Shown: positions 1 to 64,000 of the stretch, piece after piece
Layout of the letters: the number at the start of each line of letters is the position of its first letter
Numbering within the stretch: position 1 is the stretch's first letter
Translations under genes and position numbers: made by a program
Notes under the pieces: model-generated
What the model saw: only the letters and a program-made list of their open reading frames with translations
Database searches by the model: none
Told to the model about the DNA's origin: nothing
Assembly (NCBI GenBank): GCA_044892505.1
Contig: CM097883.1
Span: 448,632,001-448,696,000 of the forward strand
DNA from: Schmidtea nova
Lineage: Eukaryota
Direction of reading: 5' to 3'
Length of the DNA stretch: 64,000 nucleotides

Positions 1-614
1 TTTTTTAATATTGCACACAAATTTCCAGAGGCCATTTTTTAATCTAATCTTCCTATAAAAAAATGAAAATTTCAGAAATGTTTAATAAACATTGTTCTGA
101 TGATAGAACTTATCAATATTTAAAATTTATTTAAACGCAAATCAAATGCTGATTTAAGAAATTTTCTAAAACTCAATAACATTATTTATTACGTAATTTG
201 ATTGGTCAAAAAATGATTAATAAACTATAACTTTGTTTTACTATTAATATTAAAAATACTTCTATATTTAAACAAAATTATTACTATTAAATTATAAAAT
301 AATTAAAATTCACATCAGGTGTATTGGAATCAGTAAAGACAACAACTCAAAGCAAACATCAGTTTATTTTCATCAACAAATTCAAAACAAAAATTTCAAG
401 GTAAAAAACACCATGCTAAATCCATCAAAAAAATAATATCAATAGCGATAATAATAATAATACCAATAATGATAATAATAATAAATAATAACAGTAATAA
501 AGCAGCGCATAAACCATTGAGGGAGCTTGTTAAATAAAAAAAAACAAATTTGTCTACGAAAACCAATTCCAAAGCACCTGATCTGTGTTAAAAAATACTT
601 TTAAAAATTTTTAC

Positions 615-708
615 TTTGGTTTAGCAGTTGTCGGGTTTGACGTTTTGTCCATTTCTTTGAAAACATTGATGGCTTTTTTCGGTGTTTGAACAGTTGGTTT
701 CGTCGGTG
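615..708 (-). CDS. Possible isolated coding exon (PTKPTVQTPKKAINVFKEMDKTSNPTTAKP), perhaps an alternative 3' exon of the smoothelin-domain gene
   Basis: Open 94-nt stretch bounded by ttAG acceptor (710-709) and GTAA donor (614-611) on the minus strand; connection to neighbouring exons not established. Confidence 0.25.
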
Positions 709-943
709 CTAAATTCGGCAACAACAACCTCGATTAAATTCGTTGAAATAGAAAAATAATAATAATTCATCTTCATAACTCTTTCTCAGACAATCAAATA
801 AATTGATCAAATAAAAAAATTACATGACAAAAAAATAAATAGAATTATACATAAATCGCCATGCAGCATAATCATAATATATAATTTTTATAATTAATAA
901 TATAATATTATTAGTATTAATATTATTATTATTATTATTATTA

Positions 944-1663
944 TCAACCGAGTTTTGAATAATTTTGCTGCATATCGTCAAATTGTTTCATTAATCTTTC
1001 TTTTTCCATTTGTTTGTGTTTCAATTCGAGTTGATTAACCGACTCCAATCCCCCTTGATAAGAGGCCGCTCCCCCGGATTTGGCCTAATTAAAAATAATT
1101 GATTTAATTTTTAAATTAAAAAAAATTAATTTTAAATTTAATTGATTTTAATATATTTTCAGTTGTTTACCATCTCATCGTATTGTCTCAATTGGGCAGC
1201 TTTCTCTAGTTCTGCTCTTTCTTTCTGAGCCTTTACTGGATCCGATGAACTGGCAGCTCCAATTGTGATTTTCGCTTGTTCTTGATATCCCTTCATTTTT
1301 TTCATTTTCTCTTCATCAGCTTGCATATTTCTTGTTTTAACACTGTCGAGATTTGTACCGAGATTTTCTCGCTGTTTCTGACGCTCGGCAACTTGGGCTG
1401 TTGAGGTGTTTTAGGAAAAAAGAGAAATTATTACAAACAATATTCTTATTAATTATTCACGATTACATACCAGCAGCATTTTCTCTCAATTCTTTTTGTC
1501 TGGCACGGATTTCTTTTCGTAAGTTAATATCACTGGTTTTCGCTATCTGAATAGTGGAGAATTATACAATAGAGAGAACCCTATTTAGGAAATATCAACA
1601 ACTCACCATTTCCGCCAACAAATCCTCATCGACAATGGAAGAGATATCTATTGAATTCGACAT
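944..1663 (-). CDS. Four-exon host gene, 166 aa, N-terminal smoothelin-like motif followed by charged helical/coiled-coil sequence
   Basis: Exons 1663-1607, 1546-1471, 1397-1171, 1084-944; all introns GT-AG (60, 73, 86 nt) with consistent phases 0,1,0, ending in TGA. N-terminus ISSIVDEDLLAEMIAKTSDINLRKEIRARQKELRE resembles the smoothelin domain (I.DE.LL..M...T.D...R..IRA...ELR). Absent from the ORF track because it is spliced. Confidence 0.75.
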
Positions 1664-2064
1664 ATTGTGAAATGGGAATTTTCTTTTTCGTTTGAAATTC
1701 CATTTCGTTTTCAGGTGTATTTATACGAATCCCGTCGATTGCTTTGCATTGATACATTTGATGCACACTCACATAAATGATCCGATCATCGATCGGTAGA
1801 CATGTTTGGTGCCTATTTTCAACATGCAATACATACTTTAGATGTACTTTTTGATTGATGTGTGTTGATAAAATTCACGGTAAATATTAATATTCCCTAT
1901 GTGCATAATTATTACAACAACAAAAATCTCGATTTTGTAGTAATAATTTCTACAGTTCTATTTTCAGTTTAGTTTTATAAATCAAAACATTTAAATCTAA
2001 TTCCAAAATTTATTTGACAATAATTAAAGTTTGTTTAAATTTTCCAAATCGATAAATATTCAAT

Positions 2065-2916
2065 ATGGGGAATTGTTTATTAAATGAAATTACAAATGAC
2101 AAATCGTTGTCGGAAATTTTAAAAACCAAAACTAACATTTGTAGCATAAGTAATATTATTAATAATTCCGATAGAAAGGAACCTTTTAATTGCTTAAAAA
2201 TTGATCGAACATTTACATTTGATAGTAAATCTATTGAACAATTTAACAACATCACAGAAACGGTGTCTGTAAATAATTCCACATACGATTTGTCAAATAA
2301 ACAGAAAATATTTTCCTCTTCTACGTTGTCATATAATGAATCGACTTATAATATTCAACAAAACCCCGACGAATGTTCGATTTTCAGTGGGGATCTTTGT
2401 GATAACCAAACGAATTTTGTTGGATTTGACAATAAAATTCTGACATTAGACAGCGCAACAGACAGGTCAATACCACCGAAATTGTGTCGACCTGAAAAAA
2501 TCGTTGATGATTTTCAAAACAATAGAGCTATGAATTTTACGAAATCAAAAATAATCACCAATCAGGAGTTAGGGTTTTGTATTCCGGAATTCAGTGGACA
2601 AACCCGATTGATAATGTTAATGCCACATGATTCGAAAGAGGGATGGACAAAAATAATGAAATTCGCGAGATATAGAACATTGTTGGCGATTGAAAGAAGA
2701 ACACATTGTCAAATTAAAACGAGCAATGAAACGTTTTTATATCGAGGAAAAGTTGTCAAACCGTTGATAATAGATGGGCCGAATAGGAATTCCGTTTTGA
2801 AATGTAGAAATTGTCTTCCTGACTCGTTAAGAGAATGCATTATTTATCATGAGTTCGACGCGAAATTTGGAAACATTATGCAATTTGGTCAAAAAGAATT
2901 CATTAGTTTTAATTAA
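2065..2916 (+). CDS. Intronless 283-aa ORF with S/N-rich N-terminus and a C-terminal KH-like domain
   Basis: ATG to TAA, long for this AT content. RTLLAIERRTHCQIKTSNE...KPLIIDGPNRNSVLKC resembles type I KH helix/strand elements, but the GxxG loop is replaced (KFARY). Confidence 0.55.
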   Translation: MGNCLLNEITNDKSLSEILKTKTNICSISNIINNSDRKEPFNCLKIDRTFTFDSKSIEQFNNITETVSVNNSTYDLSNKQKIFSSSTLSYNESTYNIQQNPDECSIFSGDLCDNQTNFVGFDNKILTLDSATDRSIPPKLCRPEKIVDDFQNNRAMNFTKSKIITNQELGFCIPEFSGQTRLIMLMPHDSKEGWTKIMKFARYRTLLAIERRTHCQIKTSNETFLYRGKVVKPLIIDGPNRNSVLKCRNCLPDSLRECIIYHEFDAKFGNIMQFGQKEFISFN

Positions 2917-4464
2917 TATGAACTTATATAATCCGTAATGTTGAGTTAATTTTGAAATTTACTAACCCAATTGATAACGTACTCCAATAGAATTTTTACA
3001 TATTGTAAAATTCTTTTTACATATTGTTGAATTTTTACAAGTTTTTCTACGCTTTTGTTGTGAAAGATTTATCTGCTAAATATATACTTTACAAATAATT
3101 TAGAGTAATCACTATTGAAGAAACATAGTACAAATATGAACTGAGCAGGTTATGGTGGTTAGATTTGTTCTTATGCATCTTGTTCCTTTATAGCATGATT
3201 TAATCCTTTTGCCCAACTTCTTGTTACACATCAGAATCATCTCTTTAAATTCACCTTGCTAGGTCCTTTGGACCTAATCTAATGCCGAAATTATTGTTGG
3301 ATTATTGGGTTGTTGGAAAAATTTAAAAATTACCAATTTAATTTCTGACTCCAAATGCGTGCTCCATTAATCAATAAAATAACAATTACAACAAGAATCT
3401 TTATTGATATCACAACTGGTTTCACAATTAAGTTGGTACAATCAATCAACAATATGAGACAATTATACAGTGCTTATTACGATACTTATGTGAAGAATTG
3501 CACTCGTGTATAATATCCGTCTAACAACTAGCTACTGATTTCGATTCAACAACGGGTAACCAACTAATTGTTTTTTTGCTTTGACTTGAAATTCGACTCA
3601 ACTAACTTTTCTCAATAATCAATTTTCAATAAATTTCTCTCGATACGTTCCTTAATAAGTTTCTCTCACAAATTCTTGACACAAAACTTCTCTTGTTATA
3701 CTAAAATGACTTCTGTTTTTAAGCGCGTAAAATTTTGTGGTTGCCCTGCTTTTCCTTTTTGTTGTTCCAACTTTTTTCCTATCATTCTCCTTGATTTTTC
3801 GTTTCCAAAATTCCTTTTGTACTTTTTAATTAGCAATGACCTTTCGTGGTTATTTGTTCGGTTTTCTTTGTTACACTACCATTCTTCTCGTTTCTCGAGT
3901 TTTGTTCTTCAAACCTCCTTTTTCATATTTCTAAACTTCACCTTGTTCATTTCCTCCCAATCATTCTATTTATTTGTGCCAATATTTAATTTATTATTTA
4001 AGTATACTCAACATTACTACTGTTTTCAAAACTCATGATAAAATAGAAGATTGATAGTATTATGGTAACATTAAAGATATCTGAAGTCAGTAATCACAGA
4101 AACAATTAGTTTTTCGCTGAAAATGTCACAATTTCTTTTTGTTAGATGCAATCAAATCTTCCCCTCACCTAATAAATCTAATAAATCTTATAAACCTAAT
4201 ATGGGAATTAGTTGAATTTTATTTAATTGATCAAACCATAATTCACTTTAATTATAGAAAACTAGAAAAGCAAATTTATAAATTTGTTGTTTTTATTTTA
4301 AGTCTGTTAAAAATTAAAAATTAATTTGCTAGTCTACAGCTGGAAATTAATGAAATTAATTTCTTAATTAATCTTGGGATCTACCAACCATTAAACGTAA
4401 AGCGTACGCTGGAACGGAATATCAATCAAAAGACTAGATCGGAATCAGAAGTTTGCCCAGACCC

Positions 4465-4595
4465 ATTTATTCTAAACATTCTATAAATTCAAGTCCTCCG
4501 AATATTCAATTTATTCTAAACATTCTATAAATTCAAGTCCTCCGAATATTCCATTTATTCTAAACATTCTATAAATCCAGTTCCTCCGAATATTC
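4465..4595. repeat. Tandem repeat, 3 x 44 bp
   Basis: Unit atttattctaaacattctataaattcaagtcctccgaatattc(a/c) starts at 4465, 4509, 4553. Confidence 0.9.
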
Positions 4596-4745
4596 CGATA
4601 GATAAAAGATAGTAGATATCACCCCAAACCCTCCATAAATAACATTCCATAAATAACAGACTGAAGTTGAGTTGGTGGATTGTTGCAGTTCAGTCCCTCC
4701 GAAGCTTGCAATAGATAAAAGACAGTAGATAAAGTAAAGTAAATT

Positions 4746-4749
4746 AAAG
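4746..4749. other. Target-site duplication AAAG (left copy; right copy at 34268-34271)
   Basis: aaag immediately precedes TG at 4750 and immediately follows CA at 34267. Confidence 0.85.
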
Positions 4750-5217
4750 TGCTGGGTTCATGGAGGGGTTAGATGAAAAATGCTCTAACAATGACTAGGG
4801 ATCCCTCATCCATGATCATGCATAAAATTGCAATTTTACACTCAAGCGCCCTTGATTATTTCCCTATATAATCAAGTTGGTGATGCGCAGGGTGGTTAAA
4901 CAATGATGGGCAGGTGAGCACTATTGCTAGTACTACTCCCCATTTATGTTTACGGGTCCATTGCTGCCGTTAGAAGGACTTACGCTTTAATCATCCCCTT
5001 AGGTATTCCGTGTTAATCTTTCAGAAAATTCATTTTTATCATTACTCAGTCTGCGAGAAGTATTTCAACGAATGCTCGCTTAATTATTTAATTATCTCTA
5101 TTCGATATTTTGTAAACTGAATTTATACTTTTGTTCTATCTTTATTTAATCATTGGTAAAGTTAATTAAATCAATTTAAATGAACAATGAGATTCTTAAG
5201 CCAATGCAACAATTTAT

Positions 5218-5814
5218 TTAATTTTTAATGAGTTCGGTAAAAACTCCCGCCGGAGGAAAAATCTCCGTCAATAATGCTTCCTCAGTCATCTGATGTAGAC
5301 CATCGACTTGGATTTGTAATTGCTGGGCAAATAATTTTCTCTGTCTCCGCCGTTTCTGCCCAATGCGCTTGCGTTTCTGGTGCGCAGTCGCCGATGAAGT
5401 GGTTGAATTGGCTGGAGGAGCTGTCTCATTCCGACTTTCAATTAAATCGGGGACATCCGTTCCAATGGAGTTTACTGTCTTCTTTTCTGCCGTCCAAGCT
5501 TGGTACGTAATCGGACGGATTTGCTCTCTGAGTTCCTTCTCGATGTATGAGGCAGTTACGGAATGGAGGCATTTTCGGAGTTCTATCTTTGTAGCCTCCC
5601 ATTCCATTTGGTAATCGGCTGCAGTCTGTTGGGCGCGCTCGGTTTTACTGATTTGCTCCTTCATTCGGGCCGGAGCAAACCAGCTTTTGCGCAAATATGC
5701 AATCTGTGCCTCTGCTTTGATCAATTGTGCCTTGAGGAGACCCAATTCCTTGTCCTGGGCTCTCCGAATCCGCCACATCTTTTCCAATTCTTTCTGCATC
5801 AAATCTGGGTTCAT
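5218..5814 (-). CDS. LTR-encoded ORF L2 (198 aa), coiled coil plus Arg/Lys-rich motif; 3' LTR copy
   Basis: ATG preceded by ttatAG-a; translation identical to 31622-32218; QKRKRIGQKRRRQRK motif. Confidence 0.75.
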   Translation of the reverse strand: MNPDLMQKELEKMWRIRRAQDKELGLLKAQLIKAEAQIAYLRKSWFAPARMKEQISKTERAQQTAADYQMEWEATKIELRKCLHSVTASYIEKELREQIRPITYQAWTAEKKTVNSIGTDVPDLIESRNETAPPANSTTSSATAHQKRKRIGQKRRRQRKLFAQQLQIQVDGLHQMTEEALLTEIFPPAGVFTELIKN

Positions 5815-5998
5815 TCTATAATTTATTTAGGATATTTACTCTATGATTAAATGATGTGAAAAATGAAACTGATCATAGGGTTATTTGGTTACGAATATGA
5901 ATTATTAAAAACACAATACCAAAACTCAAAACAACATAACAAAAACACTGCTGAATATTAATATTTAATCACAATTTGAAAGATTTGACAATCAGTTC

Positions 5999-6439
5999 TT
6001 ATCTCCGAAACAGGCTATGTAATTCGCTGTTAATCGGTTTCTGACGGAGACGAGCCCAAGAGAATGAGGGTTGTCCTTTCTGGCACTCCTTGCCGAACGG
6101 TTTTCGTGGCAGGAATTCGTGTAGGCCTAGTTGGCATAGTTCCCGACGAGGGATATGCCCCCAATAAATTACACGGCTTGTCTGTCCATCGGTGTCCTTG
6201 ATCAGTACGACAAGTCGGCCAAATTTGTTTGAGTACGGCCTTTGAGAAATCGGCCAGTTCCATATCGAGAACGGGCATTTTCGGCCAAACCCCTGTCGCC
6301 ACTTATACATTTGGCAGTTGAGGGTTCGCAATATCGATGCTGGTAGATCCTTGAGCTGCGAGATATTTTCATTCCGCAGATTCCCTTGCTCCATATTCCG
6401 TAGTTGCGTTAATTGATTTGTAAGTTCAGCTGTCGACAT
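5999..6439 (-). CDS. LTR-encoded ORF L1 (146-aa version), unknown function; 3' LTR copy
   Basis: ATG directly after aatatAG; same as 32403-32882 but lacking 13 codons. Confidence 0.65.
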   Translation of the reverse strand: MSTAELTNQLTQLRNMEQGNLRNENISQLKDLPASILRTLNCQMYKWRQGFGRKCPFSIWNWPISQRPYSNKFGRLVVLIKDTDGQTSRVIYWGHIPRRELCQLGLHEFLPRKPFGKECQKGQPSFSWARLRQKPINSELHSLFRR

Positions 6440-8026
6440 CTATATTACATTTATTGGATATAAATATGAGTTAAGGGGGAAATTCGTTGATAATTTAATT
6501 ATGTTGCATATAATCACAACAGTTAAAAAATGAGATTAATTTTATTTCTCTCCGCCGTGATCTACCACGGTCGGAATAAAGAGTTCATAATTAGTCCTGT
6601 GCTATATACAGCATTCAGGAATTATCAAATTTAATCAAGATTTCCGCGCTATATACAGCGATCGGAGAATAACTTGGGAAACCGCATCATATACGACGAT
6701 CGGCCTATTTTTAGTAACTAATTTAATTTGGATTTTCCGACGCATTCCATCGCGATCGGAATTTATCGATATTAAAATTTTGTAGGCGAAATGCTGATTC
6801 CGAATGAAATCGGACTTTGGACTACGTTGGATTTTCTCATTCCAACGAAATTATTCAAATTTATTTTAGTTGTTGCTCACTGTTTTCCATGCGGGAGGTT
6901 CCCTTTCGATTCAATTTACCAAAAATTTAAAGACTGGGCATGCCCTACCATGGGGTGTCCCTCCTTATCCATCCGCCCTCCGCAATCTACATATTTGGCC
7001 CTCGACCTTCGTCCGTTGTGCAACCCAAAATTAAATAATTTGCAAATGGTCTGTATTAGACTAAAAATTCAATCAAATTTTCTAGATAAAACTTCACATC
7101 TAAATTAAATAATAAAAAGGTTGAACCGCCATGTGAGACCGTGAGGCCCCACAACGACGACTCGGACTCCCTCGCCGCGTGAGCAGCATAGGAAGTATAG
7201 CTATATGCATGAAAAATAATCAATGAAAAAATAAAATAACGTTTACATATAAGATTTTAATTAAATAAAAAATCATGGGTACATAAAAAATAACAATCAA
7301 AATTACGTTCCGTACCTGAATTCTGTTTTTTCAAAAAATTCTCGCTTCGTTAAATGAAATGTTACTTAAATCAAAGTTTAGTCTTGATTGTAAGTGAAAT
7401 GTAAAACGTCTTAAGTTGAGTTATGATTTTTGGATCGGTATTTATACTGATCCGTCTGGTTGGATTGACCAATCAGGATCAGGCCGTCCATCAAAGTATT
7501 TTTATTATTTTATTCTAATCTAAACATTATTTTGTTTCCTTTTCCGGTTTCTCGCTGGGTGGTCCTGATTTTCCAAGTAATTAATTAATTATTTGTACTA
7601 TTATTTTATTTAATTCTATTTTTTCTTATTTCAGGCCCCCTTTTGCGGTTGTTTACCGGTTTATTTTCAAAATTTCCTTTTACTGAAAATTTATCAATTA
7701 TTATTTGTCGTTTTATTGTTATTTTTAATTTGTTTTTCATGCTATTTTTATTTTTATTATTTCTTTATTGTTTCATGCTTTTGTTCGTTTTATTGTGTTT
7801 TTAGGTGATTTGGCGGGCCCAACATCACCCGGGGACCCCTAAAATTGCGTCCCGCAATTAATTATACATAAATACTTATATTCATCATCCATAAAAAGTT
7901 TTATAAAGTTATACATGCAAAGAAAATCACATAAGGTGATCGAATTTATACATATCATAAAGTTTGTCATTAAATAGTCAAAATGTAATGATTTGTCACA
8001 ATAGTTCGGTAAGTTTATCATAATGT

Positions 8027-8596
8027 TTATACAATTTGTTCGATCGTCTGGCTCGCTTGGGGTTGAGTTCGGGTCCTCTCGTTGATCATTTGTAGCTCGT
8101 AGTGGGTTTGAATGTGGTTGAGATGGCTCCTTATTCGTCTTTGAGCTCGGTTATCTCGTCTGGAGGTTTGGTTGTAGATTTTCTGCTTTTGTTTTAGGAT
8201 TTTTATTCTATACGAGGCAAGCAGGATTGTGATTGCGATGATAGTTGTGCTGACTGCTAGGATTATGATGATTGCTATGATCCATTTCTCTTGATATTCT
8301 ATTTCAGCTTGGGATAGGCTTTTTATGGGTTCTCTACCTTCTTTCAGGATTTTTCGGGTTTCTTCTAGTTTCAGTTGTTGGTTATCGAAGATTTGTTGGA
8401 TTTGATGGTCTTGATTGTGAGGGTATTTCTGTCGGAATTCGTTGATTTCTTTAATTACTTCTTCGATTAGGCTGTCTACTTTCTGATAGGTTTTGTCGGG
8501 TAGAACTCGTAATTGGGTTTCGGTTAGTTGTAGATCTTCTCTCTGTAGGGTAATGGTTGTTAACCATAGGAGTGTTGTTATTGCGAGCTTTCTCAT
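8027..8596 (-). CDS. Accessory small type I membrane protein (~189 aa from ATG at 8596)
   Basis: MRKLAITTLLWLTTITLQ signal-like N-terminus, helical ectodomain, TM WIIAIIIILAVSTTIIAITILLA, basic tail. The ORF-track start at 8629 is a GTG. Confidence 0.75.
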   Translation of the reverse strand: MRKLAITTLLWLTTITLQREDLQLTETQLRVLPDKTYQKVDSLIEEVIKEINEFRQKYPHNQDHQIQQIFDNQQLKLEETRKILKEGREPIKSLSQAEIEYQEKWIIAIIIILAVSTTIIAITILLASYRIKILKQKQKIYNQTSRRDNRAQRRIRSHLNHIQTHYELQMINERTRTQPQASQTIEQIV

Positions 8597-8671
8597 CTCT
8601 TTTATACATTGGTCAATACGGCTTGACACTTTTTATTTTACATAATTTATTTACACTTGGTTTTCGCACAT

Positions 8672-9733
8672 TTATACAAGGGTTTCGTTGGGTTCGTGAA
8701 AACCTTCGTCTTGAGGTTCCACCTGATTTATGGGGAGTGGCATCCATATTACCGTGCTCCTCCACATTTCGACTTCTTCTCGGTATGTGTGGGATATCTG
8801 GATCTCTTCATCTAATAAGTATTCCAGATAGTTCGCCTGTTCTGTTAGGGTTTCAATTTGTTTTTCTAGTTCTGCCAATTTTTTCTCTCTCTCTTCCTTC
8901 TCCATCATTTCGGTTACTGCTGCTGTGATTCTTGTTTCTTTTATTGGTATTGGTTTTTCTGCCAACTTCTTTCTCAGTTCTTCGTTTTCTTTTGTCAAAT
9001 TTGTTATGTTCTCTTCATAACTCTGCCTCGTTTCTTCCAGTCTTTCTTTAGTTCTTTTTAATTCTATTTTCTTCTGGGTAATCACTCCTTGATATCCATT
9101 TATGTCTCTTTTCATGTTTTCCTCCTTGTGATTCCACATTCCGGTCAGCATACCTTTTAACTGTTCTTGATTGGCTAAATCTTCTCCCATTCTTTGTACT
9201 TGATAAGTTAATTCTTTTATTTTCTTGGCTTGTTCTCTGATAAATTGTTGTCTTTTCTTACTCCATACTTTATTTGACGCTTCTTGACTGATCTTTTGCC
9301 CTAATTCCTCTTTTAATTCATCGATCTCTTTAAACAGTTTCCAATCATCGCTGTACGCTGTTCGTTCTATTATCTCCCTTGCTTCCTTGTAAGAGTCTTT
9401 TGCCTCTTTCTTCCAATATCTTGCTTGTTCTGTGATTGACTGAATCTTATGGTCTGTTTTTATTTGTTGTCTATCCCTATCCTCTCGTCGCTCTTTCATC
9501 ATCTCTTTGTAGTATTCGTTTTGTTGTCTTAGCAGTTTGTAGACTTCTTCTATTTTTTCTCGACTTCTTTGATTCGTTTTCTCGGCTTCTCTTAGTGCTT
9601 GGGTTTGTCTTTCCAATTCCTCCTGTTTTCGGTAATAGGCATGAATCCATATCCCAATCCGCTCCATGTGATTTCTGATCATTTCGTCTTGATGTACTGT
9701 TACTTCTTGTAAGGTTACTTCTATATTTCCCAT
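8672..9733 (-). CDS. Accessory long coiled-coil protein (353 aa)
   Basis: E/K/Q/R-rich helical composition throughout, same strand and codon bias as the polyprotein, ATG after tatAG-aa. Confidence 0.8.
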   Translation of the reverse strand: MGNIEVTLQEVTVHQDEMIRNHMERIGIWIHAYYRKQEELERQTQALREAEKTNQRSREKIEEVYKLLRQQNEYYKEMMKERREDRDRQQIKTDHKIQSITEQARYWKKEAKDSYKEAREIIERTAYSDDWKLFKEIDELKEELGQKISQEASNKVWSKKRQQFIREQAKKIKELTYQVQRMGEDLANQEQLKGMLTGMWNHKEENMKRDINGYQGVITQKKIELKRTKERLEETRQSYEENITNLTKENEELRKKLAEKPIPIKETRITAAVTEMMEKEEREKKLAELEKQIETLTEQANYLEYLLDEEIQISHTYREEVEMWRSTVIWMPLPINQVEPQDEGFHEPNETLV

Positions 9734-9845
9734 TTCTATAATTACAGATAAAAAGAATATTTAATCAGTTTTTATTTTTATTGTTTTTGATTATTTGTTA
9801 TTTCATATTGTTCTATACAGTTTATTTACATGGTTACTTCCTTCA

Positions 9846-11222
9846 TTACGCCAACCATCCTTTTCTGTCTGTTTTCTCATGCCTCTCCATCTCTATGTAT
9901 AGCGTGTCTGCATATAGTTGCTCCCATAGGTTTTCTTTCCTTATAAACATTGGTTCTCCTGCTGCTAGTCCGCATTCTGTCGTTGGTTTTTCGCTCGTAC
10001 TCGAATGTTTGTCTGTTTCAAAGAACTTTTCTACTGGTTTTCCCATACTTTTGATTCTTATAATGACTCCTATTTTCAAGGGCCATTCTATTAGGTCATC
10101 GTATTCTCCTTTACATAGTGAGAAGAATATTGACACGTGTGTTCCTTGTCCTCTTCCGTCTCCATTTGGGTATACTTTCAATCTTATTTTAACCCCGTTT
10201 TTCCATAAATAAAATGGTGGGCTTATTACTGCTGTTTTCGTCATATTTCTGGCTTCTGCTAGTTTGTCTCTGAAATCTGTTACTTTCCATAGGTAAGGTG
10301 CGATTGGTAAGTCCCTTCTTTCGTCAATTTCTCGTATTAACTGATTATATTGTATTTTCATTCCTTTTCCTAATTCTTCTATGGCTATTATTTTCTTTTC
10401 CATTCTTTCGCGAGTTAGTTCAAACTGCTCTCTTGTTTCTAGTAGTAAACTCATCATTATCTTATGTGATTCTACTTCTTTTTCTAATTTCTGGATTGTC
10501 TGTTCCGTTTCTTTTGTCGTTTCGTTTGTCATTTCCACATGCGTTAGTGCTGCTTCTTCTAGGTGTTGTTTCATTGATTGCCGCGTCCGCTTTTCTTTGC
10601 ATCCCTGCTTGTTATATGGACATTCTCTTGGTCTTTCGGTACATACTTTCCAATGTTCATGTAACTTTACTTCTTCTGTTATTTCGCAATTGTTTGGACA
10701 TTTACTTACATATTGTCTGCATACTTTCTCTTCTGTTATATTCAAGTGTTCCTCTTCGATTTTTCTCCTTGTTTCTCGAGTTTCACAATACTCGCATGCG
10801 ATTTCTTCTTCTTTACATTCTTCCTTGTGTTGTTCTCTCTTCTTTAGAGTTATTGTCTGTTGGCATTTCTCGCATTCGGCTCTCTTTTCCTCGCATTTTT
10901 CCATATGGTTCTCTAGATTGCTTATTTGTCCTTGCCATGTACAAGGTGTATTTACGCACTCCGTTATGGTGCTCATAATTTCTCTCTGGGTTGCTTTGTC
11001 CGTTCTGGTTTCGTTCAACACTATTCTTCCTTCTTTACATTCTGGGCATGTTGTTATTCCTGTTACATCTAGTTCTTGTATACATTTTGTACATATTCTA
11101 CATCCACATATCGTTTGTCTGGGTTCTCGTAATAAATTGTTACATTTTCCGCATGTGAGCCTCTTGCTCCATTTTCTGTTTTCTAATCTCAAAATTTCGA
11201 TTATTCGTTCTTCTCTGTCCAT
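9846..11222 (-). CDS. Element-borne complete TRAF-family protein (458 aa): RING, TRAF zinc fingers, coiled coil, MATH domain
   Basis: CGKCNNLLREPRQTICGCRICTKC...CPEC RING; CPYNKQGC zinc finger; MATH motifs YLWKVTDF, SPPFYL, LKVYPNGDGRGQGTHVSIFF, YDDLIEWP. Confidence 0.93.
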   Translation of the reverse strand: MDREERIIEILRLENRKWSKRLTCGKCNNLLREPRQTICGCRICTKCIQELDVTGITTCPECKEGRIVLNETRTDKATQREIMSTITECVNTPCTWQGQISNLENHMEKCEEKRAECEKCQQTITLKKREQHKEECKEEEIACEYCETRETRRKIEEEHLNITEEKVCRQYVSKCPNNCEITEEVKLHEHWKVCTERPRECPYNKQGCKEKRTRQSMKQHLEEAALTHVEMTNETTKETEQTIQKLEKEVESHKIMMSLLLETREQFELTRERMEKKIIAIEELGKGMKIQYNQLIREIDERRDLPIAPYLWKVTDFRDKLAEARNMTKTAVISPPFYLWKNGVKIRLKVYPNGDGRGQGTHVSIFFSLCKGEYDDLIEWPLKIGVIIRIKSMGKPVEKFFETDKHSSTSEKPTTECGLAAGEPMFIRKENLWEQLYADTLYIEMERHEKTDRKGWLA

Positions 11223-11314
11223 TTTCTACAATAATATATACATTCGACTTGTCATTTATTTTTGGTTTTTCTTGTTTTTATTTTTACATATTTACAGTTT
11301 TCCGCTTTATTTAT

Positions 11315-11671
11315 CTATGGCTCATTCGTTGAATCTGGTTCCGCTTCGTTGTTTAATCTATTTATTACCCAACTCATCCATCCTTCTTCGGATCCTTCTC
11401 TTTCTCCTCGTGTTAAATGGTTTATTTCTATTGCTTGTCTTTGATTGATATTGCTTATATTTTGATTTTCTCTGGTGAGCTCGGTTATCACTCTTTGTTG
11501 TTCTTCTATTCTGTGTAATTGTTCGAAACAGTTGTTATAACTTTCTGATAATAACATTTGTCTTTCCGCTAATTGGTTCTGTAATGAGTTGACTGTTCGT
11601 ACTAATAAATCACATTGTGCCTTCCATCTCATAGCCATAGTTATTTCAGTTGTTTCGTCCTGTTCGGTCAT
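11315..11671 (-). CDS. Accessory short coiled-coil protein (118 aa)
   Basis: Heptad-like L/Q/E pattern; ATG after atttAG-aa; first ORF after the polyprotein stop. Confidence 0.7.
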   Translation of the reverse strand: MTEQDETTEITMAMRWKAQCDLLVRTVNSLQNQLAERQMLLSESYNNCFEQLHRIEEQQRVITELTRENQNISNINQRQAIEINHLTRGEREGSEEGWMSWVINRLNNEAEPDSTNEP

Positions 11672-11795
11672 TTCTAAATTATATACATCATTTACTTTGT
11701 TTTCCTAGCTTTTTACAATTTTTATAATATCGATACCCATACTATTACGGTAATGCTTTGTTATTTACACTATTATTTACAGTCATAATCCGCCC

Positions 11796-14700
11796 CTATA
11801 CCATCATTATCGTCTTTTCCTCGTATCGTTCTTCATCTTCTATTTGTTTCCAGAATTCTTTACCTTTCGTTCTTCTTTGGAATTCTTGCTGTATCTCTTC
11901 TGGTATTTCTATTCTTTGCTTCATAATTTTAATATCTGGCCATTGTATGGCTGTCGCTTTGTTTCTCTTTCTGTATCTCCAATATATTATCATGCTTGTC
12001 GTCATTATCCCATATGCTATTAATATTCCTATACTGATTAATCCTATTACTGTTTTTCCACGGTTTGTTTCTCCTTTATTCTGGTTCGCTTTTATCTCAT
12101 TTTGGGTTTGAGCCTCTGGCTTCCTCTCTTTCTGTATTTGACTCTTAACTTTGTTCATTACTTCTTGTGTAGACCAATGGCGATTTAGTAGTTGTTTGAC
12201 GTTATTTTCTTTTGTTCGGTTTTCCACGTTTCCTGGTTCGATCTGCTGTTGTAGTTTCTCTGAGATCTGATATAATCCGCATTCTGGGTTTTCTGAACCT
12301 TTACTGGTGAAGGTACATATCGCGTATGTCCTATTTACTTCCATTTTCTTTAATTCGACTTTTTCTTTATTCTTTATTTCTTTACAGTGGGTTAGGTTGT
12401 CTTCTTCCCCTTCTGGGTTATGCTTTGTCCAACATATTCCTTTAACTGTCTGATCGAGTCCTGTTAATGTCAGAGTTCTTTCTGTCTTTGTTAATTCTTC
12501 TTCATCGAATTTCAGTATTTCTCCTTTTTGGAATGTCTTGCAATGCTCTATTCCCTCTTGGATTCCTCTCTCCCAGATACATATACTTCCTTCTTCATTC
12601 ATTTGTATTTCTTGTATTTCGATTTCCTTGTTTGTTTGTGATTCGTCGCTTGTCTGTACTTGGTATTCCTTCCTTGGTTCGTTGTATGTTCCCCAGCATA
12701 GTTTGTTGCTACTTGTTTTCCTTATTGTTATGGCCATTTGTTCTATTATTATTCCTTTATCGATGCGTTTGGACATTGCTAGTATTAATGCTATGCATAC
12801 GCACTCCTGTTGGGGTGATATTCTTTCTCTCGTTTTATTGGTGCTTCTCTCCCCTTCTCTTGGTTTGTTCGTTGTATTTTCCTTCTGAGTTGCTGGTCGA
12901 TCTATTGTGGTTTTGATCTCTTTCTTTGTTGGTTTTACTTTGTACCACTCAAGTCTGGGCGTTTCATTTTTTTGACATACGACTGTCTTAGGTAGCCCTG
13001 ACTTCTTTTCCTTTCCTATTATACATATCCGATGCATGATTCCTCTGTCCATCCCTTCTATTCGTACTATATCCTGGTCGGATTTTCTGATTATGCATTT
13101 TAGTGGGTTATCTTTCCCAATTGGTTCATCCTCTCTATTCCAGCATATTTTCTCGACCTCCTGGACATTTACTATTTTTATCCCTGTTTGTAGGTTTGTT
13201 GCTTCTTCCCTATTGATTAATGTCAATATTATTGTTAGACCCAACCATCTTGAACTCTGCGATAGGCTTCTGGTTCGCCTTTCATATTTTTTCTCTTCGC
13301 CTTTAGTCTCTTTCGTTTCCTTGTCTTTGTTGTTTATTCCTAGTTTTCCGCTTTTTGCTTCTTTCTCTTTTGGTTCTTCTCGTGCTTTTTCTTCTAGCAT
13401 TTCTACTCCATGGCTTGTATTATCTATATTTAGCCATTGGGTTGTTGATTTTCTTGGGCTTATCTTGCGTATCCATATAGCTGATAACGCGATTATTACT
13501 GGTATGGTTGCTGTTAATATTCCTAAGCCGATTAGTTCTTTAATTTCTTTATTCTCGTCTGTTTGTATAGGTTCGCTTTGGTTGAACATTATTCCGTATT
13601 GTCCCTTTAGTTTTCTCATTAATTGTTCTCGTTCCTCTTGCTTTCTTTTGACTTCTTTGATAACTTCTTCAGGTGTCCATTTTGCTTGAGGGTCGGTTAT
13701 TGTTTTTTCTGCGTCCATTTGTTCATTCGTTTGGCTTAGTTCCCTGAATTCGAGTTTCCTTGTTATTCCTTTCGATGTTGCGTTCGCTGGTGTATAGTAG
13801 GTTTCGCATCTTTCTTGTTGGTTTCCTAGTGCGTCCGTCTTTTCTATTGTACATACTTCATACTCGCTATTAAATTGTAGTTTTTCGATCTTGATTTCTT
13901 TATTTGTTTTTCTGCACTCTCTTGATTGTCTTCTTATATGTTTCTGAACTATTATCCAACATATCTCTAATGTTTTATTCTCTATTTTCCATAATGTCAG
14001 AGTTGCTGATGTCTTTTTCTCGGATTTTGTCGTAACTTCTTGGCTTATCGGTTGTTTATTGTTTTTAAAGGTAGTGGTGTACTTCGGTTTCCCTTTGTTT
14101 CGTTGTCTTCTTTTATTTTTTCGTGTTAACGTTTTAGTTCTGGTTCCGGATGAAGTGGTGTATATTCCGCATTCTAGGTCGTTTATCGTTATCTGATCAT
14201 TTTTCTTTACCAGACATATTTCGTAAGTTTGTTTACTTTCTAAACCTTTTATTTGTATCGTCGTTGCTCCTGTGCTTGTTCGACATTGTGGTGTCTTTCT
14301 TTCATTCGTTTCTTTTTCGTACTTCCTCCAGCATACTCCTTTCACATTTGGTTCTATTTCTTTTATTTCTAATGTTATGTTCAGTTTCTGCTTGATTTGT
14401 TTATTTCTCTTCCTCGTTCTCCTTCGGAACTTTATTACCTCTCCAGGTTGGAATGTTTTACATTTTGTGGTACCTTTCTTGTTCCTCTCTTTCTCAAGTA
14501 GGCATAGTTTGTACGTCTTGTCTGCTCTTACTTCGGATACTTTAATTACTTTGTTTGTTGTGGGTTTTCGACTTTTCCTTATTTCATTTACGCCGATTTC
14601 TTCGTCATTCCTCGCCCAACATTTTATGTTAGTGTTCTGTGTATCTTCCACTTCTGTTATTGTCATAGTTTCAATTTCTATTCCTTCCTCTAATCGTTTT

Positions 14701-17700
14701 ATTATTATTAGTATGAGTGCTAAGCATAATACTTCCATTTGGTAAGACACTCTTTCGGTTTCGTTTGTGGCAATTCTTGTTTCGGGCCTCTCTATTGTAA
14801 TTCGTAGGGTTGGTGTTGTTTGCTTATCTATTGCCTGGGGTTTTTTATTTTCTGTTCTCTGTGTCTCTGTTCTTCCACATTTTCCGATGATGTAATCTCC
14901 TTTGGGTGACTGTTGTATTGTCATGGCTGCTTTAGGTGTTTGGTATTTTGCACATGCGATTGTGTTGTGTGATCTTGGATGTTTTTGTTTCCTAACGGTG
15001 CATATTTTGTACCAGGTGTCTAGATCTAGGTCGTTGATCTCTATGATCTCTTGCTCGTGTTTTGAGATTCTGCAATCCATCGGGCTATTTTGTTCCGTGA
15101 TTTTGTCCTTTTTTGACCAACATACTCGTTCGATTCCTTTTGCGTTTTTTATTTGTATTATTGCCCTTTCTTCACATGTCATTCCTTGACTTGGGTTAAT
15201 TAACGTTAAAATCACTGTTAATAATAGTAATTCTGGTTTGAAGAATGGTTTTATGGTTGATTTATAACTTGTTCTTTGGGTGTCATTTTTATCTCCTTGG
15301 TCGTTTTTTCCTTGTTCTCCATCTCCATCTCTTTGTTTTTCGTCTTCACTTTTCTTTTCTTCTTTGTCTCGTTTCTTGTCTTTTCTCTCGTTTTCTTCTT
15401 TATCGGGTGGTTCGTGATCGTTCGAATTTTCTGAGTTGTTACCGTCGTCACTATCTGTATTGTCATCTCCCCCTGGCTCGTCGAAAATGTCGTCCTCGAC
15501 ATTGATTTCTTCTATCAATTTTGCATATGCCAATGTCGTTAGATTACTTGCCTCAAATTCTTGTGTTTCTACTTGCTCCGGTATTGCTTTGTTAGTGGAT
15601 TTATGTTCCAAGATTTCCTTTTTGGCCTTGATCCAATTGTTGATGTATGTCTTCATCAATTCTTTCCATTTGCCTGTGTATTTTTCTTCTTTCGGGCTGT
15701 TTGTGATTCTTAGATCCTTTCTTTCCATAAACATCTTCAATATCTCTGGCCATTTATACGTTATTAAGGCACTTCTTATACACCAGTTTTGGTTATGTTC
15801 TGTAAACTTATTAATCCTGAATGCTGGTTCGTTAGTATTAGGATTTATCCACGTAAGTATTGATTCTGTTAGTTCGACGTTGTTCATCATTGCTAGTACA
15901 CTGGGTTTCTTGACCGTATCAGTTAGGTGATCTATTTCTTCCTGATTTGGGACGGTTTTTAGGAAGTTGACCATTTCCCAATTATGTGTTAGTAACGCTA
16001 CATCCAAAATTGAATTATCTTTATCTGTTTTACCTGTAAGTCCTGCACCTGCTTTGTATAGTTCCTCTAATACCTTTGTTTTCGTTTTGGCCCTTGCTGC
16101 AAATACCATAAGTGTATCTCCTTTCTCGTCTATCATATTCATATTGCTTCCGCAATTTAGCATTACTCTTGCAATCTCCATTACTTTTCTATCTTTGCCA
16201 TTTCGTAGAGCTCTATGTGGGGGCATTATTCCGTCCTTTGGTAGTAAAAATGTTACTGGCATCTCCTTTTTTATTATTACTATGTCGTTTCCGTTGTAAG
16301 TTCCTTTTGCGTATGCGTGTACTTTTTCAACTAATGCACCGAGTATTTCCAGTGCATGTTTACTATTCTCGAATTCTGGTAACAATTCTTTTGCTTTTTC
16401 TTGTATCGCATCTAGTCTAGCTTGGTATGGTGCTTCTGCTTTAAAGAGTGGTGTGAGTTTCTTGTTACTTTCTCTTTCTTTTTTCTCCAAAACCTGTTTG
16501 CATTTTTCGGGATGGTTTAAGATTTTCACTAATTCCTCGTACTCACTTACTATTGTCTGGTATTTCTCGTTAAAATTGTTTATGTCTTTGTATGTTATTA
16601 GTTTGTCAAATGGTTTCGCACACCATTTCCTAATCTTGTTGAATAAGGCTTCCTTCTCTTTATCGAATTTGTATTCTTCTTCATTCTTTGTGATGTTTAT
16701 GTTTCCTCTGTCTAATAAGGTTAGTAATGTCTTCTGATCACAAGTAAATTTCAGAAGATATCTTAACAACGCGTTTTGTCCTTCGCTGTATACTTCGTTT
16801 ATGTCTAAGACCCATGTATCATCTTCTGGTCGTTTCCATTTGACTAACTTACGGATCGTGTTGCATTTACCAATTTTGATTGCCTCTTTGATAATGTCTC
16901 CTTTAACTAGTTCGTCTATCTCCCAAGTGGAGTTAACTATTATGTATTTCAGCATTGGTTGGTGAGAACTCCATATTACGTGATTTAGCACTGTTTTGTC
17001 CTCTCTATCTCGTTCTGTCCAACTGAAATGGGCTTTTATCAATAAATCTACCATTTCTTTATCTGCTTGGTGGATTGCGGCTGTCATTAATGGAGTTTCT
17101 TGTTCACGATTCCCTACGTCCAAGTTTTGGTTTGTTTCTTTTGCGATTTTTAGGAATTCTTTTGCTCTTTCAATGTTTTTACACTCTATCGCATTATGTA
17201 AGGCTGGTTGTCCTCCTACATCTTTCAATAAGAGTATTTCAGGGATTTTTTCCAATAATTCAGAAATAATTGGTTCGGTTGGTAATCCTTGCGCGTAACG
17301 GCTAATCATATGTCTAATATCCCTTGATATGCCTGCTTCGTCTCTAACATGCCATCTTCCCATTATTTCTCTCGCCTTCAATATGATCTCTTTGTTTCTG
17401 ATTTCTTTTTGCCTTATTTCTGCTTTGTCGTCTTCAGTTACATTAGCTCTGAGCATATTTATCCTGGCTGTTTGTGATCTAGTTATTATTCGATTTTCTG
17501 GTGTTGTAGTTATCGTTTTAGGCACCTTTTTACATCTGCAGGTGTTTACATATATGGGTCGTATTAAGGGTCGATTTATTAGCTTAACTTTGACATTATT
17601 GTCCTTTTTGTATATAATTTCATAAGGTCCTCTTCCAGGTCTTTGGAGTTTCTTAACTGTTCCTGGTATTATTTCGGGAGTTTCTATTATCACCCAATCT

Positions 17701-20700
17701 CCTGGTTTTAGATCGTTCGCTTTAACATTTTTCTTCTGATCGTGTAAGTCCTTATAACTTTCCTGATAAAATTTAATGTTGAGTTCTGCCGTTTTCCATA
17801 TTTCCTGCATTCTTTCTTTGAATTTGGTTATGTAGTCGTCGTCTTCCATATATTGCGATAGTGGTGGCTGATACTCTAAATCTATGGGCATGTTGCATTC
17901 TCTTCCATACATAAGTTGAAATGGGCTTAGTTTTGTTGCTGCATGTATCGACATTCGGTATGCCATTAAACATAATTTTATGTATTCGTCCCAATCAGTT
18001 TGATGTCTGCTGACGTAATTTGATAACATTCTAATCAATGTACCATTGAATCGCTCCGTTTGTCCATTCGTTTGCGGGTGATATGGTGAAGTTCTCAATT
18101 TTGCTATTCTGAAATAGTTTGTTACCTCGTTCAATAGCTCGCTCATAAAATTAGTTCCTTGGTCTGTGAGAATTTGTTTTGGGGTTCCGTATCTGCAACA
18201 TATTTCTTCCACTAAAATTTTTGCTACAGTTTTTGCTTTTTGGTCTTGCATGGCAAATGCTTCCGGGAATTTTGTCAGATAATCTGTTATCACTAATATA
18301 TAAATATTTCCGTTTAGACTTTCCGGTAATGGTCCTATTACGTCCATTGCTATAGTTGTCATTGGCTCTGCTGGTATCGGCATTGGTTGTAGCGGGTTCT
18401 TCCATTTCTTCCCACTATCCTTTCTGGTTGCGCAAGTTAGACAATTTTTAATCCATTCTTTTATATCTTCTTCCATTGTTCGCCAATAATATTTTTGTCT
18501 CATACGATTTATTGTCTTCTTCTCGGACATATGGCCTCCTAATTTCCCATCATGGTACTGGATCATTATCTCTTTCCTTCTGTTTTCCGGTAAACACATC
18601 AATCTCTTTTCTCCGTCTTGTATTAACAACCATCCTTTATTTATTATGTAGCGATGTTGATATTTTCCTATATGTTCCTTTAATTCCTTATTCTCTTTGA
18701 ATACCTCCATGTTTCGAGATGTTAGGAACTCTATGATTTGTCCTAATTCTTTGTCTTCTTGTTGATCTTTCTTAAGCTCGCTAAAATCTAAATCTTCTGC
18801 TATTAATACACAAATTCGTTGTACATCAGGATCGGTTAATTCCGGAAATGTCAGTCTTGACATACAGTCTGCATTCGCATTTGCTCGTCCTGATTTAAAT
18901 TTTATGTCCGGTGAGTACTCCTGTAATTGCATTGCCCATCGCATTAGTCTACTAGATGTTTCCTTGTGCTGTCCTAACCATACAAGCGGTTGGTGATCTG
19001 TTGTTATGCAGATGATGTGTCCCCATAATAAATATTTAAAATGTTTTATTGCTAGTATAATTGCTAATGCTTCTCGCTCGGTTACCGAGTAGTTTTTCTC
19101 ATGCTTTTTGAATGTCCGGCTATAATATCCGATTACCCGTTCTTTTCCTTCATCGTCGTATTGTCCTAATACTGCTCCTGCTGCATATCCGCTTGCATCT
19201 GTTGCAAGTAGGAATGGCTTCTTAAAGTCTGGGTGTACCAATATGGGTGCGGTTATCAATTTATCTCTCAACGTTTCAAAGGCTGTTTGTTGTTCATCTC
19301 CCCATATGAATGATACATCTTTCTTTACCAGTTCCTGTATAGGCTTTGCGATTCCGGCGTAATCTTTTATAAACTTCCTATAATATCCACATAATCCGAG
19401 AAATTCTTGTATTTGGGTTATTGTTTTTGGTACTGGACATTCTTTTACCTTGTCGATGTTTCTAGGATCCGGTTCTTTTCCTTTTGCTGACACTATATGT
19501 CCTAAAAATGTAACCTTTTCTTTTGCCCAGTCACACTTGGATGGCTTGAGTTTTAACTTCCATTGTCTAAGTCTAACGAATACATCTCGAATATCCTGTA
19601 TGTGTTGTTCGAATGTACTAGAGTAAATCAATAAGTCGTCGATGTAGACCATGCACTGCTTTATTCCATGGGTGATGAAATTCATGCATCTCTGAAATGA
19701 TGCTGGTGCGTTCGTTAATCCAAATGGCATCTTTCGAAATTGATATAGGTCTCTACCGATGGTAAAGGCAGTTTTCTCTTTATCTTCTTCCTTCATTTTT
19801 ATTTGCCAATATCCGCTTTTCAGATCTAACGACGTAAAATATGCTGCTCCTTGTAATGTTAGTAGCATCTCGTTGATGTCTGGTAATGGGTAAGTATCTC
19901 GTTTTGTCACTGTATTCAATCTTCGGTAATCTATACAGAATCTCTGTGTTCCGTCTTTCTTCTTCACCATTACCACTGGAAATTGCCAGGGTGAACAACT
20001 TGGTTCGATTACTTCTGCATCCAACATTTTTTTCACTTCTGCTTCTGCTACTGCTTTCTGTGCTTCCGCTAATTTGTACGGCCTTAATGCAATTGGTGTT
20101 TCATCTGTTAATGGTATTGTATGTAGTGTGACATCACATGTTCCTAGATCCAAATCGGATGCTGCAAATATATCCTTATACTCTATCAGGAGTTTTTCTA
20201 ACTGCTTCCTTTGATCCTCATTTAATAATTCACTATCTATATTCCAGGTTGGCTCTTTATCTTTCTCTGCTCCTTCTATTGGTAGTTCGATATCCATCAT
20301 TGGGGTTAGTTTGCCTAATCTTTCGTTTTCGTAGATTATTTTGTCCTCTTCATCGAAGTTTACTATGTTTATTGGGATTTCTCCATCGTCATTTATGTTG
20401 ACTAGTCCTCTTGCCATTGGCAACGCTTTTCTTTTCTCGAATCTTTTACTTGGTTCGAAAATCATATCCCCTTGGATTATTGGATCTATTTTTACATAAC
20501 ATATTTTTTCCTTTCTTGCGGGTATGATCATTTGCTTTGAACTCGTCACTTTAGCTTCTATTGCGCATATCTGCCCTGTGCGATCCCTCAGTCTCATTGT
20601 TCCGAGATCGATTACAATTTCTTTAAATAATGCTGGCATCAAATCTGTTCCGATGATGCAAGGTACGCTTAACGCTGGTATGACTGCTACATACGTATCG

Positions 20701-23700
20701 ATTTCTGTATTTAAGTGGCGTATTTTTACCCACCATCTTCCTGCTACTTCTACAACTTCTTTGCTACATGCAATTACATGGACGTTTGTCCTTTCTATAT
20801 CTCGTCTTTGCTCTTGTGGTATCCATTTGATGTCGATGGCGGAAATGTTTGCTCCAGTGTCGATCATTGCTTCGATTTCTCTTCCGTTAATTTCTATTGT
20901 CGTGGTTAGTACTGGACCTGTGTTTGATGACATTACTGCGATCGTGTGTGTATCTCCTTGTGGATCTACGCTTCTACATCTTCTCATTTTATAATCTTCT
21001 GGTATCATGGGATATACATTTGTCATTGGCATCATTTGCATCGTGCTATTTTTTCCTCCTTGTAGTGGTTCTTGATACATGGTTGGTGGAGGTGCGTAAC
21101 ATTTCCATGCGTCGGCTGGATTCTTTTCGATGTATTGTGGTGCTTGGTTCTTATACACTTGTCCTCCTTTATAGTCGTCATCGTCGTCATCGTCGTCACT
21201 CGAATCATGTTGGGTTTTATATCCTTTCATCCTCTCCCATAAACCTTTTCTTTCTCTCTTGAGCTGTTGTCTTGCTTGTTCGTCATTCATTATCTTTTTA
21301 AATTTTCGTCCCACTTCTTCATCTGTTCCCTTCATTTTTGCTAATATCTTTAGGAGTCTTTTTATTCGGTGGATATCTTTTGAGTGACCGTGTAACACCA
21401 TCGTTTTCGCAAGGAATGGTAAAAATCCTACTACCATTTTCCAATTCACTTTCTTTTCTCTCTTGTAGATATCGAAACATGCTAACATTTGTGTTATTAT
21501 CACTCTGACGATTTGGATTATTAATATGACCCCCAGTATTCCAGCCATCATTTGTCCGAATATCAAGAATCTTCCCCACATTGCTTTCATCATGTTTTCT
21601 GTGGCTTTTTTGAAATGTGCTGGTGACAACAACAGTTCATAATTCGGTCCTTCTCGATAATCCGTTCCTCCCGTTATCGTTACGATATTTGACAATAATG
21701 CTTCTCTTCTCGCTGGGAATAATATATTCTGCCTTGCTGCTTCTAAATCCTTTGGACTATATATTCCATTGTTTGAGACATCCACGTCGCTAAATTGCCT
21801 ATCCTTTGACAACTGCATTAGCTCGAATTCTCTTGGTGCTATCACTTCGGATCTTCCTGGGAACATAACCCATTTACCATCTGGTTTCTGATAAAGCGGT
21901 CCATACGCATTACTACAGTTGAATGGATTTGGTTCAAACCCTGGTGGATTGATGATTCTCGTCACCGGTTGAACGTATCGTACTTTTCCTTTGTAATCGA
22001 TTTCTAACTCATTTGTACAGGTTCCAGGTTTCAACTGTGTTGTTGCTGCTAGCGACGCGTGTGTCTTTTCGCAAATGTATACATACATTGCTTCTCCAAC
22101 CACTCTCCCGAAATGTCCTTCTCTCAGTGGTAATAATGGCATCGCGCTATCTGGATTCGTAATCGCTACGGCCAATTTTGTCTTTAGTATTTCTCGATTC
22201 AGTATACAATCGTTATTGATCAGATCGTAATACACTTTTTGTAATGAGGCTTGTCCTCTATGGAATAGGAAATCCATTTTATTATTCACATACAAGTGTA
22301 GTTTGATATCCATTGTGTCGATTTTGGGTTTCGCATTTGGCACTTCTTGTTTTGACACATATATTCCTGGGTAATTCGTTTCGTATACCGTTGTACTACA
22401 CTTAAGGGTTGCTTTCCCTTTTATGAATCTCATTCCCACATCTTGATTTGTGGTTATCAATACTGTTGGTGTGGCTCTCATCTCTATTCGTTTTTCTCTA
22501 TGATCTGGTTTCAGTTGTCTTTTATTCTCTAAAGCTTCCTTGAGATGCTTTGCTCTAGCTTTGTCGTCATCGTCTTCTTCCTGAAACGTTTTTCCTTGGA
22601 TTTCGTCGAACTTTGCTCCTTGTAGCAGTTGTAACTGACATTCGTTCATCTTTGGTTTGTACACTAATGTTGACATTCCCGTTTGACACATGCTCCTGTC
22701 GATTTTACACATGGATAACGTTTTCATTTCTCCCGTTGTTGGTTCGAAGAATGCTTCGTAGCTTTTTAGTTCGACTATATACGTATCCATTACTACTAGG
22801 TTGGTTGCGGGTACTCCGAATATCGGGTAGGTTTCTCCTTGACAATATCCTTCTCCTCCCGTAATCCGTCCTGCTACATAGTACGTTTGTTGCATCATCA
22901 TTCCTGGCTTTCCTCTTATCTTGATTTTATCTCTTGTTGTTACTTCTCCATGTTTAAACAGTGCTTCGCAGTCTTCTCCTTGTAACACGATTGGTTCTCT
23001 TTCCGTTCCTGGCATGACAATTGCTGAATAATGTCCTCTCCCGCAGTAGAATGCGAATCTCGTCTTCTGCACTTTACATTCATTCACCATTGTCTTTATG
23101 AGTTCTGCTTCTTGATACACGTGGTACCATTGTTCCTTTTTAATCTTTTGCAACTCTACTGGAGTTGCATCTTTGCATTGCTCCGTACCTCTCAATGAAT
23201 ACTTTTCTCCTAACTTCATTTGGTCGCAATCAAACACTTCGAATGCTGTTGCGCTATCGGTGCTAATCATCCATATCAACATCATCATTATTATAGAACT
23301 CAAATTCATTGATGACTTCGCGTGTCCTGTTCCTGCTTGTTCTTTTTCTAACTCTTCCAATATTTTTTCGAATTTCTTTTTCATATTCTTCGCTTGCGTT
23401 TTCTTCTGGTTAGTTTTTATAAATGTTTCCCATCCTCCTTTGTTAATGACGTATGGTTCTATTTCTCTTGCTATAATTTTTGCGGTATTTTTTATATGTC
23501 TCTCTAATGCAGTGGGTTTTGGTCGACCTCTACTCAATGTCAACAAATTGTATATCGTGTATGCAATGGCTATTACGTATTTGTTATCCGTTTCCGCTCC
23601 TTCTGTCAGTTTCTTTATTAACATAGTGGTTCCTTGCCAGTCTAAATGGTTTGACTTCGTCTTTTCTTTTATGAATTCCGGTAAGATGGGTGCGATTGCG

Positions 23701-26700
23701 CTGTGTAGTGACTTCGCCTTTTCGCTTATCTCGGTTATACGCCAGTATTTTCTTAATTCCGGATCAATTATTGCCAATATTTCCATTATTGTTTTCGATA
23801 TCCATTCCTCCCCTTGACATATTGGTGTTGTCTCTTTTTCTTTCATCTCCGCAATTTTATTTAGTTTCCTTAAACATAATTCCCATTGATCTTGTCTCTT
23901 TTCGTCTTTATTTCTTACAACTACAGTTGTTGGGTCTGTCTTAGGTCTACCTCTAGGTCGTTTATCCATTCCTGTACCTGTTTCCACAAACCTTGTTGCC
24001 CGTCCTGTTTCTTCCGTAACATCTCTTGGTTCGTTAGCTCTTTCCTCTAACCATCTTTCCATTTCTTGCGTTAATTGTACGTTTTCGACATTCGCTCCTC
24101 TCGTTTCGTCTTCTGTCAAATCGTTTACTTCTTCTATTATTATTTCTTCTTCGACTTCTGTTTCTCCGGTGTTGGTTACTTGTATTGTCGTAGGTAATTC
24201 TTGTATTCTTTCGAAAATGTTATCGTCTTTTTCCTTTGTTAATTCGGTTAATTCTTCTATCATATCGTCGCTATCCGTTAAAATTTCGTCCACGTCGTAT
24301 GGTTGTGGTGGAGTCCTTTCTCTATTCCCTCTGGGTGTTGTCTCAGATCGTTTCGAACTTGTCCCTGGTGTTAGTACTGATTTCATCGGACTCGGCGTAC
24401 TTATACTTCCGTGTGGTTTACGGTTTTCTTCTTTATGTTTCAATGGTTGACCTGCTATTGCTTCTACTGTCAAGGTATTCATGAGATCTAGTTGTGCTGG
24501 CGTTATTCCAATTTCCAAACTGTTATCTAATGATCGTCCTTGGTGTTGTAAATGGAATGGTGGTTCGTATCTCAATTTCTTTTTAATATCTCGAATTTTT
24601 TCTGCTATTCCTACCCACAACTCTTCCTTATCCTTGTTTGGGTATATTATTCTTAAATGTACTTTCTGTGGAATTTCCTGCGAGAATTCTTGGTTTCTCC
24701 ATTTCCTAATTACATGGTCTAGTTGTTCCGGGCACCACTCGTTAACTCTTTTATATTCCGCGATTGCTTTTGCTACTTTACGCAAGCATGTTATATCTTC
24801 CCCATTTACCACGAAAAAATCTGCGAGACCCTTTATTAATTTTCTCTTACCGTGCGCATTAGTTTTTAATATTTCGACGAATTCTTCCGTTTTTTGCTTT
24901 TCCCTTTCTAACCACATGGCTGCTGTTTCTGGTCCATCTAGGTCTATTGGCGTAGCTTTCCTTGTCACCATGCAAACCCTTCCTATCTCTGGTTCGCAGT
25001 CATCTTCAATTCCTCTTTTATATTCTTCTTCATATTCCCCTTCTTTTGGTTCCCAACATTTTCCTTTCTCGTTCCATTGTTTTTCTACGGGTGTTCGTAT
25101 TCGTCTGTTGAGATTGAGTTCTTCTAATACATTTTCCCACTCTGGCCAAATTCGCCAATTTCGATAAATTTCTACTATTTGTTGTAATTTACGCACAACT
25201 TCTTTCCGTCGTTCCCGTTCTCTTTTCTCATCTTTAGCAGTTTCTCTTGGTGTATCGTCCATTCTGCTAACGTGGATTGTTTGGTGATTATCCCATATAC
25301 CGATTTTATATAATCGTCTCTCATCGTGATCCCATAATACATGTTCGTTGTATTGTATGATTATGTCGTCTTCCCATTCGTCTTCTGGTTCTCTTTGCAC
25401 TAGTGTCTCGTTGATGACATTTATTAATTCTTTAATGGTGCAATCCGCTACCACTTCAATTTCTTTGGTGTCTTCATTAGGCAATTCTACTGAAATTTTT
25501 AGATCTGTTATTTTCCCTTGTCTGAACATTGTTTTTCCCATTTTTGCGATTAATTTGTCGTGTGAGATCTGTGACCATCTCGTGTGGCTTGTGTCACGTA
25601 TGCACTCAATACATCGTTTCAATTTCTCGTATTCGCTTCTCATTAACTCTTTTCTATGTTTTTTGACTTGTGGTATGATTTGTTCTATCAGGGAATTTAG
25701 ATTCTTTCGCAAAACTCGTTCTTTCTCGTATTCTAACCGTGGTTTTATTCTCCGTTCGAAGCACGCGTTTGCTTCCCTTGCAACTTCTTGTAGGTTCTCT
25801 TCTTCTTTTTCATCACATATTGATAACAGAGTTATTTCTCCTGGCCATATACCTGTTTCTACTAAGTGCGTTCTTTTCTTTACGAGTCTATTCTGCGAAT
25901 AGATGAATTTGTTTTTGTATGAGCTCCCTAGTCTATCCTCTACCCATCTGTAGATATCGTCTGTAAATGGAGTTTTGATCCAGATTCTTGGTGTAGATGT
26001 ATTTATTATTATTGAGATGGTGTAATTGAGGAGTGGTTCCTCTATTAATTTCCCTACGTATCGATTCAACATGTCTACCTCCCGGTCTTGTAACCATTCT
26101 TTGTAGTTCATTTGTAGTAATGCTTTCATGAATTTCCGATATTGTTTCTTGTCCATGAACTCTTCGTTATATATTACCTCTAGCGAGTTATCTAATAATT
26201 TCTGGATTTCATCTACTTTTATCTGTGTAGGTTCTGAGGTCTTTATTACTTCTCTCTCTTTATTTTCGTCTTCGGATTCGTTTAATATGTCTCCTGCTAG
26301 GCTACTGATGTCACTATCTTCTTCCTCATCGGAAAACTCTCTGGTGGTATTTCTTAGCATATTAATATGTGCTATTTGGTTCGTTTCTCCTTGTATATTC
26401 TCCGTTGGTTCTGGTTCGTTTTTGTCAATTTCTGGTGTTGGTTCACTCTTGTCCTCTATTACTTCGACTTTTTCCAATTTCTTTCCCAACTCGTCAATCT
26501 CTTTTAAACGTCTTCTTATCATTTTTCCTTCAAATATTCGCCGGATTCGGGTTTCGTGACGTATTGGTGGTGGAATTTCTTCTGGTTCTATTTCTTTAAT
26601 TCTCATCACATTTCTTTTTGTTTCTACTACTCCCATGTTTTCCCATATATCCGTTAATTTCAATTTTACTGATGGTGCACCCTCTATTTGTAAGAACGCT

Positions 26701-28745
26701 TCTCTGGGCAGCTTTGTTACTCCTGGAATCATCTGGTTTACTTTGTTGAATAGTATTTCCACCTTTTCTTTTGCGTTATATTGGAATCGAAACATATGGT
26801 CGTTGGGCATGATTACCATCATTCCTTTTTTCCAAATTTTTCTTCTCTCTTCCTGGTTTATCTCGGTTTCCTCTCCCTTTTCTGCTTCTTTTTCTACTTC
26901 TTCATCTTTTTGTACTATTTCTTTTCGACTTTCGTTGTCGGCTGGATTCGGGTTTATCGAATTCATTTCCAGTGTGGTTTCTTTCTCGCGAGTGTCTGTT
27001 TGGTTTGTTGCTCTTAGCATGTTAATTCTTAGAGGTTGTCGTTCTCTTTCTTGCTGTTTTTGTTCATCCTCTCTTTGTATTCTTGCCCATTCCTGAGCGT
27101 GTCGTGCTTGACTTTCTCGATTCAATCGTTCGTTTTCGCTTTCTATTTTTCTCATCATGCTAATTTGCTGTTGATTGGTTTGCGGATTTCCTCTCGTCGT
27201 ATTGTTTATAAGTTCCGTCAATCTTTGGACTTCTTGCATTAAATGTATTTCTTTGGGGGTGGTTTTGTTCTGATTATTGTTATTATTGACTTGTTGGTTC
27301 CCATAATCTGGTCGGTTTACGGTATTTGCTTGATTTCCGTAATTTGGTCGGTTCCCATTACTCTGCCAGTTTCCTCGTTGATTACTTTTTTGTCCGCAAT
27401 TTCTTGAATAGTGGCCAGGTCGTCCGCAATTAAAACAGATTATTGTAGAACATCTGCTTTCCGAGTGTCCTTTAACTCCACATTTCCCGCAATTCAAATT
27501 TTGATAGCATTCTTGCTGCCAGTGTCCCAACTTTCCACATGTTTTACATTGTTTTGTTTGTCCTTGAGGGTTGTAGTTGTTTTGGTTTCCAAAGTTTTGC
27601 ACTTTATTTCCTTCATTCCTTCGTTGAGGGGGTGGTCGGTTTAATTGTTGCGAATTTGGAATATGATTGTTGAGATTTACTTCTGGTTCTGTTTGCGCTG
27701 TGTCCATGGCTAAATAAATTCTGCCTTCGCTTCCTATCATATGCAATTCAAATCGGTTAGCTGTTTCTAACGCTTGATCTATGGTTTTGCATCCTTGGCA
27801 TCCAACTTGTGCTCTTATGTCGGGTCTTCTTAGTCCTCCTATGAAGATAGCTGCCATTAACTCCTCGTTTATTGGACCTCCATCCTTGAATACCGATTTT
27901 GCTAATTTTTTCAGTTCGCTCGCGTATACCGCATTAGATTCATTCATCTTTTGTTTCCTCATTGAAAATTCTATGAATGCCTCGCTTAGCACTTTATTTA
28001 TTCCAAATGTTTGTTGGAAAAAATCCTTTATCGCTGTCCAGCTTGTAGGTGGATTGGTACCATTTTTTGCTTCCAAATATAGGTCCAATGCACTATCTTT
28101 CAAGTATAACTGTATTCTGCTTACCGTTGTTTCAGCTTTCCATTTGCATACTTCCACGAATATGCCAAATTCTTTTAAAAAGGTTTCTAATTTACTCGCA
28201 TCTCCGTTGAACGGTTCTCCTGAAAATTTATCCTTTATTTCTTCTCTTGGTTCACCCATTTCAATTCCGCTGTCTTGAGTTATTTTACTTTCGTTTCCTC
28301 TTGTTTCTAGTTCGTTGTTATGTTCGTCTTCCGTTTTACTCGAGCTTGAATCGCTTTCTGTTTCTCTTATTCCTTCGTTATCTGATATTATACTTTCGTT
28401 ATCACTCGCGTTGATTTCTATCTCTGGTTCTACCTCGTTTTCTACTTCTTCGATATTATCGTTGTTAGTTTCGTCGCTCTCTGTTTCACTTGCTTGGTTC
28501 TCCTTGGGTTCGGCTTGGTTTTCTTTGTTACTTGAGCTGTTGCTTATTATTGACAATTTATCGTTCTCGGTAATCGATTTATCTCTTATTATTTTCCTCG
28601 ATTTACTCCCTTGTGGGTTATCTTTGCCGGCTTTCTGCTTTTTTGTTGATTTTGTTGTAGTACTAGTTTTGTCTTTTTTATTACTGTTGCTATCGACTTT
28701 CTTTTCCGTTGGCTTTACTACGACACTCTTTGCTCCTTTTCTCAA
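11796..28745 (-). CDS. Giant Gag-Env-Pol-accessory polyprotein (5649 codons, no internal stop or frameshift)
   Basis: Single open frame with all motifs listed below. The track start is TTG; first in-frame ATG is at 28259; an in-frame TAG lies at 28781-28779. Confidence 0.95.
   Translation of the reverse strand: [5649 protein letters not shown]
11979..13250 (-). other. Polyprotein module: second internal-signal/FN3-like/TM membrane protein (about 3 FN3-like repeats)
   Basis: Signal-like [18 protein letters not shown]; repeats of CW...I.I.......Y.[28 protein letters not shown]. Confidence 0.65.
13471..15245 (-). other. Polyprotein module: first internal-signal/FN3-like/TM membrane protein (about 4 FN3-like repeats)
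   Basis: Signal-like [17 protein letters not shown]; VCW...[15 protein letters not shown], VCW...[15 protein letters not shown], ICW...[37 protein letters not shown]. Confidence 0.65.
15720..17235 (-). other. Polyprotein module: two blocks of ankyrin repeats C-terminal to integrase
   Basis: [50 protein letters not shown] match the G.TPLH.A ankyrin pattern with ~33-aa spacing. Confidence 0.85.
17530..18580 (-). other. Polyprotein module: integrase
   Basis: HHCC zinc finger ([10 protein letters not shown]...CLTC), DDE core ([21 protein letters not shown]), GPY motif (GRGPYEII). Confidence 0.95.
18850..20100 (-). other. Polyprotein module: reverse transcriptase and RNase H
   Basis: [40 protein letters not shown], YIDD (19646-19635), [22 protein letters not shown]. 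Confidence 0.97.
20590..20900 (-). other. Polyprotein module: aspartic protease
   Basis: [12 protein letters not shown] (DTG at 20861-20853) and CIIGTD. Confidence 0.92.
21400..23309 (-). other. Polyprotein module: signal peptide + chuvirus-like (class III, gB-like) glycoprotein + TM
   Basis: [22 protein letters not shown] then FEVFDC...EQC...[19 protein letters not shown]...GYCQG...TNYP...YVNNK...DCILNREIL...GEAMYVYIC...CTNEL...QPVTRII; the order of cysteines and motifs matches what I recall of chuvirus G; TM at ~21570-21480. Confidence 0.8.
23421..23888 (-). other. Polyprotein module: Bcl-2-like helical domain
   Basis: [20 protein letters not shown] closely parallels the Bcl-xL BH2 region (LEPWIQENGGWDTFVE); BH1 is divergent. 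Confidence 0.55.
27396..28230 (-). other. Polyprotein module: Gag capsid plus three CX2CX4HX4C zinc knuckles
   Basis: [12 protein letters not shown]...[11 protein letters not shown]...W...F; RKQKMNES...Y...L; knuckles [42 protein letters not shown] at 27548-27396. Confidence 0.92.
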
Positions 28746-29361
28746 GGGGATTACTTTTGTATACTCAATTTTCCTGTTCTATCTCTTATCGTTTTTCTGA
28801 TTCTTCTTGCTTGATTGATTGATTTGATTGATTTGTATATCTAAAATACAAAGGTCCTCAACGATACATTATTGTTATCGTCGCGCTTTTATTCCCTTTC
28901 TTTCGGGATTACTTATTACTGGGTTTTCATTATTTCCCAATTCCCAGATTCCCCTTTATTTTTAGTCTATTTAAATTATCTATAGACTGGTCACAATTAT
29001 CTATTTATGTCGTAATAATTATCTATACTTTATCCAATCAATTACTTTTCCCACAGTCTCCCAATTTATTGGTCGCTCGAGCGCTCTAATTCCCTGAGTC
29101 TTTCTGACTCGTTTATCATTATTTTATCATTTCTATTCATTATTCCCTGCTAGCAATTGTTTTTACTTATTCTGCCGGTTGTTCCGGTCAGCCCAAAAAA
29201 TTTTTACTATTCTCCTTGCATGCTTTACTTAAGGTTGCATAATCAGCTTTTCTCGCATTCTCTTAACTACTAGTGCGCACTACTCTAAATCTCGTCGACG
29301 ATTACACTATGGGTCTATATTCCCTCTATTACTATTTATCCGGATATATCTATAGTTCACT

Positions 29362-29585
29362 ATGGCTCTTCCGGCCTCAATTTTATATCTCACATGGCTC
29401 TATTGGCCTCAATTTAATCTCTCAAATGGCTATCTTGGCCTTAATTTAATCTCTCAAATGGCTCTCTTGGCCTCAATTTAATCTCTCAAATGGCTCTCTT
29501 GGCCTTAATTTAATCTCTCAAATGGCTCTCTTGGCCTCAATTTAATCTCTCAAATGGCTCTCTTGGCCTCAATTTAATCTCTCAT
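29362..29585. repeat. Tandem array, 7 x 32 bp, in element leader
   Basis: Unit atggctctcttggcctcaatttaatctctcaa at 29362, 29394 ... 29554. Confidence 0.92.
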
Positions 29586-29624
29586 AACGCCTAGCTAGGT
29601 CATTCAATATGGCTCATTGGCCTC

Positions 29625-29887
29625 AACCCTTTTTTTCAAGGGACAAACCGCTAATAACCCTTTGTTTCAAGGGACAAATCTCCTAACCCTTTGTTTCAAG
29701 GGACAAATCTCCTAACCCTTTGTTTCAAGGGACAAATCTCCTAACCCTTTGTTTCAAGGGACAAATCTCCTAACCCTTTGTTTCAAGGGACAAATCTCCT
29801 AACCCTTTGTTTCAAGGGACAAATCTCTTAACCCTTTGTTTCAAGGGACAAATCTCATAACCCTTTGTTTCAAGGGACAAATCTCCT
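29625..29887. repeat. Tandem array, 9 x 29 bp with internal hairpin, in element leader
   Basis: Unit aaccctttgtttcaagggacaaatctcct; ccctt...aaggg can pair within each unit; first unit divergent. Confidence 0.92.
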
Positions 29888-30363
29888 AAACTTTACTTAA
29901 CCGGTTAATCACAATTCCCTACTTCGCTAGCGATTAAAATTTCTCAGCTGAGTTATAACTACTTCTATGCGAGCTGACTATGCACCTTTTATTCTTTCAA
30001 AAATGTCATTTCTCTCTATTCTATCATAACTAATTCCTGATCAGTCTGCTTCAACTTTTTATTTATTTTTCTCTGTGCGCGCTTTACTCCATCAAGATTT
30101 CCCTATCTCTCTCCCCAACCAAAATATACAAAAAGATCGCGTTGGTCCATTAATGCAGGATGTGGTGATCAATCACATCACAAAAACTTTCCAACATTTG
30201 CGATGGGCCCCTTTCTATACACCTTGAATAAGTTGATCAACCGTACCTCCCAATGGATTCCTATCGGACTACTTTGCAGTAGCTCAAAAGTTATTTATAT
30301 ATGACAATTGTACCCATGATTTCATCATTAATAAACCAATAAAGTTCCATTCAAATTTATTTA

Positions 30364-30825
30364 TTATAAATATACAATAATTTTATCGTCTATCCTCAGG
30401 TTGCACATAGGACATAGGTCGCACTTGCTGGCACATATCTTACAAAAACGAAAATGTCCGCAAGGTAAAAACATAATTTGTATCTCGCTATCCCCACATA
30501 TATAGCACTGTCGGTATTTTTTCGCTGCTTCTACCCCTTGCGCCCTCCATCGATTGTATGTTGAGGTTAACTGTTGTTCTATTTGCCTGCACTTAATATT
30601 TAATTCTGCATTTTCTAATCGTGTTCTGTACCATTTGTAGCGGGTCTCTATGTCGATTTTACTTATTCTTTCTGTTATCTTTATTAATTCATCTGTTTCC
30701 TCAGTCTGTGTTGTGGGTTCTTGAAATTCAATTTCTCTAAATCGGTTTATTTCCTTCCCAATCGTTTCTAATGTTTCGCTTTCTGTGTTGAGGAATTCTT
30801 CGATTTCTTTCAGTTTTTCCTCCAT
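30364..30825 (-). CDS. Accessory ORF (153 aa): coiled coil plus C-terminal IAP/MDM2-type RING finger
   Basis: CYICGDSEIQIMFLPCGHFRFCKICASKCDLCPMCNLRIDDKIIVYL at the extreme C-terminus; ATG after tttattcAG-taa. Confidence 0.88.
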   Translation of the reverse strand: MEEKLKEIEEFLNTESETLETIGKEINRFREIEFQEPTTQTEETDELIKITERISKIDIETRYKWYRTRLENAELNIKCRQIEQQLTSTYNRWRAQGVEAAKKYRQCYICGDSEIQIMFLPCGHFRFCKICASKCDLCPMCNLRIDDKIIVYL

Positions 30826-31129
30826 TTACTGAATAAATAATCGTTTTAACTCTGTTATTTTTATCGTTTTTAAGGTAGTAATATGTTTCGTTTTGTATCT
30901 TTTAATATTTAACTCCCCCCGTGTTTCTGAAAATTGTCGTCCCGACAAATTATGCATGCATTTTAATTTTTAAATTCACTTTTGTTCACTGCCGTGTTGT
31001 TTATTTAATTTTTATACAATAATTTACATTTAATTATAACCTTTCTGTTTTTTATTAAATTAATTGACCCGAGCATTTTAAACCTCTCTGCAGATTTTAC
31101 GTTTACATTTTTCCGATAAAACGAAGTTG

Positions 31130-31147
31130 ATCCCGGCTGAGCCCCCA
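31130..31147 (-). promoter_or_regulatory. Primer binding site, tRNA-Pro type
   Basis: Minus strand TGGGGGCTCAGCCGGGAT matches the classical tRNA-Pro PBS TGGGGGCTCGTCCGGGAT at 16/18; begins 6 nt after the 5' LTR end. Confidence 0.85.
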
Positions 31148-31621
31148 AATTTATGCTGGGTTCATGGAGGGGTTAGATGAAAAATGCTCTAACAATGACT
31201 AGGGATCCCTCATCCATGATCATGCATAAAATTGCAATTTTACACTCAAGCGCCCTTGATTATTTCCCTATATAATCAAGTTGGTGATGCGCAGGGTGGT
31301 TAAACAATGATGGGCAGGTGAGCACTATTGCTAGTACTACTCCCCATTTATGTTTACGGGTCCATTGCTGCCGTTAGAAGGACTTACGCTTTAATCATCC
31401 CCTTAGGTATTCCGTGTTAATCTTTCAGAAAATTCATTTTTATCATTACTCAGTCTGCGAGAAGTATTTCAACGAATGCTCGCTTAATTATTTAATTATC
31501 TCTATTCGATATTTTGTAAACTGAATTTATACTTTTGTTCTATCTTTATTTAATCATTGGTAAAGTTAATTAAATCAATTTAAATGAACAATGAGATTCT
31601 TAAGCCAATGCAACAATTTAT

Positions 31622-32218
31622 TTAATTTTTAATGAGTTCGGTAAAAACTCCCGCCGGAGGAAAAATCTCCGTCAATAATGCTTCCTCAGTCATCTGATGT
31701 AGACCATCGACTTGGATTTGTAATTGCTGGGCAAATAATTTTCTCTGTCTCCGCCGTTTCTGCCCAATGCGCTTGCGTTTCTGGTGCGCAGTCGCCGATG
31801 AAGTGGTTGAATTGGCTGGAGGAGCTGTCTCATTCCGACTTTCAATTAAATCGGGGACATCCGTTCCAATGGAGTTTACTGTCTTCTTTTCTGCCGTCCA
31901 AGCTTGGTACGTAATCGGACGGATTTGCTCTCTGAGTTCCTTCTCGATGTATGAGGCAGTTACGGAATGGAGGCATTTTCGGAGTTCTATCTTTGTAGCC
32001 TCCCATTCCATTTGGTAATCGGCTGCAGTCTGTTGGGCGCGCTCGGTTTTACTGATTTGCTCCTTCATTCGGGCCGGAGCAAACCAGCTTTTGCGCAAAT
32101 ATGCAATCTGTGCCTCTGCTTTGATCAATTGTGCCTTGAGGAGACCCAATTCCTTGTCCTGGGCTCTCCGAATCCGCCACATCTTTTCCAATTCTTTCTG
32201 CATCAAATCTGGGTTCAT
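31622..32218 (-). CDS. LTR-encoded ORF L2 (198 aa); 5' LTR copy
   Basis: Identical translation to 5218-5814. Confidence 0.75.
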   Translation of the reverse strand: MNPDLMQKELEKMWRIRRAQDKELGLLKAQLIKAEAQIAYLRKSWFAPARMKEQISKTERAQQTAADYQMEWEATKIELRKCLHSVTASYIEKELREQIRPITYQAWTAEKKTVNSIGTDVPDLIESRNETAPPANSTTSSATAHQKRKRIGQKRRRQRKLFAQQLQIQVDGLHQMTEEALLTEIFPPAGVFTELIKN

Positions 32219-32402
32219 TCTATAATTTATTTAGGATATTTACTCTATGATTAAATGATGTGAAAAATGAAACTGATCATAGGGTTATTTGGTTACGAAT
32301 ATGAATTATTAAAAACACAATACCAAAACTCAAAACAACATAACAAAAACACTGCTGAATATTAATATTTAATCACAATTTGAAAGATTTGACAATCAGT
32401 TC

Positions 32403-32882
32403 TTATCTCCGAAACAGGCTATGTAATTCGCTGTTAATCGGTTTCTGACGGAGACGAGCCCAAGAGAATGAGGGTTGTCCTTTCTGGCACTCCTTGCCGA
32501 ACGGTTTTCGTGGCAGGAATTCGTGTAGGCCTAGTTGGCATAGTTCCCGACGAGGGATATGCCCCCAATAAATTACACGGCTTGTCTGTCCATCGGTGTC
32601 CTTGATCAGTACGACAAGTCGGCCAAATTTGTTTGAGTACGGCCTTTGAGAAATCGGCCAGTTCGGTCCTCCTCGATAGAGTATTTGGTCGTGCCCTCCT
32701 GTCCATATCGAGAACGGGCATTTTCGGCCAAACCCCTGTCGCCACTTATACATTTGGCAGTTGAGGGTTCGCAATATCGATGCTGGTAGATCCTTGAGCT
32801 GCGAGATATTTTCATTCCGCAGATTCCCTTGCTCCATATTCCGTAGTTGCGTTAATTGATTTGTAAGTTCAGCTGTCGACAT
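32403..32882 (-). CDS. LTR-encoded ORF L1 (159-aa version); 5' LTR copy
   Basis: As 5999-6439 plus TGGHDQILYRGGP. Confidence 0.65.
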   Translation of the reverse strand: MSTAELTNQLTQLRNMEQGNLRNENISQLKDLPASILRTLNCQMYKWRQGFGRKCPFSIWTGGHDQILYRGGPNWPISQRPYSNKFGRLVVLIKDTDGQTSRVIYWGHIPRRELCQLGLHEFLPRKPFGKECQKGQPSFSWARLRQKPINSELHSLFRR

Positions 32883-33043
32883 CTATATTACATTTATTGG
32901 ATATAAATATGAGTTAAGGGGGAAATTCGTTGATAATTTAATTATGTTGCATATAATCACAACAGTTAAAAAATGAGATTAATTTTATTTCTCTCCGCCG
33001 TGATCTACCACGGTCGGAATAAAGAGTTCATAATTAGTCCTGT

Positions 33044-33146
33044 GCTATATACAGCATTCAGGAATTATCAAATTTAATCAAGATTTCCGCGCTATATACA
33101 GCGATCGGAGAATAACTTGGGAAACCGCATCATATACGACGATCGG
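33044..33146 (-). promoter_or_regulatory. Three repeated TATATA-containing motifs in the LTR, candidate promoter (also at ~6601-6703)
   Basis: gctatatacagc at 33044 and 33091, degenerate gcatcatatacgacgatcgg at 33127; 160-260 nt upstream of the L1 ATG. The promoter role is inference. Confidence 0.35.
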
Positions 33147-34589
33147 CCTATTTTTAGTAACTAATTTAATTTGGATTTTCCGACGCATTCCATCGCGATC
33201 GGAATTTATCGATATTAAAATTTTGTAGGCGAAATGCTGATTCCGAATGAAATCGGACTTTGGACTACGTTGGATTTTCTCATTCCAACGAAATTATTCA
33301 AATTTATTTTAGTTGTTGCTCACTGTTTTCCATGCGGGAGGTTCCCTTTCGATTCAATTTACCAAAAATTTAAAGACTGGGCATGCCCTACCATGGGGTG
33401 TCCCTCCTTATCCATCCGCCCTCCGCAATCTACATATTTGGCCCTCGACCTTCGTCCGTTGTGCAACCCAAAATTAAATAATTTGCAAATGGTCTGTATT
33501 AGACTAAAAATTCAATCAAATTTTCTAGATAAAACTTCACATCTAAATTAAATAATAAAAAGGTTGAACCGCCATGTGAGACCGTGAGGCCCCACAACGA
33601 CGACTCGGACTCCCTCGCCGCGTGAGCAGCATAGGAAGTATAGCTATATGCATGAAAAATAATCAATGAAAAAATAAAATAACGTTTACATATAAGATTT
33701 TAATTAAATAAAAAATCATGGGTACATAAAAAATAACAATCAAAATTACGTTCCGTACCTGAATTCTGTTTTTTCAAAAAATTCTCGCTTCGTTAAATGA
33801 AATGTTACTTAAATCAAAGTTTAGTCTTGATTGTAAGTGAAATGTAAAACGTCTTAAGTTGAGTTATGATTTTTGGATCGGTATTTATACTGATCCGTCT
33901 GGTTGGATTGACCAATCAGGATCAGGCCGTCCATCAAAGTATTTTTATTATTTTATTCTAATCTAAACATTATTTTGTTTCCTTTTCCGGTTTCTCGCTG
34001 GGTGGTCCTGATTTTCCAAGTAATTAATTAATTATTTGTACTATTATTTTATTTAATTCTATTTTTTCTTATTTCAGGCCCCCTTTTGCGGTTGTTTACC
34101 GGTTTATTTTCAAAATTTCCTTTTACTGAAAATTTATCAATTATTATTTGTCGTTTTATTGTTATTTTTAATTTGTTTTTCTTGCTATTTTTATTTTTAT
34201 TATTTCTTTATTGTTTCATGCTTTTGTTCGTTTTATTGTGTTTTTAGGTGATTTGGCGGGCCCAACAAAAGTAATTTTTGTAAAGTTGGGTTGTTAAAAC
34301 TTTTATTGTGATAACAATTTAATTGTTAATAATTGCTTGATTTTATTATTTTGTTTATATTGTTTTCGCATCACATAGCATACACCCCGAGTGTCTGCAC
34401 ACAATTGCCACAAGACTCTCTCGGGCGCTTACATTTCTCTTCGTACATACTTACAAATATCATATAAACAGTAAAAGACTCATATACTAACAATATATAG
34501 CTATACTTAATTATAATAAAACGTCCAACATAACAAACTAAATAAGAACAGACTCTAAAGACTTTTAAAACAACGTAAATATCAACTTT

Positions 34590-34593
<4 letters not shown>

Positions 34594-34652
<59 letters not shown>
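34594..34652. repeat. (TA)n microsatellite
   Basis: Pure TA run of about 59 bp. Confidence 0.95.
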
Positions 34653-34655
<3 letters not shown>

Positions 34656-34867
34656 ATAACTTTCCAAAATTAAATTCAAATTAATTGAATATTTATTTAG
34701 TTAATTTGAATTAAAATTTAGAAAGTTAAATAATTATTAATATTTAATATTTGATTATAAATAAATAATTTTAAATAATTATTTATAATCAATATCACTA
34801 ATTCCTATAATGGTAAGACTATAGATCAAAATTTCTTTAAATAAGTAAACAATATTATAATACACAA

Positions 34868-37800
34868 TTGATAAAGGCTGTGCCAAAATATTGTTTTCAC
34901 TTGGCTTTGAAAACCTTAATTTTACCCGATATATTTATCAATAAATTAAACAATGTTATTAATGAGATGGGGTCTGTCAAAGTACAATTTTCTGTTGACG
35001 TAGAGTTTGAAAAAGTTGGTGAATTTCAATCATCCATCATTTTAAACTCTGCAAGATCAATGAGTGATACCTTTTTAGATGAAGGTATCACTCTTTTAAA
35101 TGAAAAAATATCTTTAATTAATGAAAGGGGAAGTAATTGGATTATTAACAAAGTTAATGAAATCCATTTTGTTTTAACTAAATTTGCCCAAATTAGTCGA
35201 TTAAGTGGCAGAGGTCATGTAAATACCCCAATTTCTTTATTACCAAAACATTGTACTGTAAATGTAATTAATTACAATGATTTGTGTTTCATTTATATTT
35301 TTTGACTATTTTGAAATATGATGAGGTAGATAATAATGGAAATAGAGCAAATAATTATAACATTAATGATCTTGACTTTGACCATTCTAAAATGCCCATG
35401 AGACTTTGTAATATTCCAAAATTTGAGGCTAGAAATCCCGGACTTGCTTTTAACGTTCTTTTCTACGATGATGATATTTTACTTGATACAATGGCAAACA
35501 CAGAAAATCTTTAAACATCCTTGTGTTGACATTATCCACAGATCGAAAGTTGTTGAAGGTACTCCTATTAACTTGATTTTGTTGGAAAGTGGTGAATGGC
35601 TTTTGAATTATCGCAATAACTATTTTTCAGATACTCGCGTACAAAGTATATGGATTTCGAAAATCTGAAGCATTTAATTGTCATCAAGAGTTGTGTGCTA
35701 AATATCAAATGGGCACAACTCTTTATACTTTACCAAGAAATAAAAATTTACAATTTTCTAATTGGTCTAAAACAATAACTCCACCTTTTGTAGTTAACGC
35801 CGATTTTGAGGCAATCTTACCTGCTGATGATAAATATTTTCAAAGACACGTCTCAATATCTGCCGATCTTTCACTTGTAAATAATTTTACTTGAGAAAAG
35901 ATTTACAATAATTTCCTAGAACTTGATTGTGTTTCGAGGTTTCTTTCTGAGATTAGAGATATTTCTGAAACTATTGTTTATACCTTTTTCAAAACTAATT
36001 ACGAGAAACCTCTTTTTATGAGCGTGGCTCATCAGCAATTCTTTTCTTCTGATACTTCTTGCCCGCTGTTTTTCATAATTTAAAGGTCTATGATTTGCAT
36101 CATATTCTTAAATATGGTTTGGCTAATTTTAAAACTTGGAAGATTCTTTGTATTCATACAACTAGTGAAAAATTCTTGACATTGTCTGTAAGGGTCGATG
36201 ATTTAACCATTAAATTCATTGACTCTTGTTAGTTTGTTAATTCTAGCTTAAATGACGCTGTTAAGACTCTTACTTGTTTGCCTTTGACTCGCTCAGAATT
36301 CACAGGGACTATTGTTGATTGTAAAGGTATTTTTCCTTAGAGTTTTTCCACATCTTTAGAAATTCTTAATGATTACTTCAGTTTCGAAAACCAATAAAAT
36401 AAAACCGAAGTCTTATTTTATTCATTGACTCTTGTTAGTTTGTTAATTCTAGCTTAAATGACGCTGTTAAGACTCTTACTTGTTTGCCTTTGACTCGCTC
36501 AGAATTCACAGGGACTATTGTTGATTGTAAAGGTATTTTTCCTTAGAGTTTTTCCACATCTTTAGTAATTCTTAATGATACTTACGAATTACCACCAATC
36601 TGGGAAGGTGTTACTCAAACCGAATATGACAAGGCATTGGTGATTTGGAGGGAATCACAGTGTCAAATTCTTTGTGACTATGATGATCTACCTTAAACTG
36701 GATGTCTTTCTTCTTGCCGACTTCTTTCTACAGTTTAAGGCAAAATCTAGCTCACAATCGACTTGAACCTTTGATTTCTTTGGGAATTCCAGGTATCTCG
36801 TGGACTTCTGCACTTATTACCTTGAATGAACCTATTGAGTTGCTCCAGGATATGAAGATTTATAATTTTTCGAAGGGGGATCTGTGATGGTTTGACATTT
36901 GTAAACAAGCACCATGTAGTATCCTCCGAAACGACTGAATTGCTTTACATTGATATTAATAATTTATACAAGTGGGCTTTAAGCCAAAAATTACCACATG
37001 GTAATTTTAATTGTATCACAGACCAAAATAAATAAAATAAATAAATAAAATTAATGGTTGCCGATTTGTTTACTTTAACTTATGGTGTGACTGTTGAAGT
37101 GAATCTTGAAATCCTTTAATAAATTCACGATAAATTAAATGATTTCCCGGTTGCAGCAGAGAAAATGTGTGCTACGGGTTCAAAAGTTGAGAAGCTGATG
37201 CTGATGCATTATCAAAAGTTCAACTATATTGTTAATCAGAGGCTTCTCAAGCTTTTTCTTTCTTTGGGTGTCAAAATAATTAGAGTTCATCGGGCTGTTC
37301 AGTACAAACAGAAACCCATTTTTAAAAATTATATTAGCACAAACACTCAACTTAGGGCAGCTTCTTCTACAGCTCTTGATAAAAACTATTACAAACTCTT
37401 GAATAATAGTCTCTATAGAAAGACTGTTGGAAACCTTAAGAAAAGACTTAATATAAGGTTATGTAATTCAGCATCAAAACTGATTACATATACATCCAAA
37501 CTGACTTTTCGCAAAACTTAAAAAAATTGACGACGACTTGATTTCTGAGCTTCTTAATAAGGATTCTATGTGTTTACCCAGTTACATTGGTCGAACTGTA
37601 CTGGAACTATCTAAACTTGGAATGTATCAACTCTAGTATGAAGAATTACAGCAATACCGTAATAAATTCAACTGCTAGATTAATATAGTAGCTGGATACT
37701 GACTTTCTTCTTGGAGGTTAAGTATTGTAAGTTGAAAACTCTTTTATCTGCTATGGTTAGGATAGGCTATTAGATACCCCGAATTATGACCCAAATCGTC

Positions 37801-38140
37801 CATTGTACTTGAAAACGTAGATTCTGTCATTGGAAAATTCAAAGATGAAAATAAAGGACTCAAGTAAAGGGAGTGGGATTTTCTGAGACCCAAATTTTAT
37901 AGTCTTTTAGGTGAAAAAGAGAGCATTAAAGCTAAGAGTATAACATTGAAGGGAACTGACCTGAACATCAGTCGTACCTAAATTGTTATAATTATAATGC
38001 AATAGTTTCTGTTGCTTAATCACGAATAGTTAGTAAAAATCATCAACCTTTTACTAAAAAATCCTATAAAATTGCTTTGACTAACCTTGACGATAAAAGT
38101 CTTTGGATGGAGGAAAATGAAAGTCTTACATATGGACATT
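34868..38140 (+). pseudogene. Decayed protein-primed B-family DNA polymerase (Polinton/Maverick/adintovirus-like)
   Basis: Fragments in order: ERGSNWII, VNVINYNDLCF, PFVVNADFEA (ExoI), HNLKVYDL (ExoII), KFIDS, PGISWTSAL, LLYIDINNLY...LSQKLP (motif A), YKLLNNSLYRKT (motif B), IGKFKDE, LRPKFYS, DDK...YGHY; many stops and frameshifts. Confidence 0.8.
36215..36579 (+). repeat. ~160-bp direct duplication inside the polB relic, with a 46-bp spacer
   Basis: ttcattgactcttgttag...aattcttaatgat at 36215-36373 and 36421-36579. Confidence 0.9.
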
Positions 38141-38989
38141 ATAAGGGATGTGACTCGTTTATAGACCAATCAAATGATCAGGTTAGTGTTCTAGATTCGA
38201 ATCCATCACTCAATTCAAATTATATTTCAGATTTAGATTTGTAATGAATAAAACTTTGTTAAAAATATTTGGTTTTATTATATTTAGTTTTATATTTATT
38301 TAGTTTATTATTTTTAATCATTTTCAAAATTTTTATGTATTGTCAAGATTTGAAACGGTCTGGTTTTATCGTTCGGGGTTTTCACCTGATTAGTGTAATA
38401 TTTTTATGATTTGTTTAAATTGTTTTTATTTAATGTAAAATTAATTATTTCGGTTTACAAATATTAATAAATTTCATCTGTTCTTGCAGTTGACCTCTGT
38501 TGAATCGTGTGTAAAATTTCGACTATTTTCACAATTCTCTCAATAATTCCATCCATTTTCATAGTTCTCACACTCGAATTTCTAAAGCTATCAGTTAAAA
38601 ATATGTGGAACAACTACTGGAAATGTAAGTCAATCAATTAAAACAAAAGTGTTATTCGATAGTAAAACCCCGTGTAGGTTACGGGTAATGATTAATGTTT
38701 TGTATGTTTTGAAGTTACCAACAGTAGTCACGGAGGTTACACAATGGTATATTTATCTTAGCAATAGATACTTCAGGAATTATATATTGAAACGTGTATT
38801 TACCTTAGCAACAGGTTCCAAGGGAACTACACATTAATGTATGTGTTTAACCGAGCAATAGGTTCCACAGGGATTATAATTATTATATGTGTTCACCTTA
38901 ACAACATCTTACCCTGATACTATATACTGGTGTGAATGTTTACTTTAGCAACCTTTGCTATGTGAAAAAAGTGGTATCAAGTCCTCACT

Positions 38990-39804
38990 TTTCCCTTCTG
39001 AAATAGTATAGACTGATAAAGTTAAATTTATCGATTTTTGTGGACCATTTAATTAGATAATACATGGCAAGCAATATATTTTAACAATTATAGATCAATT
39101 TAGCAGATATACTTTGCTGACAGCAGTGACACCTCAAAATGAAAAGGCAACCGATAAAGTTTTAAGAGCAAACTGGATATTGAAATTTGGAGCTCCTAAG
39201 ACAATTCATTTGGATAAATGTAATTTAATTTGAATCACAAGTGCTGTTAGAATTATTGAATTCACACCATATTGCAATAAGATATTAAAGTTCTTATCAT
39301 CATAACACAAATGGGTTAGTTGAGAGACAATTTAAAACCATAAGAGTAGATATAGCTATTACGTTAAAAGAGAAACGATACAAGATTGGTCAGAAATATT
39401 ACCAGATGTTGAATTCATGGTAAATGCAACAATACAGCAGACAACGGGATTTTCACCTGCAGAAATACTATTTGGTCGTAAGATATGCCGACAACGGGCT
39501 GAAACGCAAAATTTGAATTCAAAACGTATCGATATTGAGGAAGGAAGAGAAAATAAGAGAGTGAAAGAAATTATAAATAAACAAAATATAGAAACAAATA
39601 AAAATCCAGTTACTTCTAGAAATTTCAAGATTGAAGATTATGTATTAGTGAAGCGAGGAAATTTAAAAAAGATGTATGAACGTTATCAAGGACCGTATGA
39701 AATTATAGAACAGATCCATGAAAGAAGCTATAAACTGAGAGATACAAATGGAAATGAAATAATTCAAAATGAAGAATGACTCAAGGTTTTTAAAAAGGAG
39801 GGGA
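38990..39804 (+). mobile_element. Decayed Gypsy integrase fragment ending in a polypurine tract
   Basis: IDFCGPF, YILTIIDQFSRY, NGLVERQFKT, NATIQQTTGFSPAEILFG, YQGPYEII; aaaaaggagggga at 39792-39804. Confidence 0.8.
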
Positions 39805-40680
39805 TATAAAGAATAAGTAAATTAATTAAATTAACTTATTATGTAATAATAGTTCAAAATCATATTTTGAAGAGTAGAGGTTATTTATGATGCTTGATTG
39901 TTGTGTTTGAATGTTGGTATGTATGTGCGTTTGCAAGTATTATATATCAATAGTGACTTAACTAACAAACTAACTTTTTAGATATTATGCAATAAATTCT
40001 TAAATTCATCATAGAATGCCTTTATTTTAATTATATTGATTTTTAAAATGAAACCAATGTAATCAGCGCTCTAATATTTCCACACATTTTCACGTCTTAC
40101 CACATGGCTTCAATGTTTCAAAGCTTCTAGTACTTATCACCTTGTCGACTTCTTTCAATAATTCTTGATGACGTTTAAATGGAGAGACTGTGAAGGTCTG
40201 TCCAAAGTTGCCATTCAGATACGTTTTCACGGTATATGCAGTATATTTCGAATCATTTTCATGTTGTTGAAGCCAGGAACGGTATCCGAAACGTCATTTT
40301 ATTCATGGTTAAAGTTGTTTAGCAAGATTCCTTTGCATTTGTGTTGATCTATAATACTTAATGCGGCCAATTGGTCCTGGATCAACGTTTGTCATCTATG
40401 CACAAACAGTAACTTTATTTCCACTACCCTATACTGCTAGACGGTGCATTCAGGATCCAATATTTCACTAGAATGGCATCTAGAGCATTGTTGTACATTA
40501 TGGCCACCCGCTTAGTAACGTGGCTACTTGCGCGTGGATGTCTAGGGCGGTTTTTTTGTATTTAGTAAAATCATTTAATTATATTTTCTGTTATTATAAA
40601 TTGCAAATGCACCTTTCGAAAAAAATGAATTCCGAACAAACAGTCGAAAATACATAACAAAAATGATTTGAAATAAATTT

Positions 40681-43600
40681 ATAATAATATAATTATAATT
40701 AATAATATAATTTATAATGATTTTAAAGTTTCATTAACAGTCCCGGACCTCGGTATAAACCAATTGGATAGCTGCCTAGGGCTAAGGAGTTAACGGGGTC
40801 CTCGGTCAGGGGAATGCAAATAATTGGGGTGAATAATAGCAACCTAACAATGAGTGGTCAAGTGAATGGAATTAATGAGATCTTTACTACCATTCGGATA
40901 ATTCGCCTAAGTAAGCTGTTAAAGATAAGATATCATAATTCATAACAATTTAACAAATTAAAATATCTATTTTTAAAACAGTGCCAACTTGATAATATTT
41001 AAACAAGGTTAATTATTGAACATCACTCTCCTCCTCTTCATTTTTTTTGAATCTCTTCAGCCATTTAATTCTTCTTGATTTGATTGAGTTTGGAAATTGT
41101 AATTCAACTTGTCTTGGTGATAAGAATTTTAAAATTTTGTAAGGTCCTTCATATTGGATTCCCTCCTTCTTTCGTCTATGTGGTTCCAAGCGAACTAATA
41201 CTTTCTCTCCCACCGTAAAAACTCGAGTACCCCGGTGTTCTAAATCTCTATTTTGCATTGTTGAGGCTGCTTTCTCTAGATTAGATTTTGTTTTATCCAC
41301 GATTTCTTCTTTGCTTTTTGTATATGTCCTAATCTAGAATATAAATTAATCTTCCGACCATATACAATTTCAAAAGGTGAGAAATTTGTTGAGTTTTGTA
41401 TTGTAGCATTCAAACTAAATTCAATCTTCGGTAACAACTTGCACCAATTATTTTCTGTTCTAGTCTCTGTCAATGATGCTGCCAACATGTCCCGAACTGT
41501 TCTTATGATTCGTTCTGCTAAAACATTTGATTGATGCTGATATGGTGAACTGAATTCTTGTTTTATACCAAATTTCTCCATCCAATCACGAAACATCGAT
41601 CCTTCAAAAATTCTTCCTCTATCTATAAGAATGCTTTCTGGTCTACCAAAACGATATATCCAATTATTTAAAATGACATTCAAAATTGCTGATTCATCCT
41701 GCGTACTTGTTGCTGATAAGCTGACCAACTTACTAAAACGATCTATTATCACTATCATATATTTCTTACTTGCTTTTGTCTCCATGTATGCAATATCCAC
41801 TACTATCTGTTCTAAAAACCGTTCTCCTGTTCTTGGCAATAAAATTTCCTTTGTTCTTCCTTGATCAATCTTTCTACTAGCACAAATCTTGCATTTATTA
41901 ATACATTCCGTAATACCAATGTTTTTACGTACTTGTCAGGTACTACAACTGCAAGTTTTCCATCTGCATTAGTCATCAATACGTCATCTTGTATCTGTAA
42001 TATTTTTAGATACTTGAATATACTGCTACTGATTGTTTCATAAGATATATGAGCCTCATTTCCATTAAGATGTGATATGATTTCTGAAATAATTTTGTCT
42101 TCGTTTTGCTTCGGTTTAATAATTTTCATAATATTTGAACTTCCTTGTAGACTATTAATGTACCGAGTTCTACATTTTGCCTCTTTAGCATCCTTGTGTT
42201 TCATCTGACAATGAGCGCATATGGCATTATTTAAACGAGACATACCATCTGCATTTCCATGTTCTTCTCCCTTCCTATATTGTAACTCAAAATCGTATTC
42301 AGATAAATTTGCCATCCATGTTTGAAACTGCAGAATTATTGGTTTCTTTGTCGTGTTCATAAACATCAATGCCTTGTGATCCGTTCTGGCTACAAATTTT
42401 CTTCCATATAAATATTGCTTGAAATGTACAATAAACTCGTGAAGTGCCAACAACTCTTTTCTAGTGACACAATATTCCATTTCATGTGTTGTCAAATGTC
42501 TTGAACCATACGCTATTACTCCCTCAGTACCATCTTCCTTAATCTTTGATAAAACTGCACCTATGGCTCCAAAACTAGCATCCGTATCAAGAATAAATAG
42601 TCGATCTGCCCTTGGAAAGTCTAATATTGGTGCTTCACACAAGAGTTTCTTTAAATTGATAAAACATTTTCTACATTCTTCAGTCCAAACAATAATTTTA
42701 TAGTTTCCTGTTGTTGCGGCATACAAAGGTGCTGCTATCATTGAATAACTTTTGATAAACCACCGATAATAATTAGTTAAACCTAAGAATGACCTCAATT
42801 CTGTAACACTATTCGGTTCAGTTGCATTTTCAATTTCTGAAATCTTTTTTTTGTTTGTTTGAATTCCCTTTTCACTCACTGTATGACCAATGAAATTTAA
42901 TACGCTTTTATGGAACGCGCATTTCTCGGGATTAACTTTCAAACCGGCATCTCTAATGCGTGTGAATACTTCAAGTAGAAGTTTATCATGAGTTTCCTGA
43001 TTTTCAGCATATATTAAAATGTCATCAAGATAGACAACCACTCCTTTGAAAATTAATCCTTCCAATATCTTATGCATCAGTTTCTGAAAAGTGGCAGGAG
43101 CTGTTGATAAACCAAATGGTAACCTGTTAAAACAGAATTGTCCCTCTTTTGTACTAAATGCCGTATTGGTTTGGGAATTTTCATGCAACTCTACCTGATA
43201 ATAGGCTTGACCTAAATCAATTGATGAAAATATCTTTGACTTACCGAGACAGTCCAATAATAACTGCATGTCTGGCATCGGGAATGAAAACTTTTCTGTA
43301 ACTGAATTTAATAGCCTAAAATCTAGACACATTCTTATAGAGCCATCCGGTTTTCCAACTATTACTAGTGGTGTGTTCCACGGACTCTGACATTTTCTCA
43401 CAACTCCAGCTTCTAATAAATTCTGTATTAACTCCTAAATTTTGACTTCTAAATGCATGGGTTGTCTTCTTGGATTTTGTAAAATTGGAGGACCCGAAGT
43501 CGTTAATTCATGTGTTATTACTTTTGTATGACCTAAGTCAAATCTGGATGCCATAAAAATGTTGCTAAACCTAGATATTAAAGTACCCAACTTCGAATTC

Positions 43601-45612
43601 TTGTCCAACTTGAGAGTCGATAACGCAAACTCTAAACGATCAGAATCTGTAAATCTCTGGGTAATTAGCGATGCATCTATATTATTGACTTCTTTAAGCT
43701 CCATGCCAAATATTCTCATGGTGTCTACACCTCCTATAAAATCTGGATGAATTTTTCTGACAATAATAACATTCAGTTCTCGACATTTGTTGTTCCATTT
43801 TGCAACGATTTTAACGCTTCCAAGAGGTTTCTCGTCTTCTTTTGAAAATACTCCACTCAACCGTATTCTGCTTTCCATTATTTTGGACTGCCAATTAATC
43901 TCCAACATTTCTCACTCATCACACTGATTGAAGCTCCTGAATCCCATAGCATCTCTACATAAAATTCATTTATTTCAATCGTACTCCACTTTCTGTCATC
44001 ATCCTTCTTAAACAACACATCCTTCTTTACAACATTTCGTTTTTTACTCATATACTGCCTCGACCCTATTGACGAAATATAGACAACAGGGTCTTCTAGG
44101 TTTTTTTGAGTCTCAACATTATGTATGACTGGGGCTATCAATTCCTCTGATCTGTCATCGTCTTCGTGTATACAGTACACTCTTCGTTCCAGTCTTTGTG
44201 TATTGCTTCTTGATTTCACTAACAAATTGCAATTTCTAAATGAATGACCTTCTTTACCGCATATTAAGCATTTGTCCTTCAAAGGACACTCAAATCACAT
44301 ATGGTCACTTTGTCCACAACAAAAGCATTGACCAGATCTTAACCTTTCTTCTGCTGGCTCAGGTAGATCACAACATCTATTAAAAACTTTTCTTGCGATA
44401 TGTTTCATTGAAACTAACGGTGGTGGTCTACGATCCATAGTTGTCCTCTCATTATATTGTTCTACCACGGGTTTCACTCTATCAATTTGTCTTTCGCTTC
44501 TTTCATTTCTATTTTGATAACTTATTTCTGGTTGACGACTCGAATACATTCTATTATTTAAAGATGTTTTTTAAATCCATTGCTTCTGTTTATCTTGAGC
44601 AACGTTTGCATAGGTTGATTTCACTACTGCCTGAACTTCTTCAAATCGTTCTTTTGCATCGTAGACTTCTCGTGCCTCATATACTTTTGCTAAATTTCTA
44701 ATTTCTTCCCTCGTGATATTAGCCTTCGTTGAAATATTTTCTTTCAAACGGTCGTTCCGAACTCTGCTGCACAAAATCATTTCAACAATATTTTCTTTTG
44801 AAATTCCACAGTCAAAAACTTCGTCAACAAGTTTCTTTACTTGTATCTCGAATGTAATAAATCTTTCATCGTTATTTTCTTTCACTGCTGATAAGTCACA
44901 AATCTTATCCAAAATGGACTTCTTTTTGGTAAATGTTTCATTAAAACATTGACGAGCTTTTTCATTCGTTGTGGCAATGTCCTTAAATTCTTTCCAGAGA
45001 ATAGATGCCTCTTCAGACAATAATAAATCAAAAATACTTACTAAATTTAGATCATTTATTAGCATCCAATCTTCAATATCCTTGAGCCATTTCTCTGCTT
45101 CTACCGTGCTTCGGCCGTCGAATTTTCTGACATTAAAATTCAAAATGTCTTTTGCCTGTTTAGGCAAAGATTTCATAATCATCTTTCTATGCTGATTTCT
45201 TGTCACCGCGTGAATCGGCTCGATTTTTTCGGCGTGGTCGCCAGTTACAATCTCTTCATAATTCATAATTCATAACAAATTAACAAATTAAAATATATAT
45301 TTTTAAAACAGTGCCAACTTGATAATATTTAAACAAGGTTAATTATTGAACATCACTATAATAATATAATTATAATTAATAATATAATTTATAATGATTT
45401 TAAAGTTTTATTAACAGTCCCGGACCTCCGTATAAACCAATTGGATAGCTGCCTAGGGCTAAGGAATTAACGGGGTCCTCGGTCAGGGGAATGCAAATAA
45501 TTGGGGTGAATAATAGCAACCTAACAATGAGTGGTCAAGCGAATGGAATTAATGAGATCTTTACTACCATTCGGATAATTCGCCTTATTAAGCTGTTGAT
45601 GATAAAATATCA
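40681..45612 (-). mobile_element. Frameshifted Gypsy element (gag, 2 knuckles, protease DSG, RT YLDD, RNase H, integrase) with rearranged terminal repeats
   Basis: ORF fragments 45266-44571, 44549-44295, 44282-43878, 43908-43435, 43401-41812, 41839-41276, 41300-41013; PPT gaagaggaggagag just before 41025; repeats A (40681-40935 = 45358-45612) and B (40937-41025 = 45267-45355). Confidence 0.9.
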
Positions 45613-48600
45613 TTTTCCCAGAGAGAAATCAGCTTAACTGTACTTAACGGTACAAAATATTTCTAGATAGTTTTATTTAATCTTTAATTCATTGGTAGTG
45701 CAGCACCATGGTTTTAGTTTGCGCTGTTTGTTTTAGACGGTATCGAAATTTGACTCTTTTGGTGGGTTGTTGATCGTCAAAATGACCTTGACGTTGTTAT
45801 GGCTCCCATCAAGAACTCAACATACAAAACATTAGATTAACCATCTTGTTGCCTATCACAATGTAACGTTGATAATGCAAGAAATGGGTGGGTATTCGCA
45901 ATCAGTGAGCGTCGAAAAATTCGAAACTACGATTAACCGAATATCTCCTGGGTCCAAGGGCTAACGGTAGAAGGATTAATGCCCATTTTGTCCCTTCTTC
46001 AACAATTTATCTATAAAGATTCCAGAAGATTTTAATCGGAAATTCAAAATAAATAATCTACATCAATATAAATTTATTATTGCATTAAAAGGAATCATTC
46101 CAAGCATCAAAACAATTTATGATAATCAAACAAACTTCATTCTCATACGGACAATCATACCAATAACTTGGAAATCCTAATAATCATGTTATCACCACTC
46201 AATTCGTAAGTTGGATATTCGAAAGAAAGATTATGTTCGGGGAATTTAATTGCTCACTATTTTCCTATTAAACTATCACTTTTTGTGGTTCTTCAAATTT
46301 TTGGTATTTTTATGTATAAAATTGAATTAAAGTTCCACATATGTGCTAACCCCAATGTATGTCTTGCTTATAAAGATATTTACGATTTTACTAGAAATTT
46401 AATATTAAAATTTTTTAAAAATTTGCCGCTACCCTGGCAACAGGAAACGATACAATTTATTTCCAGAAATTTCAATTAACTATACTATAAATTTATTAAA
46501 TTTTTTTATGCCTTTTATTTAAATTTCTGAATTTTAGATCAAATTTTAGATTAAAAAAAATCAAATTTCAAGCGTCCCGATGTCGATTTTATCATTAAAA
46601 AGCTGGTAAAAGAAAAACTATATGGATGACTTTCAAAAATTCAAGTATCCTATTGGCTAAATTTTATTATGGTAAGTCTTATATAACAAAATTTATTGAT
46701 TTTGTTTTATTTCTAGCAACAGATGTTTCCGTTTCAAACTAGAAATAGAGGTAAAATTTCATTTTTCTTTATTTAAATTACATTATTATTCCTAATAGCC
46801 TCAATAATTATCGGAGAAATCTATGGAACTGGCCTCTCAAGTCAGACGTTCAACAGAATAGAAATCATCAATATTGTCAATCAGTTCACAAAATCCAATC
46901 TCTCAGCATATTTTTTATTGCGTTTCCATCGCAAAAAGAAACAAATGGCTGCAGTAAATTCTGGCAAATCCTTTATGCCAACGACTATTGAAAGATAGTC
47001 GTTATCATTGTGATCAGCAACACCAAGTCTATCCTTCCGTGCAAGACTCTTACATGGATTTTGAAATATACGGACTAATCTATGGATATTAATCTTATTC
47101 TATTTTGTTTTTGGAAATTTTATACAAAAAATATTTTTCCATATGAATTTTTCTTACTTAAATGATAATAGAGATATTAGTAAAAATATTTGAACGAAGA
47201 CCAAGCACAGCAGTTTTGTCGTCCGTTTCCCTCATGTAATGTTAAACCCCATCGAAATCCCACTTTCCACGGTCAGTATAATTGGCATAGACGCTATAAA
47301 TTACAGGTTTTCTTTTTGACGATTATTCTTACACTTTTGCAAATTATCCAGAGAATAGTTATTAGTCGATATAAATAAAAACAAAATCAACAATCAGTAC
47401 ATTTTGGAATTAAGAGGATTTACGAAAAGATTTTTTATGGACAGGGTTCACCATAAGGTTAGTTATGAGTATGAGATGTTAACGAATGAGTTTTACTGGA
47501 GTCTTATAAGCAGTAATAATTCTTTCTATGGGCTGGTTAGGCTGACGTATAAAATGTTATTGGTAAATGATGAGCTTGCTTGGGTTTATGATTAGATAAC
47601 TTTTTGAATAAATTTCTTAGATGCACCATGCTGCATGGATGAGGTGAGTAAGTGGAATTTTCATGTGAATTTTCATGTGTGATGTGAGATGTGTTACTTG
47701 GATAGATTTGTGGGTTACGATGTTGGGATGTACAAGTTTATATTCATAAGTATGTTCATAGTTTTATAGCAAATTTTCTCTGTAGTGTTTGTATGTAGAA
47801 AATGAGATATTGATACAATAGGCCATTTACAATGGATGTGATTATGCGAGTGCTTGTATAGATTATCTGGATGTGTGATGTTGATTATTTGTGGCTGTAT
47901 GTTGAATAGAATGTTATGTGAAATAGGTAATTCATTGATGGGTGAGATTGAAATGAGTGCTTGTGAGAATTGGATGTTGATGGATGCTATTGAATGAAAG
48001 GATGTAGTGTGTGTGTGTGTGTGTGTTAGTAAATGAATGAATTTTTTACGGTACTAGTTATGGATGGTGTTTTTTAAAGAATGTTTTTTAGCTTATTTTT
48101 AGTTTTTAGAGGAAGTAAATTATAAATTGATATTTTTATAGATAAAATAATTTTACAATTTATAAATTAACAATTTGAATTTTTTTTTCATTTATAATTT
48201 TTCGGAATAACTATCTAAATTAAACTAAAAAAAGATTTTCTTCTTCACATCATAATAATACTTTCAATTGTAAAATCTTTTTTTCGGGTATGCTAGGAAC
48301 AGTTTAAATTTAAATTTCTATGTAATTTATAAATTGATAAAATTTCAAATATAAGAACTACTATATATTATAAATTAAAAATTTTTAAATAAAGTAAAAA
48401 TAAATCAATTAAATCAAAATTATACAAAATTCATAATTAAATTCTGATATCGTAATTTTTCAACAGGAATTCGAATCTATTGAATTGAATTTTTTATAAG
48501 GTTTACAAAATTATAGAAGTTTTAGATTTAGGATTTTCATTCAATTAACATTCAAAATCAACTCTTTGAATCATAGTGTTTTCGAAATAAGATTTTGTGA

Positions 48601-51084
48601 ATTTAATTTCGATCGAATTTGAATCTTTTGAGCAAAGTGCGCGCGAATATTTCGAGACACTTCACCCGAAAACTTCAGATACCCGAAATTAGAGTTCAAC
48701 TTGAGTAAATTATTATAAATAATTTTCGAATTCAATGAGGTTCAATTTGAATAAATCAATTATTATTCACATATTCTGACGTGATCTAAACGATTCTATC
48801 GGTTGTTGAGCATTTAATTTAACGATTTTCATAGGTTCGATTTTCATTTGGCTTGTAAGTTCTGATGAGATGAAAATGGTGTTTATGAGAGTGAAGTCGA
48901 ATAACGAGATGGATTTTTTTGTGCTGATAAATTTTATTGTAGTAAAGATATTGATAGGTTAATGAACGGGGTTTTTCTTAGAAATGTTAGTTCTCCTTTT
49001 CGATGTGTATTGTAAAATATAGTTTGAATAAAAATACAATATTATAAATTGATTATCATTAGTATGATAAACCTTGCTCTTGGCCAAGCCTCTGTTCACC
49101 AGTTGGGATGAAGTGAACATGGATGAATAAGCGTCACCTGAGGCGGAAATATGGGCTGGCCAGTCACTAACTAAACAGCGATGATCCAGGATACTTCCAT
49201 CTGTACAGCTCGAGGCTGGACTGATTTCAGAATGTAAGGAAAGGGTTTTAATGAGAAAAAAATATAGATATGCATATGATCAATAAATAACAATAAAATG
49301 ATATCATTTTATGAGAAAATGCGACAAAATTAAAATGAAAAATTTAAATACCAAAAAGTATAATTTCAAGAAATTTAATGAATAACACATTAAATGGTAC
49401 AATAACGTATTACCAATATTCCAATCGAAAGGTTAATTAAAATACCTATGGCAGGGTAACAACGGCATGATTTGAAAGCCTGCATAACATAAAATTCAAG
49501 ATCCTTACATAATCGTATGACTTCTCCACTTGGTTCGGATGCGGTTTCTGGAAATCTTTCGAGGGGTTCGCTTCCGGAGAAATCTCCCAAAGGCTTTCAA
49601 AGACAATTCTCTCTTAAAATTTTACTGCTAAAAATGATTTAAAATGTTTTGCAATAAAAATCTTGAAAATTCTTAGCAAATTCTGAATGAGTTCCATTTT
49701 GATAGTGGTATATATATAATTTTCTGCATGTTATTTCCAATGATGAATTAAAACAAGTTATTCCAGAAGGAATTTTAGATTCTTTCAAAATTAAATTTAA
49801 CAATTTTACACAAAACTAAATTAATATTTTTGCATAACATTTTAATAAAACTTTAAATAATTTATTTTTAATCCAAAATTTTACTTTTGAATCAAAGTTT
49901 TTTTAAATTTAATCTACTTTTTTAATTTTTAACTAAAATAATTTTCTTTCGTGTTTTTATGAATTTTCAAGATAAAAATTCAAATTTCACTTCCAAAAAT
50001 ATTTTAATTTGTCTTAATTTGTAATTTTGTTACATAATTGATATTTTTATGTCAAATATGTGTTTTTCACGTGTATACTTAATGCACTTTTGTTCATTTT
50101 AATTTTTAAACGTGTTTTATTTAATTATTTCGGTATTTTGTGATTATTGTGTTTTACTTGGTGTTTTGTCTCTAAAAATTTTAAATAAACTTCTTGCGAG
50201 CTTTCTACGTGCTGTGTTACCGCTTCATTTAAACAATTTTTTGTTTTTGCACAACACTGCTCTTTTTGCGCAAATTGAATATAAGGCCCAGCACAATAGA
50301 TTAAATAACTTCCAAAGCAATTTTGAAATTGTCAAGACACTTTAAAAAGTAATCTACACTTGTTACCAAATAATAAGATAAGTAACTCAAAGAAAAACCA
50401 CCTTTACCTACTTTATTTATAATTTTTTATATTTTTTTCATTTTTATTAACTTGCATACATTATTCTGTGCATTTAACTTTATTTTTTGCACCAATTTAG
50501 ACAAATCAAACAAAAATACATCAAGAATAATTACACGATATTTTATGTGATAGTCCAAAGATCCAAGGGATTTCCCTTCCCTTAGTGTTGGAAACTACAC
50601 TCACTTTTAGTGGACATCCAAACATTTGTCACACATTTTCAGCATTGCTTCGTGATAAGTGGAAGTGCTTAACTAAGGTTGTCCAGTTACCATTTGAACT
50701 GAGTTAGCATAGGAAAGTAGCACCCACCGGAAACATAACACGAGTGAATATGATTATGCAGAAATATCACAATCACCTTATCCAATCTACAATTACAGAT
50801 TTATAGCAATTTATTGTTAAATATCTCGTAACTTCCAATTAATTTATAATTCAACAAATAATTCTTAATATTCAAAAACATTTTATTCCGTTGATATTAG
50901 GGGGCAACTTGAAAGCCTAAATGCATTATTCTCCCATCAAAATGAACTCAATCTCAAACTAGACAATTTACTAGATTTGTTATAAAAAATCGTCTAATTT
51001 GCAATTCATAAAGCGTAATAATTTTGTAATATTTAATTTAGAGTTTTGGATTATTTTGTTTAATTGAATCAATTTACACCAACT

Positions 51085-51700
51085 TGCTCGCATTATTATG
51101 TAACAATTTATTATTTTTGATAATAATTTTTTTTCTTTTCCCTGATTATGATTATTAATTGCCTTATTAATTGCTACAATGAAAAGCCAATTCCATGTAA
51201 AGTCAAAGTTTATCGCCGTTCGGCAAGTTTGCATTTCTGATAGTTTATATTTATCTCATATTATAATATGTTATTATATCCCATGGGAACCGTGGATAAA
51301 TTCTCCTGGCGCCTTAATTATTATTTTATAAAGCAAACTAGTGAATTAATTAAGCAATCCGGTTATATCTTGCAAGTGGAGCTCTTACTGGTTGAATGCT
51401 GGTGCAAGAGCTGCTGGATTATTATTGCCAGATCTAATGACAATATTGAATGCGAGCTTGTCACTTCTGATAATATAAATATGATCAAGTTTATTGATAA
51501 TAATCGCAATAGGATGTCCACGGAACATTTTATATAGATTTCATTGTTACGCATCAAATTTTAATTAGTTGATAATTCTGATTGGCTTATAAATTGATGA
51601 AAGCCCATTCCAATATTTCTATCTGTTGGTTGAATATTTGCTTTTATTATTTGGATTATCTGCATATCTCATAGTCTCACTGACATGCACATTGATATTC
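51085..51700 (-). pseudogene. Truncated TRAF paralog: end of MATH domain plus 3' flank
   Basis: Clearly homologous to 56865-57470 (FISQSELS, NNEIYIKCSVDI and the downstream non-coding tract); frameshift and in-frame stop; cut at ~51700 by the Gypsy element. Confidence 0.8.
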
Positions 51701-51702
51701 AA

Positions 51703-54700
51703 GGGTCGGAGTGAAAATCGAGAAGGTAGTCTGCGAGATACTGTGGATGACGGCGGATGCGGTTCCGTGGAGGAAGATTGTTTAACGGTTCGGCATGCTG
51801 AATGGGTAGAGGGTGAGGGGTTTTGGAGCTCTGGTCGTATTGGGGGTCTTCGATTAAATCTTCGTCGGATGAGAGGTGAAGGAGAAGCTGATTGTCCTAT
51901 TCGCCTAGCACGAAAGCAGGCTTTAGGCGTTTCAATCGTATGATGTGCGGTATACCGTCGATGTCCAGTTGGGCCGTGTTTTTGTACAGTTTTATGACGG
52001 GGAAGGGTCCTTTATACCGGGGCTTCAAAGCATTTTAACTAGGCATGTGAAGCTGAGGTAAGTGTGTTTGGCATGTATGGTTGGTACGAGGTTGAGTATG
52101 TGAAGGACGTGTTGAAGTCTAAGGCGAGGAAGTGACTTCGGGCTTGGTTTATTTGTTGCAATGACGATTCAGAATCTGTCTCTATAAGCTCTGATGGCAT
52201 GCGTGTGTTAGAACCGAACAGTAACTGTGCATGAGATGCTCCACTTGAGCGATTCGGTGTGTTGTGCCACCCTAGTAGTACAAATGGCAGCGATTTGGTC
52301 CATCCAGAGGAAACTGTGAGGATGCGGAGTGTGATCTTCGACGAGGAGCGCGTTCGACGAGGCCATCGGTCTGCGGATGGTAGGCAGAAGCTCGTAGATG
52401 CCTAATGTTGACGGCGGTTGTGATGTTTTTAAACAAGTCTGATTTAAACTGGCGTCCTTGATTTGTAATAATGGTTGTAGGGATGCCGTAACGTAAGAAT
52501 CAGGTAGATGCTAGGTAGTTTGCGACTGTAGGTGCTGTAATATTGGGTATAGGTACTGCCTCTAACCAATGCGTCTTACGAACTATCATGGTGAGAATGA
52601 AGGAAAAACCGTCATCTGCTGGGAGAGGTCCTACTAGGTTGATGTGCAGAATGTCGAAGCGAGAGCCGGTGGGAAAAGGAGAGCTGTGGTTAGACGTGCT
52701 TGTTTACTTTTCTGTTTTTTCAGCCTTGAAATTCGTTTACCTACCATTTAACGTCTTTGAATAGGGCGCACCAGGTGACTTTCTGGCGTAGTAGTGCGTA
52801 TGTGGATTTGATGCCGGGATGATGCAGGTTATGGACAGCGAGAAACGCTTCTTTGCGGAGTGATTCGTGCAGTATGGGGTGCAGAGTGTTGTTATAAGAT
52901 GCGTCGTAATGTACGCCGTCGATGAGTTTGTGGGAGTCTTTGAATTTGGAGATATCAGTCTCGGATGGGGGTGTGGAAGAGAGGATATCCAATGAAAAGA
53001 GGGGGAGAAGTATATTGAATTTACGACTGCGCGCGAAAAACAGTCTACGATGACGTTATATCCTCCTGCGATGTGCTTGATCTCGAAGTCGAACGATGAT
53101 AAAAATGCTAGTTGACGGAACACTCTATTTGGCGGATCTTTCATAGTAAGACAGTAAAGAAGCGGTTTGAGGTCGGTGAAAACAGTGAAGTGTCTGCCTT
53201 CAAGGAAGTGCTTGAAATGTTTAATAGAAAGCACCATTGCCAGTAGTTCTCTGTCAAAGACGCTGTATTTTGTTTCTATTAGCAAGAATTTTAGGGAAAA
53301 AATTCAATCGGGCGATGAATGCCATCTTTGATTTGGTGAAGAACGAAACCTGCTGCTATGTCTGAAACGTCTGTGGTAAAGGTAAATGGAAGGTCATTGT
53401 TCGGGTAATATAGCGTTACAATATTGGTCAAGGCCCTTTTAATGGTAGTGAATGCCGAGTCTGTCTTGGCGCACCATTTGACGATAACCTTCTTCGGACC
53501 ATAATTGAGAGCGGACAGCGGTGCGGTTAAGTGAGATGAGTTGGGAATAAATCTATGGCAGAAGTTAACTGTTCCGAGAAAGCTATGGAGTTCTGTGACT
53601 GTGATCGGCTTTGGGAATGAACGGATGATGTCTAATCTTTCCGGGAATGGTTCGTCTGCCACATCCCCCTTACTCCCCAGACCTCGCACCATCCGATTTT
53701 TATTAGTTTTCCCCTTTGAAATCTGCGATTCGTGGAAGAGATTTCAACGGAGTTGATGAAATTCAAGTGGTCCTGGACGCTTGGTTGGACAGTAAATCAT
53801 GCAGCTTCTTCGTCGATGGAATCAGGAAACTGCCTGATCGATGGCGCCGATATGTCCTTCATAATGGTGCATATTTTGAACATCTCTCTGACACAAATGA
53901 TTGACATTTTTGATGTTTTGAAATTTATACATGTTTCACCGGACAAAACTTATTGGTTTATCCTTATGACCTAGGAAGCGGACGCGTGGCTTGAAAAACT
54001 GGCACTTATGGGGGCTGATCTGTAGGTTGTTCTTGTTCAGAATACCGAATACTTGCAGTAGGACCTTTTCATGTGAGGAGTGATCGGGAGAGGCGACAAT
54101 TATGTCATCTAGATAGGTGAATATGTAACTAAGGTGCTGGAAGGTGGTATCCATGAAGCGTTGGAGTGTTTGTACGGCGTTCTTGAGACAAAATGGTATG
54201 AAGAGGTACTCGAAGTTGTCAAAGGGGGTCGTGACTACTGTTTTTGGGATATCGTCTGGGTCAAAGGGAAACTGGTAAAATGTTTTAGCTAGGTCGATTG
54301 TAGAAAAAACCTTGTTACCATAAAAACGTGAAATTAGGTCCTTGATAAGGGACATTGGATAAGCATCGTGTACGGTAACGCTGTTCAGTGTGCGGAAATC
54401 GCCACACGGATGGAATGAGCCGTCTTTCTTTGTTACCACGTGGATTGGAGATGCCCATGGGGATGAAGTGCGTCGAATAATGCCCTTCTCTTCAAGTTCG
54501 GAGAATTCGAGTTCCGTGGCCTGACGTTTGTTGATTGCAAGCGGTCGAGCGTGACCGCGTTGTGGCGTACAAGGAACGGTACTGATGAAATGAACGGATT
54601 CTTTGCTAGGGGCGTGTGTGGTGGACTTGGTCATAAGATTCGGGAAATGTGCGTCGATGACTAACCCTAAATTGTCTGCTGTTAAAGAAATTGTTGTTGG

Positions 54701-56640
54701 TTGTGCTACTATCGTGGAAACTGATTGAGGGAGCTGATATATTCGTCTGTTCTTACAGTCAATGTTCACTGCTTCATTCGTTAGGAAATCGAGGCCTAGT
54801 ATAAGAAATGTGGTATCGGCGATCTAGAAGGAGTGCGAGAAATGTTTGGGAAAACCTGGAAGGCGAAACTTAATTGTTTTTGTACTGGAGAACAGTATTT
54901 GTGTGCTGTTCGCTGCTACGGCGGAGGATGAACAGGGTGTGTCCGCGATAAAAGTGGTTGGTAGTATTGAATATGAAGAGCCTGTGTCTATAAGGAATTT
55001 TATGGTGCGTTGCTTGGACTGGCCGTGTTCTTCAAACAGTTCGGCATTGATCGTGAAGTTTCCGGGAGTTCTGGGTAAAATTAGTGTAGTTAGGGTTGCC
55101 TTGTTTGTGGTGACGATGGGTATTGGTGAGGTTGGGGAAGGAGATGCGCTTTGTGGCGGCTGTGGTAGAATGTGTGTGTAGTCTGTGTGGCTTTCATCGT
55201 CGGAAAAGTTGAGCGGTGTTTGTGGTATTGTTAGTGGTGTTTTTGATGGTATTGTAAATGCTGCTGCTGGTAGTGTTGTGGGTGGTGCTGCGTGTGGTGT
55301 GTTGGGTGATGTTTTTGTTGGTGCTGTTACTAGTAGTGTGCGAGGTGTTCTTGGTGGTGCTTGAGAATTGGTATTGGTGGTTTTAGTATTGGTATTGGTG
55401 GTGTTGTGCGAGATAATAGTGCTATTGAGAGGGTAGCGGTAGTTTCTGAGATGGTGCTAGCTGCCGGAGTTGATCGTGTGTGCGTTGGACATGGTTGGCT
55501 GCGAGAAAGATAGTTCACTGGCGGGGAGTCATCGAAGTGTCCAGGAATATCCGATGACTTAACTAGTTTTTTGGCGGAAGGTTGTCGCTTGTGCGCCATG
55601 TGCATCCACCAAGGCACGATCTGGCATCGTTCTTGAAGAGGTGATGATGGTTGCAAACTGGAATGGTTGGACTTTGATGGCAGCAAGATTCTGATATGCA
55701 ACCGATGCAGCTTTTCTGTGCATGCTGTTTAAATCTGCTATGATAAAAGCAGATGAGTGGGGCGCTATTATTGCACTGTGTTTTTTGCGCGTGTTGTTGG
55801 TGGGTGATTGGGATGTTGTGCATATGTGATGAAGATGTGTTGTTGGGATATATTTCAACGTTCCGAGGGAAAGAGTAGCGAGGTGTATGGATTACGTTAA
55901 CGGGGGGGGGGGGTAGTGGAGGTGATGTGTAAATATCTGCGTGTGGTTTATGTGGTTGGAGTGCGTGAATGCGATCAGAGATTTTAGCGAGGTAATATGG
56001 GTCTTCAGAGTCGAGCGATACCAGCGACGTTTTTTAGATGGTAGGGTAGTGCAGAAAGGAATTGGTGGGTCAATAGAGGTGCGTTTTTAGAAATGTCGGG
56101 CATTGTCGCGTCGTTTGAATTAACTATCTCTCCAAAAAGAGGCTAGGCTGTTAGCCTGAGTAAATCTGTGGTGCCAATAGTCTTTGCACGGCCTGGGTCT
56201 GCAAAGAAGTGTATTTGGCTGAAATGAGATTCTTCAGAATCTCATATTGATTTCCTGCGTCGAGAGCATCGGCGATTTTCGTGACTAGATCGGCTATCAA
56301 TTCGGAAGGTAAACTGTCGAGGAGGTAATCTGCTCGTGATTTTGGAGAGGAAGACGTACGCGCTTCAAAGATCCGAAGCCACGAAGAAGGTGTGCCAACC
56401 GAGTCCAGAAAAAACAGAATGGAGCGGAATCCGGATGAGGAAAATGGTTCTGCTGCAGGACGAACTCCCTCTAGGATGCGATAGTAGACGTCTAAGATCG
56501 AATTTGGTGGGATCTCGGTGATCGAAGAAACTCGGAACGTGTTGCATGACATGTAAAAGGATGTCTCGTCGATGTGCAGTGTGGCGCCGATGTCTGTGCG
56601 TAAATCCGTGGATATGATATATAATGATAATATATAAAAA
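51703..56640 (-). mobile_element. Decayed CsRn1-like Gypsy element (gag with CHCC motifs, protease, RT, RNase H, integrase); LTRs not found
   Basis: Gag SWLRIFEA...YEILKNLI, CNHHHLFKNDARSCLGGC (CX2HX9CX3C), LIDTGSSYSILP, SPWASPIHVVTKKDG, YLDDIIV, YSVFDRELLA, INLVGPLP, AYHPQTDGLVER; many stops and frameshifts; higher GC than flanks. Confidence 0.88.
53703..53964 (+). mobile_element. 262-bp internally deleted mariner derivative inserted in the Gypsy RT region
   Basis: TA at 53701-53702 and 53965-53966; encodes only a mariner transposase C-terminus (LKSAIRG...GIRKLPDRW...NGAYFE); TIR-like right end cggacaaaacttattggtttatcct. Confidence 0.8.
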
Positions 56641-57281
56641 ACGTTCGAAATATTTTTCTGAATACATAGTTTTTGGGAACTATTCAAGTCTTTTATATCT
56701 TGAACAATTTAATTTACCATCCAATCACAGTTGATAGTTTTTATACCAAGTATAACTATTTTGCCACTGGAAAATAAATTTATACATAATGGTTTATAAT
56801 TTGAAAGTCTTAAAGCAGGAAATATTTCTGGTTCATATATGCATTTGGTTTTCTTTGACAGATAACTTGCTCGCATTACTATGTAAAAATTTATTATTTT
56901 TGATAATTATTTTATTTATTTCCCCAAATTATGATTAAATATTAAACGCCTAATTAATTGCTACAATGGAAAGCCAATTCTATGTAAAGTCAAAGTTTAC
57001 CGCCTTTCGGTAAGTATGCATTTCCCGGTGTTTATATTTATCTCATATCCAATGGGAACCGTGGATAAATTCCCCTGGTGCCTTAATTATTATTTTATAA
57101 AAGAAACGGGTGGATGAATTAATCAATTGAATCAATCCGGTTATATATTGCAAGGGGAGCTCTTATTGGTTGAATGCTGGTGAAAGAGCTGCCGGATTAT
57201 TATTACCAGATCTAATGACAATATTGGATGGGAGCTTGCCGCTTATAATAATATAAATATGAACAAATTTATTGATAATAA

Positions 57282-59041
57282 TCACAATCGGATGTCCACG
57301 GAACATTTTATATAGATTTCATTGTTAAAGGTCAGATCTGGATTGGCGGATAATTCTGATTGGCTTATAAATCTGTCAAAGCCCTTTCCATTATTTCTAT
57401 TTGTCGGTTGAAAAAGTGATTTACTATTTGAATAATCTGCACATTTCACAGTCCAATTGACATGCGACTGACGCGTGCGCTGATTGACCAATGCAAATGT
57501 GACGGAATGCCTGAATGGCCATTCTAATATCCCATCACACGGGCCCTTTTTCAAACAGAAGTACACGGATAAATGCGTGCCCTTGCCAATGCCATCACCA
57601 TCACTATCCGCACATAAACACATTTTATAACCGTTTCTATGCGTGAGAAATGATTCGCTATAAATGGTTGTGTTGATTCCTTTTTTTGCATTTGCTATTT
57701 TATCACTGAATTTGTCGATTTTCCAAATAAATTATGCACAATTCAGTTGATTTTGATTGGCTGCCATTTCCAATAATTTGTTGTCAACATTTTGCATTGA
57801 TTTGTCGATTTCATTTGACATTTCCGTTTGATCAATTTTATGTTTGTTTTCCATTTGATCGATTTGTATAATAAATTCCTTCTGCAATTTTTGTTTTATT
57901 CATTTATCAAATCAGAAATTTATTTTACTTCTTTATTTTCTCTCAGCTGAATCACATTGTCAAATTTGTTTTCTGCTTGCTGACATTTGGTGTCGCATTG
58001 GGCAATTTGTTGCTGGAAATTGTTCTCACATGCTTGAATAGCCCGCTGAAATATTGCCGCATCAAATAATCAATTATTTCATCAATATTTCACCTGGTTG
58101 CCCTCGACACACAATTTCAATCCTTCCAAACCGTCGCTCATATTCCTATCCACATTCCTCAATGCCGGCATGTCCTCGTTCAATAATGCGATTTCTAGAG
58201 CTTGATCGTCACATTTCCTCTGCAAATCTTCAATTTCAATCTTGATAATAATCACAATTGATCAATAAATATCAATATTGCAATTTATTGACAAACTCGA
58301 TTCCTTTGCCCATCTGAAATCATTTTATCCATATTTTCTCTTATCGCAACATTTTCAGCATTCAAACAAATTATATCCGCATTCAACTGGTCAATTTTTA
58401 CTGTTTTCTCATCAGATTGGCACTGCAAATCAGCAATTTCCTCCTGAATTCTCATTATTTATCCACATCAAATCAAATATTGCATTTACTCGTCTTCTCT
58501 CGCCATCCAATTTCAATTTATTGATCTCAGTTTGCAACAAATTATTATTGGCTTTCATTATGTCCATCTCATTATTAAAATTGCTAAAGAAGTCCATCAA
58601 TAGTTTTGTGTGCGTCAATATTTCAGATTGCAAATGATCCGCAACTTTATCCTGAGATATATTGCATGCGTCACATCCGATATTCGAATACGGACATGCA
58701 ACTGATCGGTATTTGCACATCCGTGAATGATCTTCTATTTTTCTGATTTCATTAACAAATTCACAATTCCCATTCAGGCATTTCACTTTTAACTTTGATA
58801 TTTTGATTTTAATTACGTGATCCACAGCAATATTTCCATCCAAATTGAGCATTTCCAGTTGACATTCGTCTGTGTTACCAGGACAAATTCTATTCTCGGT
58901 ACCTAGAAAGCCTGAAATGCAAGTGAAACAAAACCTGCAACCGCATGGAGCACAGCGAGCATTGATCAATAATTTTTTACACAGCAAACATAACATGTCG
59001 TGATCGATTTCTGTTACAAATTCATAATTAATATTTCTCAT
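57282..59041 (-). pseudogene. Intronless host TRAF pseudogene (RING, zinc finger, coiled coil, MATH) with several stops/frameshifts in the coiled coil
   Basis: CLLCKKLL...CGCRFCFTC...CPG RING and CPYSNIGC in 59041-58430; MATH FIWKIDKF...DGDGIGKGTHLSVYF...LEWPF in ~57730-57282; the intervening frames carry multiple stops. Confidence 0.85.
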
Positions 59042-59170
59042 AATTTGCCAATCATTTTCTAATTCATTTTCTAATTGATAGCCTTTTACACAGCAAGCAT
59101 AACATGTCGTGATCGATTTCTGTTACAAATTCATAATTATTATTTCTCATAATCTGCATAATCTTTTCTA
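58975..59170 (-). repeat. Tandem duplication (~108-bp period) of the TRAF start region
   Basis: tttacacagcaa(a/g)cataacatgtcgtgatcgatttctgttacaaattcataatta... occurs at ~58975 and ~59084; the upstream copy gives MRNNNYEFVTEIDHDMLCLLCKRLSIRK*. Confidence 0.85.
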
Positions 59171-60572
59171 AGTTCAAAGCAGCCATTTGTTATAATGATA
59201 TAATGAATATTTTTTTATTATAATTTTGTTTTGTTTAAATGCCTTATTATAAATGTTATGTGCTACCAGTAAATTTAATGAATCATATAATTTAAACAAA
59301 AGATAACATCAACAGCAGTGGTATAATTGGTTTCCATTGTCAACATAGTGGAGCACTTGCATGGACCGCTGCTGTTAAGAAAGACTTTACTATCTATTTT
59401 AAACCTAATTTTGTAATTTTCTTGAGTTTTGTACAAATTATTTTCCGTTTACTAATGGGAAATTTTGTGTGTTTTGTAGCTTCTCAGAAATCGAATTCTG
59501 GCTGATCAGCAAGTACTGAAAGATGAAGATTTTCATATTTGCAGATAATATGTCAAAGTTTGGTCTTTTGAGTACAAAAATAAAATAAAAGTTGACAAAT
59601 TTTTTAGTATTATTGCGAAATTTTAAATAAAAATTTTTTGAAATATTTTTAGTTTTAATATTAGACAATAGGTCAAAACTTTATTTATTTCCTGCGCTCA
59701 AAAAATCAAGTGGCAAGCTCCATCTGTCAAAAAGACTCACCAAACCGTTTATTATTATATTCAAAGGATGATGTTAGTTACGTAATCTTGGTTAAGAAGC
59801 TGCTGATGATCCATTCTTCATTGAAAGGTCGGCCTAAATGACTGATATCTAATCTTTACAATTGATAAGTCTATATCTAATTATAACAATAAAATACGGA
59901 TCAAAGGATTGGCGTACGTTGCCTAGTTGGTCACTGCTCACTACAATTATGCTTTTATATGTTATTGTTATAATAATTTGAGAATTGGCCTCTCCATATC
60001 TGGTCACCTTAACTATGCTGCATTATGAAAGGTCTGTCACATTTGCAAGCATATTGACAATTATATTGTCAATTAGAACAATAACATTAAAAGGTTTACG
60101 CATCTATATTATTGCGCATTATAATTGGATCTGAAAATGCGATGAGATTTAGGGGGGGGCTTCTGGTACAATGATTAGATGACCAATGGTTATTACGTAC
60201 TAATGCGGAGGGGAGCTCTCACAGTGTTTGATAGCACAAATTTCAAAAGTTTAATTAATTAATTAATCAAGAAAGTACGTAACAAGTTCATAAATATATT
60301 TTTAAAATGTCGCAATTTAACTTGACGAACTTCAGTACATCCGAAAAAGGGAAATTGGGTGATAAATCATTAAAATTTGTTGGAGGAAGCTTACCGATTC
60401 AAGGGAGAATAATCAGTGATAAATTGTCATTTCAAGGGATAAAAGAGACAGTGCGACACTCTTGGCGAGGATGAGTTAATATTTGAAGAGAAGTTATTCA
60501 AAGGGAAAAGTTGATTCTACGTATCTTCCATTTAGGAAGATATTTATTGTAAGCTGTTAATGTTGCATAATT

Positions 60573-60782
60573 NNNNNNNNNNNNNNNNNNNNNNNNNNNN
60601 NNNNNNNNNNNNNNNNNNNNNNNNNNNNNNNNNNNNNNNNNNNNNNNNNNNNNNNNNNNNNNNNNNNNNNNNNNNNNNNNNNNNNNNNNNNNNNNNNNNN
60701 NNNNNNNNNNNNNNNNNNNNNNNNNNNNNNNNNNNNNNNNNNNNNNNNNNNNNNNNNNNNNNNNNNNNNNNNNNNNNNNNNN
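60573..60782. other. Assembly gap (210 N)
   Basis: Run of N. Confidence 1.
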
Positions 60783-62411
60783 TTATGGTCGGCTTCCTTG
60801 CGGACACCGGATAACCCCCTACGTTTTATTTTCTCATGAAATTCAAAAAAATGAAACAAAAGAAATTATAATAAATTATAAATTCAAAATCCAAAAAAAA
60901 TCAATTTTAAACATTAACTATGACAGTTAGAATAAGAAGAAAAAATTGGAATTAAAATAAATTGAATTTGGAAAATACCAACACGTGACTCAATCACTCA
61001 CAGATCTAAACAAGAAGCACCCTAACTGTCCCTACACACTGATTATTTTATGAAGACTCTGTTGGGCTCTTCAATCTCCCACAATATACACTCACACCGC
61101 GACAAAAACAGCAAATAAATAAAAGAAATATCAATATTAATTATCGCCCACTAAGAACTTATATACTGGAATCATCTATTGGAAATAAAGTTTCAATATC
61201 GTCGGGTCTTACTTATTTGATGCTGATCAGATTTATAATTTTTCTTTCAACCGCAACATTCGGAAACCCAACAAAATCAATTTGTCACTGTTTTATCCCT
61301 AGCTCCAAATGTTGGAAGGGGAGTAACAAAATGGTGTTAATGTCGGATGGATTAATCATATAAAATGATGATAATATCATTAAAAATAGCGAGCCTTCCT
61401 CAGAAATGTTTAATTAAGTGAAGATAAAAAATCCTGATCACTCCAATATTGAATTCCTTCCAATTGAGTTGTCACTTCTTCCTTTCCATTGTATTAGAAT
61501 TATTATAGAGATAGGAATGAATCTCATTTTATCATTTTATTTAACGACTTCCAAAATGAATTGCGCGATTTATTTATTTAAGAATTAATCGATTTATTTA
61601 ATTTGTGAATCGACACTACGTGTTTCAACGTATTTTAACATAACAGTAAAACAAGCACAAAAATATATAAAAATAGTAACTACAAGAGTTACTTACATAG
61701 ACTTTCATATTTTATAAAATAATTTCTTAACAATATTTTTAAAATTTGATTTAGTTTTTTAAAAATGTCCAGACAATCTTTCCCATATAAAAATAAAAAT
61801 ATTATTTTTATTTTTTATTTTCACTTTAAATCTTTACTTTTCTGTTATAGAAAGTTTACATTTTTGATCTAGTCTTTAAAAAGATGAAAATAAATAAATA
61901 TGAAATTTAATTATTATTGATCAAGTCCACTGGACCAAATAACTTTTCTAAAAAGTTGCACTTCAATGAAGCAAACATTCACAAAGAAAGAATTAGTTAA
62001 AATAAATAATTGAGCTCAGGTAATAATAGGAGAAATTATATTGTAAATAAAGTTTTAGGATTGTTGGGTCAAATCTGTTAAAAAGAGAACATGTGACAAT
62101 CCACCACACTTTATCCATAATTCACTAAAGTATACAAAATCAAAATTGTATGATTTAAAAATTTACAATGAAATTTGTTATTTTTCATAAATAAATTTTT
62201 ATTAACAACCAAAATTATTTTTTATATTGACGATTAGTTAATTATTATATATTTCTTGTTAAACTAATTCATTTATTATGAAATAATTTTCTGAAATTCA
62301 ATAATTGTTTAATTAATCTCATTTCAAATAAACCTTATTTAAATTTTTTTATTAATTTTTTTTTCAGAAAATACAGATAAATAAGTAAGCTTTCTTAAAA
62401 ACAATTTTTAA

Positions 62412-62915
62412 ATGACCGATTCTGATTTGGTTGGAATTAATACCCTGAATGGATATATTAAAATAAAATGCTACCCAAATGATACTGTCAATGTAAGACA
62501 ATTTAGAGAAATTATTTCAATATTTAAAAAAATCAATTAGGATATAATCAAAAGAGTATTAATTGATGAATATGATTGGACGAATTTTGGATTACAAGTC
62601 GAAGAAAGGCATAGAAAATTTATTCATAATAGAAATTTTCTTTGTCAGAGATTACAATGGTGTCATTTACGAATGTTTATGGCAACCGCAGATTTTTATT
62701 TGACAATAAAAATCTATCCGATAAATATCGAGTCAGCAATTTCTCATTCATTGCTAACTGTTAAATATTTAGTCCAACAAGTATTATAATAGATAAATTA
62801 GAATAGTTTTATTATTGTTTTATCAATCAAATTAGTTAATAGATCAATATGGCTTGATAATGGAGGAAACAACGAATTTAGAATCCGCTTTAGAATTAGC
62901 TTGTTTAATGAATTG
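62412..62915 (+). CDS. First three recognisable coding exons of a divergent FERM-like host gene (continues beyond)
   Basis: Exons 62412-62492, 62541-62780, 62836-62915 joined by phase-0 GT-AG introns of 48 and 55 nt give MTDSDLVGINTLNGYIKIKCYPNDTVNDIIKRVLIDEYDWTNFGLQ...FYLTIKIYPINIE...YLVQQLIDQ...ESALELACL, which follows FERM F1/F2 motifs (FGL, KFYP, YLY.Q, A..LA.L). Confidence 0.5.
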
Positions 62916-64000
62916 GTAAGATTTAATTGTTGATTTATTAATTTAATAATCAATTATTGATTGTATTTTCAAATAAATATTAATCATTTATTAAATTTTT
63001 AAATTGCCTTTATGATATACTGCAAGCTGATTGTATTAATCCCTTCAATTTGAATGATTTTGTAACCAAGTGAATTTGTTTGTATTAATTTTTTATGTAT
63101 CACGTGATTTGTCTATTCGATATGCTCGTGTGCGTGTCTGTGTATTCGAGCTGGTTGTGTGCATCCACATCGGTGTGCGCAGCGTGTTTTTATGACTGAT
63201 TTTTATTTAATACTTCCACTTTTCCGAAAACAGATATTTCAAAATTGTTTATATTGAATAAATTGTAATAAAATCGAATTACATTTATTGTTAATTGAAA
63301 AACTATAATTTTCATTTCCAAAGAGTATTTTTCTATGATAAAAAAAGTGTTGTGTACGTGTGTCGACAATGAAGGCGATAAAGTGTGTGAATATCGAATT
63401 CTGTGTGCGTGTGATGTCATTTTTGCTGAGTATTACACCGATTCGCAATTATAATAGTAATCTTAAAGATATTTACGAAGCCAAATATAATAAAATAAAA
63501 ATTTAATTGAAAGTGATTGTGAAAGAGATAAATATGGAAAAGGATGCTGATTATAACTTCGAAAATTTTGACAAAAAGGAAAACTGGAAAATAGTATGAA
63601 ATCAAAACAAAAATAAAAATCTATTTTCGAGAGATTTAATAATTTCAAGCTGTGACGTCTCGAACGTCTCCATAAAAAATAAATTGATTTGTGGCGGTGT
63701 TTCAACATGTACAAGAAAATATACATTATTTGTTTTAAAGCGAATGGATAACATTGACAAATGTTAATATTGGATATGATAGCAATTAAAAATTCACTGA
63801 TAAAAGCGAAACAGAAATTGAAAGTCCACAAATTGAGGAAATAACAAAATTTATGACACAGATGTATTAAAAAATAAATATTTATCATAACACTTATTTG
63901 GAAGATGTAAATCTTGGAAGACAATGGCAATAAATAAAGTCTTCCTAAAAAATTTCTTTTCTATTTTCTTTCAATTTCTTTTTTTCATTAATTGTCAAAA

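Follow-up and report, generated by a model that had tools for sequence, protein, structure and literature searches.

A Burro-like retrotransposon of Schmidtea nova probably expresses its open reading frames (ORFs) through one AUG-free leader, encoded in its long terminal repeat (LTR) and cis-spliced to alternative acceptors in the manner of complex retroviruses. The element occupies 29.5 kb (34267-4750, on the minus strand, as are all features below) of the 64,000-nt stretch of DNA analyzed here, which we call the window. A sequence-only reading of this stretch had proposed that ORFs lying directly behind AG splice acceptors are reached either by a common, cis-spliced LTR leader or by operon-like expression with host spliced-leader (SL) trans-splicing. 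Leader cis-splicing is the better supported of the two, through a conserved donor-like site, an AUG-depleted leader, and a precisely spliced copy from a related family. The operon half of the proposal gained no positive support: AATAAA occurs in the spacers at chance frequency, the spacers are T-poor, and a donor lies upstream.

Judged from its sequence, the element is a young Burro-like giant Ty3/gypsy retrotransposon. Its LTRs measure 3.1 kb; the 5′ LTR (31154..34267) has TG...CA ends and a 4-bp target duplication (CTTT), and the 3′ LTR (4750..7824) differs from it by one mismatch and a 39-nt in-frame indel. Two ORFs without Pfam match lie within the LTR, LTR ORF1 (159 aa; 32403..32884, including the acceptor AG at 32884-32883) and LTR ORF2 (198 aa; 31622..32221, including its acceptor AG), and are duplicated in the 3′ LTR (starts 32882 and 32218; second copies 6439-5999 and 5814-5218). 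The stop of LTR ORF1 is followed by ATTAAA and a GU-rich tract. Farther along are a primer-binding-site-like 18-mer (31130..31147), which we take to be of the tRNA-Pro type and whose pattern has 2954 genome matches, a 153-aa RING-finger ORF (30364..30830 with its acceptor AG), and a polyprotein of 5487 aa (11796..28259) with Pfam domains in the order Zn knuckle, Monjiviricetes-type fusion glycoprotein, protease, RT, RNase H, integrase, and ankyrin. The 3′ cluster comprises a 118-aa ORF without Pfam match (11315..11671), a TRAF-like ORF of 458 aa with TRAF zinc fingers and MATH (9846..11222), a charged, probably coiled-coil ORF of 353 aa (8672..9733), and the last ORF of the element, 189 aa long (8027..8596), with a hydrophobic N-terminus and, by eye, one probable membrane segment. 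The TRAF-like ORF gave five homologue matches, none planarian, and an Rfam search gave zero matches.

The likeness to Burro is drawn from a published description of architecture, the relevant part of which presents Burro1-4/GYPSM1 as giant gypsy-like LTR retrotransposons of the Dugesiidae whose length exceeds 30 kb (PMC6431247). As outlined there, the resemblance covers a size of ~30 kb, one ~5000-aa polyprotein, TRAF/MATH cargo, and accessory ORFs, together with Gag, an in-frame mononegavirus-like Env, PR, RT, RH, IN, and ankyrin. The window element, at 29.5 kb, falls slightly below the given length; its polyprotein has the Burro-type layout, with an in-frame Env between Gag and PR in the Pfam order, and the cargo domains ankyrin, MATH/TRAF, and RING are all present. 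With Pfam profiles only, BIR and BCL2-like domains have zero matches in the window element, and BIR occurs in one ORF of a related family, E. In the window element, unlike in Burro1-4, TRAF/MATH forms an ORF of its own farther downstream, and the LTR contains two ORFs. Expression of accessory ORFs is not addressed in section 7 of PMC6431247, and the string "splic" is absent from PMC8532177; Grohme (2018), Zayas (2005), and Rossi (2014) may describe Burro transcripts.

An AG does lie 0-3 nt ahead of the ATG at all seven ORFs first noted (offsets 0, 1, 3, 2, 3, 2, and 0), and the view that seven of seven is improbable by chance is upheld, the product of the shuffle nulls (60 nt upstream) being P = 4.6e-6. 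Among the element's 628 other sense ATGs, 193 have an AG within 3 nt (0.31^7 = 2.6e-4) and 70 a YAG. The acceptor is a YAG at 6/7 ORFs, the exception being the weak AAAGAG at 8596; in 51 sister copies this site always keeps an AG within 3 nt, with G (34), T (12), or A (5) at -3, and the equivalent site in family C has no YAG. Four other, divergent families have a YAG within 7 nt of the start at 23/29 ORFs (5.3 expected), or 29/36 (6.4 expected) with five families pooled and 7/36 lacking one, counts for which the 7-nt limit was chosen post hoc with the data already seen and in which homologous slots are not independent. T occupies -5 in 26/29 acceptor-like sites. An eighth acceptor-like site, missing from the original list, stands ahead of the polyprotein (TTTTAG, G at 28841) and is followed by 581 ATG-free nt (28260..28842 in all); four elements have 506-581 ATG-free nt here, where ~7 ATGs would be expected in each. 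The tight packing of the 3′ ORFs was likewise confirmed, with spacers of 124, 92, 112, and 75 nt. In 21/22 inner spacers the ORF ATG is preceded by another ATG, which splicing would take out. Within the window family, A, signal columns are variable at 3/52 and other spacer columns at 37/351, with no significant difference (p = 0.45). An SL-supplied AUG as start codon for the ATG-less pre-Gag frame was considered and rejected, as two families have a stop 17-18 codons past the acceptor, a place at which the window copy is out of frame.

The donor-like site, also absent from the earlier reading, is at 33758 (33753..33758; CAG/GTACGG, the first slash marking the exon end, then a T-rich run), downstream of a TATA-like box (33882..33889) that has an ATTGG/CCAAT-like element upstream. 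With transcription predicted to start near 33858, the predicted leader exon is ~100 nt long and contains zero ATGs (33759..33858). Sister copies read CAA/GTACGG in 8/11 cases, and the exon end as it stands in the window copy is private to that copy; the donor of this family is of modest strength. Across LTR types, both a donor-like site and the depletion of AUG in the leader are preserved. In family E, 33/36 leaders end at GT(A/T)AG, 40-72 nt ahead of a conserved hairpin, and leader length ranges from 46 to 339 nt, yet the donor-hairpin spacing is kept. ATG is the most depleted of the 64 trimers in these leaders (15 vs 91), whereas equal lengths downstream of the donor hold 111, so the depletion stops at the donor. 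One family-C leader has two ATGs at the predicted cap. In the window copy a predicted double hairpin behind the donor (33565..33640; z -4.8 vs shuffles) is a candidate packaging or structural signal, and other LTR types have hairpins at the corresponding position. A second conserved donor downstream of the primer site was not found. A shared terminal acceptor ahead of the 3′ LTR was discarded, being present in families A, B, and D and absent in E and G.

An exact leader-to-first-ORF splice is fixed in a genomic copy of family E. In this copy (G000:C2:138221959-138238033), which has both LTRs, identical over 1973 bp, and a CTAC target duplication, the leader is fused exactly to the LTR ORF in each of the two, so that the first ATG past the predicted start is the ORF's own. 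The unspliced sisters L054 and L109 have a GT..AG intron of 3853-3854 nt at this place, with ends free of microhomology. This sole exact junction to an ORF start uses an acceptor within the LTR and belongs to a distant family, one shared ORF being 29% identical to that of the window family. A leader-end search of the genome gave 11 matches, 2 of them junctions and 9 unrelated; a further one gave 20, of which 17 were tandem duplications of the leader and 3 point changes. For a spliced copy of the window family, 5 matches were all unrelated and another query gave 0, and family D gave 0; these searches covered part of the variants of families A and E and took in no exon ends from B or G. Neither they nor searches for spacer-less copies (2 unrelated matches; separately, 5 point changes and 2 unrelated) found junctions to distal ORF starts or a spacer-less copy. 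None of 51 sister copies of the window family lacks a spacer, and among 61 loci flanking the primer-binding site 0/6 deletion junctions were GT-AG. Contigs from four runs of unknown kind, covering 15 of 46 joints, contained no splice junction at predicted sites and are uninformative either way. The internal deletion of a short family-C copy was rejected as a splice, with 17 nt of overlap at its junction.

Each internal spacer of the 3′ cluster carries a short motif a little way past the upstream stop. It occurs as a twin TGTAAATA at 11781 and 11769, 14 nt past the stop, in the first spacer (11672..11795; acceptor AG ending at 11674), and as TGTAAATA at 11296 in the second (18 nt past the stop; 11223..11314; AG ending at 11226), at 9830 in the third (15 nt; 9734..9845; AG ending at 9736), and at 8655 in the fourth (16 nt; 8597..8671; the weak AAAGAG); the last ORF has none behind its stop. 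Across families, TGTA-A-TA follows the upstream stop by 14-21 nt in 21/23 inner spacers and in 0/18 other ORF ends. The first motif ends in AUA in 20/22 cases and in AAA in 2/22, with A at +5 and +7 in 22/22 and never G at +5. Five copies with 21-30-nt insertions between motif and acceptor indicate that it is anchored to the stop, and strict matches number 11 sense and 3 antisense. The Pumilio response element has the consensus UGUA-N-AUA and is located in the 3′ UTR past the stop, a description that the spacer motif matches; UGUA-A-UA behind each internal stop is likely a site for a host RNA-binding protein of the Pumilio/PUF type. Compared with its sister L108, the spliced copy shows another deletion, 153 nt long, which begins at the post-stop motif and ends at an AG lying 37 nt inside the next ORF, so the motif seems to have acted as a splice donor on one occasion; a random deletion permits a GT..AG reading in only 0.37% of cases, and a microhomology deletion is located no more than 20 nt from this one. 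A GT..AG deletion starting at the motif is not predicted by the Pumilio reading. UGUA as a CFIm-type poly(A) signal is disfavored, as planarian poly(A) sites lack UGUA in the portion of PMC5068929 that treats them.

SL-resolved operons of nematodes and flatworms, as portrayed in passages of PMC12582326 and PMC8629364, resemble the 3′ cluster in having co-oriented ORFs ~100 nt apart with acceptors adjoining the starts. The element differs in its upstream cis donor and in spacers without enriched poly(A) signals or U-rich tracts; neither a 3′-end signal in the spacers nor acceptors free of an upstream cis donor were found. A mixed arrangement, with the LTR leader cis-spliced to near acceptors and host SL trans-splicing resolving the distal 3′ cluster in operon style, would suit the 75-125-nt spacers, the AG adjoining the ATG, and the zero junctions to distal starts in the genome searches, and excerpts of PMC10899757 and PMC12582326 record SL trans-splicing in Schmidtea and, in the latter, acceptors shared by cis- and trans-splicing in parasitic flatworms. 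We nevertheless consider it unlikely. AATAAA is not enriched in inner spacers (13/22 vs 12.3 expected), and inner spacers are T-poor (T 0.18-0.33 in 22/23), whereas the account of planarian cleavage sites in PMC5068929 has them U-rich. An upstream donor exists, moreover, and is used in a related family, and in a section of PMC4558846 the spliced leader is reported to lose out to a cis donor located upstream.

It is still less probable that each ORF is a cassette exon, with an acceptor before the ATG and a donor T/GTAAAT 15-21 nt past the stop, the spacers being short introns or the downstream cistrons being removed, an arrangement compatible with the leader splice. Under the 50-55-nt rule of junction-dependent decay, so short a stop-to-donor distance would escape decay. 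The tie of the motif to the stop and the 153-nt deletion, given the rarity of deletions drawable as GT..AG, speak for cassettes; that deletion is nevertheless a single event, at a non-start AG and close to a microhomology deletion. The invariant A at both +5 and +7 is more in keeping with a PUF word than with a splice donor, spacer-less copies were missing from the genome searches and the 51 sisters, and no conserved terminal acceptor precedes the 3′ LTR. TGTAAATA also agrees with what we take to be the forkhead DNA word, so each ORF could have an internal promoter, the AG marking a start or translation context, and foamy viruses have an internal promoter beside that of the LTR (PMC7828637, in the part concerned). 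This is very improbable, as the motif follows the upstream stop rather than the downstream start, its strict matches are strand-biased, and YAG with T at -5 is an acceptor profile. Chance AGs on an A-rich strand are hardly credible as a general explanation: 31% of the element's other ATGs have such an AG, and site 8596 is possibly such a case, but the shuffle and cross-family counts, together with the precise splicing at a comparable site in family E, largely refute chance for six of the seven sites.

Under leader cis-splicing, the LTR transcript would start after the TATA box and the leader would end at the donor, to be joined to the LTR ORF acceptors (by extension from family E) and, across distances of 3-25 kb, to those of the RING ORF, the polyprotein, and the 3′ cluster. 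Messages from this cluster would presumably continue to the 3′ LTR, uncut in individual spacers, and the PUF-type site, just past the terminating ribosome, could dose or protect messages with kilobases of untranslated cistrons after the stop. In the long adenovirus major late unit, too, a single leader is joined to many acceptors; its poly(A) sites are alternative ones, whereas poly(A)-like signals in the element are limited to the LTR and RING ORFs. As predicted for the element, complex retroviruses such as HIV and HTLV work from an LTR promoter and have a short non-coding leader exon whose major donor serves several alternative acceptors. A leader donor spliced to an ORF acceptor was found in family E only; conservation of the sites is compatible with several acceptors per donor, with no distal-start junctions in the leader-end searches. 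In contrast to complex retroviruses, the element has a Ty3/gypsy-type domain order, with the Env-like domain between Gag and PR instead of the gag-pol-env order of Retroviridae; eight ORFs that spread over 25 kb without overlap and start at their acceptors, except for the polyprotein, which begins 581 nt farther on; a donor that precedes both the primer site and the two ORFs of the LTR; and a repeated post-stop motif. Foamy viruses produce Pol and Env from spliced messages, according to part of PMC7828637.

We tentatively suggest, with rather less than even confidence, that Burro-like elements independently evolved a complex-retrovirus programme, in which a hypervariable AUG-free leader serves at least eight acceptors spread across 25 kb and newly captured host genes (TRAF, IAP, RING) become expressible and decay-proof through a portable module at each junction, made up of the stop, 14-21 nt, a twin UGUA site, the acceptor, and the ATG, the far ORFs perhaps being handed to the host spliced leader. 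If so, a retrotransposon would have arrived independently at complex-retrovirus-style splicing, and with it a repeatable route for adding cargo genes. Planarians harbor thousands of Burro copies, and these elements bring along apoptosis and ubiquitin genes; exact junctions are now predicted for lookup in existing planarian long-read RNA. The stop-anchored UGUA motif would offer a natural test of long-3′-UTR decay escape or Pumilio dosing in stem-cell-rich animals. Some transcripts assigned to the "TRAF family" in planarians may stem from such elements.

The acceptor-like sites belong to an LTR element on the minus strand (34267-4750) whose 3.1-kb LTRs are alike except for a single mismatch and a 39-nt indel and which is flanked by a CTTT target duplication. 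Its 5487-aa ORF encodes a zinc knuckle, a Monjiviricetes-type fusion glycoprotein, protease, RT, RNase H, integrase and ankyrin repeats, RING finger and TRAF/MATH proteins are among its accessory ORFs, and the element matches Burro/GYPSM1 as described in section 7 of PMC6431247. The TRAF ORF recurs in at least 92 copies, 96-100% identical, and across the 1.25-Gb genome the pattern of a primer-site-like 18-mer within the element matches 2954 times. For the family survey, 60 of 100 listed primer-site loci were taken, with downstream stretches for 14 of these; they fall into several families, including the element's own (A) and related families B-E.

The sequence-only reading placed an AG 0-3 nt before the ATG of all seven accessory ORFs and judged this unlikely by chance. 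All seven contexts are present as written, and their joint P when the 60 upstream nt are shuffled is 4.6e-6; an AG lies within 3 nt before 193 of the element's 628 other sense ATGs, and a YAG before 70. In one representative of each of families B-E the opening ATG of every accessory ORF was then scored; parts of the polyprotein, frameshift fragments, low-complexity ORFs and any ORF beyond the LTRs were excluded. An AG occurs within 3 nt at 19/29 starts (6.9 expected), a YAG within 7 nt, a limit chosen after seeing the ORF lists, at 23/29 (5.3 expected), and the -5 position is T in 26/29 sites; the P values overstate independence because the ORF slots of families A-D are homologous. Family E, which is distant, with one shared ORF at 29% identity and an LTR ORF that does not significantly match LTR ORF2 of the window, by itself scores 7/9. 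The acceptor-site feature is real, with a weak site at 8596 that shifts in position among 51 sister copies. An eighth acceptor-like site, with its G at 28841, is followed by 581 nt without ATG, and a long ATG-free stretch behind the polyprotein acceptor recurs in 4/5 scored elements (506-581 nt, where some 7 ATG would be expected), the fifth having been matched at the wrong site, with an ATG 39 nt before Gag. An ATG-less open frame of 173 codons (28260-28780, minus strand) lies upstream of the polyprotein ATG in frame with Gag, and families B and C have one of 153 codons there. It could represent an N-terminal extension with a non-AUG start, or simply result from the sequence being T-poor.

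Spliced genomic copies were sought as leader ends lacking the following G. One such search returned 11 matches, two of which are the two LTRs of a single family-E element (G000:C2:138221959-138238033) with the leader end fused to the base directly after the AG of the LTR ORF. Two sister copies, L054 and L109, retain a 3853-3854-nt GT..AG intron whose ends lack microhomology. The spliced copy has identical LTRs of 1973 bp and a CTAC target duplication, and the ATG of its LTR ORF is the first behind the predicted transcription start. For family E this copy shows that the first acceptor is used in cis-splicing. The searched leader-end junctions held no leader-spliced copies of families A and D, and none of six deletion junctions at 61 loci was GT-AG. 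The absence of copies spliced to acceptors behind the primer site says little, because such messages would lose that site and would not be copied in this way.

Under a fixed rule, 11/14 non-E-type LTRs have a donor-like GTA with a T-rich run after it, 102-157 nt behind the TATA box; in the remaining three the site, at 99-109 nt, falls just under the T threshold (0.43 vs 0.45). The family-E TATA motif is found in 35/61 loci, with GT(A/T)AG downstream of 36/37 motif matches, and 33/36 of these sites precede a conserved hairpin core by 40-72 nt despite leader lengths of 46-339 nt. ATG is the most depleted of the 64 trimers in 24 distinct family-E leaders (15 vs 91), with 12 of the 15 confined to two leaders in which the donor call is probably wrong; stretches of equal length behind the donor contain 111. 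A retained exon would have reason to lose AUGs and a discarded outron none. From TATA box to donor this leader is hypervariable (e.g., L013, L053, L058, L113-L132) and lengthens by tandem duplication, the upstream unit lacking the GT.

Of the two explanations put forward from sequence alone, cis-splicing of a common LTR leader is supported by the donor-like sites and the family-E copy, and operon-like spliced-leader trans-splicing gains no positive support. AATAAA occurs in 13/22 inner 3' spacers (12.3 by shuffle) and in 22/23 the first 120 nt after the stop have a T fraction of 0.18-0.33, whereas planarian cleavage sites are U-rich according to passages of PMC5068929; both points argue against operon-type cleavage in the 3' cluster. 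Unlike these spacers, the sequence behind LTR ORF1 in families A, B and D has ATTAAA or AATAAA together with a tract rich in T or GU. Spliced leader (SL) trans-splicing of the far ORFs is possible, since the process exists in Schmidtea (passages of PMC10899757 and PMC12582326); against it, a spliced leader is outcompeted by an upstream donor (passages of PMC4558846).

Building on the sequence features and the one family-E splice, we infer a scheme of leader cis-splicing in which transcription has its likely start some 31 nt past the TATA box and the unspliced RNA, retaining hairpin and primer site, would act as genome. The donor at 33758 would probably be joined to one of the eight acceptors, making the ATG of the chosen ORF the first; 21/22 inner spacers hold ATGs that such splicing would remove. 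Messages of the 3' cluster likely end in the 3' LTR, with a UGUA site behind their stop.

This site, TGTA-H-A-W-A, starts 14-21 nt after the stop in 21/23 inner 3' spacers (0.19 expected by shuffle), which are 40-284 nt long, and at 0/18 other ORF ends (LTR ORFs, RING or 160-aa ORF, last ORF); a second TGTA follows 8-13 nt further on in 21/22. Positions 6 and 8 of the first motif are A in 22/22, which the search did not impose, and we take this motif to be a candidate Pumilio word, UGUA-N-AUA. A terminating ribosome covers about 15 nt, which places the motif just past it. Among the 51 sister copies the motif lies at 14-20 nt in 200/203 spacers and five insertions of 21-30 nt each fall between motif and acceptor; this fixed place, with insertions only on the acceptor side, ties the motif to the upstream stop. 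Conservation of the signal columns in family A does not significantly exceed that of the remaining spacer columns (p = 0.45). The spliced family-E copy carries a second deletion, of 153 nt relative to L108, from the motif's GT to an AG 37 nt inside the next ORF; 0.37% of random deletions can be drawn as GT..AG, this is a single event adjoining a microhomology deletion, and a search for spliced copies at two other post-stop motifs found none. Planarian poly(A) sites are reported to lack UGUA (PMC5068929).

The element resembles complex retroviruses in its manner of expression, and HIV and adenovirus are further parallels. Foamy viruses splice their pol and env messages (described in part of PMC7828637). 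The element differs from Retroviridae in gene order and is Burro-like Ty3/gypsy, not a member. Our literature search found no description of splicing of Burro accessory ORFs, which does not establish its absence from print: 'splic' appears three times in the available text of PMC6431247, two of these passages concerning other matters, and nowhere in PMC8532177.

Several further features were observed. The final 200-330 nt of the LTR (31154-31480, minus strand) are similar between families with otherwise unalignable LTRs. Directly before the 3' LTR lies a GC-rich block, TTGCGGGACGCAA, which forms a short inverted repeat (7825-7860, minus strand); the block is kept in 10/10 elements with a located LTR start, and there is no plain polypurine tract. 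Two tandem arrays of 32-nt and 29-nt units (29330-29944) lie within the internal untranslated region that separates the RING ORF from the polyprotein acceptor. Short elements (L025/L042/L043 and L030/L108/L109) combine a reduced polyprotein with an enlarged accessory cassette; TRAF and BIR+RING (IAP-like) ORFs are among its members, and its junction signals are those of the element. In L108, the spacer behind a 515-aa ORF holds a genomic run of about 24 A after repeated TGTAAAAAG words, resembling what remains of a captured message's poly(A) tail, and at locus L077 a family-E LTR starts within another, just behind its hairpin, resembling a nested insertion. Elsewhere in the window lie two decayed LTR elements of ordinary type that retain parts of RT and RNase H (40680-45613, also with integrase, and 51081-57465) and a separate TRAF zinc-finger ORF fragment (58430-59041, minus strand) whose first ATG has no preceding AG.

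Follow-up and report, generated by a model that had tools for sequence, protein, structure and literature searches.

A full-length TRAF gene as probable long-resident cargo of a Burro-type Gypsy element in Schmidtea nova

How does a complete TRAF gene come to lie inside a retroelement, what has kept it intact there, and what could it do for its carrier? The question is raised by a 64,000-nucleotide stretch of the Schmidtea nova genome (assembly GCA_044892505.1, contig CM097883.1, positions 448,632,001 to 448,696,000 of the forward strand), hereafter called the window, to which all coordinates refer. The gene and its parts are the following.

11222 (ATG) to 9846 (stop), minus strand: element-borne full-length TRAF open reading frame (ORF), 458 aa
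11037..11153, minus strand: RING, aa 24-62, with eight Cys ligands and a His-to-Cys change at Cys41
10539..10958, minus strand: five TRAF-type zinc fingers, aa 89-228, finger 3 with the spacer H159-x8-C168
10323..10550, minus strand: coiled coil, aa 225-300, a single continuous helix in the AlphaFold2 model
9885..10295, minus strand: MATH/TRAF-C domain, aa 310-446 (Pfam MATH_2)

The frame runs through 458 codons without a stop, a frameshift or an intron, and the probability of so long an open frame arising by chance at the local base composition is ~4e-15. When the protein was compared with Pfam, MATH_2 was matched at aa 310-446 (E 9.6e-21), TRAF-mep_MATH also lay above the cut-off and zf-TRAF was found at aa 166-220 (E 2.8e-7); the Pfam RING model gave no match at E<=0.01. 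Residues 17-147 were aligned with the RING and zinc fingers of PDB chains of TRAF6, TRAF5 and TRAF2 (E 8e-13 to 3e-10). The RING motif reads C24-x2-C27...C39-G-C41-R-I-C44-x2-C47...C59-x2-C62, in which Cys41 occupies the position of the His of TRAF2/5/6. The AlphaFold2 model, obtained with a 104-row alignment, had a mean pLDDT of 93 and consisted of a helix at aa 225-300 (pLDDT >90 over most of it) and a beta-sandwich at aa 310-448. The top rows of a Foldseek search with this model were all TRAF domains (E 6e-17), and the solved structures nearest to the MATH domain were those of TRAF3/5/2. On its sequence, the predicted protein thus combines a RING, TRAF-type zinc fingers, a coiled coil and a MATH domain, as a member of the TRAF family does. 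An earlier note, made from the DNA letters, had described a complete and intact TRAF without introns or lesions; the uninterrupted frame and the agreement between Pfam, PDB, AlphaFold2 and Foldseek bear this description out.

Across 103 other TRAFs, 61 columns reach a conservation of at least 80%; the element TRAF retains 55 of these, the zinc ligands included. Six highly conserved positions are altered, five of them within the MATH domain, where V344, L382, T403, G418 and E423 differ from the family; in the MATH groove, Y351, D355 and S407 are retained and E423 and G418 are altered. The six altered positions fit a changed specificity or a relaxed constraint.

The ORF is located between pol and the 3' LTR of a 29.5-kb Gypsy element, which has LTRs, a target duplication and the PR-RT-RH-IN order, and the placement of the gene within a retroelement by the earlier note was therefore correct. 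The other parts of the element are listed here.

31154..34267, minus strand: 5' LTR, 3,114 nt, TG...CA ends, found by self-comparison
4750..7824, minus strand: 3' LTR, 3,075 nt, found by self-comparison
4746..4749 (partner 34268-34271), no strand: target-site duplication AAAG
31130..31147, minus strand: primer-binding-site-like 18-mer, 6 nt past the 5' LTR
30364..30825, minus strand: 5' accessory ORF, 153 aa, IAP-type RING and an N-terminal region without family match
11796..28778, minus strand: polyprotein, 5,660 codons from stop to stop; first ATG at 28259, 5,487 aa
12222..15173, minus strand: seven Cys-containing FN3-like repeats of ~88 aa in the polyprotein tail
11315..11671, minus strand: accessory ORF, 118 aa, no Pfam match
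8672..9733, minus strand: accessory ORF, 353 aa, coiled-coil-like, sub-threshold Filament match
8027..8596, minus strand: accessory ORF, 189 aa, one transmembrane helix (aa 106-124)

The 18-mer is presumably a tRNA-Pro primer-binding site. The 5' LTR carries two ORFs (32882-32403 and 32218-31622), and two tandem-repeat arrays lie between the LTRs. The RING of the 153-aa ORF was recognized by Pfam (zf-C3HC4_3) and by its match with the cIAP2/XIAP RINGs (E 1e-9); no BIR domain was matched in this ORF. The polyprotein contains a Gag with CCHC knuckles, a Monjiviricetes-type fusion glycoprotein, PR, RT, RNase H, IN, ankyrin repeats and a membrane-anchored repeat tail, with Pfam matches in the order zf-CCHC, Monjiviricetes_fusion (E 2.8e-71) and RVP, and a further match to Ank_2. 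Hydrophobic helices occur in the tail near aa 4684, 5083 and 5580. The model of the tail repeats was related to FN3 domains by VIA-align with a middling Z of 7.5; Foldseek gave no match for it at E<=0.001. A BH2-like stretch seen by eye near polyprotein aa 1778-1788 was taken by us for a possible trace of a BCL2-like domain, which in Burro-type elements is placed before env; Pfam, PDB and Atlas searches gave no support for one in the element. No MATH domain was found in the polyprotein, and tblastn with the TRAF detected no second one in the element. Four ORFs thus follow the polyprotein on the same strand, of 118, 458 (TRAF), 353 and 189 aa. The IAP-type RING and the ankyrin repeats accompany the TRAF as further cargo. 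The two LTRs are identical but for 1 substitution and one 39-nt indel, which indicates a very young insertion.

With its ~30 kb, its LTRs and target-site duplication and a single giant ORF in which env lies in frame between gag and pol, the element has, by its sequence, the architecture of a Burro element, and ankyrin (Ank_2), an IAP-type RING and MATH were found in it as Burro-type cargo. MATH_TRAF_C, BIR and ankyrin motifs are recorded in PMC6431247 as having been noted in GYPSM1/Burro1 (Jurka 2007) and in Burro-2, -3 and -4 (Grohme 2018). That Burro elements carry MATH/TRAF cargo was hence already in print, a point on which the earlier note was silent. The likeness to S. mediterranea Burro1/GYPSM1, as described there, extends to the size of ~30 kb, the giant ORF, the Gag knuckles, the in-frame env, the ankyrin repeats and the RING/IAP-type and MATH_TRAF_C cargo. 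However, the MATH of Burro1 lies inside a 4,873-aa ORF1 and a BIR is present (PMC6431247), whereas here the polyprotein is longer, lacks MATH and ends in FN3-like membrane repeats, no BIR was matched, and the full-length TRAF forms a gene of its own 3' of pol. None of the three published BURRO1 oligos matches the window. Judging from these oligos and from the polyprotein without MATH, the element is not S. mediterranea Burro1; it may be the same as Burro-2, -3 or -4.

Two further systems come close. In a Burro-like element of Dugesia (Girardia) tigrina, MATH_TRAF_C is likewise absent from ORF1 and located in a separate accessory ORF (PMC6431247); that ORF is upstream of ORF1 and MATH_TRAF_C alone is mentioned for it in the available text, whereas ours is downstream and has a RING, five fingers, a coiled coil and MATH. 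ORF111L of the fish megalocytivirus ISKNV is a viral TRAF with a RING, a coiled coil and MATH, and so resembles our gene as a captured TRAF in a viral genome; it differs in belonging to a fish DNA virus, in its 296 aa, in that the available account describes no zinc-finger array, and in being pro-apoptotic via TRADD (PMC3352826). It is thus already known that Burro elements carry TRAF/MATH cargo, that a Burro-like element has MATH in an ORF of its own and that megalocytiviruses encode a viral TRAF. When PMC6431247, PMC8532177, PMC11410931 and the Dugesia preprint 10.64898/2025.12.11.693146 were covered by term, as far as their text was available, neither a full-length five-finger TRAF 3' of pol nor an FN3-like tail or the acceptor pattern described below was found in published elements; Grohme 2018 and Lee 2026 may show some of these.

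A second TRAF locus in the window lies outside the element.

57282..59041, minus strand: host-type TRAF pseudogene with a Cys-RING and fewer fingers, its frame broken by stops and shifts ahead of the MATH part

This pseudogene also shows no introns, so that "without introns" does not discriminate between element and host copies, and the intronless state was dropped as a proof of retro-capture. Intactness was likewise dropped as a proof of selection, in favour of the codon argument given below: as the insertion is very young, an intact frame alone proves little, and a neutral gene would still be open since this insertion with P ~0.99.

At fourfold-degenerate sites, A makes up 72% in the TRAF (n=132), 61% in the polyprotein (n=1751) and 38% in the pseudogene (n=104), the latter being the single host baseline for codon bias. 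Over 437 codons, the codon usage of the TRAF was better described by the polyprotein model by 121 bits. Since the synonymous sites carry the A bias of the element and every zinc ligand is kept, the TRAF reads as old cargo, and its capture is, on this sequence evidence, old and not recent. For a neutral copy, the probability of a frame that is still open is ~1e-4 after 0.1 changes per site and ~1e-12 after 0.3; purifying selection on the TRAF in the element lineage is strongly suggested.

The homologues point the same way. A word-index search with the single TRAF protein gave 10 matches of 24-37% identity and no close copy, no match above 46% identity was present among the best 150 of 6,047 HMMER matches, and a profile search added one more element-like protein. 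A make-up rich in K/E/T/R/Q (0.41-0.49) was observed in 5 of 162 TRAF matches, the other 157 being at 0.36 or less. These five proteins form a clade with the element TRAF (SH-aLRT 96; 98 under the mixture model), which holds upon Dayhoff-6 recoding (five-row clade, 87.8/96), the branch joining P0013 carrying no support value in that tree. P0013 is a full-length TRAF of 469 aa with 36% identity to the element TRAF, and four of the five look truncated or scrambled at the C-terminus. Their composition suggests that all five are element-borne. Neither pol nor any other element protein matched any of the 162, so that no fused form of the Burro1 type was seen in the length classes covered. The nearest long polyproteins are 42-46% identical to that of the element, and six other long env-gag-pol polyproteins gave no MATH match; the TRAF is thus not constant in the wider group.

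These data bear on the simplest alternative, namely that the TRAF is a neutral passenger: a host TRAF mRNA would have been captured once and recently, and the gene would be intact only because the insertion is young. The single substitution in ~3,075 nt between the LTRs, the high probability of a neutral frame having stayed open and the lack of a close copy in the word-index search and among the best 150 HMMER matches would all be accounted for. We nevertheless regard it as very improbable: the synonymous sites are fully element-like, none of the matches listed exceeds 46% identity while the composition-matched relatives stand at 36-41%, and the TRAF shares its acceptor and spacer motifs with the neighbouring ORFs (see below). 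The TRAF ORF is better explained as an accessory cargo that has long resided, under selection, in a Burro-type Gypsy element with env; the A-biased mutation of the element would have rewritten it while purifying selection in the element lineage kept its frame open.

From which lineage might it have been taken? The element TRAF and the pseudogene do have Cys for His in the RING in common (CGCRIC, and CGCRFC at 58945), as the earlier note had pointed out. Among 160 matches examined by pattern, with the window proteins left out of the count, a Cys-RING was present in 22 of the 123 that bear a RING. Four of these 22 group with His-RING TRAFs, from which it follows that the Cys-RING arose more than once; the His-to-Cys change alone is a weak marker of kinship. 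A second and sharper character is the distance from His to Cys in finger 3, which amounts to 8 residues in the element TRAF, in four element-like proteins and in six proteins of ordinary composition. This distance occurs in none of the 47 measurable His-RING TRAFs (2 have 9 or 11 residues; 39 others were not measurable). Five of the six ordinary-composition proteins with this spacer group with the pseudogene of the window in two trees (89; 91.9/78), and the support for the wider Cys-RING clade is weak to moderate (89, 84 and, with Dayhoff-6, 78.9/57). The first tree had 59 rows (the 22 Cys-RING proteins, 5 further close matches, 5 named proteins, 24 random His-RING proteins out of 70 and 3 from the window); 41 rows were used later, after removing 19 and adding P0161. 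A quick mixture model served for the mixture tree, and the trees are unrooted.

The element TRAF and the pseudogene, which are 23% identical over 191 N-terminal columns, were not sisters in three trees, and the AU test rejected neither their sisterhood (p 0.147) nor an origin of the element TRAF outside the Cys-RING lineage (p 0.306). The phylogeny of element-borne and genomic TRAFs, which the earlier note had proposed as a check, thus separates the two in each tree and leaves both arrangements compatible with the data. The capture from the host TRAF family put forward in that note stands as likely, since the Cys-RING and the 8-residue spacer are both common to TRAFs of ordinary composition; its argument from the Cys motif by itself is weak, and kinship with the pseudogene was neither shown nor excluded. 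The donor would accordingly be sought in a host Cys-RING TRAF lineage, and the event would be an ancient one.

The reverse direction had also been considered, in that such elements could help to spread TRAF copies. In its strongest form, this idea has the host copies derive from element-borne ones, so that Burro elements would have supplied the planarian TRAF expansion. The expansion is real, as the earlier note had said: 121 MATH domains are reported in PMC6109357. A supplementary RING list of PMC8807557 has 100 TRAF entries. In addition, the host-type pseudogene is intronless too and the tree is unrooted as to direction. This origin is, however, scarcely probable. The pseudogene lacks the element-like strand A skew (0.13, against 0.46 in the element), a second MATH remnant (51644-51507) sits in a local duplication, and the ordinary-composition Cys-RING TRAFs fall outside the element-like clade, not inside it. 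With this skew and the locally duplicated remnant, a spread of TRAF copies by elements finds no support in the window. The CGCR motif was looked for among protein sequences in the available supplements of PMC8807557 and PMC7586133, where it did not occur, and in full texts, where 0 papers had it; the Cys-RING group was therefore not tied to named planarian genes.

The spacer in front of the TRAF holds candidate signals for its expression.

11223..11314, minus strand: 92-nt spacer 5' of the TRAF, with TGTA and AATAAA motifs, a T-rich tract and a TAG whose end is 3 nt before the ATG

The TAG (11226) is a candidate splice acceptor by its sequence. Of the seven accessory ORFs, two lie in the LTR, one is 5' and four are 3'; in six of the seven, a YAG has its end 0-3 nt upstream of the ATG. 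The same is true of 63 of 570 other same-strand ATGs (p 1e-5) and of 6 of 86 non-coding ATGs; the first ATG of the polyprotein, which has no adjoining YAG, was counted in the background. The spacers of the four 3' ORFs measure 124, 92, 112 and 75 nt. They hold 5 copies of TGTAAATA, a number that none of 1000 shuffles reached (mean 0.23), and none occurs in coding sequence; this motif could correspond to the UGUA of a cleavage factor or to a site for PUF or Forkhead proteins. AATAAA is marginally enriched in the spacers (50/1000 shuffles), and a donor-like GTAAGT is located at 31387, in the 5' LTR. The TRAF would then be translated from its own subgenomic RNA, spliced to the acceptor directly 5' of its ATG.

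Three ways of producing such RNAs were weighed from these sequence signals. Retroviral-style cis-splicing appears plausible, at a little below even chances. Spliced-leader trans-splicing is a reasonable, if lesser, possibility: it occurs in flatworms including S. mediterranea, with operon spacers of ~100-300 nt, and the 3' ORFs of the element have the layout of such an operon by the thresholds of these sources, being on the same strand, with short spacers and an acceptor near the start (PMC12582326, PMC8629364). Internal promoters seem unlikely. No case of a retroelement exploiting spliced-leader processing for an accessory operon was found by title or by the start of abstracts.

What would the protein do? 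Lys26 and Asn28 align to Ile72 and Leu74 of TRAF6, and the TRAF6 double mutant I72D/L74R does not bind Ubc13 (PMC5702613). By sequence alone, the TRAF6-type E2-binding surface (Ile72/Leu74) is thus absent, and the RING probably does not recruit Ubc13. The hydrophobic E2-contact residue is missing as well in 11 of 23 matches with a Cys-RING and in 42 of 102 others; its loss was therefore probably inherited, and is not specific to the element. The linker Arg, needed for RING dimers and ubiquitin binding (PMC5702613), is retained as R80. In its architecture, its fold, its RING without the TRAF6 E2-contact pair and its linker Arg, the protein resembles animal TRAF2/3/5 and planarian TRAF-like proteins (PMC7586133, PMC5702613). 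It differs from them in the RING Cys for His, the longer finger 3, an identity of 25-30% to named animal TRAFs, the element-like composition and its carriage by a mobile element. Since its RING lacks the E2-binding residues of TRAF6, the protein probably tunes stress and death signalling as an adaptor or by competing with host TRAFs.

The direction of this effect is a separate matter. Planarian TRAFs are required for cell survival (PMC7586133), and planarian traf2-1 inhibits infection pathology in a TAK1/p38/JNK screen (PMC4993586). TRAF2/3/5 homologues are TBK1-induced, and NF-kB, which the earlier note had named together with JNK for a functional test, would be a poor read-out in planarians since no clear homologue has been identified according to the same source (PMC13563047). 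B-IAP of Burro1 (BIR and RING), for which a protection of stem cells against apoptosis is reported (Lee et al. 2026, cited in PMC13465017), is likewise a captured cell-death regulator encoded by a Burro element; its function is reported and it has a BIR, whereas the 5' ORF here has a RING only and the role of the TRAF is predicted. Because of these survival roles and of the B-IAP report, a pro-survival role is favoured over an activating one, and we consider it somewhat better than an even chance that the TRAF is an old, selected cargo which promotes survival by damping host stress and death signalling. The protein would form a TRAF2/3/5-like trimer, its MATH domain would dock on receptor or adaptor tails, and, acting as a scaffold or competitor of host TRAFs, it would damp TAK1-JNK/p38 and TBK1-type signalling, so that cells expressing the element survive.

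The same cargo could instead act as an activator of host stress, proliferation or death signalling, driving LTR transcription or particle release, either by entering heterodimers in the way of TRAF2 or by acting as an E3 that uses another E2. The RING has lost none of its ligands, the linker Arg is present, and TRAF RINGs with poor E2 binding can still support ubiquitin transfer in heterodimers (PMC5702613). Moreover, ISKNV ORF111L binds TRADD and induces caspase-8 apoptosis (PMC3352826), and the direction of the effect is therefore not given by the TRAF fold. We regard an activating role as possible and rather unlikely, as the other cargo (IAP-type RING, ankyrin) and the anti-apoptotic role reported for the Burro1 IAP point to survival.

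A use in the life cycle of the element itself, as an adaptor or ubiquitin scaffold for the trafficking or budding of its membrane proteins, would agree with the env and the several predicted membrane proteins that it encodes and with the drifted MATH groove positions. This use is doubtful, as related env-bearing polyproteins come without a MATH match and a search of the polyprotein tail and accessory ORFs gave no TRAF6-type binding motif and, for TRAF2-type motifs, scattered 4-residue matches at chance level. A complex prediction for the trimer of the TRAF coiled coil-MATH part with the 5' RING ORF scored 0.00, a result that is uninformative either way.

A further conjecture, which we think improbable, sees in the element an integrated, enveloped virus-like agent whose signalling-interference kit (TRAF, IAP-type RING, ankyrin, FN3 decoy receptors) is laid out as an operon and split into single mRNAs by the spliced-leader trans-splicing of the host. 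Its TRAF would be dedicated to antagonising the expanded planarian TRAFs, and the expansion would reflect an arms race or a mutualism like that of the Burro1 IAP.

Burro elements are expressed in planarian tissues, and a whole free-standing TRAF, being a copy of a host gene for immune and cell-death signalling, would hand such an element a ready tool for keeping host cells alive. A complete and separately expressed TRAF would be the second cleanly bounded Burro cargo gene, beside the IAP. If the acceptors are used in trans, this would be a retroelement that puts spliced-leader processing to use in expressing an accessory operon. The finding also bears on why the TRAF-like genes of planarians number on the order of 100. 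Counts made from transcriptomes may include genes of elements, which A-rich codons can flag.

In the giant polyprotein frame of the Burro-type element (minus strand), 173 open codons (28778-28260) precede the first ATG. An acceptor-like site was observed at 28841, near the 5' end of this frame. Two kinds of features lie in the 5' region:

30825-30364: IAP-type RING ORF, 5' of the polyprotein
29330-29944: pair of adjacent tandem arrays in the 5' untranslated region, one built of 32-nt units and the other of 29-nt units

No match to a BIR domain was found in the RING ORF, whereas its Burro1 counterpart is reported to contain both BIR and RING.

The RING ORF is one of seven accessory ORFs, two of which are located in the LTRs:

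32882-32403, with a copy at 6439-5999: first LTR ORF, 159 and 146 aa
32218-31622, with a copy at 5814-5218: second LTR ORF, 198 aa

The 39-nt indel between the LTRs is in frame within the first of these, and the A-rich codon bias of the element is absent from the second. An AG was present 0-3 nt 5' of the start in all seven accessory ORFs (window 11671-8027, 30825, 32882 and 32218), and it was part of a YAG in six of them. Furthermore, TGTAAATA repeats are present in the 3' spacers. As judged from the sequence, the accessory ORFs may form an operon-like array, processed by cis-splicing or by spliced-leader trans-splicing.

The polyprotein ends in a repetitive tail:

15173-12222, minus strand: seven repeats of about 88 aa (polyprotein aa 4536-5519)

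Cys and Trp residues are invariant across the seven repeats, groups of which are separated by hydrophobic helices. The predicted fold is a seven-stranded sandwich (pLDDT 79), and FN3 domains were the top structural matches to this model, with a middling Z of 7.5. The tail repeats could possibly represent receptor-like or decoy membrane proteins. They are not mentioned in the section on Burro elements of the Burro review (PMC6431247).

Outside the element, the following features were recorded:

51081-51688 and 56864-57465: duplication of about 600 bp, copies 82% identical
58975-59171: tandem duplication, spaced by 109 nt, at the 5' end of the host-type TRAF pseudogene
60573-60782: assembly gap of 210 N, located upstream of the pseudogene at a distance of 1.4 kb
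40680-45613: separate gypsy element of about 4.9 kb, with short LTRs 96-98% identical

A decayed gypsy element sits between the two 600-bp duplicates, which include a second TRAF MATH remnant (51644-51507; 70% identity to the pseudogene). No N run occurs within the Burro-type element itself. The gag-pol of the gypsy element at 40680-45613 is interrupted.

Finally, in six long polyproteins related to that of the element (P0164-P0169; 3,000-3,900 aa), a fusion glycoprotein was found in frame, followed by PR-RT-RH-IN. Several of the six contain extra protease domains, and no MATH or ankyrin match was detected in these polyproteins. The position of the fusion glycoprotein before PR-RT-RH-IN indicates that the env-in-polyprotein design extends beyond the Burro-type element of the window.

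Follow-up and report, generated by a model that had tools for sequence, protein, structure and literature searches.

The window analyzed here is a 64,000-nt stretch of the Schmidtea nova assembly GCA_044892505.1 (contig CM097883.1, forward-strand positions 448,632,001 to 448,696,000), and all positions count within it. It contains a Burro-like giant Ty3/gypsy element, an assignment that its size, LTRs, TSD, ORF order, Env placement, and ankyrin and MATH/TRAF cargo all fit (Table 1). The two LTRs have TG..CA ends and differ by one mismatch and one 39-nt indel; the element is flanked by a 4-bp TSD, AAAG. Within its long ORF1, a mononegavirus-like Env is encoded in frame before PR, that is, between gag and pol. 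The cargo includes an ankyrin region (Ank_2, E = 3.3e-13) and a separate, adjoining MATH/TRAF ORF (MATH_2, E = 9.6e-21). The BCL2-like stretch before Env has no Pfam match of its own and bears a weak likeness (26% identity, E = 0.002) to the segments at the same place in sister elements that match the Bcl-2 Pfam family.

Table 1. Features of the element and of the FN3 cassette at the end of ORF1
Feature	Position	Strand	Basis or remark
Burro-like Ty3/gypsy LTR element, intact, ~29.5 kb	4750..34267	-	LTRs and TSD
LTR, 3,075 nt	4750..7824		TG..CA ends
LTR, 3,114 nt	31154..34267		TG..CA ends
ORF with MATH/TRAF cargo	9846..11222		MATH_2
ORF1, 5,660 codons stop to stop	11796..28778	-	Gag with CCHC, BCL2-like stretch, Env, PR, RT, RNase H, IN, ankyrin, FN3 cassette
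Env: internal signal, fusion ectodomain, TM anchor	21495..23297	-	PF24664, E = 2.4e-71; hydropathy
Acidic linker, precedes unit 1	15279..15512	-	sequence
H1 (aa 4517), signal-peptide-like: basic n-region, 11-12 residue core, S-Q-G cleavage site	15183..15266	-	hydropathy, sequence anatomy
FN3-like repeat a	14937..15182	-	repeat comparison; dN/dS 0.14-0.19 vs L095/L101
H2 (aa 4683), second signal-like hydrophobic segment, duplicate of H1 type, conserved Cys, no (-3,-1) site	14679..14738	-	model helix, pLDDT ~56
FN3-like repeat b, three Cys	14442..14678	-	repeat comparison; model poor
FN3-like repeat c, six strands in model	14154..14384	-	pLDDT 67-85; VIA Z 7.5 to FN3 from strand B onward
FN3-like repeat d, missing in unit 2	13788..14012	-	repeat comparison
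Stalk bearing WTPEEVIKEV	13533..13787	-	sequence
TM1 (aa 5083), predicted type I orientation	13470..13532	-	charge (N-flank -3, C-flank +4), hydropathy
Charged inter-unit loop, predicted cytosolic	13269..13469	-	topology reading
H3 (aa 5178), signal-like, basic n-region (+5), no close (-3,-1) site in window copy	13200..13268	-	sequence anatomy
FN3-like repeat a'	12963..13199	-	Z 22-24 vs a
H4 (aa 5326), paralogue of H2	12750..12806	-	unit alignment
FN3-like repeat b', three Cys	12528..12749	-	Z 11-13 vs b
FN3-like repeat c'	12264..12482	-	Z 16-17 vs c; Fn3_ELFN E = 0.093, below cut-off
TM2 (aa 5577), then RYRKR	11979..12053	-	hydropathy, flanks
C-terminal tail, acidic Tyr motif IEDEExYE, common to single-unit relatives	11799..11978	-	dN/dS 0.15-0.19

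The end of ORF1 consists of two units, which an earlier note had described as duplicated FN3-like surface proteins. All six peptides that it quoted lie within ORF1 after the acidic linker, and the duplication is borne out: the units share 103 of 359 residues (29% identity, E = 2e-27), with a local score of 453 against 68 ± 11 (maximum, 113) in 300 shuffles. They contain seven Cys-rich repeats with the pattern CW..C..YxxC..C, four in unit 1 and three in unit 2. A SAM_Ste50p match at the WSTQEV stalk (E = 0.029) is below the cut-off and was rejected.

These repeats very likely have an FN3-type fold, probably without strand A. The FN3 assignment, which the earlier note had proposed, is favored by profile searches, by the ESM Atlas, and by the modeled structure of a single repeat, although each line is weak to moderate alone. 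A search of PDB with profile A1 has fibronectin as its top match (E = 0.0024) and FN3 proteins in 10 of 12 rows. Among 1.84 billion proteins, the same profile finds 658 matches at E ≤ 0.001; Pfam fn3 is present in 23 of the 25 matches checked, with CW falling on their RG[IV]CW strand. Part of this signal is borrowed, because A1 takes in sister sequences with a cleaner LxPxTxY motif: this FN3 E-F motif and the C-strand aromatic residue are degenerate in the window and clean in the sister loci, where the profile matches FN3 proteins. In the ESM Atlas, fn3 appears in all top ten matches to repeats c and d, with scores (0.85 to 0.88) that serve as leads only. Six strands form in the model of repeat c, which aligns to FN3 domains from strand B onward over ~70 residues (Z 7.5, rmsd 2.4 to 3.2), with strand A unformed; this VIA comparison covered repeat c alone, and a Z below 8 denotes, according to the tool, possibly a common arrangement. 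Foldseek gives no match at E ≤ 0.001 in its pdb and viral sets. The other repeats are modeled poorly, a single-sequence fold of all 1,149 aa (pLDDT 34) was discarded, and pairwise comparisons of sister with window domains reach Z 4.3 at best. No single repeat attains the Pfam cut-off; among FN3 families the best E is 0.051, and for fn3 itself (PF00041), 7 of 32 rows match at E ≤ 1, the best at 0.06. Word-index homologue searches at near and longer lengths give nothing at E ≤ 0.01, which is weak evidence, and a degenerate pattern for diverged relatives gives three matches, all in the window's own family; neither the unit 2 donor nor a host source gene was found by these searches.

Hydropathy reveals three hydrophobic segments per unit (H1, H2, and TM1; H3, H4, and TM2), not two. 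Together with those of Env, ORF1 has three full-length TM segments, as the earlier note had counted, but five short signal-like segments (four of them in the cassette region) in place of three. The pair EVLCLAL/ECVCIAL, the first quoted in the earlier note, corresponds to H2 and H4, second, duplicated segments inside the units that are too short to span the membrane. Signal use was judged on sequence anatomy only: H1 has n, h, and c regions and a (-3,-1) site, and H3 has n and h regions without a close cleavage site. Basic flanks lie ahead of H1 and H3 and behind TM1 and TM2. With 22 and 25 uncharged residues and a C-flank of +4, TM1 and TM2 are predicted type I anchors with basic C-flanks; their 19-residue insertion sums are -0.1 and -0.5, and those of H1 to H4 are +4.7 to +8.1. 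Sequons are not enriched (5 versus 4.7 expected; 5 versus 3.4). The best reading of these features, and a reasonably probable one, is a polyprotein that would cross the ER membrane six times, its enzymes lying on a loop that separates two surface modules. The multi-pass topology put forward earlier is thus retained, but its flavivirus likeness is an analogy only, because single-ORF membrane glycoproteins have precedent in retroelements, as described in the covered parts of the reports on Burro Env (PMC6431247) and Atlas virus (PMC9094657). The spacing of H1-H2 (156 residues) and H3-H4 (138 residues) counts against six crossings, because in the covered part of PMC2174215 the second of two signals located more than 60 residues apart stopped transfer.

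Processing by both host signal peptidase and the element's own protease had also been suggested. A protease-type motif has seven matches in ORF1, all at or before aa 3772; the pattern search finds none after this point, so the motif is absent from the cassette region. The strict furin pattern has no matches. In a splice-acceptor check, three downstream ORFs have TAG right before ATG; no acceptor precedes H1, H2, H3, or H4, and no Met lies ahead of H4. Nor is any splice-type joint in the cassette region among the joints listed for four runs of one study (kind unrecorded; 30 of 30 bins covered). Since the region has neither protease-type motif nor splice acceptor, release from the polyprotein would fall to signal peptidase, the half of the suggestion that fits.

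Both units are under purifying selection. Comparison with 19 other copies shows 217 synonymous changes at 735 sites versus 241 nonsynonymous changes at 2,730 sites (pN/pS 0.30, p = 1.7e-35), the reading frame is open in 18 of 20 copies, and 29 of 31 Cys residues are invariant. The dN/dS value against the related loci L095 and L101 is 0.21, and no positive selection is seen. The cassette is the fastest-changing part of the element, with 70% and 33% identity where RT is 98% and 95% identical.

Ten of 13 sister loci picked by their Bcl-2 match end in the order IN, signal, FN3-like, stalk, TM, and tail, and two loci picked by Env end in IN, signal, ectodomain, and TM; RT in the sister families with that layout is ~50% identical to that of the window. 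Only one unit is present in close relatives, which makes unit 2 a cassette that was either inserted or lost; the one-unit and two-unit forms have both been amplified, to at least 40 copies each. In 9 of 10 L097-family copies, Env is 97.4 to 98.6% identical to the window Env and the stretch from H1 to repeat c is 33% identical, with the swap limited to Env (flanks, 54 to 74%). In the L094/L095 element, the unit is 71% and Env 79% identical. Env and the FN3 cassette assort independently. One more family, lacking Env, RT, and IN in the fetched stretches, has the signal and repeat a without a TM segment in 5 of 5 stretches, a form easier to reconcile with a soluble ligand or decoy than with a tether.

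According to the proposed mechanism, H1 would lead the chain into the ER after integrase and ankyrin, repeats a to d would fold in the lumen, and TM1 would halt transfer; H3 would re-enter, a' to c' would fold, and TM2 would leave the Tyr/acidic tail cytosolic. The duplicated signals H2 and H4, which have only 11 uncharged residues, would likely enter the lumen, where their Cys residues may form bonds with the odd Cys in b and b'. Unit 1 would be freed by signal peptidase, and unit 2 may remain on an uncleaved anchor. The proteins would occupy the expressing cell and budding particles or vesicles, with a host surface or matrix protein as the ligand. We slightly favor the view that the polyprotein end would yield two type I membrane proteins of disulfide-bonded FN3-type repeats, likely Env-independent adhesion or address proteins; for an adhesion or targeting role of the predicted FN3 proteins as such, the chances appear even. 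An exchangeable cell-address system, in which the FN3 proteins hold Gag particles or vesicles by their tails and direct them to chosen tissues independently of Env, while the tandem signals also free a soluble repeat, is a rather unlikely elaboration.

The main rival to an adhesion or targeting role is a host-facing decoy or signaling mimic with no entry role, which, either retained on the expressing cell or shed from it, would sequester or imitate a receptor of the phosphatase, cytokine, or adhesion type, alongside the BCL2, ankyrin, TRAF, and BIR cargo. The TM-less form in the family without Env and RT, the adjoining TRAF ORF, and an F-G cysteine pair shared with animal matches, including a tick PTPRQ-like protein, would all suit such a protein, as would the conserved acidic Tyr tail and hydrophobic C termini such as ETFV and STLV, which can be read as kinase or PDZ motifs. 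However, constraint on the TM-less form is weaker (pN/pS 0.46 versus 0.12 for its neighbor, with a cysteine lost in 4 of 5 copies), and a single ORF with Gag and Env ties the cassette 1:1 to particle proteins, which leaves the decoy an appreciable but clearly minor chance. The earlier idea of a receptor-binding partner of the fusogen, matched to Env and triggering it as HN serves F and gH/gL serves gB, draws on the ORF shared with a class III-type fusogen and on the presence of the cassette in nearly all Env-bearing sister loci examined. It is weakened by the independent assortment: an Env 97 to 99% identical lies beside cassettes 33% alike, Env alone was swapped, and both unit numbers were amplified. 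Because a ~98%-identical Env runs with so different a unit, we regard a matched partner as improbable.

A different division of the units would follow if H2 and H4 were working topogenic signals, with each unit giving either two topological forms or a pair of products, namely a small repeat a, secreted or anchored, and an anchored b-c-d. These segments lie 35 to 37 residues before CW (34 to 36 for H1 and H3), H1 and H2 are alike in L097, H2 is kept in three subfamilies (dN/dS 0.18 to 0.23; one replacement in 19 copies), repeat a is found alone with its signal, and stop-transfer by second signals is possible in the covered part of PMC2174215. On the other hand, their cores have 11 residues with 19-residue sums of +5.4 to +8.1, H2 has neither a basic n-region nor a (-3,-1) site, and there is no splice acceptor ahead of either segment and no Met ahead of H4. 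Full stop-transfer would also leave the cysteine-paired repeats cytosolic, invert the paralogues, and violate the charge rule for TM1 and H3, so that working H2 and H4 signals appear doubtful. Neutral read-through of captured, decaying host sequence would accord with the rapid change of the cassette and the dispensability of unit 2, but it is contradicted by the pN/pS and dN/dS values, the invariant cysteines, and the same layout in families with RT only ~50% identical, and it is extremely improbable.

Adhesion or targeting bears on the cell-to-cell movement of Burro elements, which PMC6431247, in the part covered, describes as possible proviruses: a conserved, swappable second surface protein after integrase offers a concrete handle, its ectodomain could serve to probe for the host ligand, and the protein itself to mark particles. 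As described there, Burro1-4/GYPSM1 share the size (~30 kb), long LTRs, ORF order, and cargo of the window element, with one ORF of ~5,000 aa encoding Gag, a BCL2-like stretch, Env between gag and pol, PR-RT-RH-IN, and ankyrin, plus a TRAF/MATH accessory ORF. Past integrase, the same part of that paper mentions no FN3, signal, or TM module, whereas the window ORF1 has 5,660 aa and ends in two units; the Burro papers, as far as searched, do not mention an FN3 module, and Grohme 2018 with its supplements, outside the search, may bear on this point. After piwi knock-down, Burro RNA levels go up (PMC8532177). Platyhelminth errantiviruses with HSV/gB-type Env have the same Gag-Env-Pol order, and the Env of Smed_errantivirus_1 is, by eye, closely like that of sister loci L051/L055 (PMC13524379). 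The covered text of that study contains neither "fibronectin" nor "FN3," its seven supplements lack "fibronectin," and one surface protein is treated. Atlas virus, a nematode belpaovirus, encodes in one Gag-Pol-Env ORF two tandem C-terminal TM glycoproteins cut by cellular proteases; that pair is the phlebovirus-like entry pair GN and GC, whereas the pair in the window is of the FN3 type and Env precedes Pol (PMC9094657, in part). The planarian nidovirus PSCNV likewise carries, in a single giant ORF, ankyrin and fibronectin-named modules in duplicate, and its C-terminal part is predicted to be processed by signal peptidase; however, it is an RNA virus, and its modules are FN2, an unrelated fold (PMC6211748, in part). 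The working analogy, drawn from layout only, is Drosophila Sas, which has three FN3 repeats, one TM segment, and a short tail whose Tyr motif binds the Gag-derived dArc1 in vesicle targeting (10.1101/2022.09.06.506798, in part). Sas, a host gene, connects vesicle-borne capsids of Gag origin with target cells, and its tail motif differs from that of Burro; if the cell-address system were real, a retrotransposon would encode its own counterpart to the Sas-Arc route of the host.

A minus-strand open reading frame (ORF1) of 5,660 codons, inside an LTR element, has the cassette at its 3' end. Apart from one base and one 39-nt indel, the LTRs of the element (3,075 and 3,114 nt) are identical; AAAG flanks it on both sides. 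Pfam domains of ORF1 are found in the order CCHC, Env (PF24664), protease, reverse transcriptase (RT), RNase H, integrase, and ankyrin, with a TRAF/MATH ORF downstream. With a 139-aa probe, genome G000 yielded 2,446 candidates; all 150 that were scored match at 87 to 100%, and 31 of these, counted by hand, fall within open frames at least 5,600 aa long.

Features of the window and of related loci
Sequence	Positions	Strand	Feature
Window	4750-34267		LTR element
Window	5218-5814; 31622-32218	-	198-aa ORF within each LTR; no Pfam match
Window	8027-11671	-	Accessory ORFs of 118, 458 (TRAF), 353 (coiled coil), and 200 aa (the last with a hydrophobic stretch); in three, TAG directly precedes ATG, splice-acceptor-like
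Window	29330-29944		Tandem arrays, one of 32-nt and one of 29-nt units, in leader between 5' LTR and ORF1
Window	31133-31150	-	Primer-binding-site-like stretch, 3-4 nt past 5' LTR; presumably resembles a tRNA-Pro site
Window	41812-43401	-	Another retroelement: RT and RNase H
L097; L105-L114	6453-9998 (L097)		Swap of Env alone between two abundant families; dS 0.35 vs saturated RT
L052; L069	6086-7534; 1652-3058		Second ORF of 3,400-aa families, DEDDh exonuclease-like by eye; no Pfam match
L084-L088			Abundant element; protease, TRAF, BIR ORF of ~399 aa; Env, RT, and integrase absent from the 10 kb covered; at least 150 BIR matches (those scored)
L087	3563-5014 (sense 4987-6438)	-/+ as fetched	Optional 484-aa ORF, EGF-like cysteines and TM; one of five such loci

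The peptides quoted in the earlier note are present in ORF1, and the two units it described are duplicates, with 29% identity over 359 aa (E = 2e-27; the score lies well beyond those of 300 shuffles). Its assignment of one signal to each unit fails, as hydropathy reveals three hydrophobic segments per unit: H1-a-linker-H2-b-c-d-stalk-TM1 in unit 1 and H3-a'-linker-H4-b'-c'-stalk-TM2 in unit 2, where a to d and a' to c' are repeats and H1 to H4 short signal-like segments. Common to all seven repeats are C-W, a further Cys, an I.i.gL..Y.iC stretch, and a final Cys. The best pairings are a/a' (Z 22 to 24), b/b' (Z 11 to 13), and c/c' (Z 16 to 17); repeat d has no counterpart in unit 2.

Weak FN3-family Pfam rows came from three different repeats, and 7 of the 32 rows of the repeat alignment match fn3 at E≤1. 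The profile built from this alignment, which includes six sister sequences, matches fibronectin (E = 0.0024), Tie2, NCAM, tenascin, and DCC, FN3 proteins making up 10 of 12 rows. Against 1.84 billion proteins it gave 658 matches; among 150 listed from these, 25 proteins were scanned and 23 contain Pfam fn3 at E<1e-8. The RG[IV]CW strand of matched fn3 proteins aligns to the window CW, and an F-G cysteine pair is common to the window repeats and a tick PTPRQ-like protein. An Atlas query with repeats c-d alone returned, as a lead only, ten fn3 clusters at 0.85 to 0.88. The AlphaFold model of H2-b-c (36 alignment rows) has a mean pLDDT of 57.8, with repeat c at 67 to 85 and six-stranded, b poor, and H2 helical. 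VIA-align searches with the modeled repeat c gave Z scores of 7.5 to 6.2 (rmsd 2.4 to 3.2 in single-domain rows), none of 50 rows reaching Z 8; 49 are FN3-type by title or known fold, and matches begin near residue 14 of FN3 chains, at strand B. Foldseek found nothing at E≤0.001, the best match being fibronectin at 0.004. The FN3 fold proposed in the earlier note is thus retained in qualified form: no repeat passes the Pfam cut-off, but the profile, Atlas, and the repeat c model indicate that the repeats are likely FN3-type, probably short of strand A. They may contain C-C' and F-G disulfides.

Sister families (RT 47 to 50% identical, ORFs of ~3,000 to 3,400 aa) also extend beyond integrase. 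Ten of 13 Bcl-2-picked loci end in a signal, one FN3-like domain (LxP[ND]TxY), a stalk, a TM, and a basic tail; two others break after the signal, and one stops earlier. Two Env-picked loci end in a signal, a 340-aa ectodomain in which Pfam did not confirm an FN3 fold, and a TM. In five BIR-picked stretches (10 kb each), protease, ankyrin-side sequence, and an acidic linker are followed by a signal and repeat a, after which they end; they lack a TM, and nothing in the 10 kb matches Env, RT, or integrase. Closer relatives L095 and L101 (RT of L101 98% identical to the window) have a single unit, 57 to 84% identical, part by part, to unit 1, and a tail 65 to 68% identical to that of unit 2. L097 and L104 (RT 95%) have one four-repeat unit, 33% identical to the window over H1-c. 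Since its ectodomain is only 28 to 32% identical to the units of all these relatives, unit 2 is an old paralogue and did not arise by recent copying. Recombination between TM1 and the tail, adding unit 2, would be the shorter story; alternatively, it was lost in the single-unit relatives, both families of which have at least 40 copies.

On a position-free insertion scale, the best 19-residue sums are -0.1 for TM1, -0.5 for TM2, +0.1 for the Env TM, and +4.7, +6.3, +7.9, and +8.1 for H1 to H4. Basic residues flank H1 (+3) and H3 (+5) N-terminally and TM1 and TM2 (+4 each) C-terminally. Sequence anatomy places an S-Q-G cleavage-type site at H1 and none near H2 or H3. The next CW follows 34 to 37 residues after each of the nine H segments compared, and H1 and H2 of L097 are alike, which suggests that H2 and H4 are duplicated signals. 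Crossing by all six segments would invert the paralogues and break the charge rule at TM1 and H3; passage of H2 and H4 into the lumen breaks nothing. Against such passage, PMC2174215 describes a second signal, there a full signal-anchor, that stopped transfer when more than 60 residues past the first. That H2 and H4 are working signals is unlikely, and would be compatible with an adhesion, targeting, or decoy role. The C' cysteine is missing only in b and b', the only repeats preceded by a segment with a fixed cysteine, and the cysteine of that segment may be bonded to the odd cysteine of the repeat it precedes. There is no protease-type motif after aa 3772 of ORF1 and no splice acceptor ahead of H1, H2, H3, or H4.

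The cassette is best explained, judging from sequence, as Env-independent adhesion or targeting proteins. L097 and the window are 97 to 100% identical across Env and 54 to 74% on its flanks. Env is 97.4 to 98.6% identical to that of the window in 9 of 10 further copies with the L097 cassette (the tenth has none at the expected position), 98.6 to 99.8% in 9 of 10 window-type copies, and 79% in L094, part of the same element as L095. Near-identical Env thus occurs in elements whose cassettes are 33% alike: one Env has been amplified with two very different cassettes. This weakens the earlier proposal of a partner of the fusogen, making a matched Env partner improbable; its other proposal, a host-facing decoy, is kept as a possible, if doubtful, rival. 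Neutral sequence is hardly credible: in the best 20 of 41 DNA matches, a sample biased toward intact copies, the cassette is open in 18 (a stop interrupts one of the others and a frameshift the other), and distinct changes against the window number 217 on 735 synonymous sites and 241 on 2,730 replacement sites (pN/pS 0.30, p = 1.7e-35). Among these copies 29 of 31 cysteines are invariant. Unit 1 has a dN/dS of 0.21 against the diverged L095 and L101, and no compared part of the cassette exceeds 1.

As adhesion or targeting proteins, the units would be freed by host signal peptidase, and their cytosolic tails, whose IEDEExYE motif is kept in three subfamilies, might serve sorting or Gag contact. 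In the literature searched on Burro and flatworm Env-bearing elements, no post-integrase FN3 membrane protein was found. The doubled cassette, tandem signals, TM-less form, and Env swap are new; the literature already describes elements of this kind, Env in frame, and membrane glycoproteins within a single ORF. The layout of the window element is that of the giant planarian Ty3/gypsy elements (Burro) described in PMC6431247, and Drosophila Sas offers a working analogy for the adhesion or targeting role.

What the first reader, a model, noticed from the sequence alone, without database searches (positions are those of the whole stretch)
23421..23888. Bcl-2-like domain at the end of the Gag extension, anchored by the Env signal peptide
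A ~150-aa helical segment ends in EPYVINKGGWETF, a near copy of the BH2 motif. It is followed ~40 aa later by the hydrophobic glycoprotein signal sequence, which after cleavage could act as the C-terminal membrane anchor typical of Bcl-2 proteins. BH1 lacks NWGR, as in some divergent viral Bcl-2 proteins. An anti-apoptotic domain inside a retrotransposon polyprotein would be unusual.
Basis: partly seen in the sequence, partly recalled or inferred. Interest (0 to 1): 0.8.

Follow-up and report, generated by a model that had tools for sequence, protein, structure and literature searches.

The report
Bcl-2 domain in giant retrotransposon polyprotein
A giant virus-like jumping gene, likely of a planarian flatworm, carries a divergent relative of the cell-death regulator Bcl-2 just before its envelope protein, where it likely helps keep host cells alive and may be held on a membrane by the envelope's signal peptide; the Bcl-2 cargo itself is already published for these "Burro" elements.

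Summary
The segment lies in the 5,660-aa polyprotein of a young 29.5-kb LTR retroelement (Gag, Bcl-2-like, signal, Env, Pol). Alone it hits neither Pfam Bcl-2 nor any solved Bcl-2 sequence. Four sister families in the same genome hit Pfam Bcl-2 at the same slot, a profile built from them alone picks out exactly this segment, and a modest model (pLDDT 58) matches Bcl-2 folds in the top 25 of 48,161 chains. The domain is under purifying selection. A BCL2-like motif before Env is already described for planarian Burro elements (PMC6431247), and this scan reported the same on another genome. The anchor idea fits the topology but is untested: the hydrophobic core is short (15 aa), 42 residues past BH2, and is kept in 5 of 6 relatives that have no detectable Bcl-2 domain. 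BH1 has lost the conserved Gly and has Lys for Arg, so anti-apoptotic BH3 binding is likely but open. New member of a known kind; moderate interest.

The parts
4750..34267 (-). Whole LTR retroelement, 29,518 bp, Burro-type; TG...CA ends, 4-bp target duplication AAAG
31154..34267 (-). 5' LTR (3,114 bp)
   Evidence: 100% over 1,511 bp and 99.94% over 1,566 bp to the 3' LTR, one 39-bp indel
4750..7824 (-). 3' LTR (3,075 bp)
11796..28778 (-). Single 5,660-aa frame: Gag with CCHC knuckles, extension, Bcl-2-like domain, signal segment, Env, protease, RT, RNase H, integrase, ankyrins, Fn3-like/TM units
   Evidence: first Met at aa 174
25245..25517 (-). Possible ubiquitin-like domain (weak)
   Evidence: Pfam Ubiquitin_4 top hit, E 0.058, under cut-off; no significant hit with a sister-family profile
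23940..23960 (-). AT-hook-like RPRGRPK motif just upstream of the domain; RGRP also in family B, P0007, P0009, P0010
   Evidence: sequence; (label recalled)
23832..23894 (-). Extra N-terminal helix (alpha0) outside the Bcl-2 core, with an LxxIA pattern shared with families B and C
   Evidence: BH3 likeness not significant
23415..23813 (-). Bcl-2-fold core (aa 1656-1788), eight predicted helices
23559..23621 (-). BH1 region; TDNK in the NWGR column
23421..23459 (-). BH2 motif EPYVINKGGWETF
23304..23414 (-). Charged linker between the core and the hydrophobic segment; variable in length and sequence between families
23244..23303 (-). Internal signal sequence of Env (15 uncharged residues, then DSATA); candidate tail anchor after predicted cleavage
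   Evidence: cleavage site inferred from the small-x-small rule (recalled), no predictor run
21489..23243 (-). Env ectodomain and transmembrane helix (Monjiviricetes/gB-type fusion glycoprotein)
30364..30825 (-). Accessory RING-finger ORF upstream of the polyprotein
   Evidence: zf-C3HC4_3 E 2e-11
9846..11225 (-). Accessory TRAF-like ORF (zf-TRAF plus MATH) downstream of the polyprotein
   Evidence: MATH_2 E 1e-20, zf-TRAF E 3e-07

Best explanation
The segment is a divergent Bcl-2-family domain, kept by selection, at the end of the Gag part of a Burro-type retroelement polyprotein; it likely works as a viral-type cell-death inhibitor that binds host Bak/Bax-type BH3 helices, and it is predicted to be left on the cytosolic face of the ER membrane when signal peptidase cuts Env away. 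Shown: homology, position, conservation. Predicted from a medium-confidence model: the fold. Inferred: (1) the hydrophobic segment inserts as an internal signal, N-terminus in the cytosol; (2) cleavage before FEVFDC leaves Gag-extension-Bcl-2 ending in that segment, the topology of a tail anchor; (3) the element's protease or an intramembrane protease may later free the domain; (4) the domain delays death of the cell in which particles are made. My odds: fold 0.93, membrane tether at least transiently 0.55, anti-apoptotic BH3 binding 0.5.
For: Sister families B and C pass the Pfam Bcl-2 cut-off (33.6 and 35.1 bits against 31.4; a second C copy 30.4), D and E hit at E 2e-4 and 8e-4. Their profile, window excluded, finds PDB Bcl-xL at E 1e-7 and window aa 1640-1788 at E 1.7e-5 as the only significant hit among 598 six-frame ORFs. 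Model from 10 retroelement rows only: all 44 listed Foldseek PDB rows are Bcl-2-family entries; ranks 1-25 of 48,161 chains are Bcl-2 folds, Z 9.3-6.2, best rows rmsd 3.4-4.0 over 118-126 residues, first outsider Z 6.0; 5 of the 6 named rows in the viral top 10 carry Bcl-2 or BALF1 names. Shared variants in 45 of 45 compared copies: 54 synonymous, 11 non-synonymous in the core. A basic residue stands at the BH1 Arg position in 7 of 9 families. The segment is the first hydrophobic run of the polyprotein. Nearly all apoptosis-inhibiting viral Bcl-2 proteins have a membrane anchor (PMC5691641, passage). The element also carries RING, TRAF and ankyrin cargo.
Against: No Foldseek match reaches E 0.001 (best 0.029), the model has pLDDT 58 and pTM 0.50 with weak helices 1-3, and Z near 9 is within the range the tool warns of for helical bundles. 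The BH1 Gly is kept in 1 of 9 families and the window has Lys for Arg, whereas the GR pair is very strongly conserved and needed for BH3 binding in most family members (PMC9609553 and PMC7719400, passages; variola F1L lacks the canonical salt bridge). Several poxviral Bcl-2 folds do not bind pro-apoptotic proteins (PMC5691641 section 8). The hydrophobic core is 15 residues and lies 27-59 residues after BH2 across families; 5 of 6 full-length relatives keep it with no detectable Bcl-2 domain, so its presence is explained by Env alone. One library hit (P0009) ends 12 residues after the domain with no such segment, though it may be cut short. An ER-inserted signal would not target mitochondria, the chief site of viral Bcl-2 action.
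Confidence: 0.45

Rival explanations
1. Real Bcl-2 fold used as a non-apoptotic signalling adaptor, like vaccinia A52, B14 or K7, working with the element's TRAF, RING and ankyrin cargo on host immune or ubiquitin pathways.
For: BH1 Gly lost in 8 of 9 families; precedent in PMC5691641 section 8; TRAF-like and RING ORFs in the same element.
Against: The model ranks closer to BH3-binding members (Z 9.3-8.3) than to A52 (5.9) or N1L (5.6); BH2 and a basic BH1 residue are kept.
Confidence: 0.25
2. Structural role: the signal segment tethers Gag to the membrane that holds Env, and the Bcl-2 fold serves as a membrane-proximal, matrix-like spacer in particle assembly.
For: Fixed position directly before the signal segment in five families of G000, in P0007 and in 6 of 16 library hits; strong purifying selection.
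Against: 5 of 6 full-length relatives lack a detectable domain there, so assembly does not need it; the linker is variable.
Confidence: 0.15
3. The extra N-terminal helix is a BH3-like latch that fills the domain's own groove, or is an exposed BH3 that makes the module pro-death, switched by protease cleavage.
For: A helix with an LxxIA pattern precedes the core in families A, B and C, the only LxxIA in the A and B polyproteins; it lies outside the aligned fold; the host Bak-like BH3 exon aligns best onto it in 3 of 9 families; 58% and 54% identity in D/E and B/C against 19-29% for neighbouring linkers.
Against: Not significant: best single case 23 of 1,000 shuffles among nine tests, profile 149 of 1,550; the BH3 Asp is absent in all; D and E have a large residue at the small position.
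Confidence: 0.1
4. The GGW match is a coincidence in a generic helical stretch.
For: No direct Pfam, PDB-sequence or Atlas hit; the single-sequence model (pLDDT 44) matched nothing.
Against: Sister-family profile hit with and without BH2, profile-profile match to host Bcl-2 exons at 94.6%, family-specific fold hits.
Confidence: 0.03

Closest known systems
Burro / GYPSM1 giant Ty3/gypsy LTR retroelements of dugesiid planarians (Jurka 2007; Grohme 2018, both seen only as described in PMC6431247 section 7, read in full)
   Same: About 30 kb with long LTRs; one polyprotein near 5,000 aa; Gag with CCHC knuckles, BCL2-like motif, Env in frame between BCL2 and protease, ankyrins, MATH/TRAF cargo.
   Different: 5,660-aa frame; MATH/TRAF sits in a separate downstream ORF; no BIR hit in the element's long ORFs scanned; ankyrins follow the integrase; the Bcl-2 domain is too divergent for a direct Pfam hit. 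The section read does not discuss a signal-peptide anchor, the BH1 changes or selection. Direct sequence comparison to Burro-1 to -4 was not possible.
GAG-ENV-POL HSV/gB-type errantiviruses of Platyhelminthes, Nematoda and Bryozoa (PMC13524379, passages)
   Same: Order Gag-Env-Pol; ectodomain flanked by a signal peptide and a transmembrane helix, or by two transmembrane helices.
   Different: 'Bcl', 'Burro' and 'apoptosis' occur 0 times in that main text; supplements not read.
Viral Bcl-2 proteins of large DNA viruses (KsBcl-2, BHRF1, A179L, F1L, M11L, ORFV125)
   Same: Fold, sequence divergence with altered BH1, C-terminal hydrophobic segment.
   Different: Those are stand-alone genes with their own tail anchors, chiefly mitochondrial; here the domain is inside a polyprotein, its only hydrophobic tail is the Env signal, and both Gly and Arg of BH1 are replaced.
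Hepatitis C virus core and flavivirus capsid anchored by the signal peptide of the next glycoprotein (recalled, no call)
   Same: An internal signal sequence left as the C-terminal anchor of the upstream cytosolic protein.
   Different: There the anchor is shown and then removed by signal peptide peptidase or the viral protease; here neither step is tested.

Membership tests
Bcl-2 family (fold level) | Eight-helix bundle around a central alpha5 | tested here: met
   Predicted only, pLDDT 58: eight helices after alpha0; ranks 1-25 of 48,161 are Bcl-2 folds over model residues 31-172; all 44 listed Foldseek rows, best E 0.029.
Bcl-2 family (fold level) | Sequence homology over BH1-BH2 | tested here: met
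   Only transitively.
Pfam PF00452 Bcl-2 | Score above the gathering cut-off of 31.4 bits | tested here: not met
   No hit at E up to 10 for the window domain; sisters B and C pass.
Canonical pro-survival Bcl-2 proteins | BH2 motif with GGW | tested here: met
   EPYVINKGGW; Tyr in place of the first Trp.
Canonical pro-survival Bcl-2 proteins | BH1 xxGR | tested here: not met
   TDNK in that column.
Canonical pro-survival Bcl-2 proteins | C-terminal transmembrane anchor of about 20 residues | tested here: inconclusive
   15 uncharged residues, 42 aa after BH2; 19-residue windows are unfavourable on a recalled insertion scale.
Canonical pro-survival Bcl-2 proteins | Binds BH3 helices and blocks Bak/Bax | not testable with these tools
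   Needs a binding or rescue assay.
Burro / GYPSM1 elements | Giant LTR element near 30 kb, multi-copy | tested here: met
   29,518 bp; 150 of 150 scored places, out of 1,015 candidates, match the full domain at 94-100%.
Burro / GYPSM1 elements | One polyprotein in the order Gag, BCL2, Env, PR, RT, RH, IN | tested here: met
Burro / GYPSM1 elements | Ankyrin repeats and MATH/TRAF cargo | tested here: met
   Ank_2 E 3e-12; separate TRAF-MATH ORF.
Burro / GYPSM1 elements | Ubiquitin/SUMO-like domain before BCL2 | tested here: inconclusive
   E 0.058; no hit with the sister profile.
Burro / GYPSM1 elements | BIR domain (Burro-1) | tested here: not met
   No BIR hit in the polyprotein or the five accessory ORFs scanned; a RING ORF is present.
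Burro / GYPSM1 elements | RT groups with a named Burro family | not testable with these tools
   Reference Burro sequences were not on hand.

The most novel reading that the evidence does not exclude
A retroelement makes a membrane-anchored, switchable apoptosis regulator out of its polyprotein: the Env signal peptide doubles as the Bcl-2 tail anchor at the ER, and a BH3-like helix in front of the fold latches its own groove until a protease removes it. This would be the first working Bcl-2 of a reverse-transcribing element.
Probability: 0.12. Interest if true: 0.75.

Novelty: new member of a known kind. Interest (0 to 1): 0.38.

Why it matters
Viral Bcl-2 mimics are described from large DNA viruses (PMC5691641, passage). 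A Bcl-2 domain kept under purifying selection in at least five retroelement families of one genome, and in unnamed relatives elsewhere, suggests that these elements manage the survival of their host cells; Burro elements are reported among the most active in planarian stem cells (PMC6884822, passage). The domain's presence was noted in 2018-2019 but, in my searches, I found no structural or functional test. This report adds domain boundaries, fold support, selection evidence and a family series from near-canonical (NWDR) to very divergent (TDNK) that makes the question directly testable.

Tried and rejected
Direct searches with the window domain found nothing useful: PDB sequences (one unrelated hit at E 0.59), Pfam, word-based homologue searches (10: 0 of 308 candidates; 26: 0 of 7,990), ESM Atlas (116, no usable hit), earlier findings by sequence and by place. 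The single-sequence model and its fold search were uninformative. A complex prediction of the core with a host Bak-like BH3 exon was not available: no verdict. No RNA holder was listed; laying two contig sets of unknown kind (103) says nothing on expression or splicing. A BIR-carrying repeat family was followed in the hope of a sixth Bcl-2 family: only a short fragment in 1 of the 13 loci searched, not a Gag-Bcl-2-Env element. Homology of alpha0 to the host BH3 exon was not significant. Grohme 2018 was not held, so its text and supplements, which may annotate this family or the anchor, were not seen. Searches for adintovirus Bcl-2, for retrotransposon + Bcl-2-like + polyprotein + signal peptide and for a BH1 Gly mutant paper (122) returned 0 papers.
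Full report
Setting. The window holds a 29,518-bp LTR retroelement on the minus strand (4750-34267) with 3.1-kb LTRs that are identical but for one substitution-level difference and a 39-bp indel, and a 4-bp target duplication, so it is a young insertion. One stop-free frame of 5,660 aa (11796-28778) carries CCHC knuckles, a Monjiviricetes-type fusion glycoprotein, protease, RT, RNase H, integrase and ankyrins. The finding is aa 1631-1786, directly before the glycoprotein. In G000, 150 of 150 scored places (of 1,015 candidates) match the whole domain at 94-100% identity, 8 of them with a stop inside. The host is likely a dugesiid planarian, inferred from the layout described below.

Observation. 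The motif alone would not carry the claim: the segment hits no Pfam family at E up to 10, no Bcl-2 sequence in the PDB, and a single-sequence model was poor (pLDDT 44) and matched nothing.

Homology. A Pfam Bcl-2 search of G000 returned host genes and many hits inside frames of about 3,000 aa. These are two other retroelement families, B and C; a search with the Env family gave two more, D and E. B, C and D were scanned as long frames and show Gag, Bcl-2, Env, PR, RT, RH and IN in that order; for E only the part up to Env was fetched. RT identity to the window is 47-50%, Env 37-38%, the Bcl-2 core 21-26%. B and C pass the Pfam cut-off (33.6, 35.1 bits; a second C copy 30.4), D and E hit at E 2e-4 and 8e-4. 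A profile of B-E alone finds Bcl-xL in the PDB at E 1e-7 and, among 598 six-frame ORFs of the window, only aa 1640-1788 (E 1.7e-5; 29.4 bits against at most 9.5 in 1,976 scored shuffles; without BH2 13.9 against at most 12.4). Profile-profile comparison with five host Bcl-2 exons gives 94.6%. Outside G000, the profile finds 16 proteins at E up to 0.001 among 1.84 billion: 6 are followed by a hydrophobic segment and the Env start, 1 is a Gag-knuckle protein that ends 12 residues after the domain, 6 look like cellular Bcl-2 proteins and 3 are short pieces that I could not assign.

Fold. A model from 10 retroelement rows, no cellular sequences, has pLDDT 58 and pTM 0.50, with nine helices. All 44 listed Foldseek PDB rows are Bcl-2-family entries, though none reaches E 0.001 (best 0.029). 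In an independent alignment to 48,161 chains, ranks 1-25 are Bcl-2 folds (BOK and KsBcl-2 Z 9.3, rmsd 3.6-3.7 over 118-126 residues; schistosome BCL-2 Z 9.1), the first outsider scores 6.0, and the match covers model residues 31-172. The scores are modest and the alignment includes rows chosen for their Bcl-2 hit, so the strength lies in the specificity and in agreement with the sequence evidence. The first helix (aa 1629-1649) is outside the fold.

Selection. Against the window copy, 45 of 45 fetched copies (29 top hits and 16 hand-picked more distant ones) show 54 shared synonymous and 11 shared non-synonymous variants in the core (ratio per site 0.05; Env 0.03; upstream extension 0.10; linker 0.13). 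These copies were found by protein likeness to the domain, which biases the core's ratio down. Between families, free of that bias, the core keeps 48% (D/E) and 44% (B/C) identity with pN 0.29-0.32 against pS 0.73-0.77, while flanking linkers fall to 19-29%.

Anchor. The hydrophobic run is the first in the window's polyprotein and is followed by a small-x-small site in all five families, so cleavage would leave Gag-extension-Bcl-2 ending in it, with the domain in the cytosol. This is inference; no signal predictor was available. Against a dedicated anchor: the run is 14-19 uncharged residues (15 here), the distance from BH2 is 27-59 residues, and of six full-length Gag-Env-Pol relatives only P0007 has a significant Bcl-2 hit while all six keep the segment. 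The segment is first a signal for Env; any anchoring is a by-product that may be transient.

Function. The basic residue of BH1 is kept in 7 of 9 families, the Gly in 1 of 9. Passages of PMC9609553 and PMC7719400 describe the GR pair as very strongly conserved and key to BH3 binding, with variola F1L as an exception; section 8 of PMC5691641 lists poxviral Bcl-2 folds that act on NF-kB instead. I therefore put anti-apoptotic BH3 binding at about even odds and commit to it as the single most likely role. The extra helix has an LxxIA pattern in A, B and C, but its likeness to a host BH3 exon is not significant.

Prior knowledge. PMC6431247 (section 7 read in full) describes Burro elements of planarians with a BCL2-like motif and an in-frame Env between BCL2 and protease, and calls the role in apoptosis worthy of experimental confirmation. 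PMC13524379 (passages) covers GAG-ENV-POL gB-type elements without mentioning Bcl-2 in its main text. Grohme 2018 and Jurka 2007 were not seen, and no supplements were read; they may bear on the novelty of the anchor idea. This scan reported the same domain and reading on another genome (e1-8073723), looked up after my own reading was formed.

Verdict. Real, divergent, selected Bcl-2-fold domain in a new Burro-type family; presence known, function and anchor untested. Novelty: new member of a known kind. Interest 0.38.

Noticed in passing
window 11799-15299 (-), polyprotein aa about 4500-5600: After integrase and ankyrins come two units of signal-like segment, Fn3-like repeats and transmembrane helix: likely a second, duplicated surface protein. 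Families B, C and D also have a signal-like segment after the integrase.
   Followed up: partly
window 30364-30825, 9846-11225, 8672-9760, 8027-8632 (-): Accessory ORFs of the element: RING finger, TRAF-like protein, coiled-coil protein, small membrane protein.
   Followed up: partly
window 5218-5826 and 31622-32230 (-): An identical 202-aa ORF lies inside both LTRs; no Pfam hit.
   Followed up: no
window 29330-29944: Two adjacent tandem arrays (32-nt and 29-nt units) in the leader between the RING ORF and the polyprotein.
   Followed up: no
window about 31133-31153 (-): The stretch next to the 5' LTR looks like a tRNA-Pro primer binding site (likeness recalled, not tested).
   Followed up: no
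L094-L096, L100, L103, L106: A separate, highly repeated family in G000 (1,295 BIR candidates, 150 scored) with ORFs of about 1,050, 490 (TRAF-like by eye) and 399 aa (BIR); no Pol seen in the stretches fetched.
   Followed up: partly
L042, L056, L059, L105: A repeated Bcl-2-like gene that seems to hold an intron, ending PWVQENGQW, distinct from the polyprotein domains.
   Followed up: no
L109:1896-2078 (-), L035, L037: Host Bak-like gene: a BH3 exon with splice sites about 11 kb upstream of a BH1-BH2 exon.
   Followed up: partly
fold search: The top viral structural hit is annotated as Bcl2 of a lancelet adintovirus, so another class of mobile element may carry Bcl-2 too; no paper found.
   Followed up: partly
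window 41276-45269, 52737-56708, 58430-59122 (-): Two further, broken gypsy-type elements with RT/RNase H/integrase pieces, and another zf-TRAF ORF.
   Followed up: no

What the first reader, a model, noticed from the sequence alone, without database searches (positions are those of the whole stretch)
21400..23309. Chuvirus-type fusion glycoprotein embedded in frame BETWEEN gag and protease
In retroviruses and errantiviruses env is a separate ORF 3' of pol. Here a signal peptide, a ~570-aa cysteine-patterned ectodomain resembling chuvirus G (class III, herpes gB-like) and a TM lie between the Gag region and the protease in one frame. Gag, Env and Pol would be made 1:1:1, with Pol initially tethered to the cytoplasmic tail of the glycoprotein. 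Capture of viral glycoproteins by LTR elements is established (nematode Cer/Tas, insect errantiviruses), but I do not know this position as typical.
Basis: partly seen in the sequence, partly recalled or inferred. Interest (0 to 1): 0.95.

Follow-up and report, generated by a model that had tools for sequence, protein, structure and literature searches.

The report
Known gag–env–pol giant flatworm-type retroelement

Summary
On the minus strand, one uninterrupted ORF (11796-28745, 5,649 codons) encodes, in order: Gag with three CCHC knuckles, about 1,300 aa of unknown sequence, signal peptide, 561-aa ectodomain with 14 cysteines, TM segment, protease, RT, RNase H and integrase. After integrase come ankyrin repeats and two further membrane modules. 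The ORF lies in a 29.5-kb LTR element (4750-34267) with 3.1-kb LTRs that differ by one mismatch and one 39-bp indel, TG..CA ends and a 4-bp target duplication.

- The Env segment matches Pfam PF24664 (Monjiviricetes_fusion, E 2e-73).
- Its AlphaFold model (pLDDT 85.9) matches chu-like virus glycoproteins (E 2e-38) and herpesvirus gB (E 4e-14).
- It is not a local insertion. At least ten diverged relatives (28-39% Env identity) carry Env before Pol in one protein, and five also carry Gag first.

It is not new. Arkhipova & Yushenova 2019 (PMC6431247) described env in frame between gag and pol in Schmidtea Burro elements. An eLife 2026 paper (PMC13524379) reports GAG-ENV-POL elements with gB-type Env in flatworms, nematodes and bryozoans.

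My additions are modest: no conserved Met before the internal signal peptide, alternating signal/TM topology, and a thrice-repeated candidate cleavage motif.

The parts
4750..34267 (-). Whole LTR retroelement (29,518 bp), flanked by a 4-bp target-site duplication AAAG (4746-4749 and 34268-34271)
   Evidence: LTR pair by blastn; ends and flanks read directly
31154..34267 (-). 5' LTR (3,114 bp), TG..CA ends
   Evidence: It differs from the 3' LTR by one mismatch and one 39-bp indel.
4750..7824 (-). 3' LTR (3,075 bp)
31127..31147 (-). Primer-binding-site-like sequence starting TGG, 6 nt after the 5' LTR. Its complement ends in CCA, like the 3' end of a tRNA.
   Evidence: Read directly. A similar spacer followed by TGG is present at the start of relative L001. 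The tRNA was not identified.
30364..30825 (-). Accessory ORF (153 aa) with a C3HC4 RING finger, between the 5' LTR and gag
   Evidence: Pfam PF13920, E 1.8e-11
29330..29944 (.). Two tandem-repeat arrays (32-bp and 29-bp units) in the leader
   Evidence: families D1 and D2
11796..28745 (-). Uninterrupted polyprotein ORF of 5,649 codons (first ATG at 28259); no stops or frameshifts
27396..28259 (-). Gag: capsid-like region and three CCHC zinc knuckles (aa 163-450)
   Evidence: Pfam zf-CCHC E 6e-10 and Retrotrans_gag E 5e-4, the latter below the curated cut-off. Gag N-terminal similarity to relatives.
23244..23309 (-). Internal signal peptide of Env (aa 1813-1834)
   Evidence: Sequence. An equivalent hydrophobic segment plus a small-residue motif, followed by Y/F-D-C, is present in 16 relatives. 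A Met before it is not conserved.
21570..23243 (-). Env ectodomain, class III (gB/chuvirus-G) fold, 14 conserved cysteines
   Evidence: PF24664 E 2e-73. AF2 pLDDT 85.9. Foldseek against PDB and BFVD. Cysteines conserved 13-14 of 14 in full-length relatives.
21474..21569 (-). Env transmembrane anchor (about aa 2393-2424)
   Evidence: Highest hydropathy of the ORF. Part of the long helix 563-618 in the model. A hydrophobic segment at the same place in most relatives.
20904..21473 (-). Env cytoplasmic tail and linker to the protease (about 190 aa, with an Asp run)
20631..20903 (-). Aspartic protease (aa 2615-2705)
   Evidence: Pfam RVP E 2e-7
19491..19967 (-). Reverse transcriptase (aa 2927-3085)
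   Evidence: Pfam RVT_1 E 1.7e-37
18915..19304 (-). RNase H (aa 3148-3277)
   Evidence: Pfam RT_RNaseH E 1.7e-38 and RT_RNaseH_2 E 4.3e-37
18021..18590 (-). Integrase: H2C2 zinc domain and catalytic core (aa 3386-3575)
   Evidence: Pfam Integrase_H2C2 E 1.8e-20, rve E 3.6e-11
16938..17201 (-). Ankyrin repeats (aa 3849-3936), in frame after integrase
   Evidence: Pfam Ank_2 E 3.9e-15
11799..15245 (-). Two paralogous C-terminal membrane modules. Each has a signal-like segment, repeated Cys-containing units, a TM segment and a short tail.
   Evidence: Hydropathy. The modules are 30% identical, E 4e-43. No Pfam or PDB match. AF2 model unreliable, pLDDT 39.
9846..11222 (-). Accessory ORF (458 aa): TRAF-like protein with a TRAF zinc finger and a MATH domain, no RING detected
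   Evidence: Pfam MATH_2 E 9.6e-21, zf-TRAF E 2.8e-7. About 25% identity to animal TRAF2/TRAF4-like proteins, which do have a RING.
8027..9733 (-). Two further ORFs (353 aa, coiled-coil-like; 200 aa with a hydrophobic stretch) before the 3' LTR
   Evidence: Only weak Pfam matches.

Best explanation
This is an intact, very young copy of a giant Ty3/gypsy-type endogenous retrovirus-like element of the Burro kind described in dugesiid planarians. Its envelope gene is a class III fusion glycoprotein of the chuvirus/Monjiviricetes type. The gene is not a separate ORF after pol but a module inside the polyprotein, between Gag and protease.

Shown:
- the element's anatomy and the single ORF;
- the family and fold of the glycoprotein;
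- conservation of the Gag-Env-Pol order, the internal signal peptide, all 14 ectodomain cysteines and the TM anchor in relatives that share only 28-39% Env identity.

Inferred mechanism. The polyprotein is translated as one chain, with Gag and the roughly 1,300-aa spacer in the cytosol. The internal signal peptide then directs the ectodomain into the ER lumen, where host signal peptidase cuts behind it. The TM segment stops transfer, so PR-RT-RH-IN and the ankyrin domain are made on the cytosolic side, first tethered to the Env tail and later freed by the element's own protease. This would resemble the membrane-threaded polyproteins of flaviviruses. After integrase, two more signal-like/TM pairs would place two further ectodomains in the lumen.

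Env, Gag and Pol would then be made in equal amounts. Env would serve membrane fusion during cell-to-cell or host-to-host spread of particles.
For: - Single ORF.
- Domain order.
- LTRs with one mismatch and one 39-bp indel in about 3.1 kb, TG..CA ends, 4-bp TSD.
- Glycoprotein family and fold: PF24664 E 2e-73; AF2 pLDDT 85.9 with a 48-residue central helix and a C-terminal TM helix; gB fold matches; chu-like virus G matches.
- Same order in relatives: P0001-P0004 run CCHC, PF24664, PR, RT, RH, IN. P0020 has all three parts. P0160, P0008, P0010, P0016 and P0014 have Env before Pol.
- Internal signal peptide conserved in 16 relatives, mostly with no Met directly before it. This argues against separate initiation and for an internal signal sequence.
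- Cysteines conserved 13-14 of 14 in full-length relatives.
- Hydrophobic segments alternate as signal-like, TM, signal-like, TM, signal-like, TM.
- Published description of the same architecture: PMC6431247 section 7 and PMC13524379.
Against: - No RNA or protein evidence was available. Splicing could give a separate env mRNA, or remove env from a Gag-Pol mRNA, and this cannot be excluded.
- A second, weaker hydrophobic stretch follows the TM segment (about aa 2445-2463). If it spanned the membrane, the topology would be wrong for Pol. Relatives and chuvirus G proteins also conserve this region, and the model shows short helices there, so I read it as membrane-associated rather than spanning.
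- The host was not identified by any tool, and no Burro reference sequence could be fetched. 'Burro-like' therefore rests on matching the published description, not on a sequence comparison.
- This copy lacks domains that the paper lists inside Burro-1 ORF1 (MATH-TRAF, BCL2, BIR were not found in the ORF by Pfam).
Confidence: 0.85

Rival explanations
1. Env is not made from the polyprotein. Like retroviral env, it would be expressed from a spliced subgenomic mRNA, or by initiation at the Met of aa 1813. The in-frame position would then be a by-product of a compact genome, and Gag-Pol might be made from a message with env spliced out.
For: In this copy a Met sits directly before the signal peptide. 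Retroviruses and errantiviruses use spliced env mRNAs (established knowledge).
Against: The Met is not conserved. Most of the 16 relatives have no Met directly before the signal-like segment, yet the frame is kept open through Gag, Env and Pol in at least five diverged lineages. Keeping the frame would be unnecessary if env were always spliced. Even so, a spliced message that borrows an upstream start codon cannot be excluded from DNA alone.
Confidence: 0.2
2. The Env module is retained but no longer serves entry. It could act in receptor interference, in cell-cell fusion within the host, or only as a membrane anchor that gathers Pol and Gag at membranes for intracellular retrotransposition.
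For: Thousands of Burro copies are reported to propagate within planarian genomes (PMC6431247). Solo chuvirus-type glycoproteins in mosquitoes have been proposed as antiviral (PMC7642597).
Against: The full set of class III features is conserved at 28-39% identity across lineages: signal peptide, all cysteines, central helix, TM and tail. This fits selection on a complete fusogen. Nothing here separates entry from other membrane roles.
Confidence: 0.1
3. The glycoprotein segment is a secondary insertion (an endogenous chuvirus fragment) or an assembly chimera peculiar to this locus.
For: None found.
Against: The same order occurs in at least ten independent, diverged proteins from other assemblies. 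The frame is continuous and the base composition is uniform (A-rich coding strand) across the whole internal region.
Confidence: 0.01

Closest known systems
Burro / GYPSM1 giant gypsy-like LTR retrotransposons of Schmidtea mediterranea and Dugesia (Girardia) tigrina (Grohme et al. 2018; Jurka 2007; Arkhipova & Yushenova 2019, PMC6431247)
   Same: - Total length about 30 kb, with kilobase-scale LTRs and tandem repeats.
- One giant ORF1 (4,873 and 5,140 aa are reported; 5,649 codons here).
- Gag with three CCHC knuckles, as reported for S. mediterranea.
- env in frame between gag and PR, with hits to mononegavirus-type glycoproteins.
- PR-RT-RH-IN order.
- Ankyrin, RING and TRAF/MATH accessory domains, which the paper says may sit inside the polyprotein or in separate ORFs.
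   Different: - In this copy MATH/TRAF is a separate downstream ORF and RING a separate upstream ORF.
- Pfam found no BCL2, BIR, SUMO-like or dUTPase-like domains.
- The two C-terminal membrane modules and the INMLR motif are not mentioned in the paper.
- The paper reports HHpred similarity to gypsy Env (F-type). Here the only Pfam match is PF24664 and the fold is gB-like class III.
- No sequence comparison with Burro was possible.
GAG-ENV-POL 'errantiviruses' with HSV/gB-type ENV in Platyhelminthes, Nematoda and Bryozoa (eLife 2026, PMC13524379), and the non-canonical nematode ERVs of Sacco et al. 2022 (J Gen Virol; cited there, not held in the library)
   Same: Ty3/gypsy pol, a class III gB-type Env with conserved cysteine bridges, and Env placed before Pol.
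   Different: Those are described as three ORFs (GAG, ENV, POL) with gaps allowed between them and are of ordinary size. Here all three are fused in one frame inside a 29.5-kb element.
Anakin: mosquito BEL/Pao elements that captured a chuvirus glycoprotein (Dezordi et al. 2020, PMC7642597)
   Same: An LTR element carries a chuvirus-type, gB-like glycoprotein as its envelope. Young copies have near-identical LTRs.
   Different: They belong to a different retroelement superfamily (BEL/Pao, not Ty3/gypsy). The passages I read do not give Anakin's env position or reading frame.
Chuvirus (Jingchuvirales) G and herpesvirus gB, class III fusion proteins
   Same: Pfam family, cysteine pattern and predicted fold.
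   Different: Identity is only 18-27% to stand-alone chu-like G proteins and about 10-12% to gB. Here the protein is a module of a retroelement polyprotein with an internal signal peptide, not an N-terminal one.
Flavivirus-type polyproteins (comparison of mechanism only)
   Same: Cytosolic and lumenal modules would alternate, set by internal signal and stop-transfer segments, with processing shared between host signal peptidase and a viral protease (inferred here).
   Different: There is no homology, and the processing is not demonstrated here.

Membership tests
Class III viral fusion glycoproteins (gB / rhabdovirus G / GP64 / chuvirus G) | Multi-domain beta-rich ectodomain fold shared with gB | tested here: met
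   AF2 model with pLDDT 85.9. The top 50 PDB matches are all gB, E 4e-14 to 2e-11, probability 1.00. TM-scores are only 0.2-0.4, as expected when a monomer model is compared with pre- or post-fusion trimers.
Class III viral fusion glycoproteins (gB / rhabdovirus G / GP64 / chuvirus G) | Long central alpha-helix that forms the trimeric core | tested here: met
   Helix at model residues 337-384. Trimer formation itself was not tested.
Class III viral fusion glycoproteins (gB / rhabdovirus G / GP64 / chuvirus G) | Type I topology: signal peptide, ectodomain, single C-terminal TM anchor, cytoplasmic tail | tested here: met
   The signal peptide is internal to the polyprotein.
Class III viral fusion glycoproteins (gB / rhabdovirus G / GP64 / chuvirus G) | Internal fusion loops and membrane-fusion activity | not testable with these tools
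   Model coordinates could not be inspected, and activity cannot be computed.
Pfam PF24664 Monjiviricetes_fusion (chuvirus-type G) | Score above the curated gathering threshold (27 bits) | tested here: met
   247.9 bits, E 2e-73. Relatives score 281-328 bits.
Pfam PF24664 Monjiviricetes_fusion (chuvirus-type G) | Conserved cysteine framework shared with stand-alone viral G proteins | tested here: met
   In the 84-sequence alignment A1, five Cys columns are invariant and nine more are conserved at 90% or above.
Ty3/gypsy (Metaviridae) LTR retroelements | PR-RT-RNase H-IN order, LTRs with TG..CA ends, 4-6 bp target duplication, PBS next to the 5' LTR | tested here: met
Ty3/gypsy (Metaviridae) LTR retroelements | Placement of RT within the Ty3/gypsy clade by phylogeny | not tested
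   Only Pfam domain matches and the domain order were used.
Burro (giant planarian gypsy-like elements) | About 30 kb, giant ORF1 beginning with Gag/CCHC, env in frame before PR, accessory apoptosis/ubiquitin-type domains | tested here: met
   set against PMC6431247 section 7.
Burro (giant planarian gypsy-like elements) | Sequence similarity to Burro-1 to -4 / GYPSM1 | not testable with these tools
   No reference sequence was reachable, and the Grohme et al. paper is not held.
Burro (giant planarian gypsy-like elements) | Host is a dugesiid planarian | tested here: inconclusive
   AT-rich flanks (25-30% GC) and TRAF-type neighbours are compatible. Exact-protein look-ups found nothing. The relatives carry no organism names.

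The most novel reading that the evidence does not exclude
The element may be a membrane-threaded retroviral polyprotein. Three type I membrane modules (the fusogen before PR and two paralogous, uncharacterised ectodomain modules after integrase) would be interleaved with cytosolic Gag, enzymes and ankyrin repeats. Internal signal peptides without their own start codons would set the topology. Host signal peptidase and the element's protease would cut the chain, the latter at a thrice-repeated (R/H)-INMLR-(A/N) motif. Such a processing scheme, and the two post-integrase modules as possible receptor-binding or immune-modulating partners of the fusogen, are not described in the papers I could read.
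Probability: 0.35. Interest if true: 0.55.

Novelty: already known. Interest (0 to 1): 0.3.

Why it matters
The element shows how far a retroelement can move towards a complex virus. It is a 26-kb coding unit with a captured RNA-virus fusogen and host-like signalling genes (TRAF, RING, ankyrin), all under one pair of LTRs. That point has been made in print since 2019. The value of this locus is as a clean specimen: the giant ORF has no breaks and the LTRs are nearly identical. It could anchor descriptive work on how a glycoprotein inside a polyprotein is expressed and processed, and on what the extra membrane modules are.

Tried and rejected
- A sequence search of the Env segment against PDB chains gave only chance hits, E 0.4 and above. 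The fold search was needed.
- The word-indexed protein search with Env alone returned two unnamed relatives, so viral names came from the BFVD fold search instead.
- Cluster look-ups gave almost no names: one beetle endogenous 'Glycoprotein'.
- Exact-sequence look-ups for the TRAF-like and RING ORFs found nothing. The giant ORF exceeds that tool's 5,000-aa limit, so the host stays unidentified.
- Rfam and tRNA scans of the window were empty.
- Pfam at E up to 1 found nothing credible in the 1,300-aa Gag-Env spacer or in the C-terminal modules. PDB phmmer on the modules found nothing.
- The AF2 model of a C-terminal module had pLDDT 39. I therefore did not run a fold search on it.
- A furin-type motif in a disordered Env loop (aa 2083-2086) is not conserved in any of 18 relatives. 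I do not treat it as a priming site.
- The Troyka paper is irrelevant, since those elements have CG..CG ends. The Grohme 2018 and Sacco 2022 papers are not held.
- The alignment tools printed consensus lines on their own. I used none of them.
Full report
**What is there**

The minus strand carries one stop-free ORF from 28745 to 11796, 5,649 codons long, with its first ATG at 28259. It sits inside an LTR element spanning 4750-34267.
- The LTRs are 3,075 and 3,114 bp. They differ by one mismatch and one 39-bp indel.
- On the element's strand they begin TG and end CA, and a 4-bp duplication (AAAG) flanks them.
- Six bases after the 5' LTR lies a 21-nt sequence starting TGG. Its complement ends in CCA, like the 3' end of a tRNA.
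- The internal region has an A-rich coding strand; AT skew on the plus strand reaches -0.5.
- The near-identity of the LTRs and the unbroken ORF indicate a very recent insertion.

**Domain order**

Pfam gives the following order along the ORF:
- a weak Retrotrans_gag match and three CCHC knuckles (aa 213-450);
- about 1,300 aa without credible matches;
- PF24664 Monjiviricetes_fusion (E 2e-73) within aa 1813-2520;
- retroviral protease (aa 2615-2705);
- RT (aa 2927-3085);
- RNase H (aa 3148-3277);
- integrase (aa 3386-3575);
- ankyrin repeats (aa 3849-3936).

The finding's coordinates are accurate. Position 23309 is the Met before a signal-like segment, and 23243 is the first residue after it. 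The ectodomain has 561 aa with 14 cysteines. The strongest hydrophobic segment of the whole ORF follows at aa 2390-2427.

**Is the glycoprotein chuvirus-type and class III?**

Yes, on four lines of evidence.
- PF24664 is the only Pfam family matched.
- An exhaustive HMMER search of 1.84 billion representatives found 935 relatives in two tiers. About 25 share 28-47% identity and lie inside long polyproteins or their fragments. A large second tier of stand-alone glycoproteins of about 650 aa shares 23-27% identity.
- An 84-sequence alignment shows 14 invariant or nearly invariant cysteine columns. It gave an AlphaFold model with mean pLDDT 85.9, a 48-residue central helix and a C-terminal membrane helix.
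- Foldseek against the PDB returned herpesvirus gB for all top 50 matches (E 4e-14 to 2e-11). Against BFVD the top matches are glycoproteins of chu-like viruses, Tacheng Tick Virus 4, Wenling crustacean virus 14 and a xinmovirus (E 2e-38 to 2e-29, TM 0.5-0.6). Rhabdo-like viruses, nyaviruses and gB follow further down.

Plain sequence search of the PDB found nothing.

**Is the position peculiar to this locus?**

No.
- Searching with the whole polyprotein but scoring only the Env region found four proteins of 3,700-4,057 aa with 37-39% Env identity. In all four the order is CCHC, PF24664, protease, RT, RNase H, integrase.
- BLAST against all fetched proteins shows Env before Pol in P0160, P0008, P0010, P0016, P0014 and P0020. 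It shows Gag before Env in P0006, P0011, P0020 and P0021.
- P0020 (28% Env identity) is a compact version with all three parts.
- Some relatives have a second protease or ankyrin repeats between Env and PR.
- Two related contigs were fetched. In L002 the Gag part is a separate called ORF in another frame, ahead of a 4,844-aa Env-Pol ORF. That is one change of frame, and I could not tell whether it is a break or programmed. L003 has the region split over six called ORFs, so at least five interruptions, whose types I did not determine.
- The spacer, the ankyrin region and the C-terminal modules of the window's element have no BLAST-detectable counterpart in the relatives.

**How it probably works**

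In 16 relatives the segment before the conserved Y/F-D-C start of the ectodomain is a hydrophobic stretch ending in small residues, like a signal peptide. Most have no Met directly before it. The frame is nevertheless kept open from Gag through Env into Pol in several diverged lineages.

This fits translation of one chain with an internal signal sequence better than separate initiation of env. The inferred topology is:
- Gag and the spacer in the cytosol;
- the ectodomain in the ER lumen, cut free by signal peptidase;
- one stop-transfer anchor;
- PR-RT-RH-IN in the cytosol, first tethered to the Env tail.

All 14 ectodomain cysteines are conserved in nearly all relatives, which argues for continued selection on the fold. 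A furin-type motif in a low-confidence loop is unique to this copy, and class III proteins do not need such priming.

These steps are inferred. Nothing here shows RNA structure, processing or fusion.

**Comparison with what is known**

- Arkhipova & Yushenova 2019 (PMC6431247, section 7) describe Burro elements of Schmidtea mediterranea and a Dugesia tigrina relative. The elements exceed 30 kb and have an ORF1 of 4,873 or 5,140 aa. Gag carries three or two CCHC knuckles. The accessory domains are MATH-TRAF, RING-type, BIR, BCL2 and ankyrin, and they can sit inside the polyprotein or in separate ORFs.
- That paper also reports an env region between BCL2 and PR with hits to arthropod and fish mononegavirus glycoproteins. 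[quoted passage not shown]
- The eLife 2026 paper (PMC13524379, preprint 2023) reports that Ty3/gypsy elements of Nematoda, Bryozoa and Platyhelminthes carry only HSV/gB-type ENV, arranged GAG-ENV-POL. It cites Sacco et al. 2022 for nematode elements that captured an RNA-virus glycoprotein. It also notes that the chuvirus-like glycoprotein of mosquito BEL/Pao elements (Dezordi et al. 2020, PMC7642597) is structurally similar to gB.

Each component of the finding is therefore in print. One point differs. The 2019 paper reported HHpred similarity to gypsy Env (F-type), whereas here the only family matched is PF24664 and the fold is class III, in line with the later paper.

**Membership**

The Ty3/gypsy, PF24664 and class III structural criteria were tested and met. 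Burro membership rests on agreement with the published description. I could not fetch a Burro sequence, and no tool named the host.

**Additional observations in the element**

- After the ankyrin repeats the ORF continues with two paralogous modules (30% identity, E 4e-43). Each has a signal-like hydrophobic segment, repeated Cys-containing beta-rich units, a strong TM segment and a short tail. The hydrophobic segments therefore alternate along the chain, which would keep all enzymatic parts on one side of the membrane. These modules lie where retroviral env usually lies. They have no Pfam or PDB match, and the model was unreliable.
- A motif (R/H)-I-N-M-L-R-(A/N) occurs three times against 0.003 expected: about 120 aa after the last zinc knuckle, 220 aa further on, and just after the integrase region. 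There are no other near-matches, and the three copies differ at synonymous sites. I read these as candidate protease sites.
- Separate ORFs encode a RING protein upstream of gag and, downstream of the polyprotein, a TRAF-like protein without a detectable RING.

**Verdict**

Interest is 0.3. The remaining interest lies in the processing scheme and in the uncharacterised C-terminal membrane modules.

The N run at 60573-60782 was left alone, and nothing in the window looked human.

Noticed in passing
window 11799-15245 (-), aa about 4500-5649 of the polyprotein: Two paralogous type-I-like membrane modules follow integrase and the ankyrin repeats in the same frame. Each has a signal-like segment, repeated Cys-containing units, a TM segment and a tail. 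They share 30% identity and sit at the position where retroviral env normally lies. No Pfam, PDB or relative match was found.
   Followed up: partly
window about 27010-27024, 26350-26364 and 17446-17460 (-); aa 574, 794 and 3762: The motif (R/H)-INMLR-(A/N) occurs three times in the polyprotein (0.003 expected). It is conserved at the protein level but not at the nucleotide level, and the third copy lies just after the integrase region. These are candidate protease cleavage sites. The motif is absent from the diverged relatives.
   Followed up: partly
window 9846-11222 (-): An element-encoded TRAF-like protein has a TRAF zinc finger and a MATH domain but no detectable RING, unlike its nearest animal TRAF2/4-like homologues (about 25% identity). 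It could act as a decoy in host signalling.
   Followed up: partly
window 30364-30825 (-) and 29330-29944: A 153-aa C3HC4 RING ORF lies in the leader between the 5' LTR and gag. It is followed by two tandem-repeat arrays with 32-bp and 29-bp units.
   Followed up: partly
window 40680-45613 (-): A second, ordinary-sized Ty3/gypsy-type LTR element has LTRs of about 350 bp (96-98% identical). Its protease, RT/RNase H and integrase matches are spread over several separate ORFs, so pol is interrupted several times. I did not classify the interruptions.
   Followed up: partly
window 51153-57422 (-): A third LTR-bounded retroelement has repeats 86-88% identical, about 5.8 kb apart. It is unusually GC-rich (45-46%) with strong GC skew. 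RT and RNase H matches are split over several ORFs, so this is an old, degraded copy.
   Followed up: partly
window 58430-59041 (-): An ORF with RING and TRAF-type zinc-finger matches lies outside any recognised element. It may be an exon of a host TRAF gene, and nearby short direct repeats lie at 58975-59171.
   Followed up: no
window 8000-30000: The internal region of the giant element has a strongly A-rich coding strand (plus-strand AT skew -0.3 to -0.5). The related contigs L001-L003 share this (A 0.39-0.40).
   Followed up: no
L001:1-40 compared with window 31127-31153: A diverged relative (37% Env identity) keeps the same TAAATT spacer followed by a TGG-initiated primer-binding-like sequence next to the end of its LTR.
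   Followed up: no
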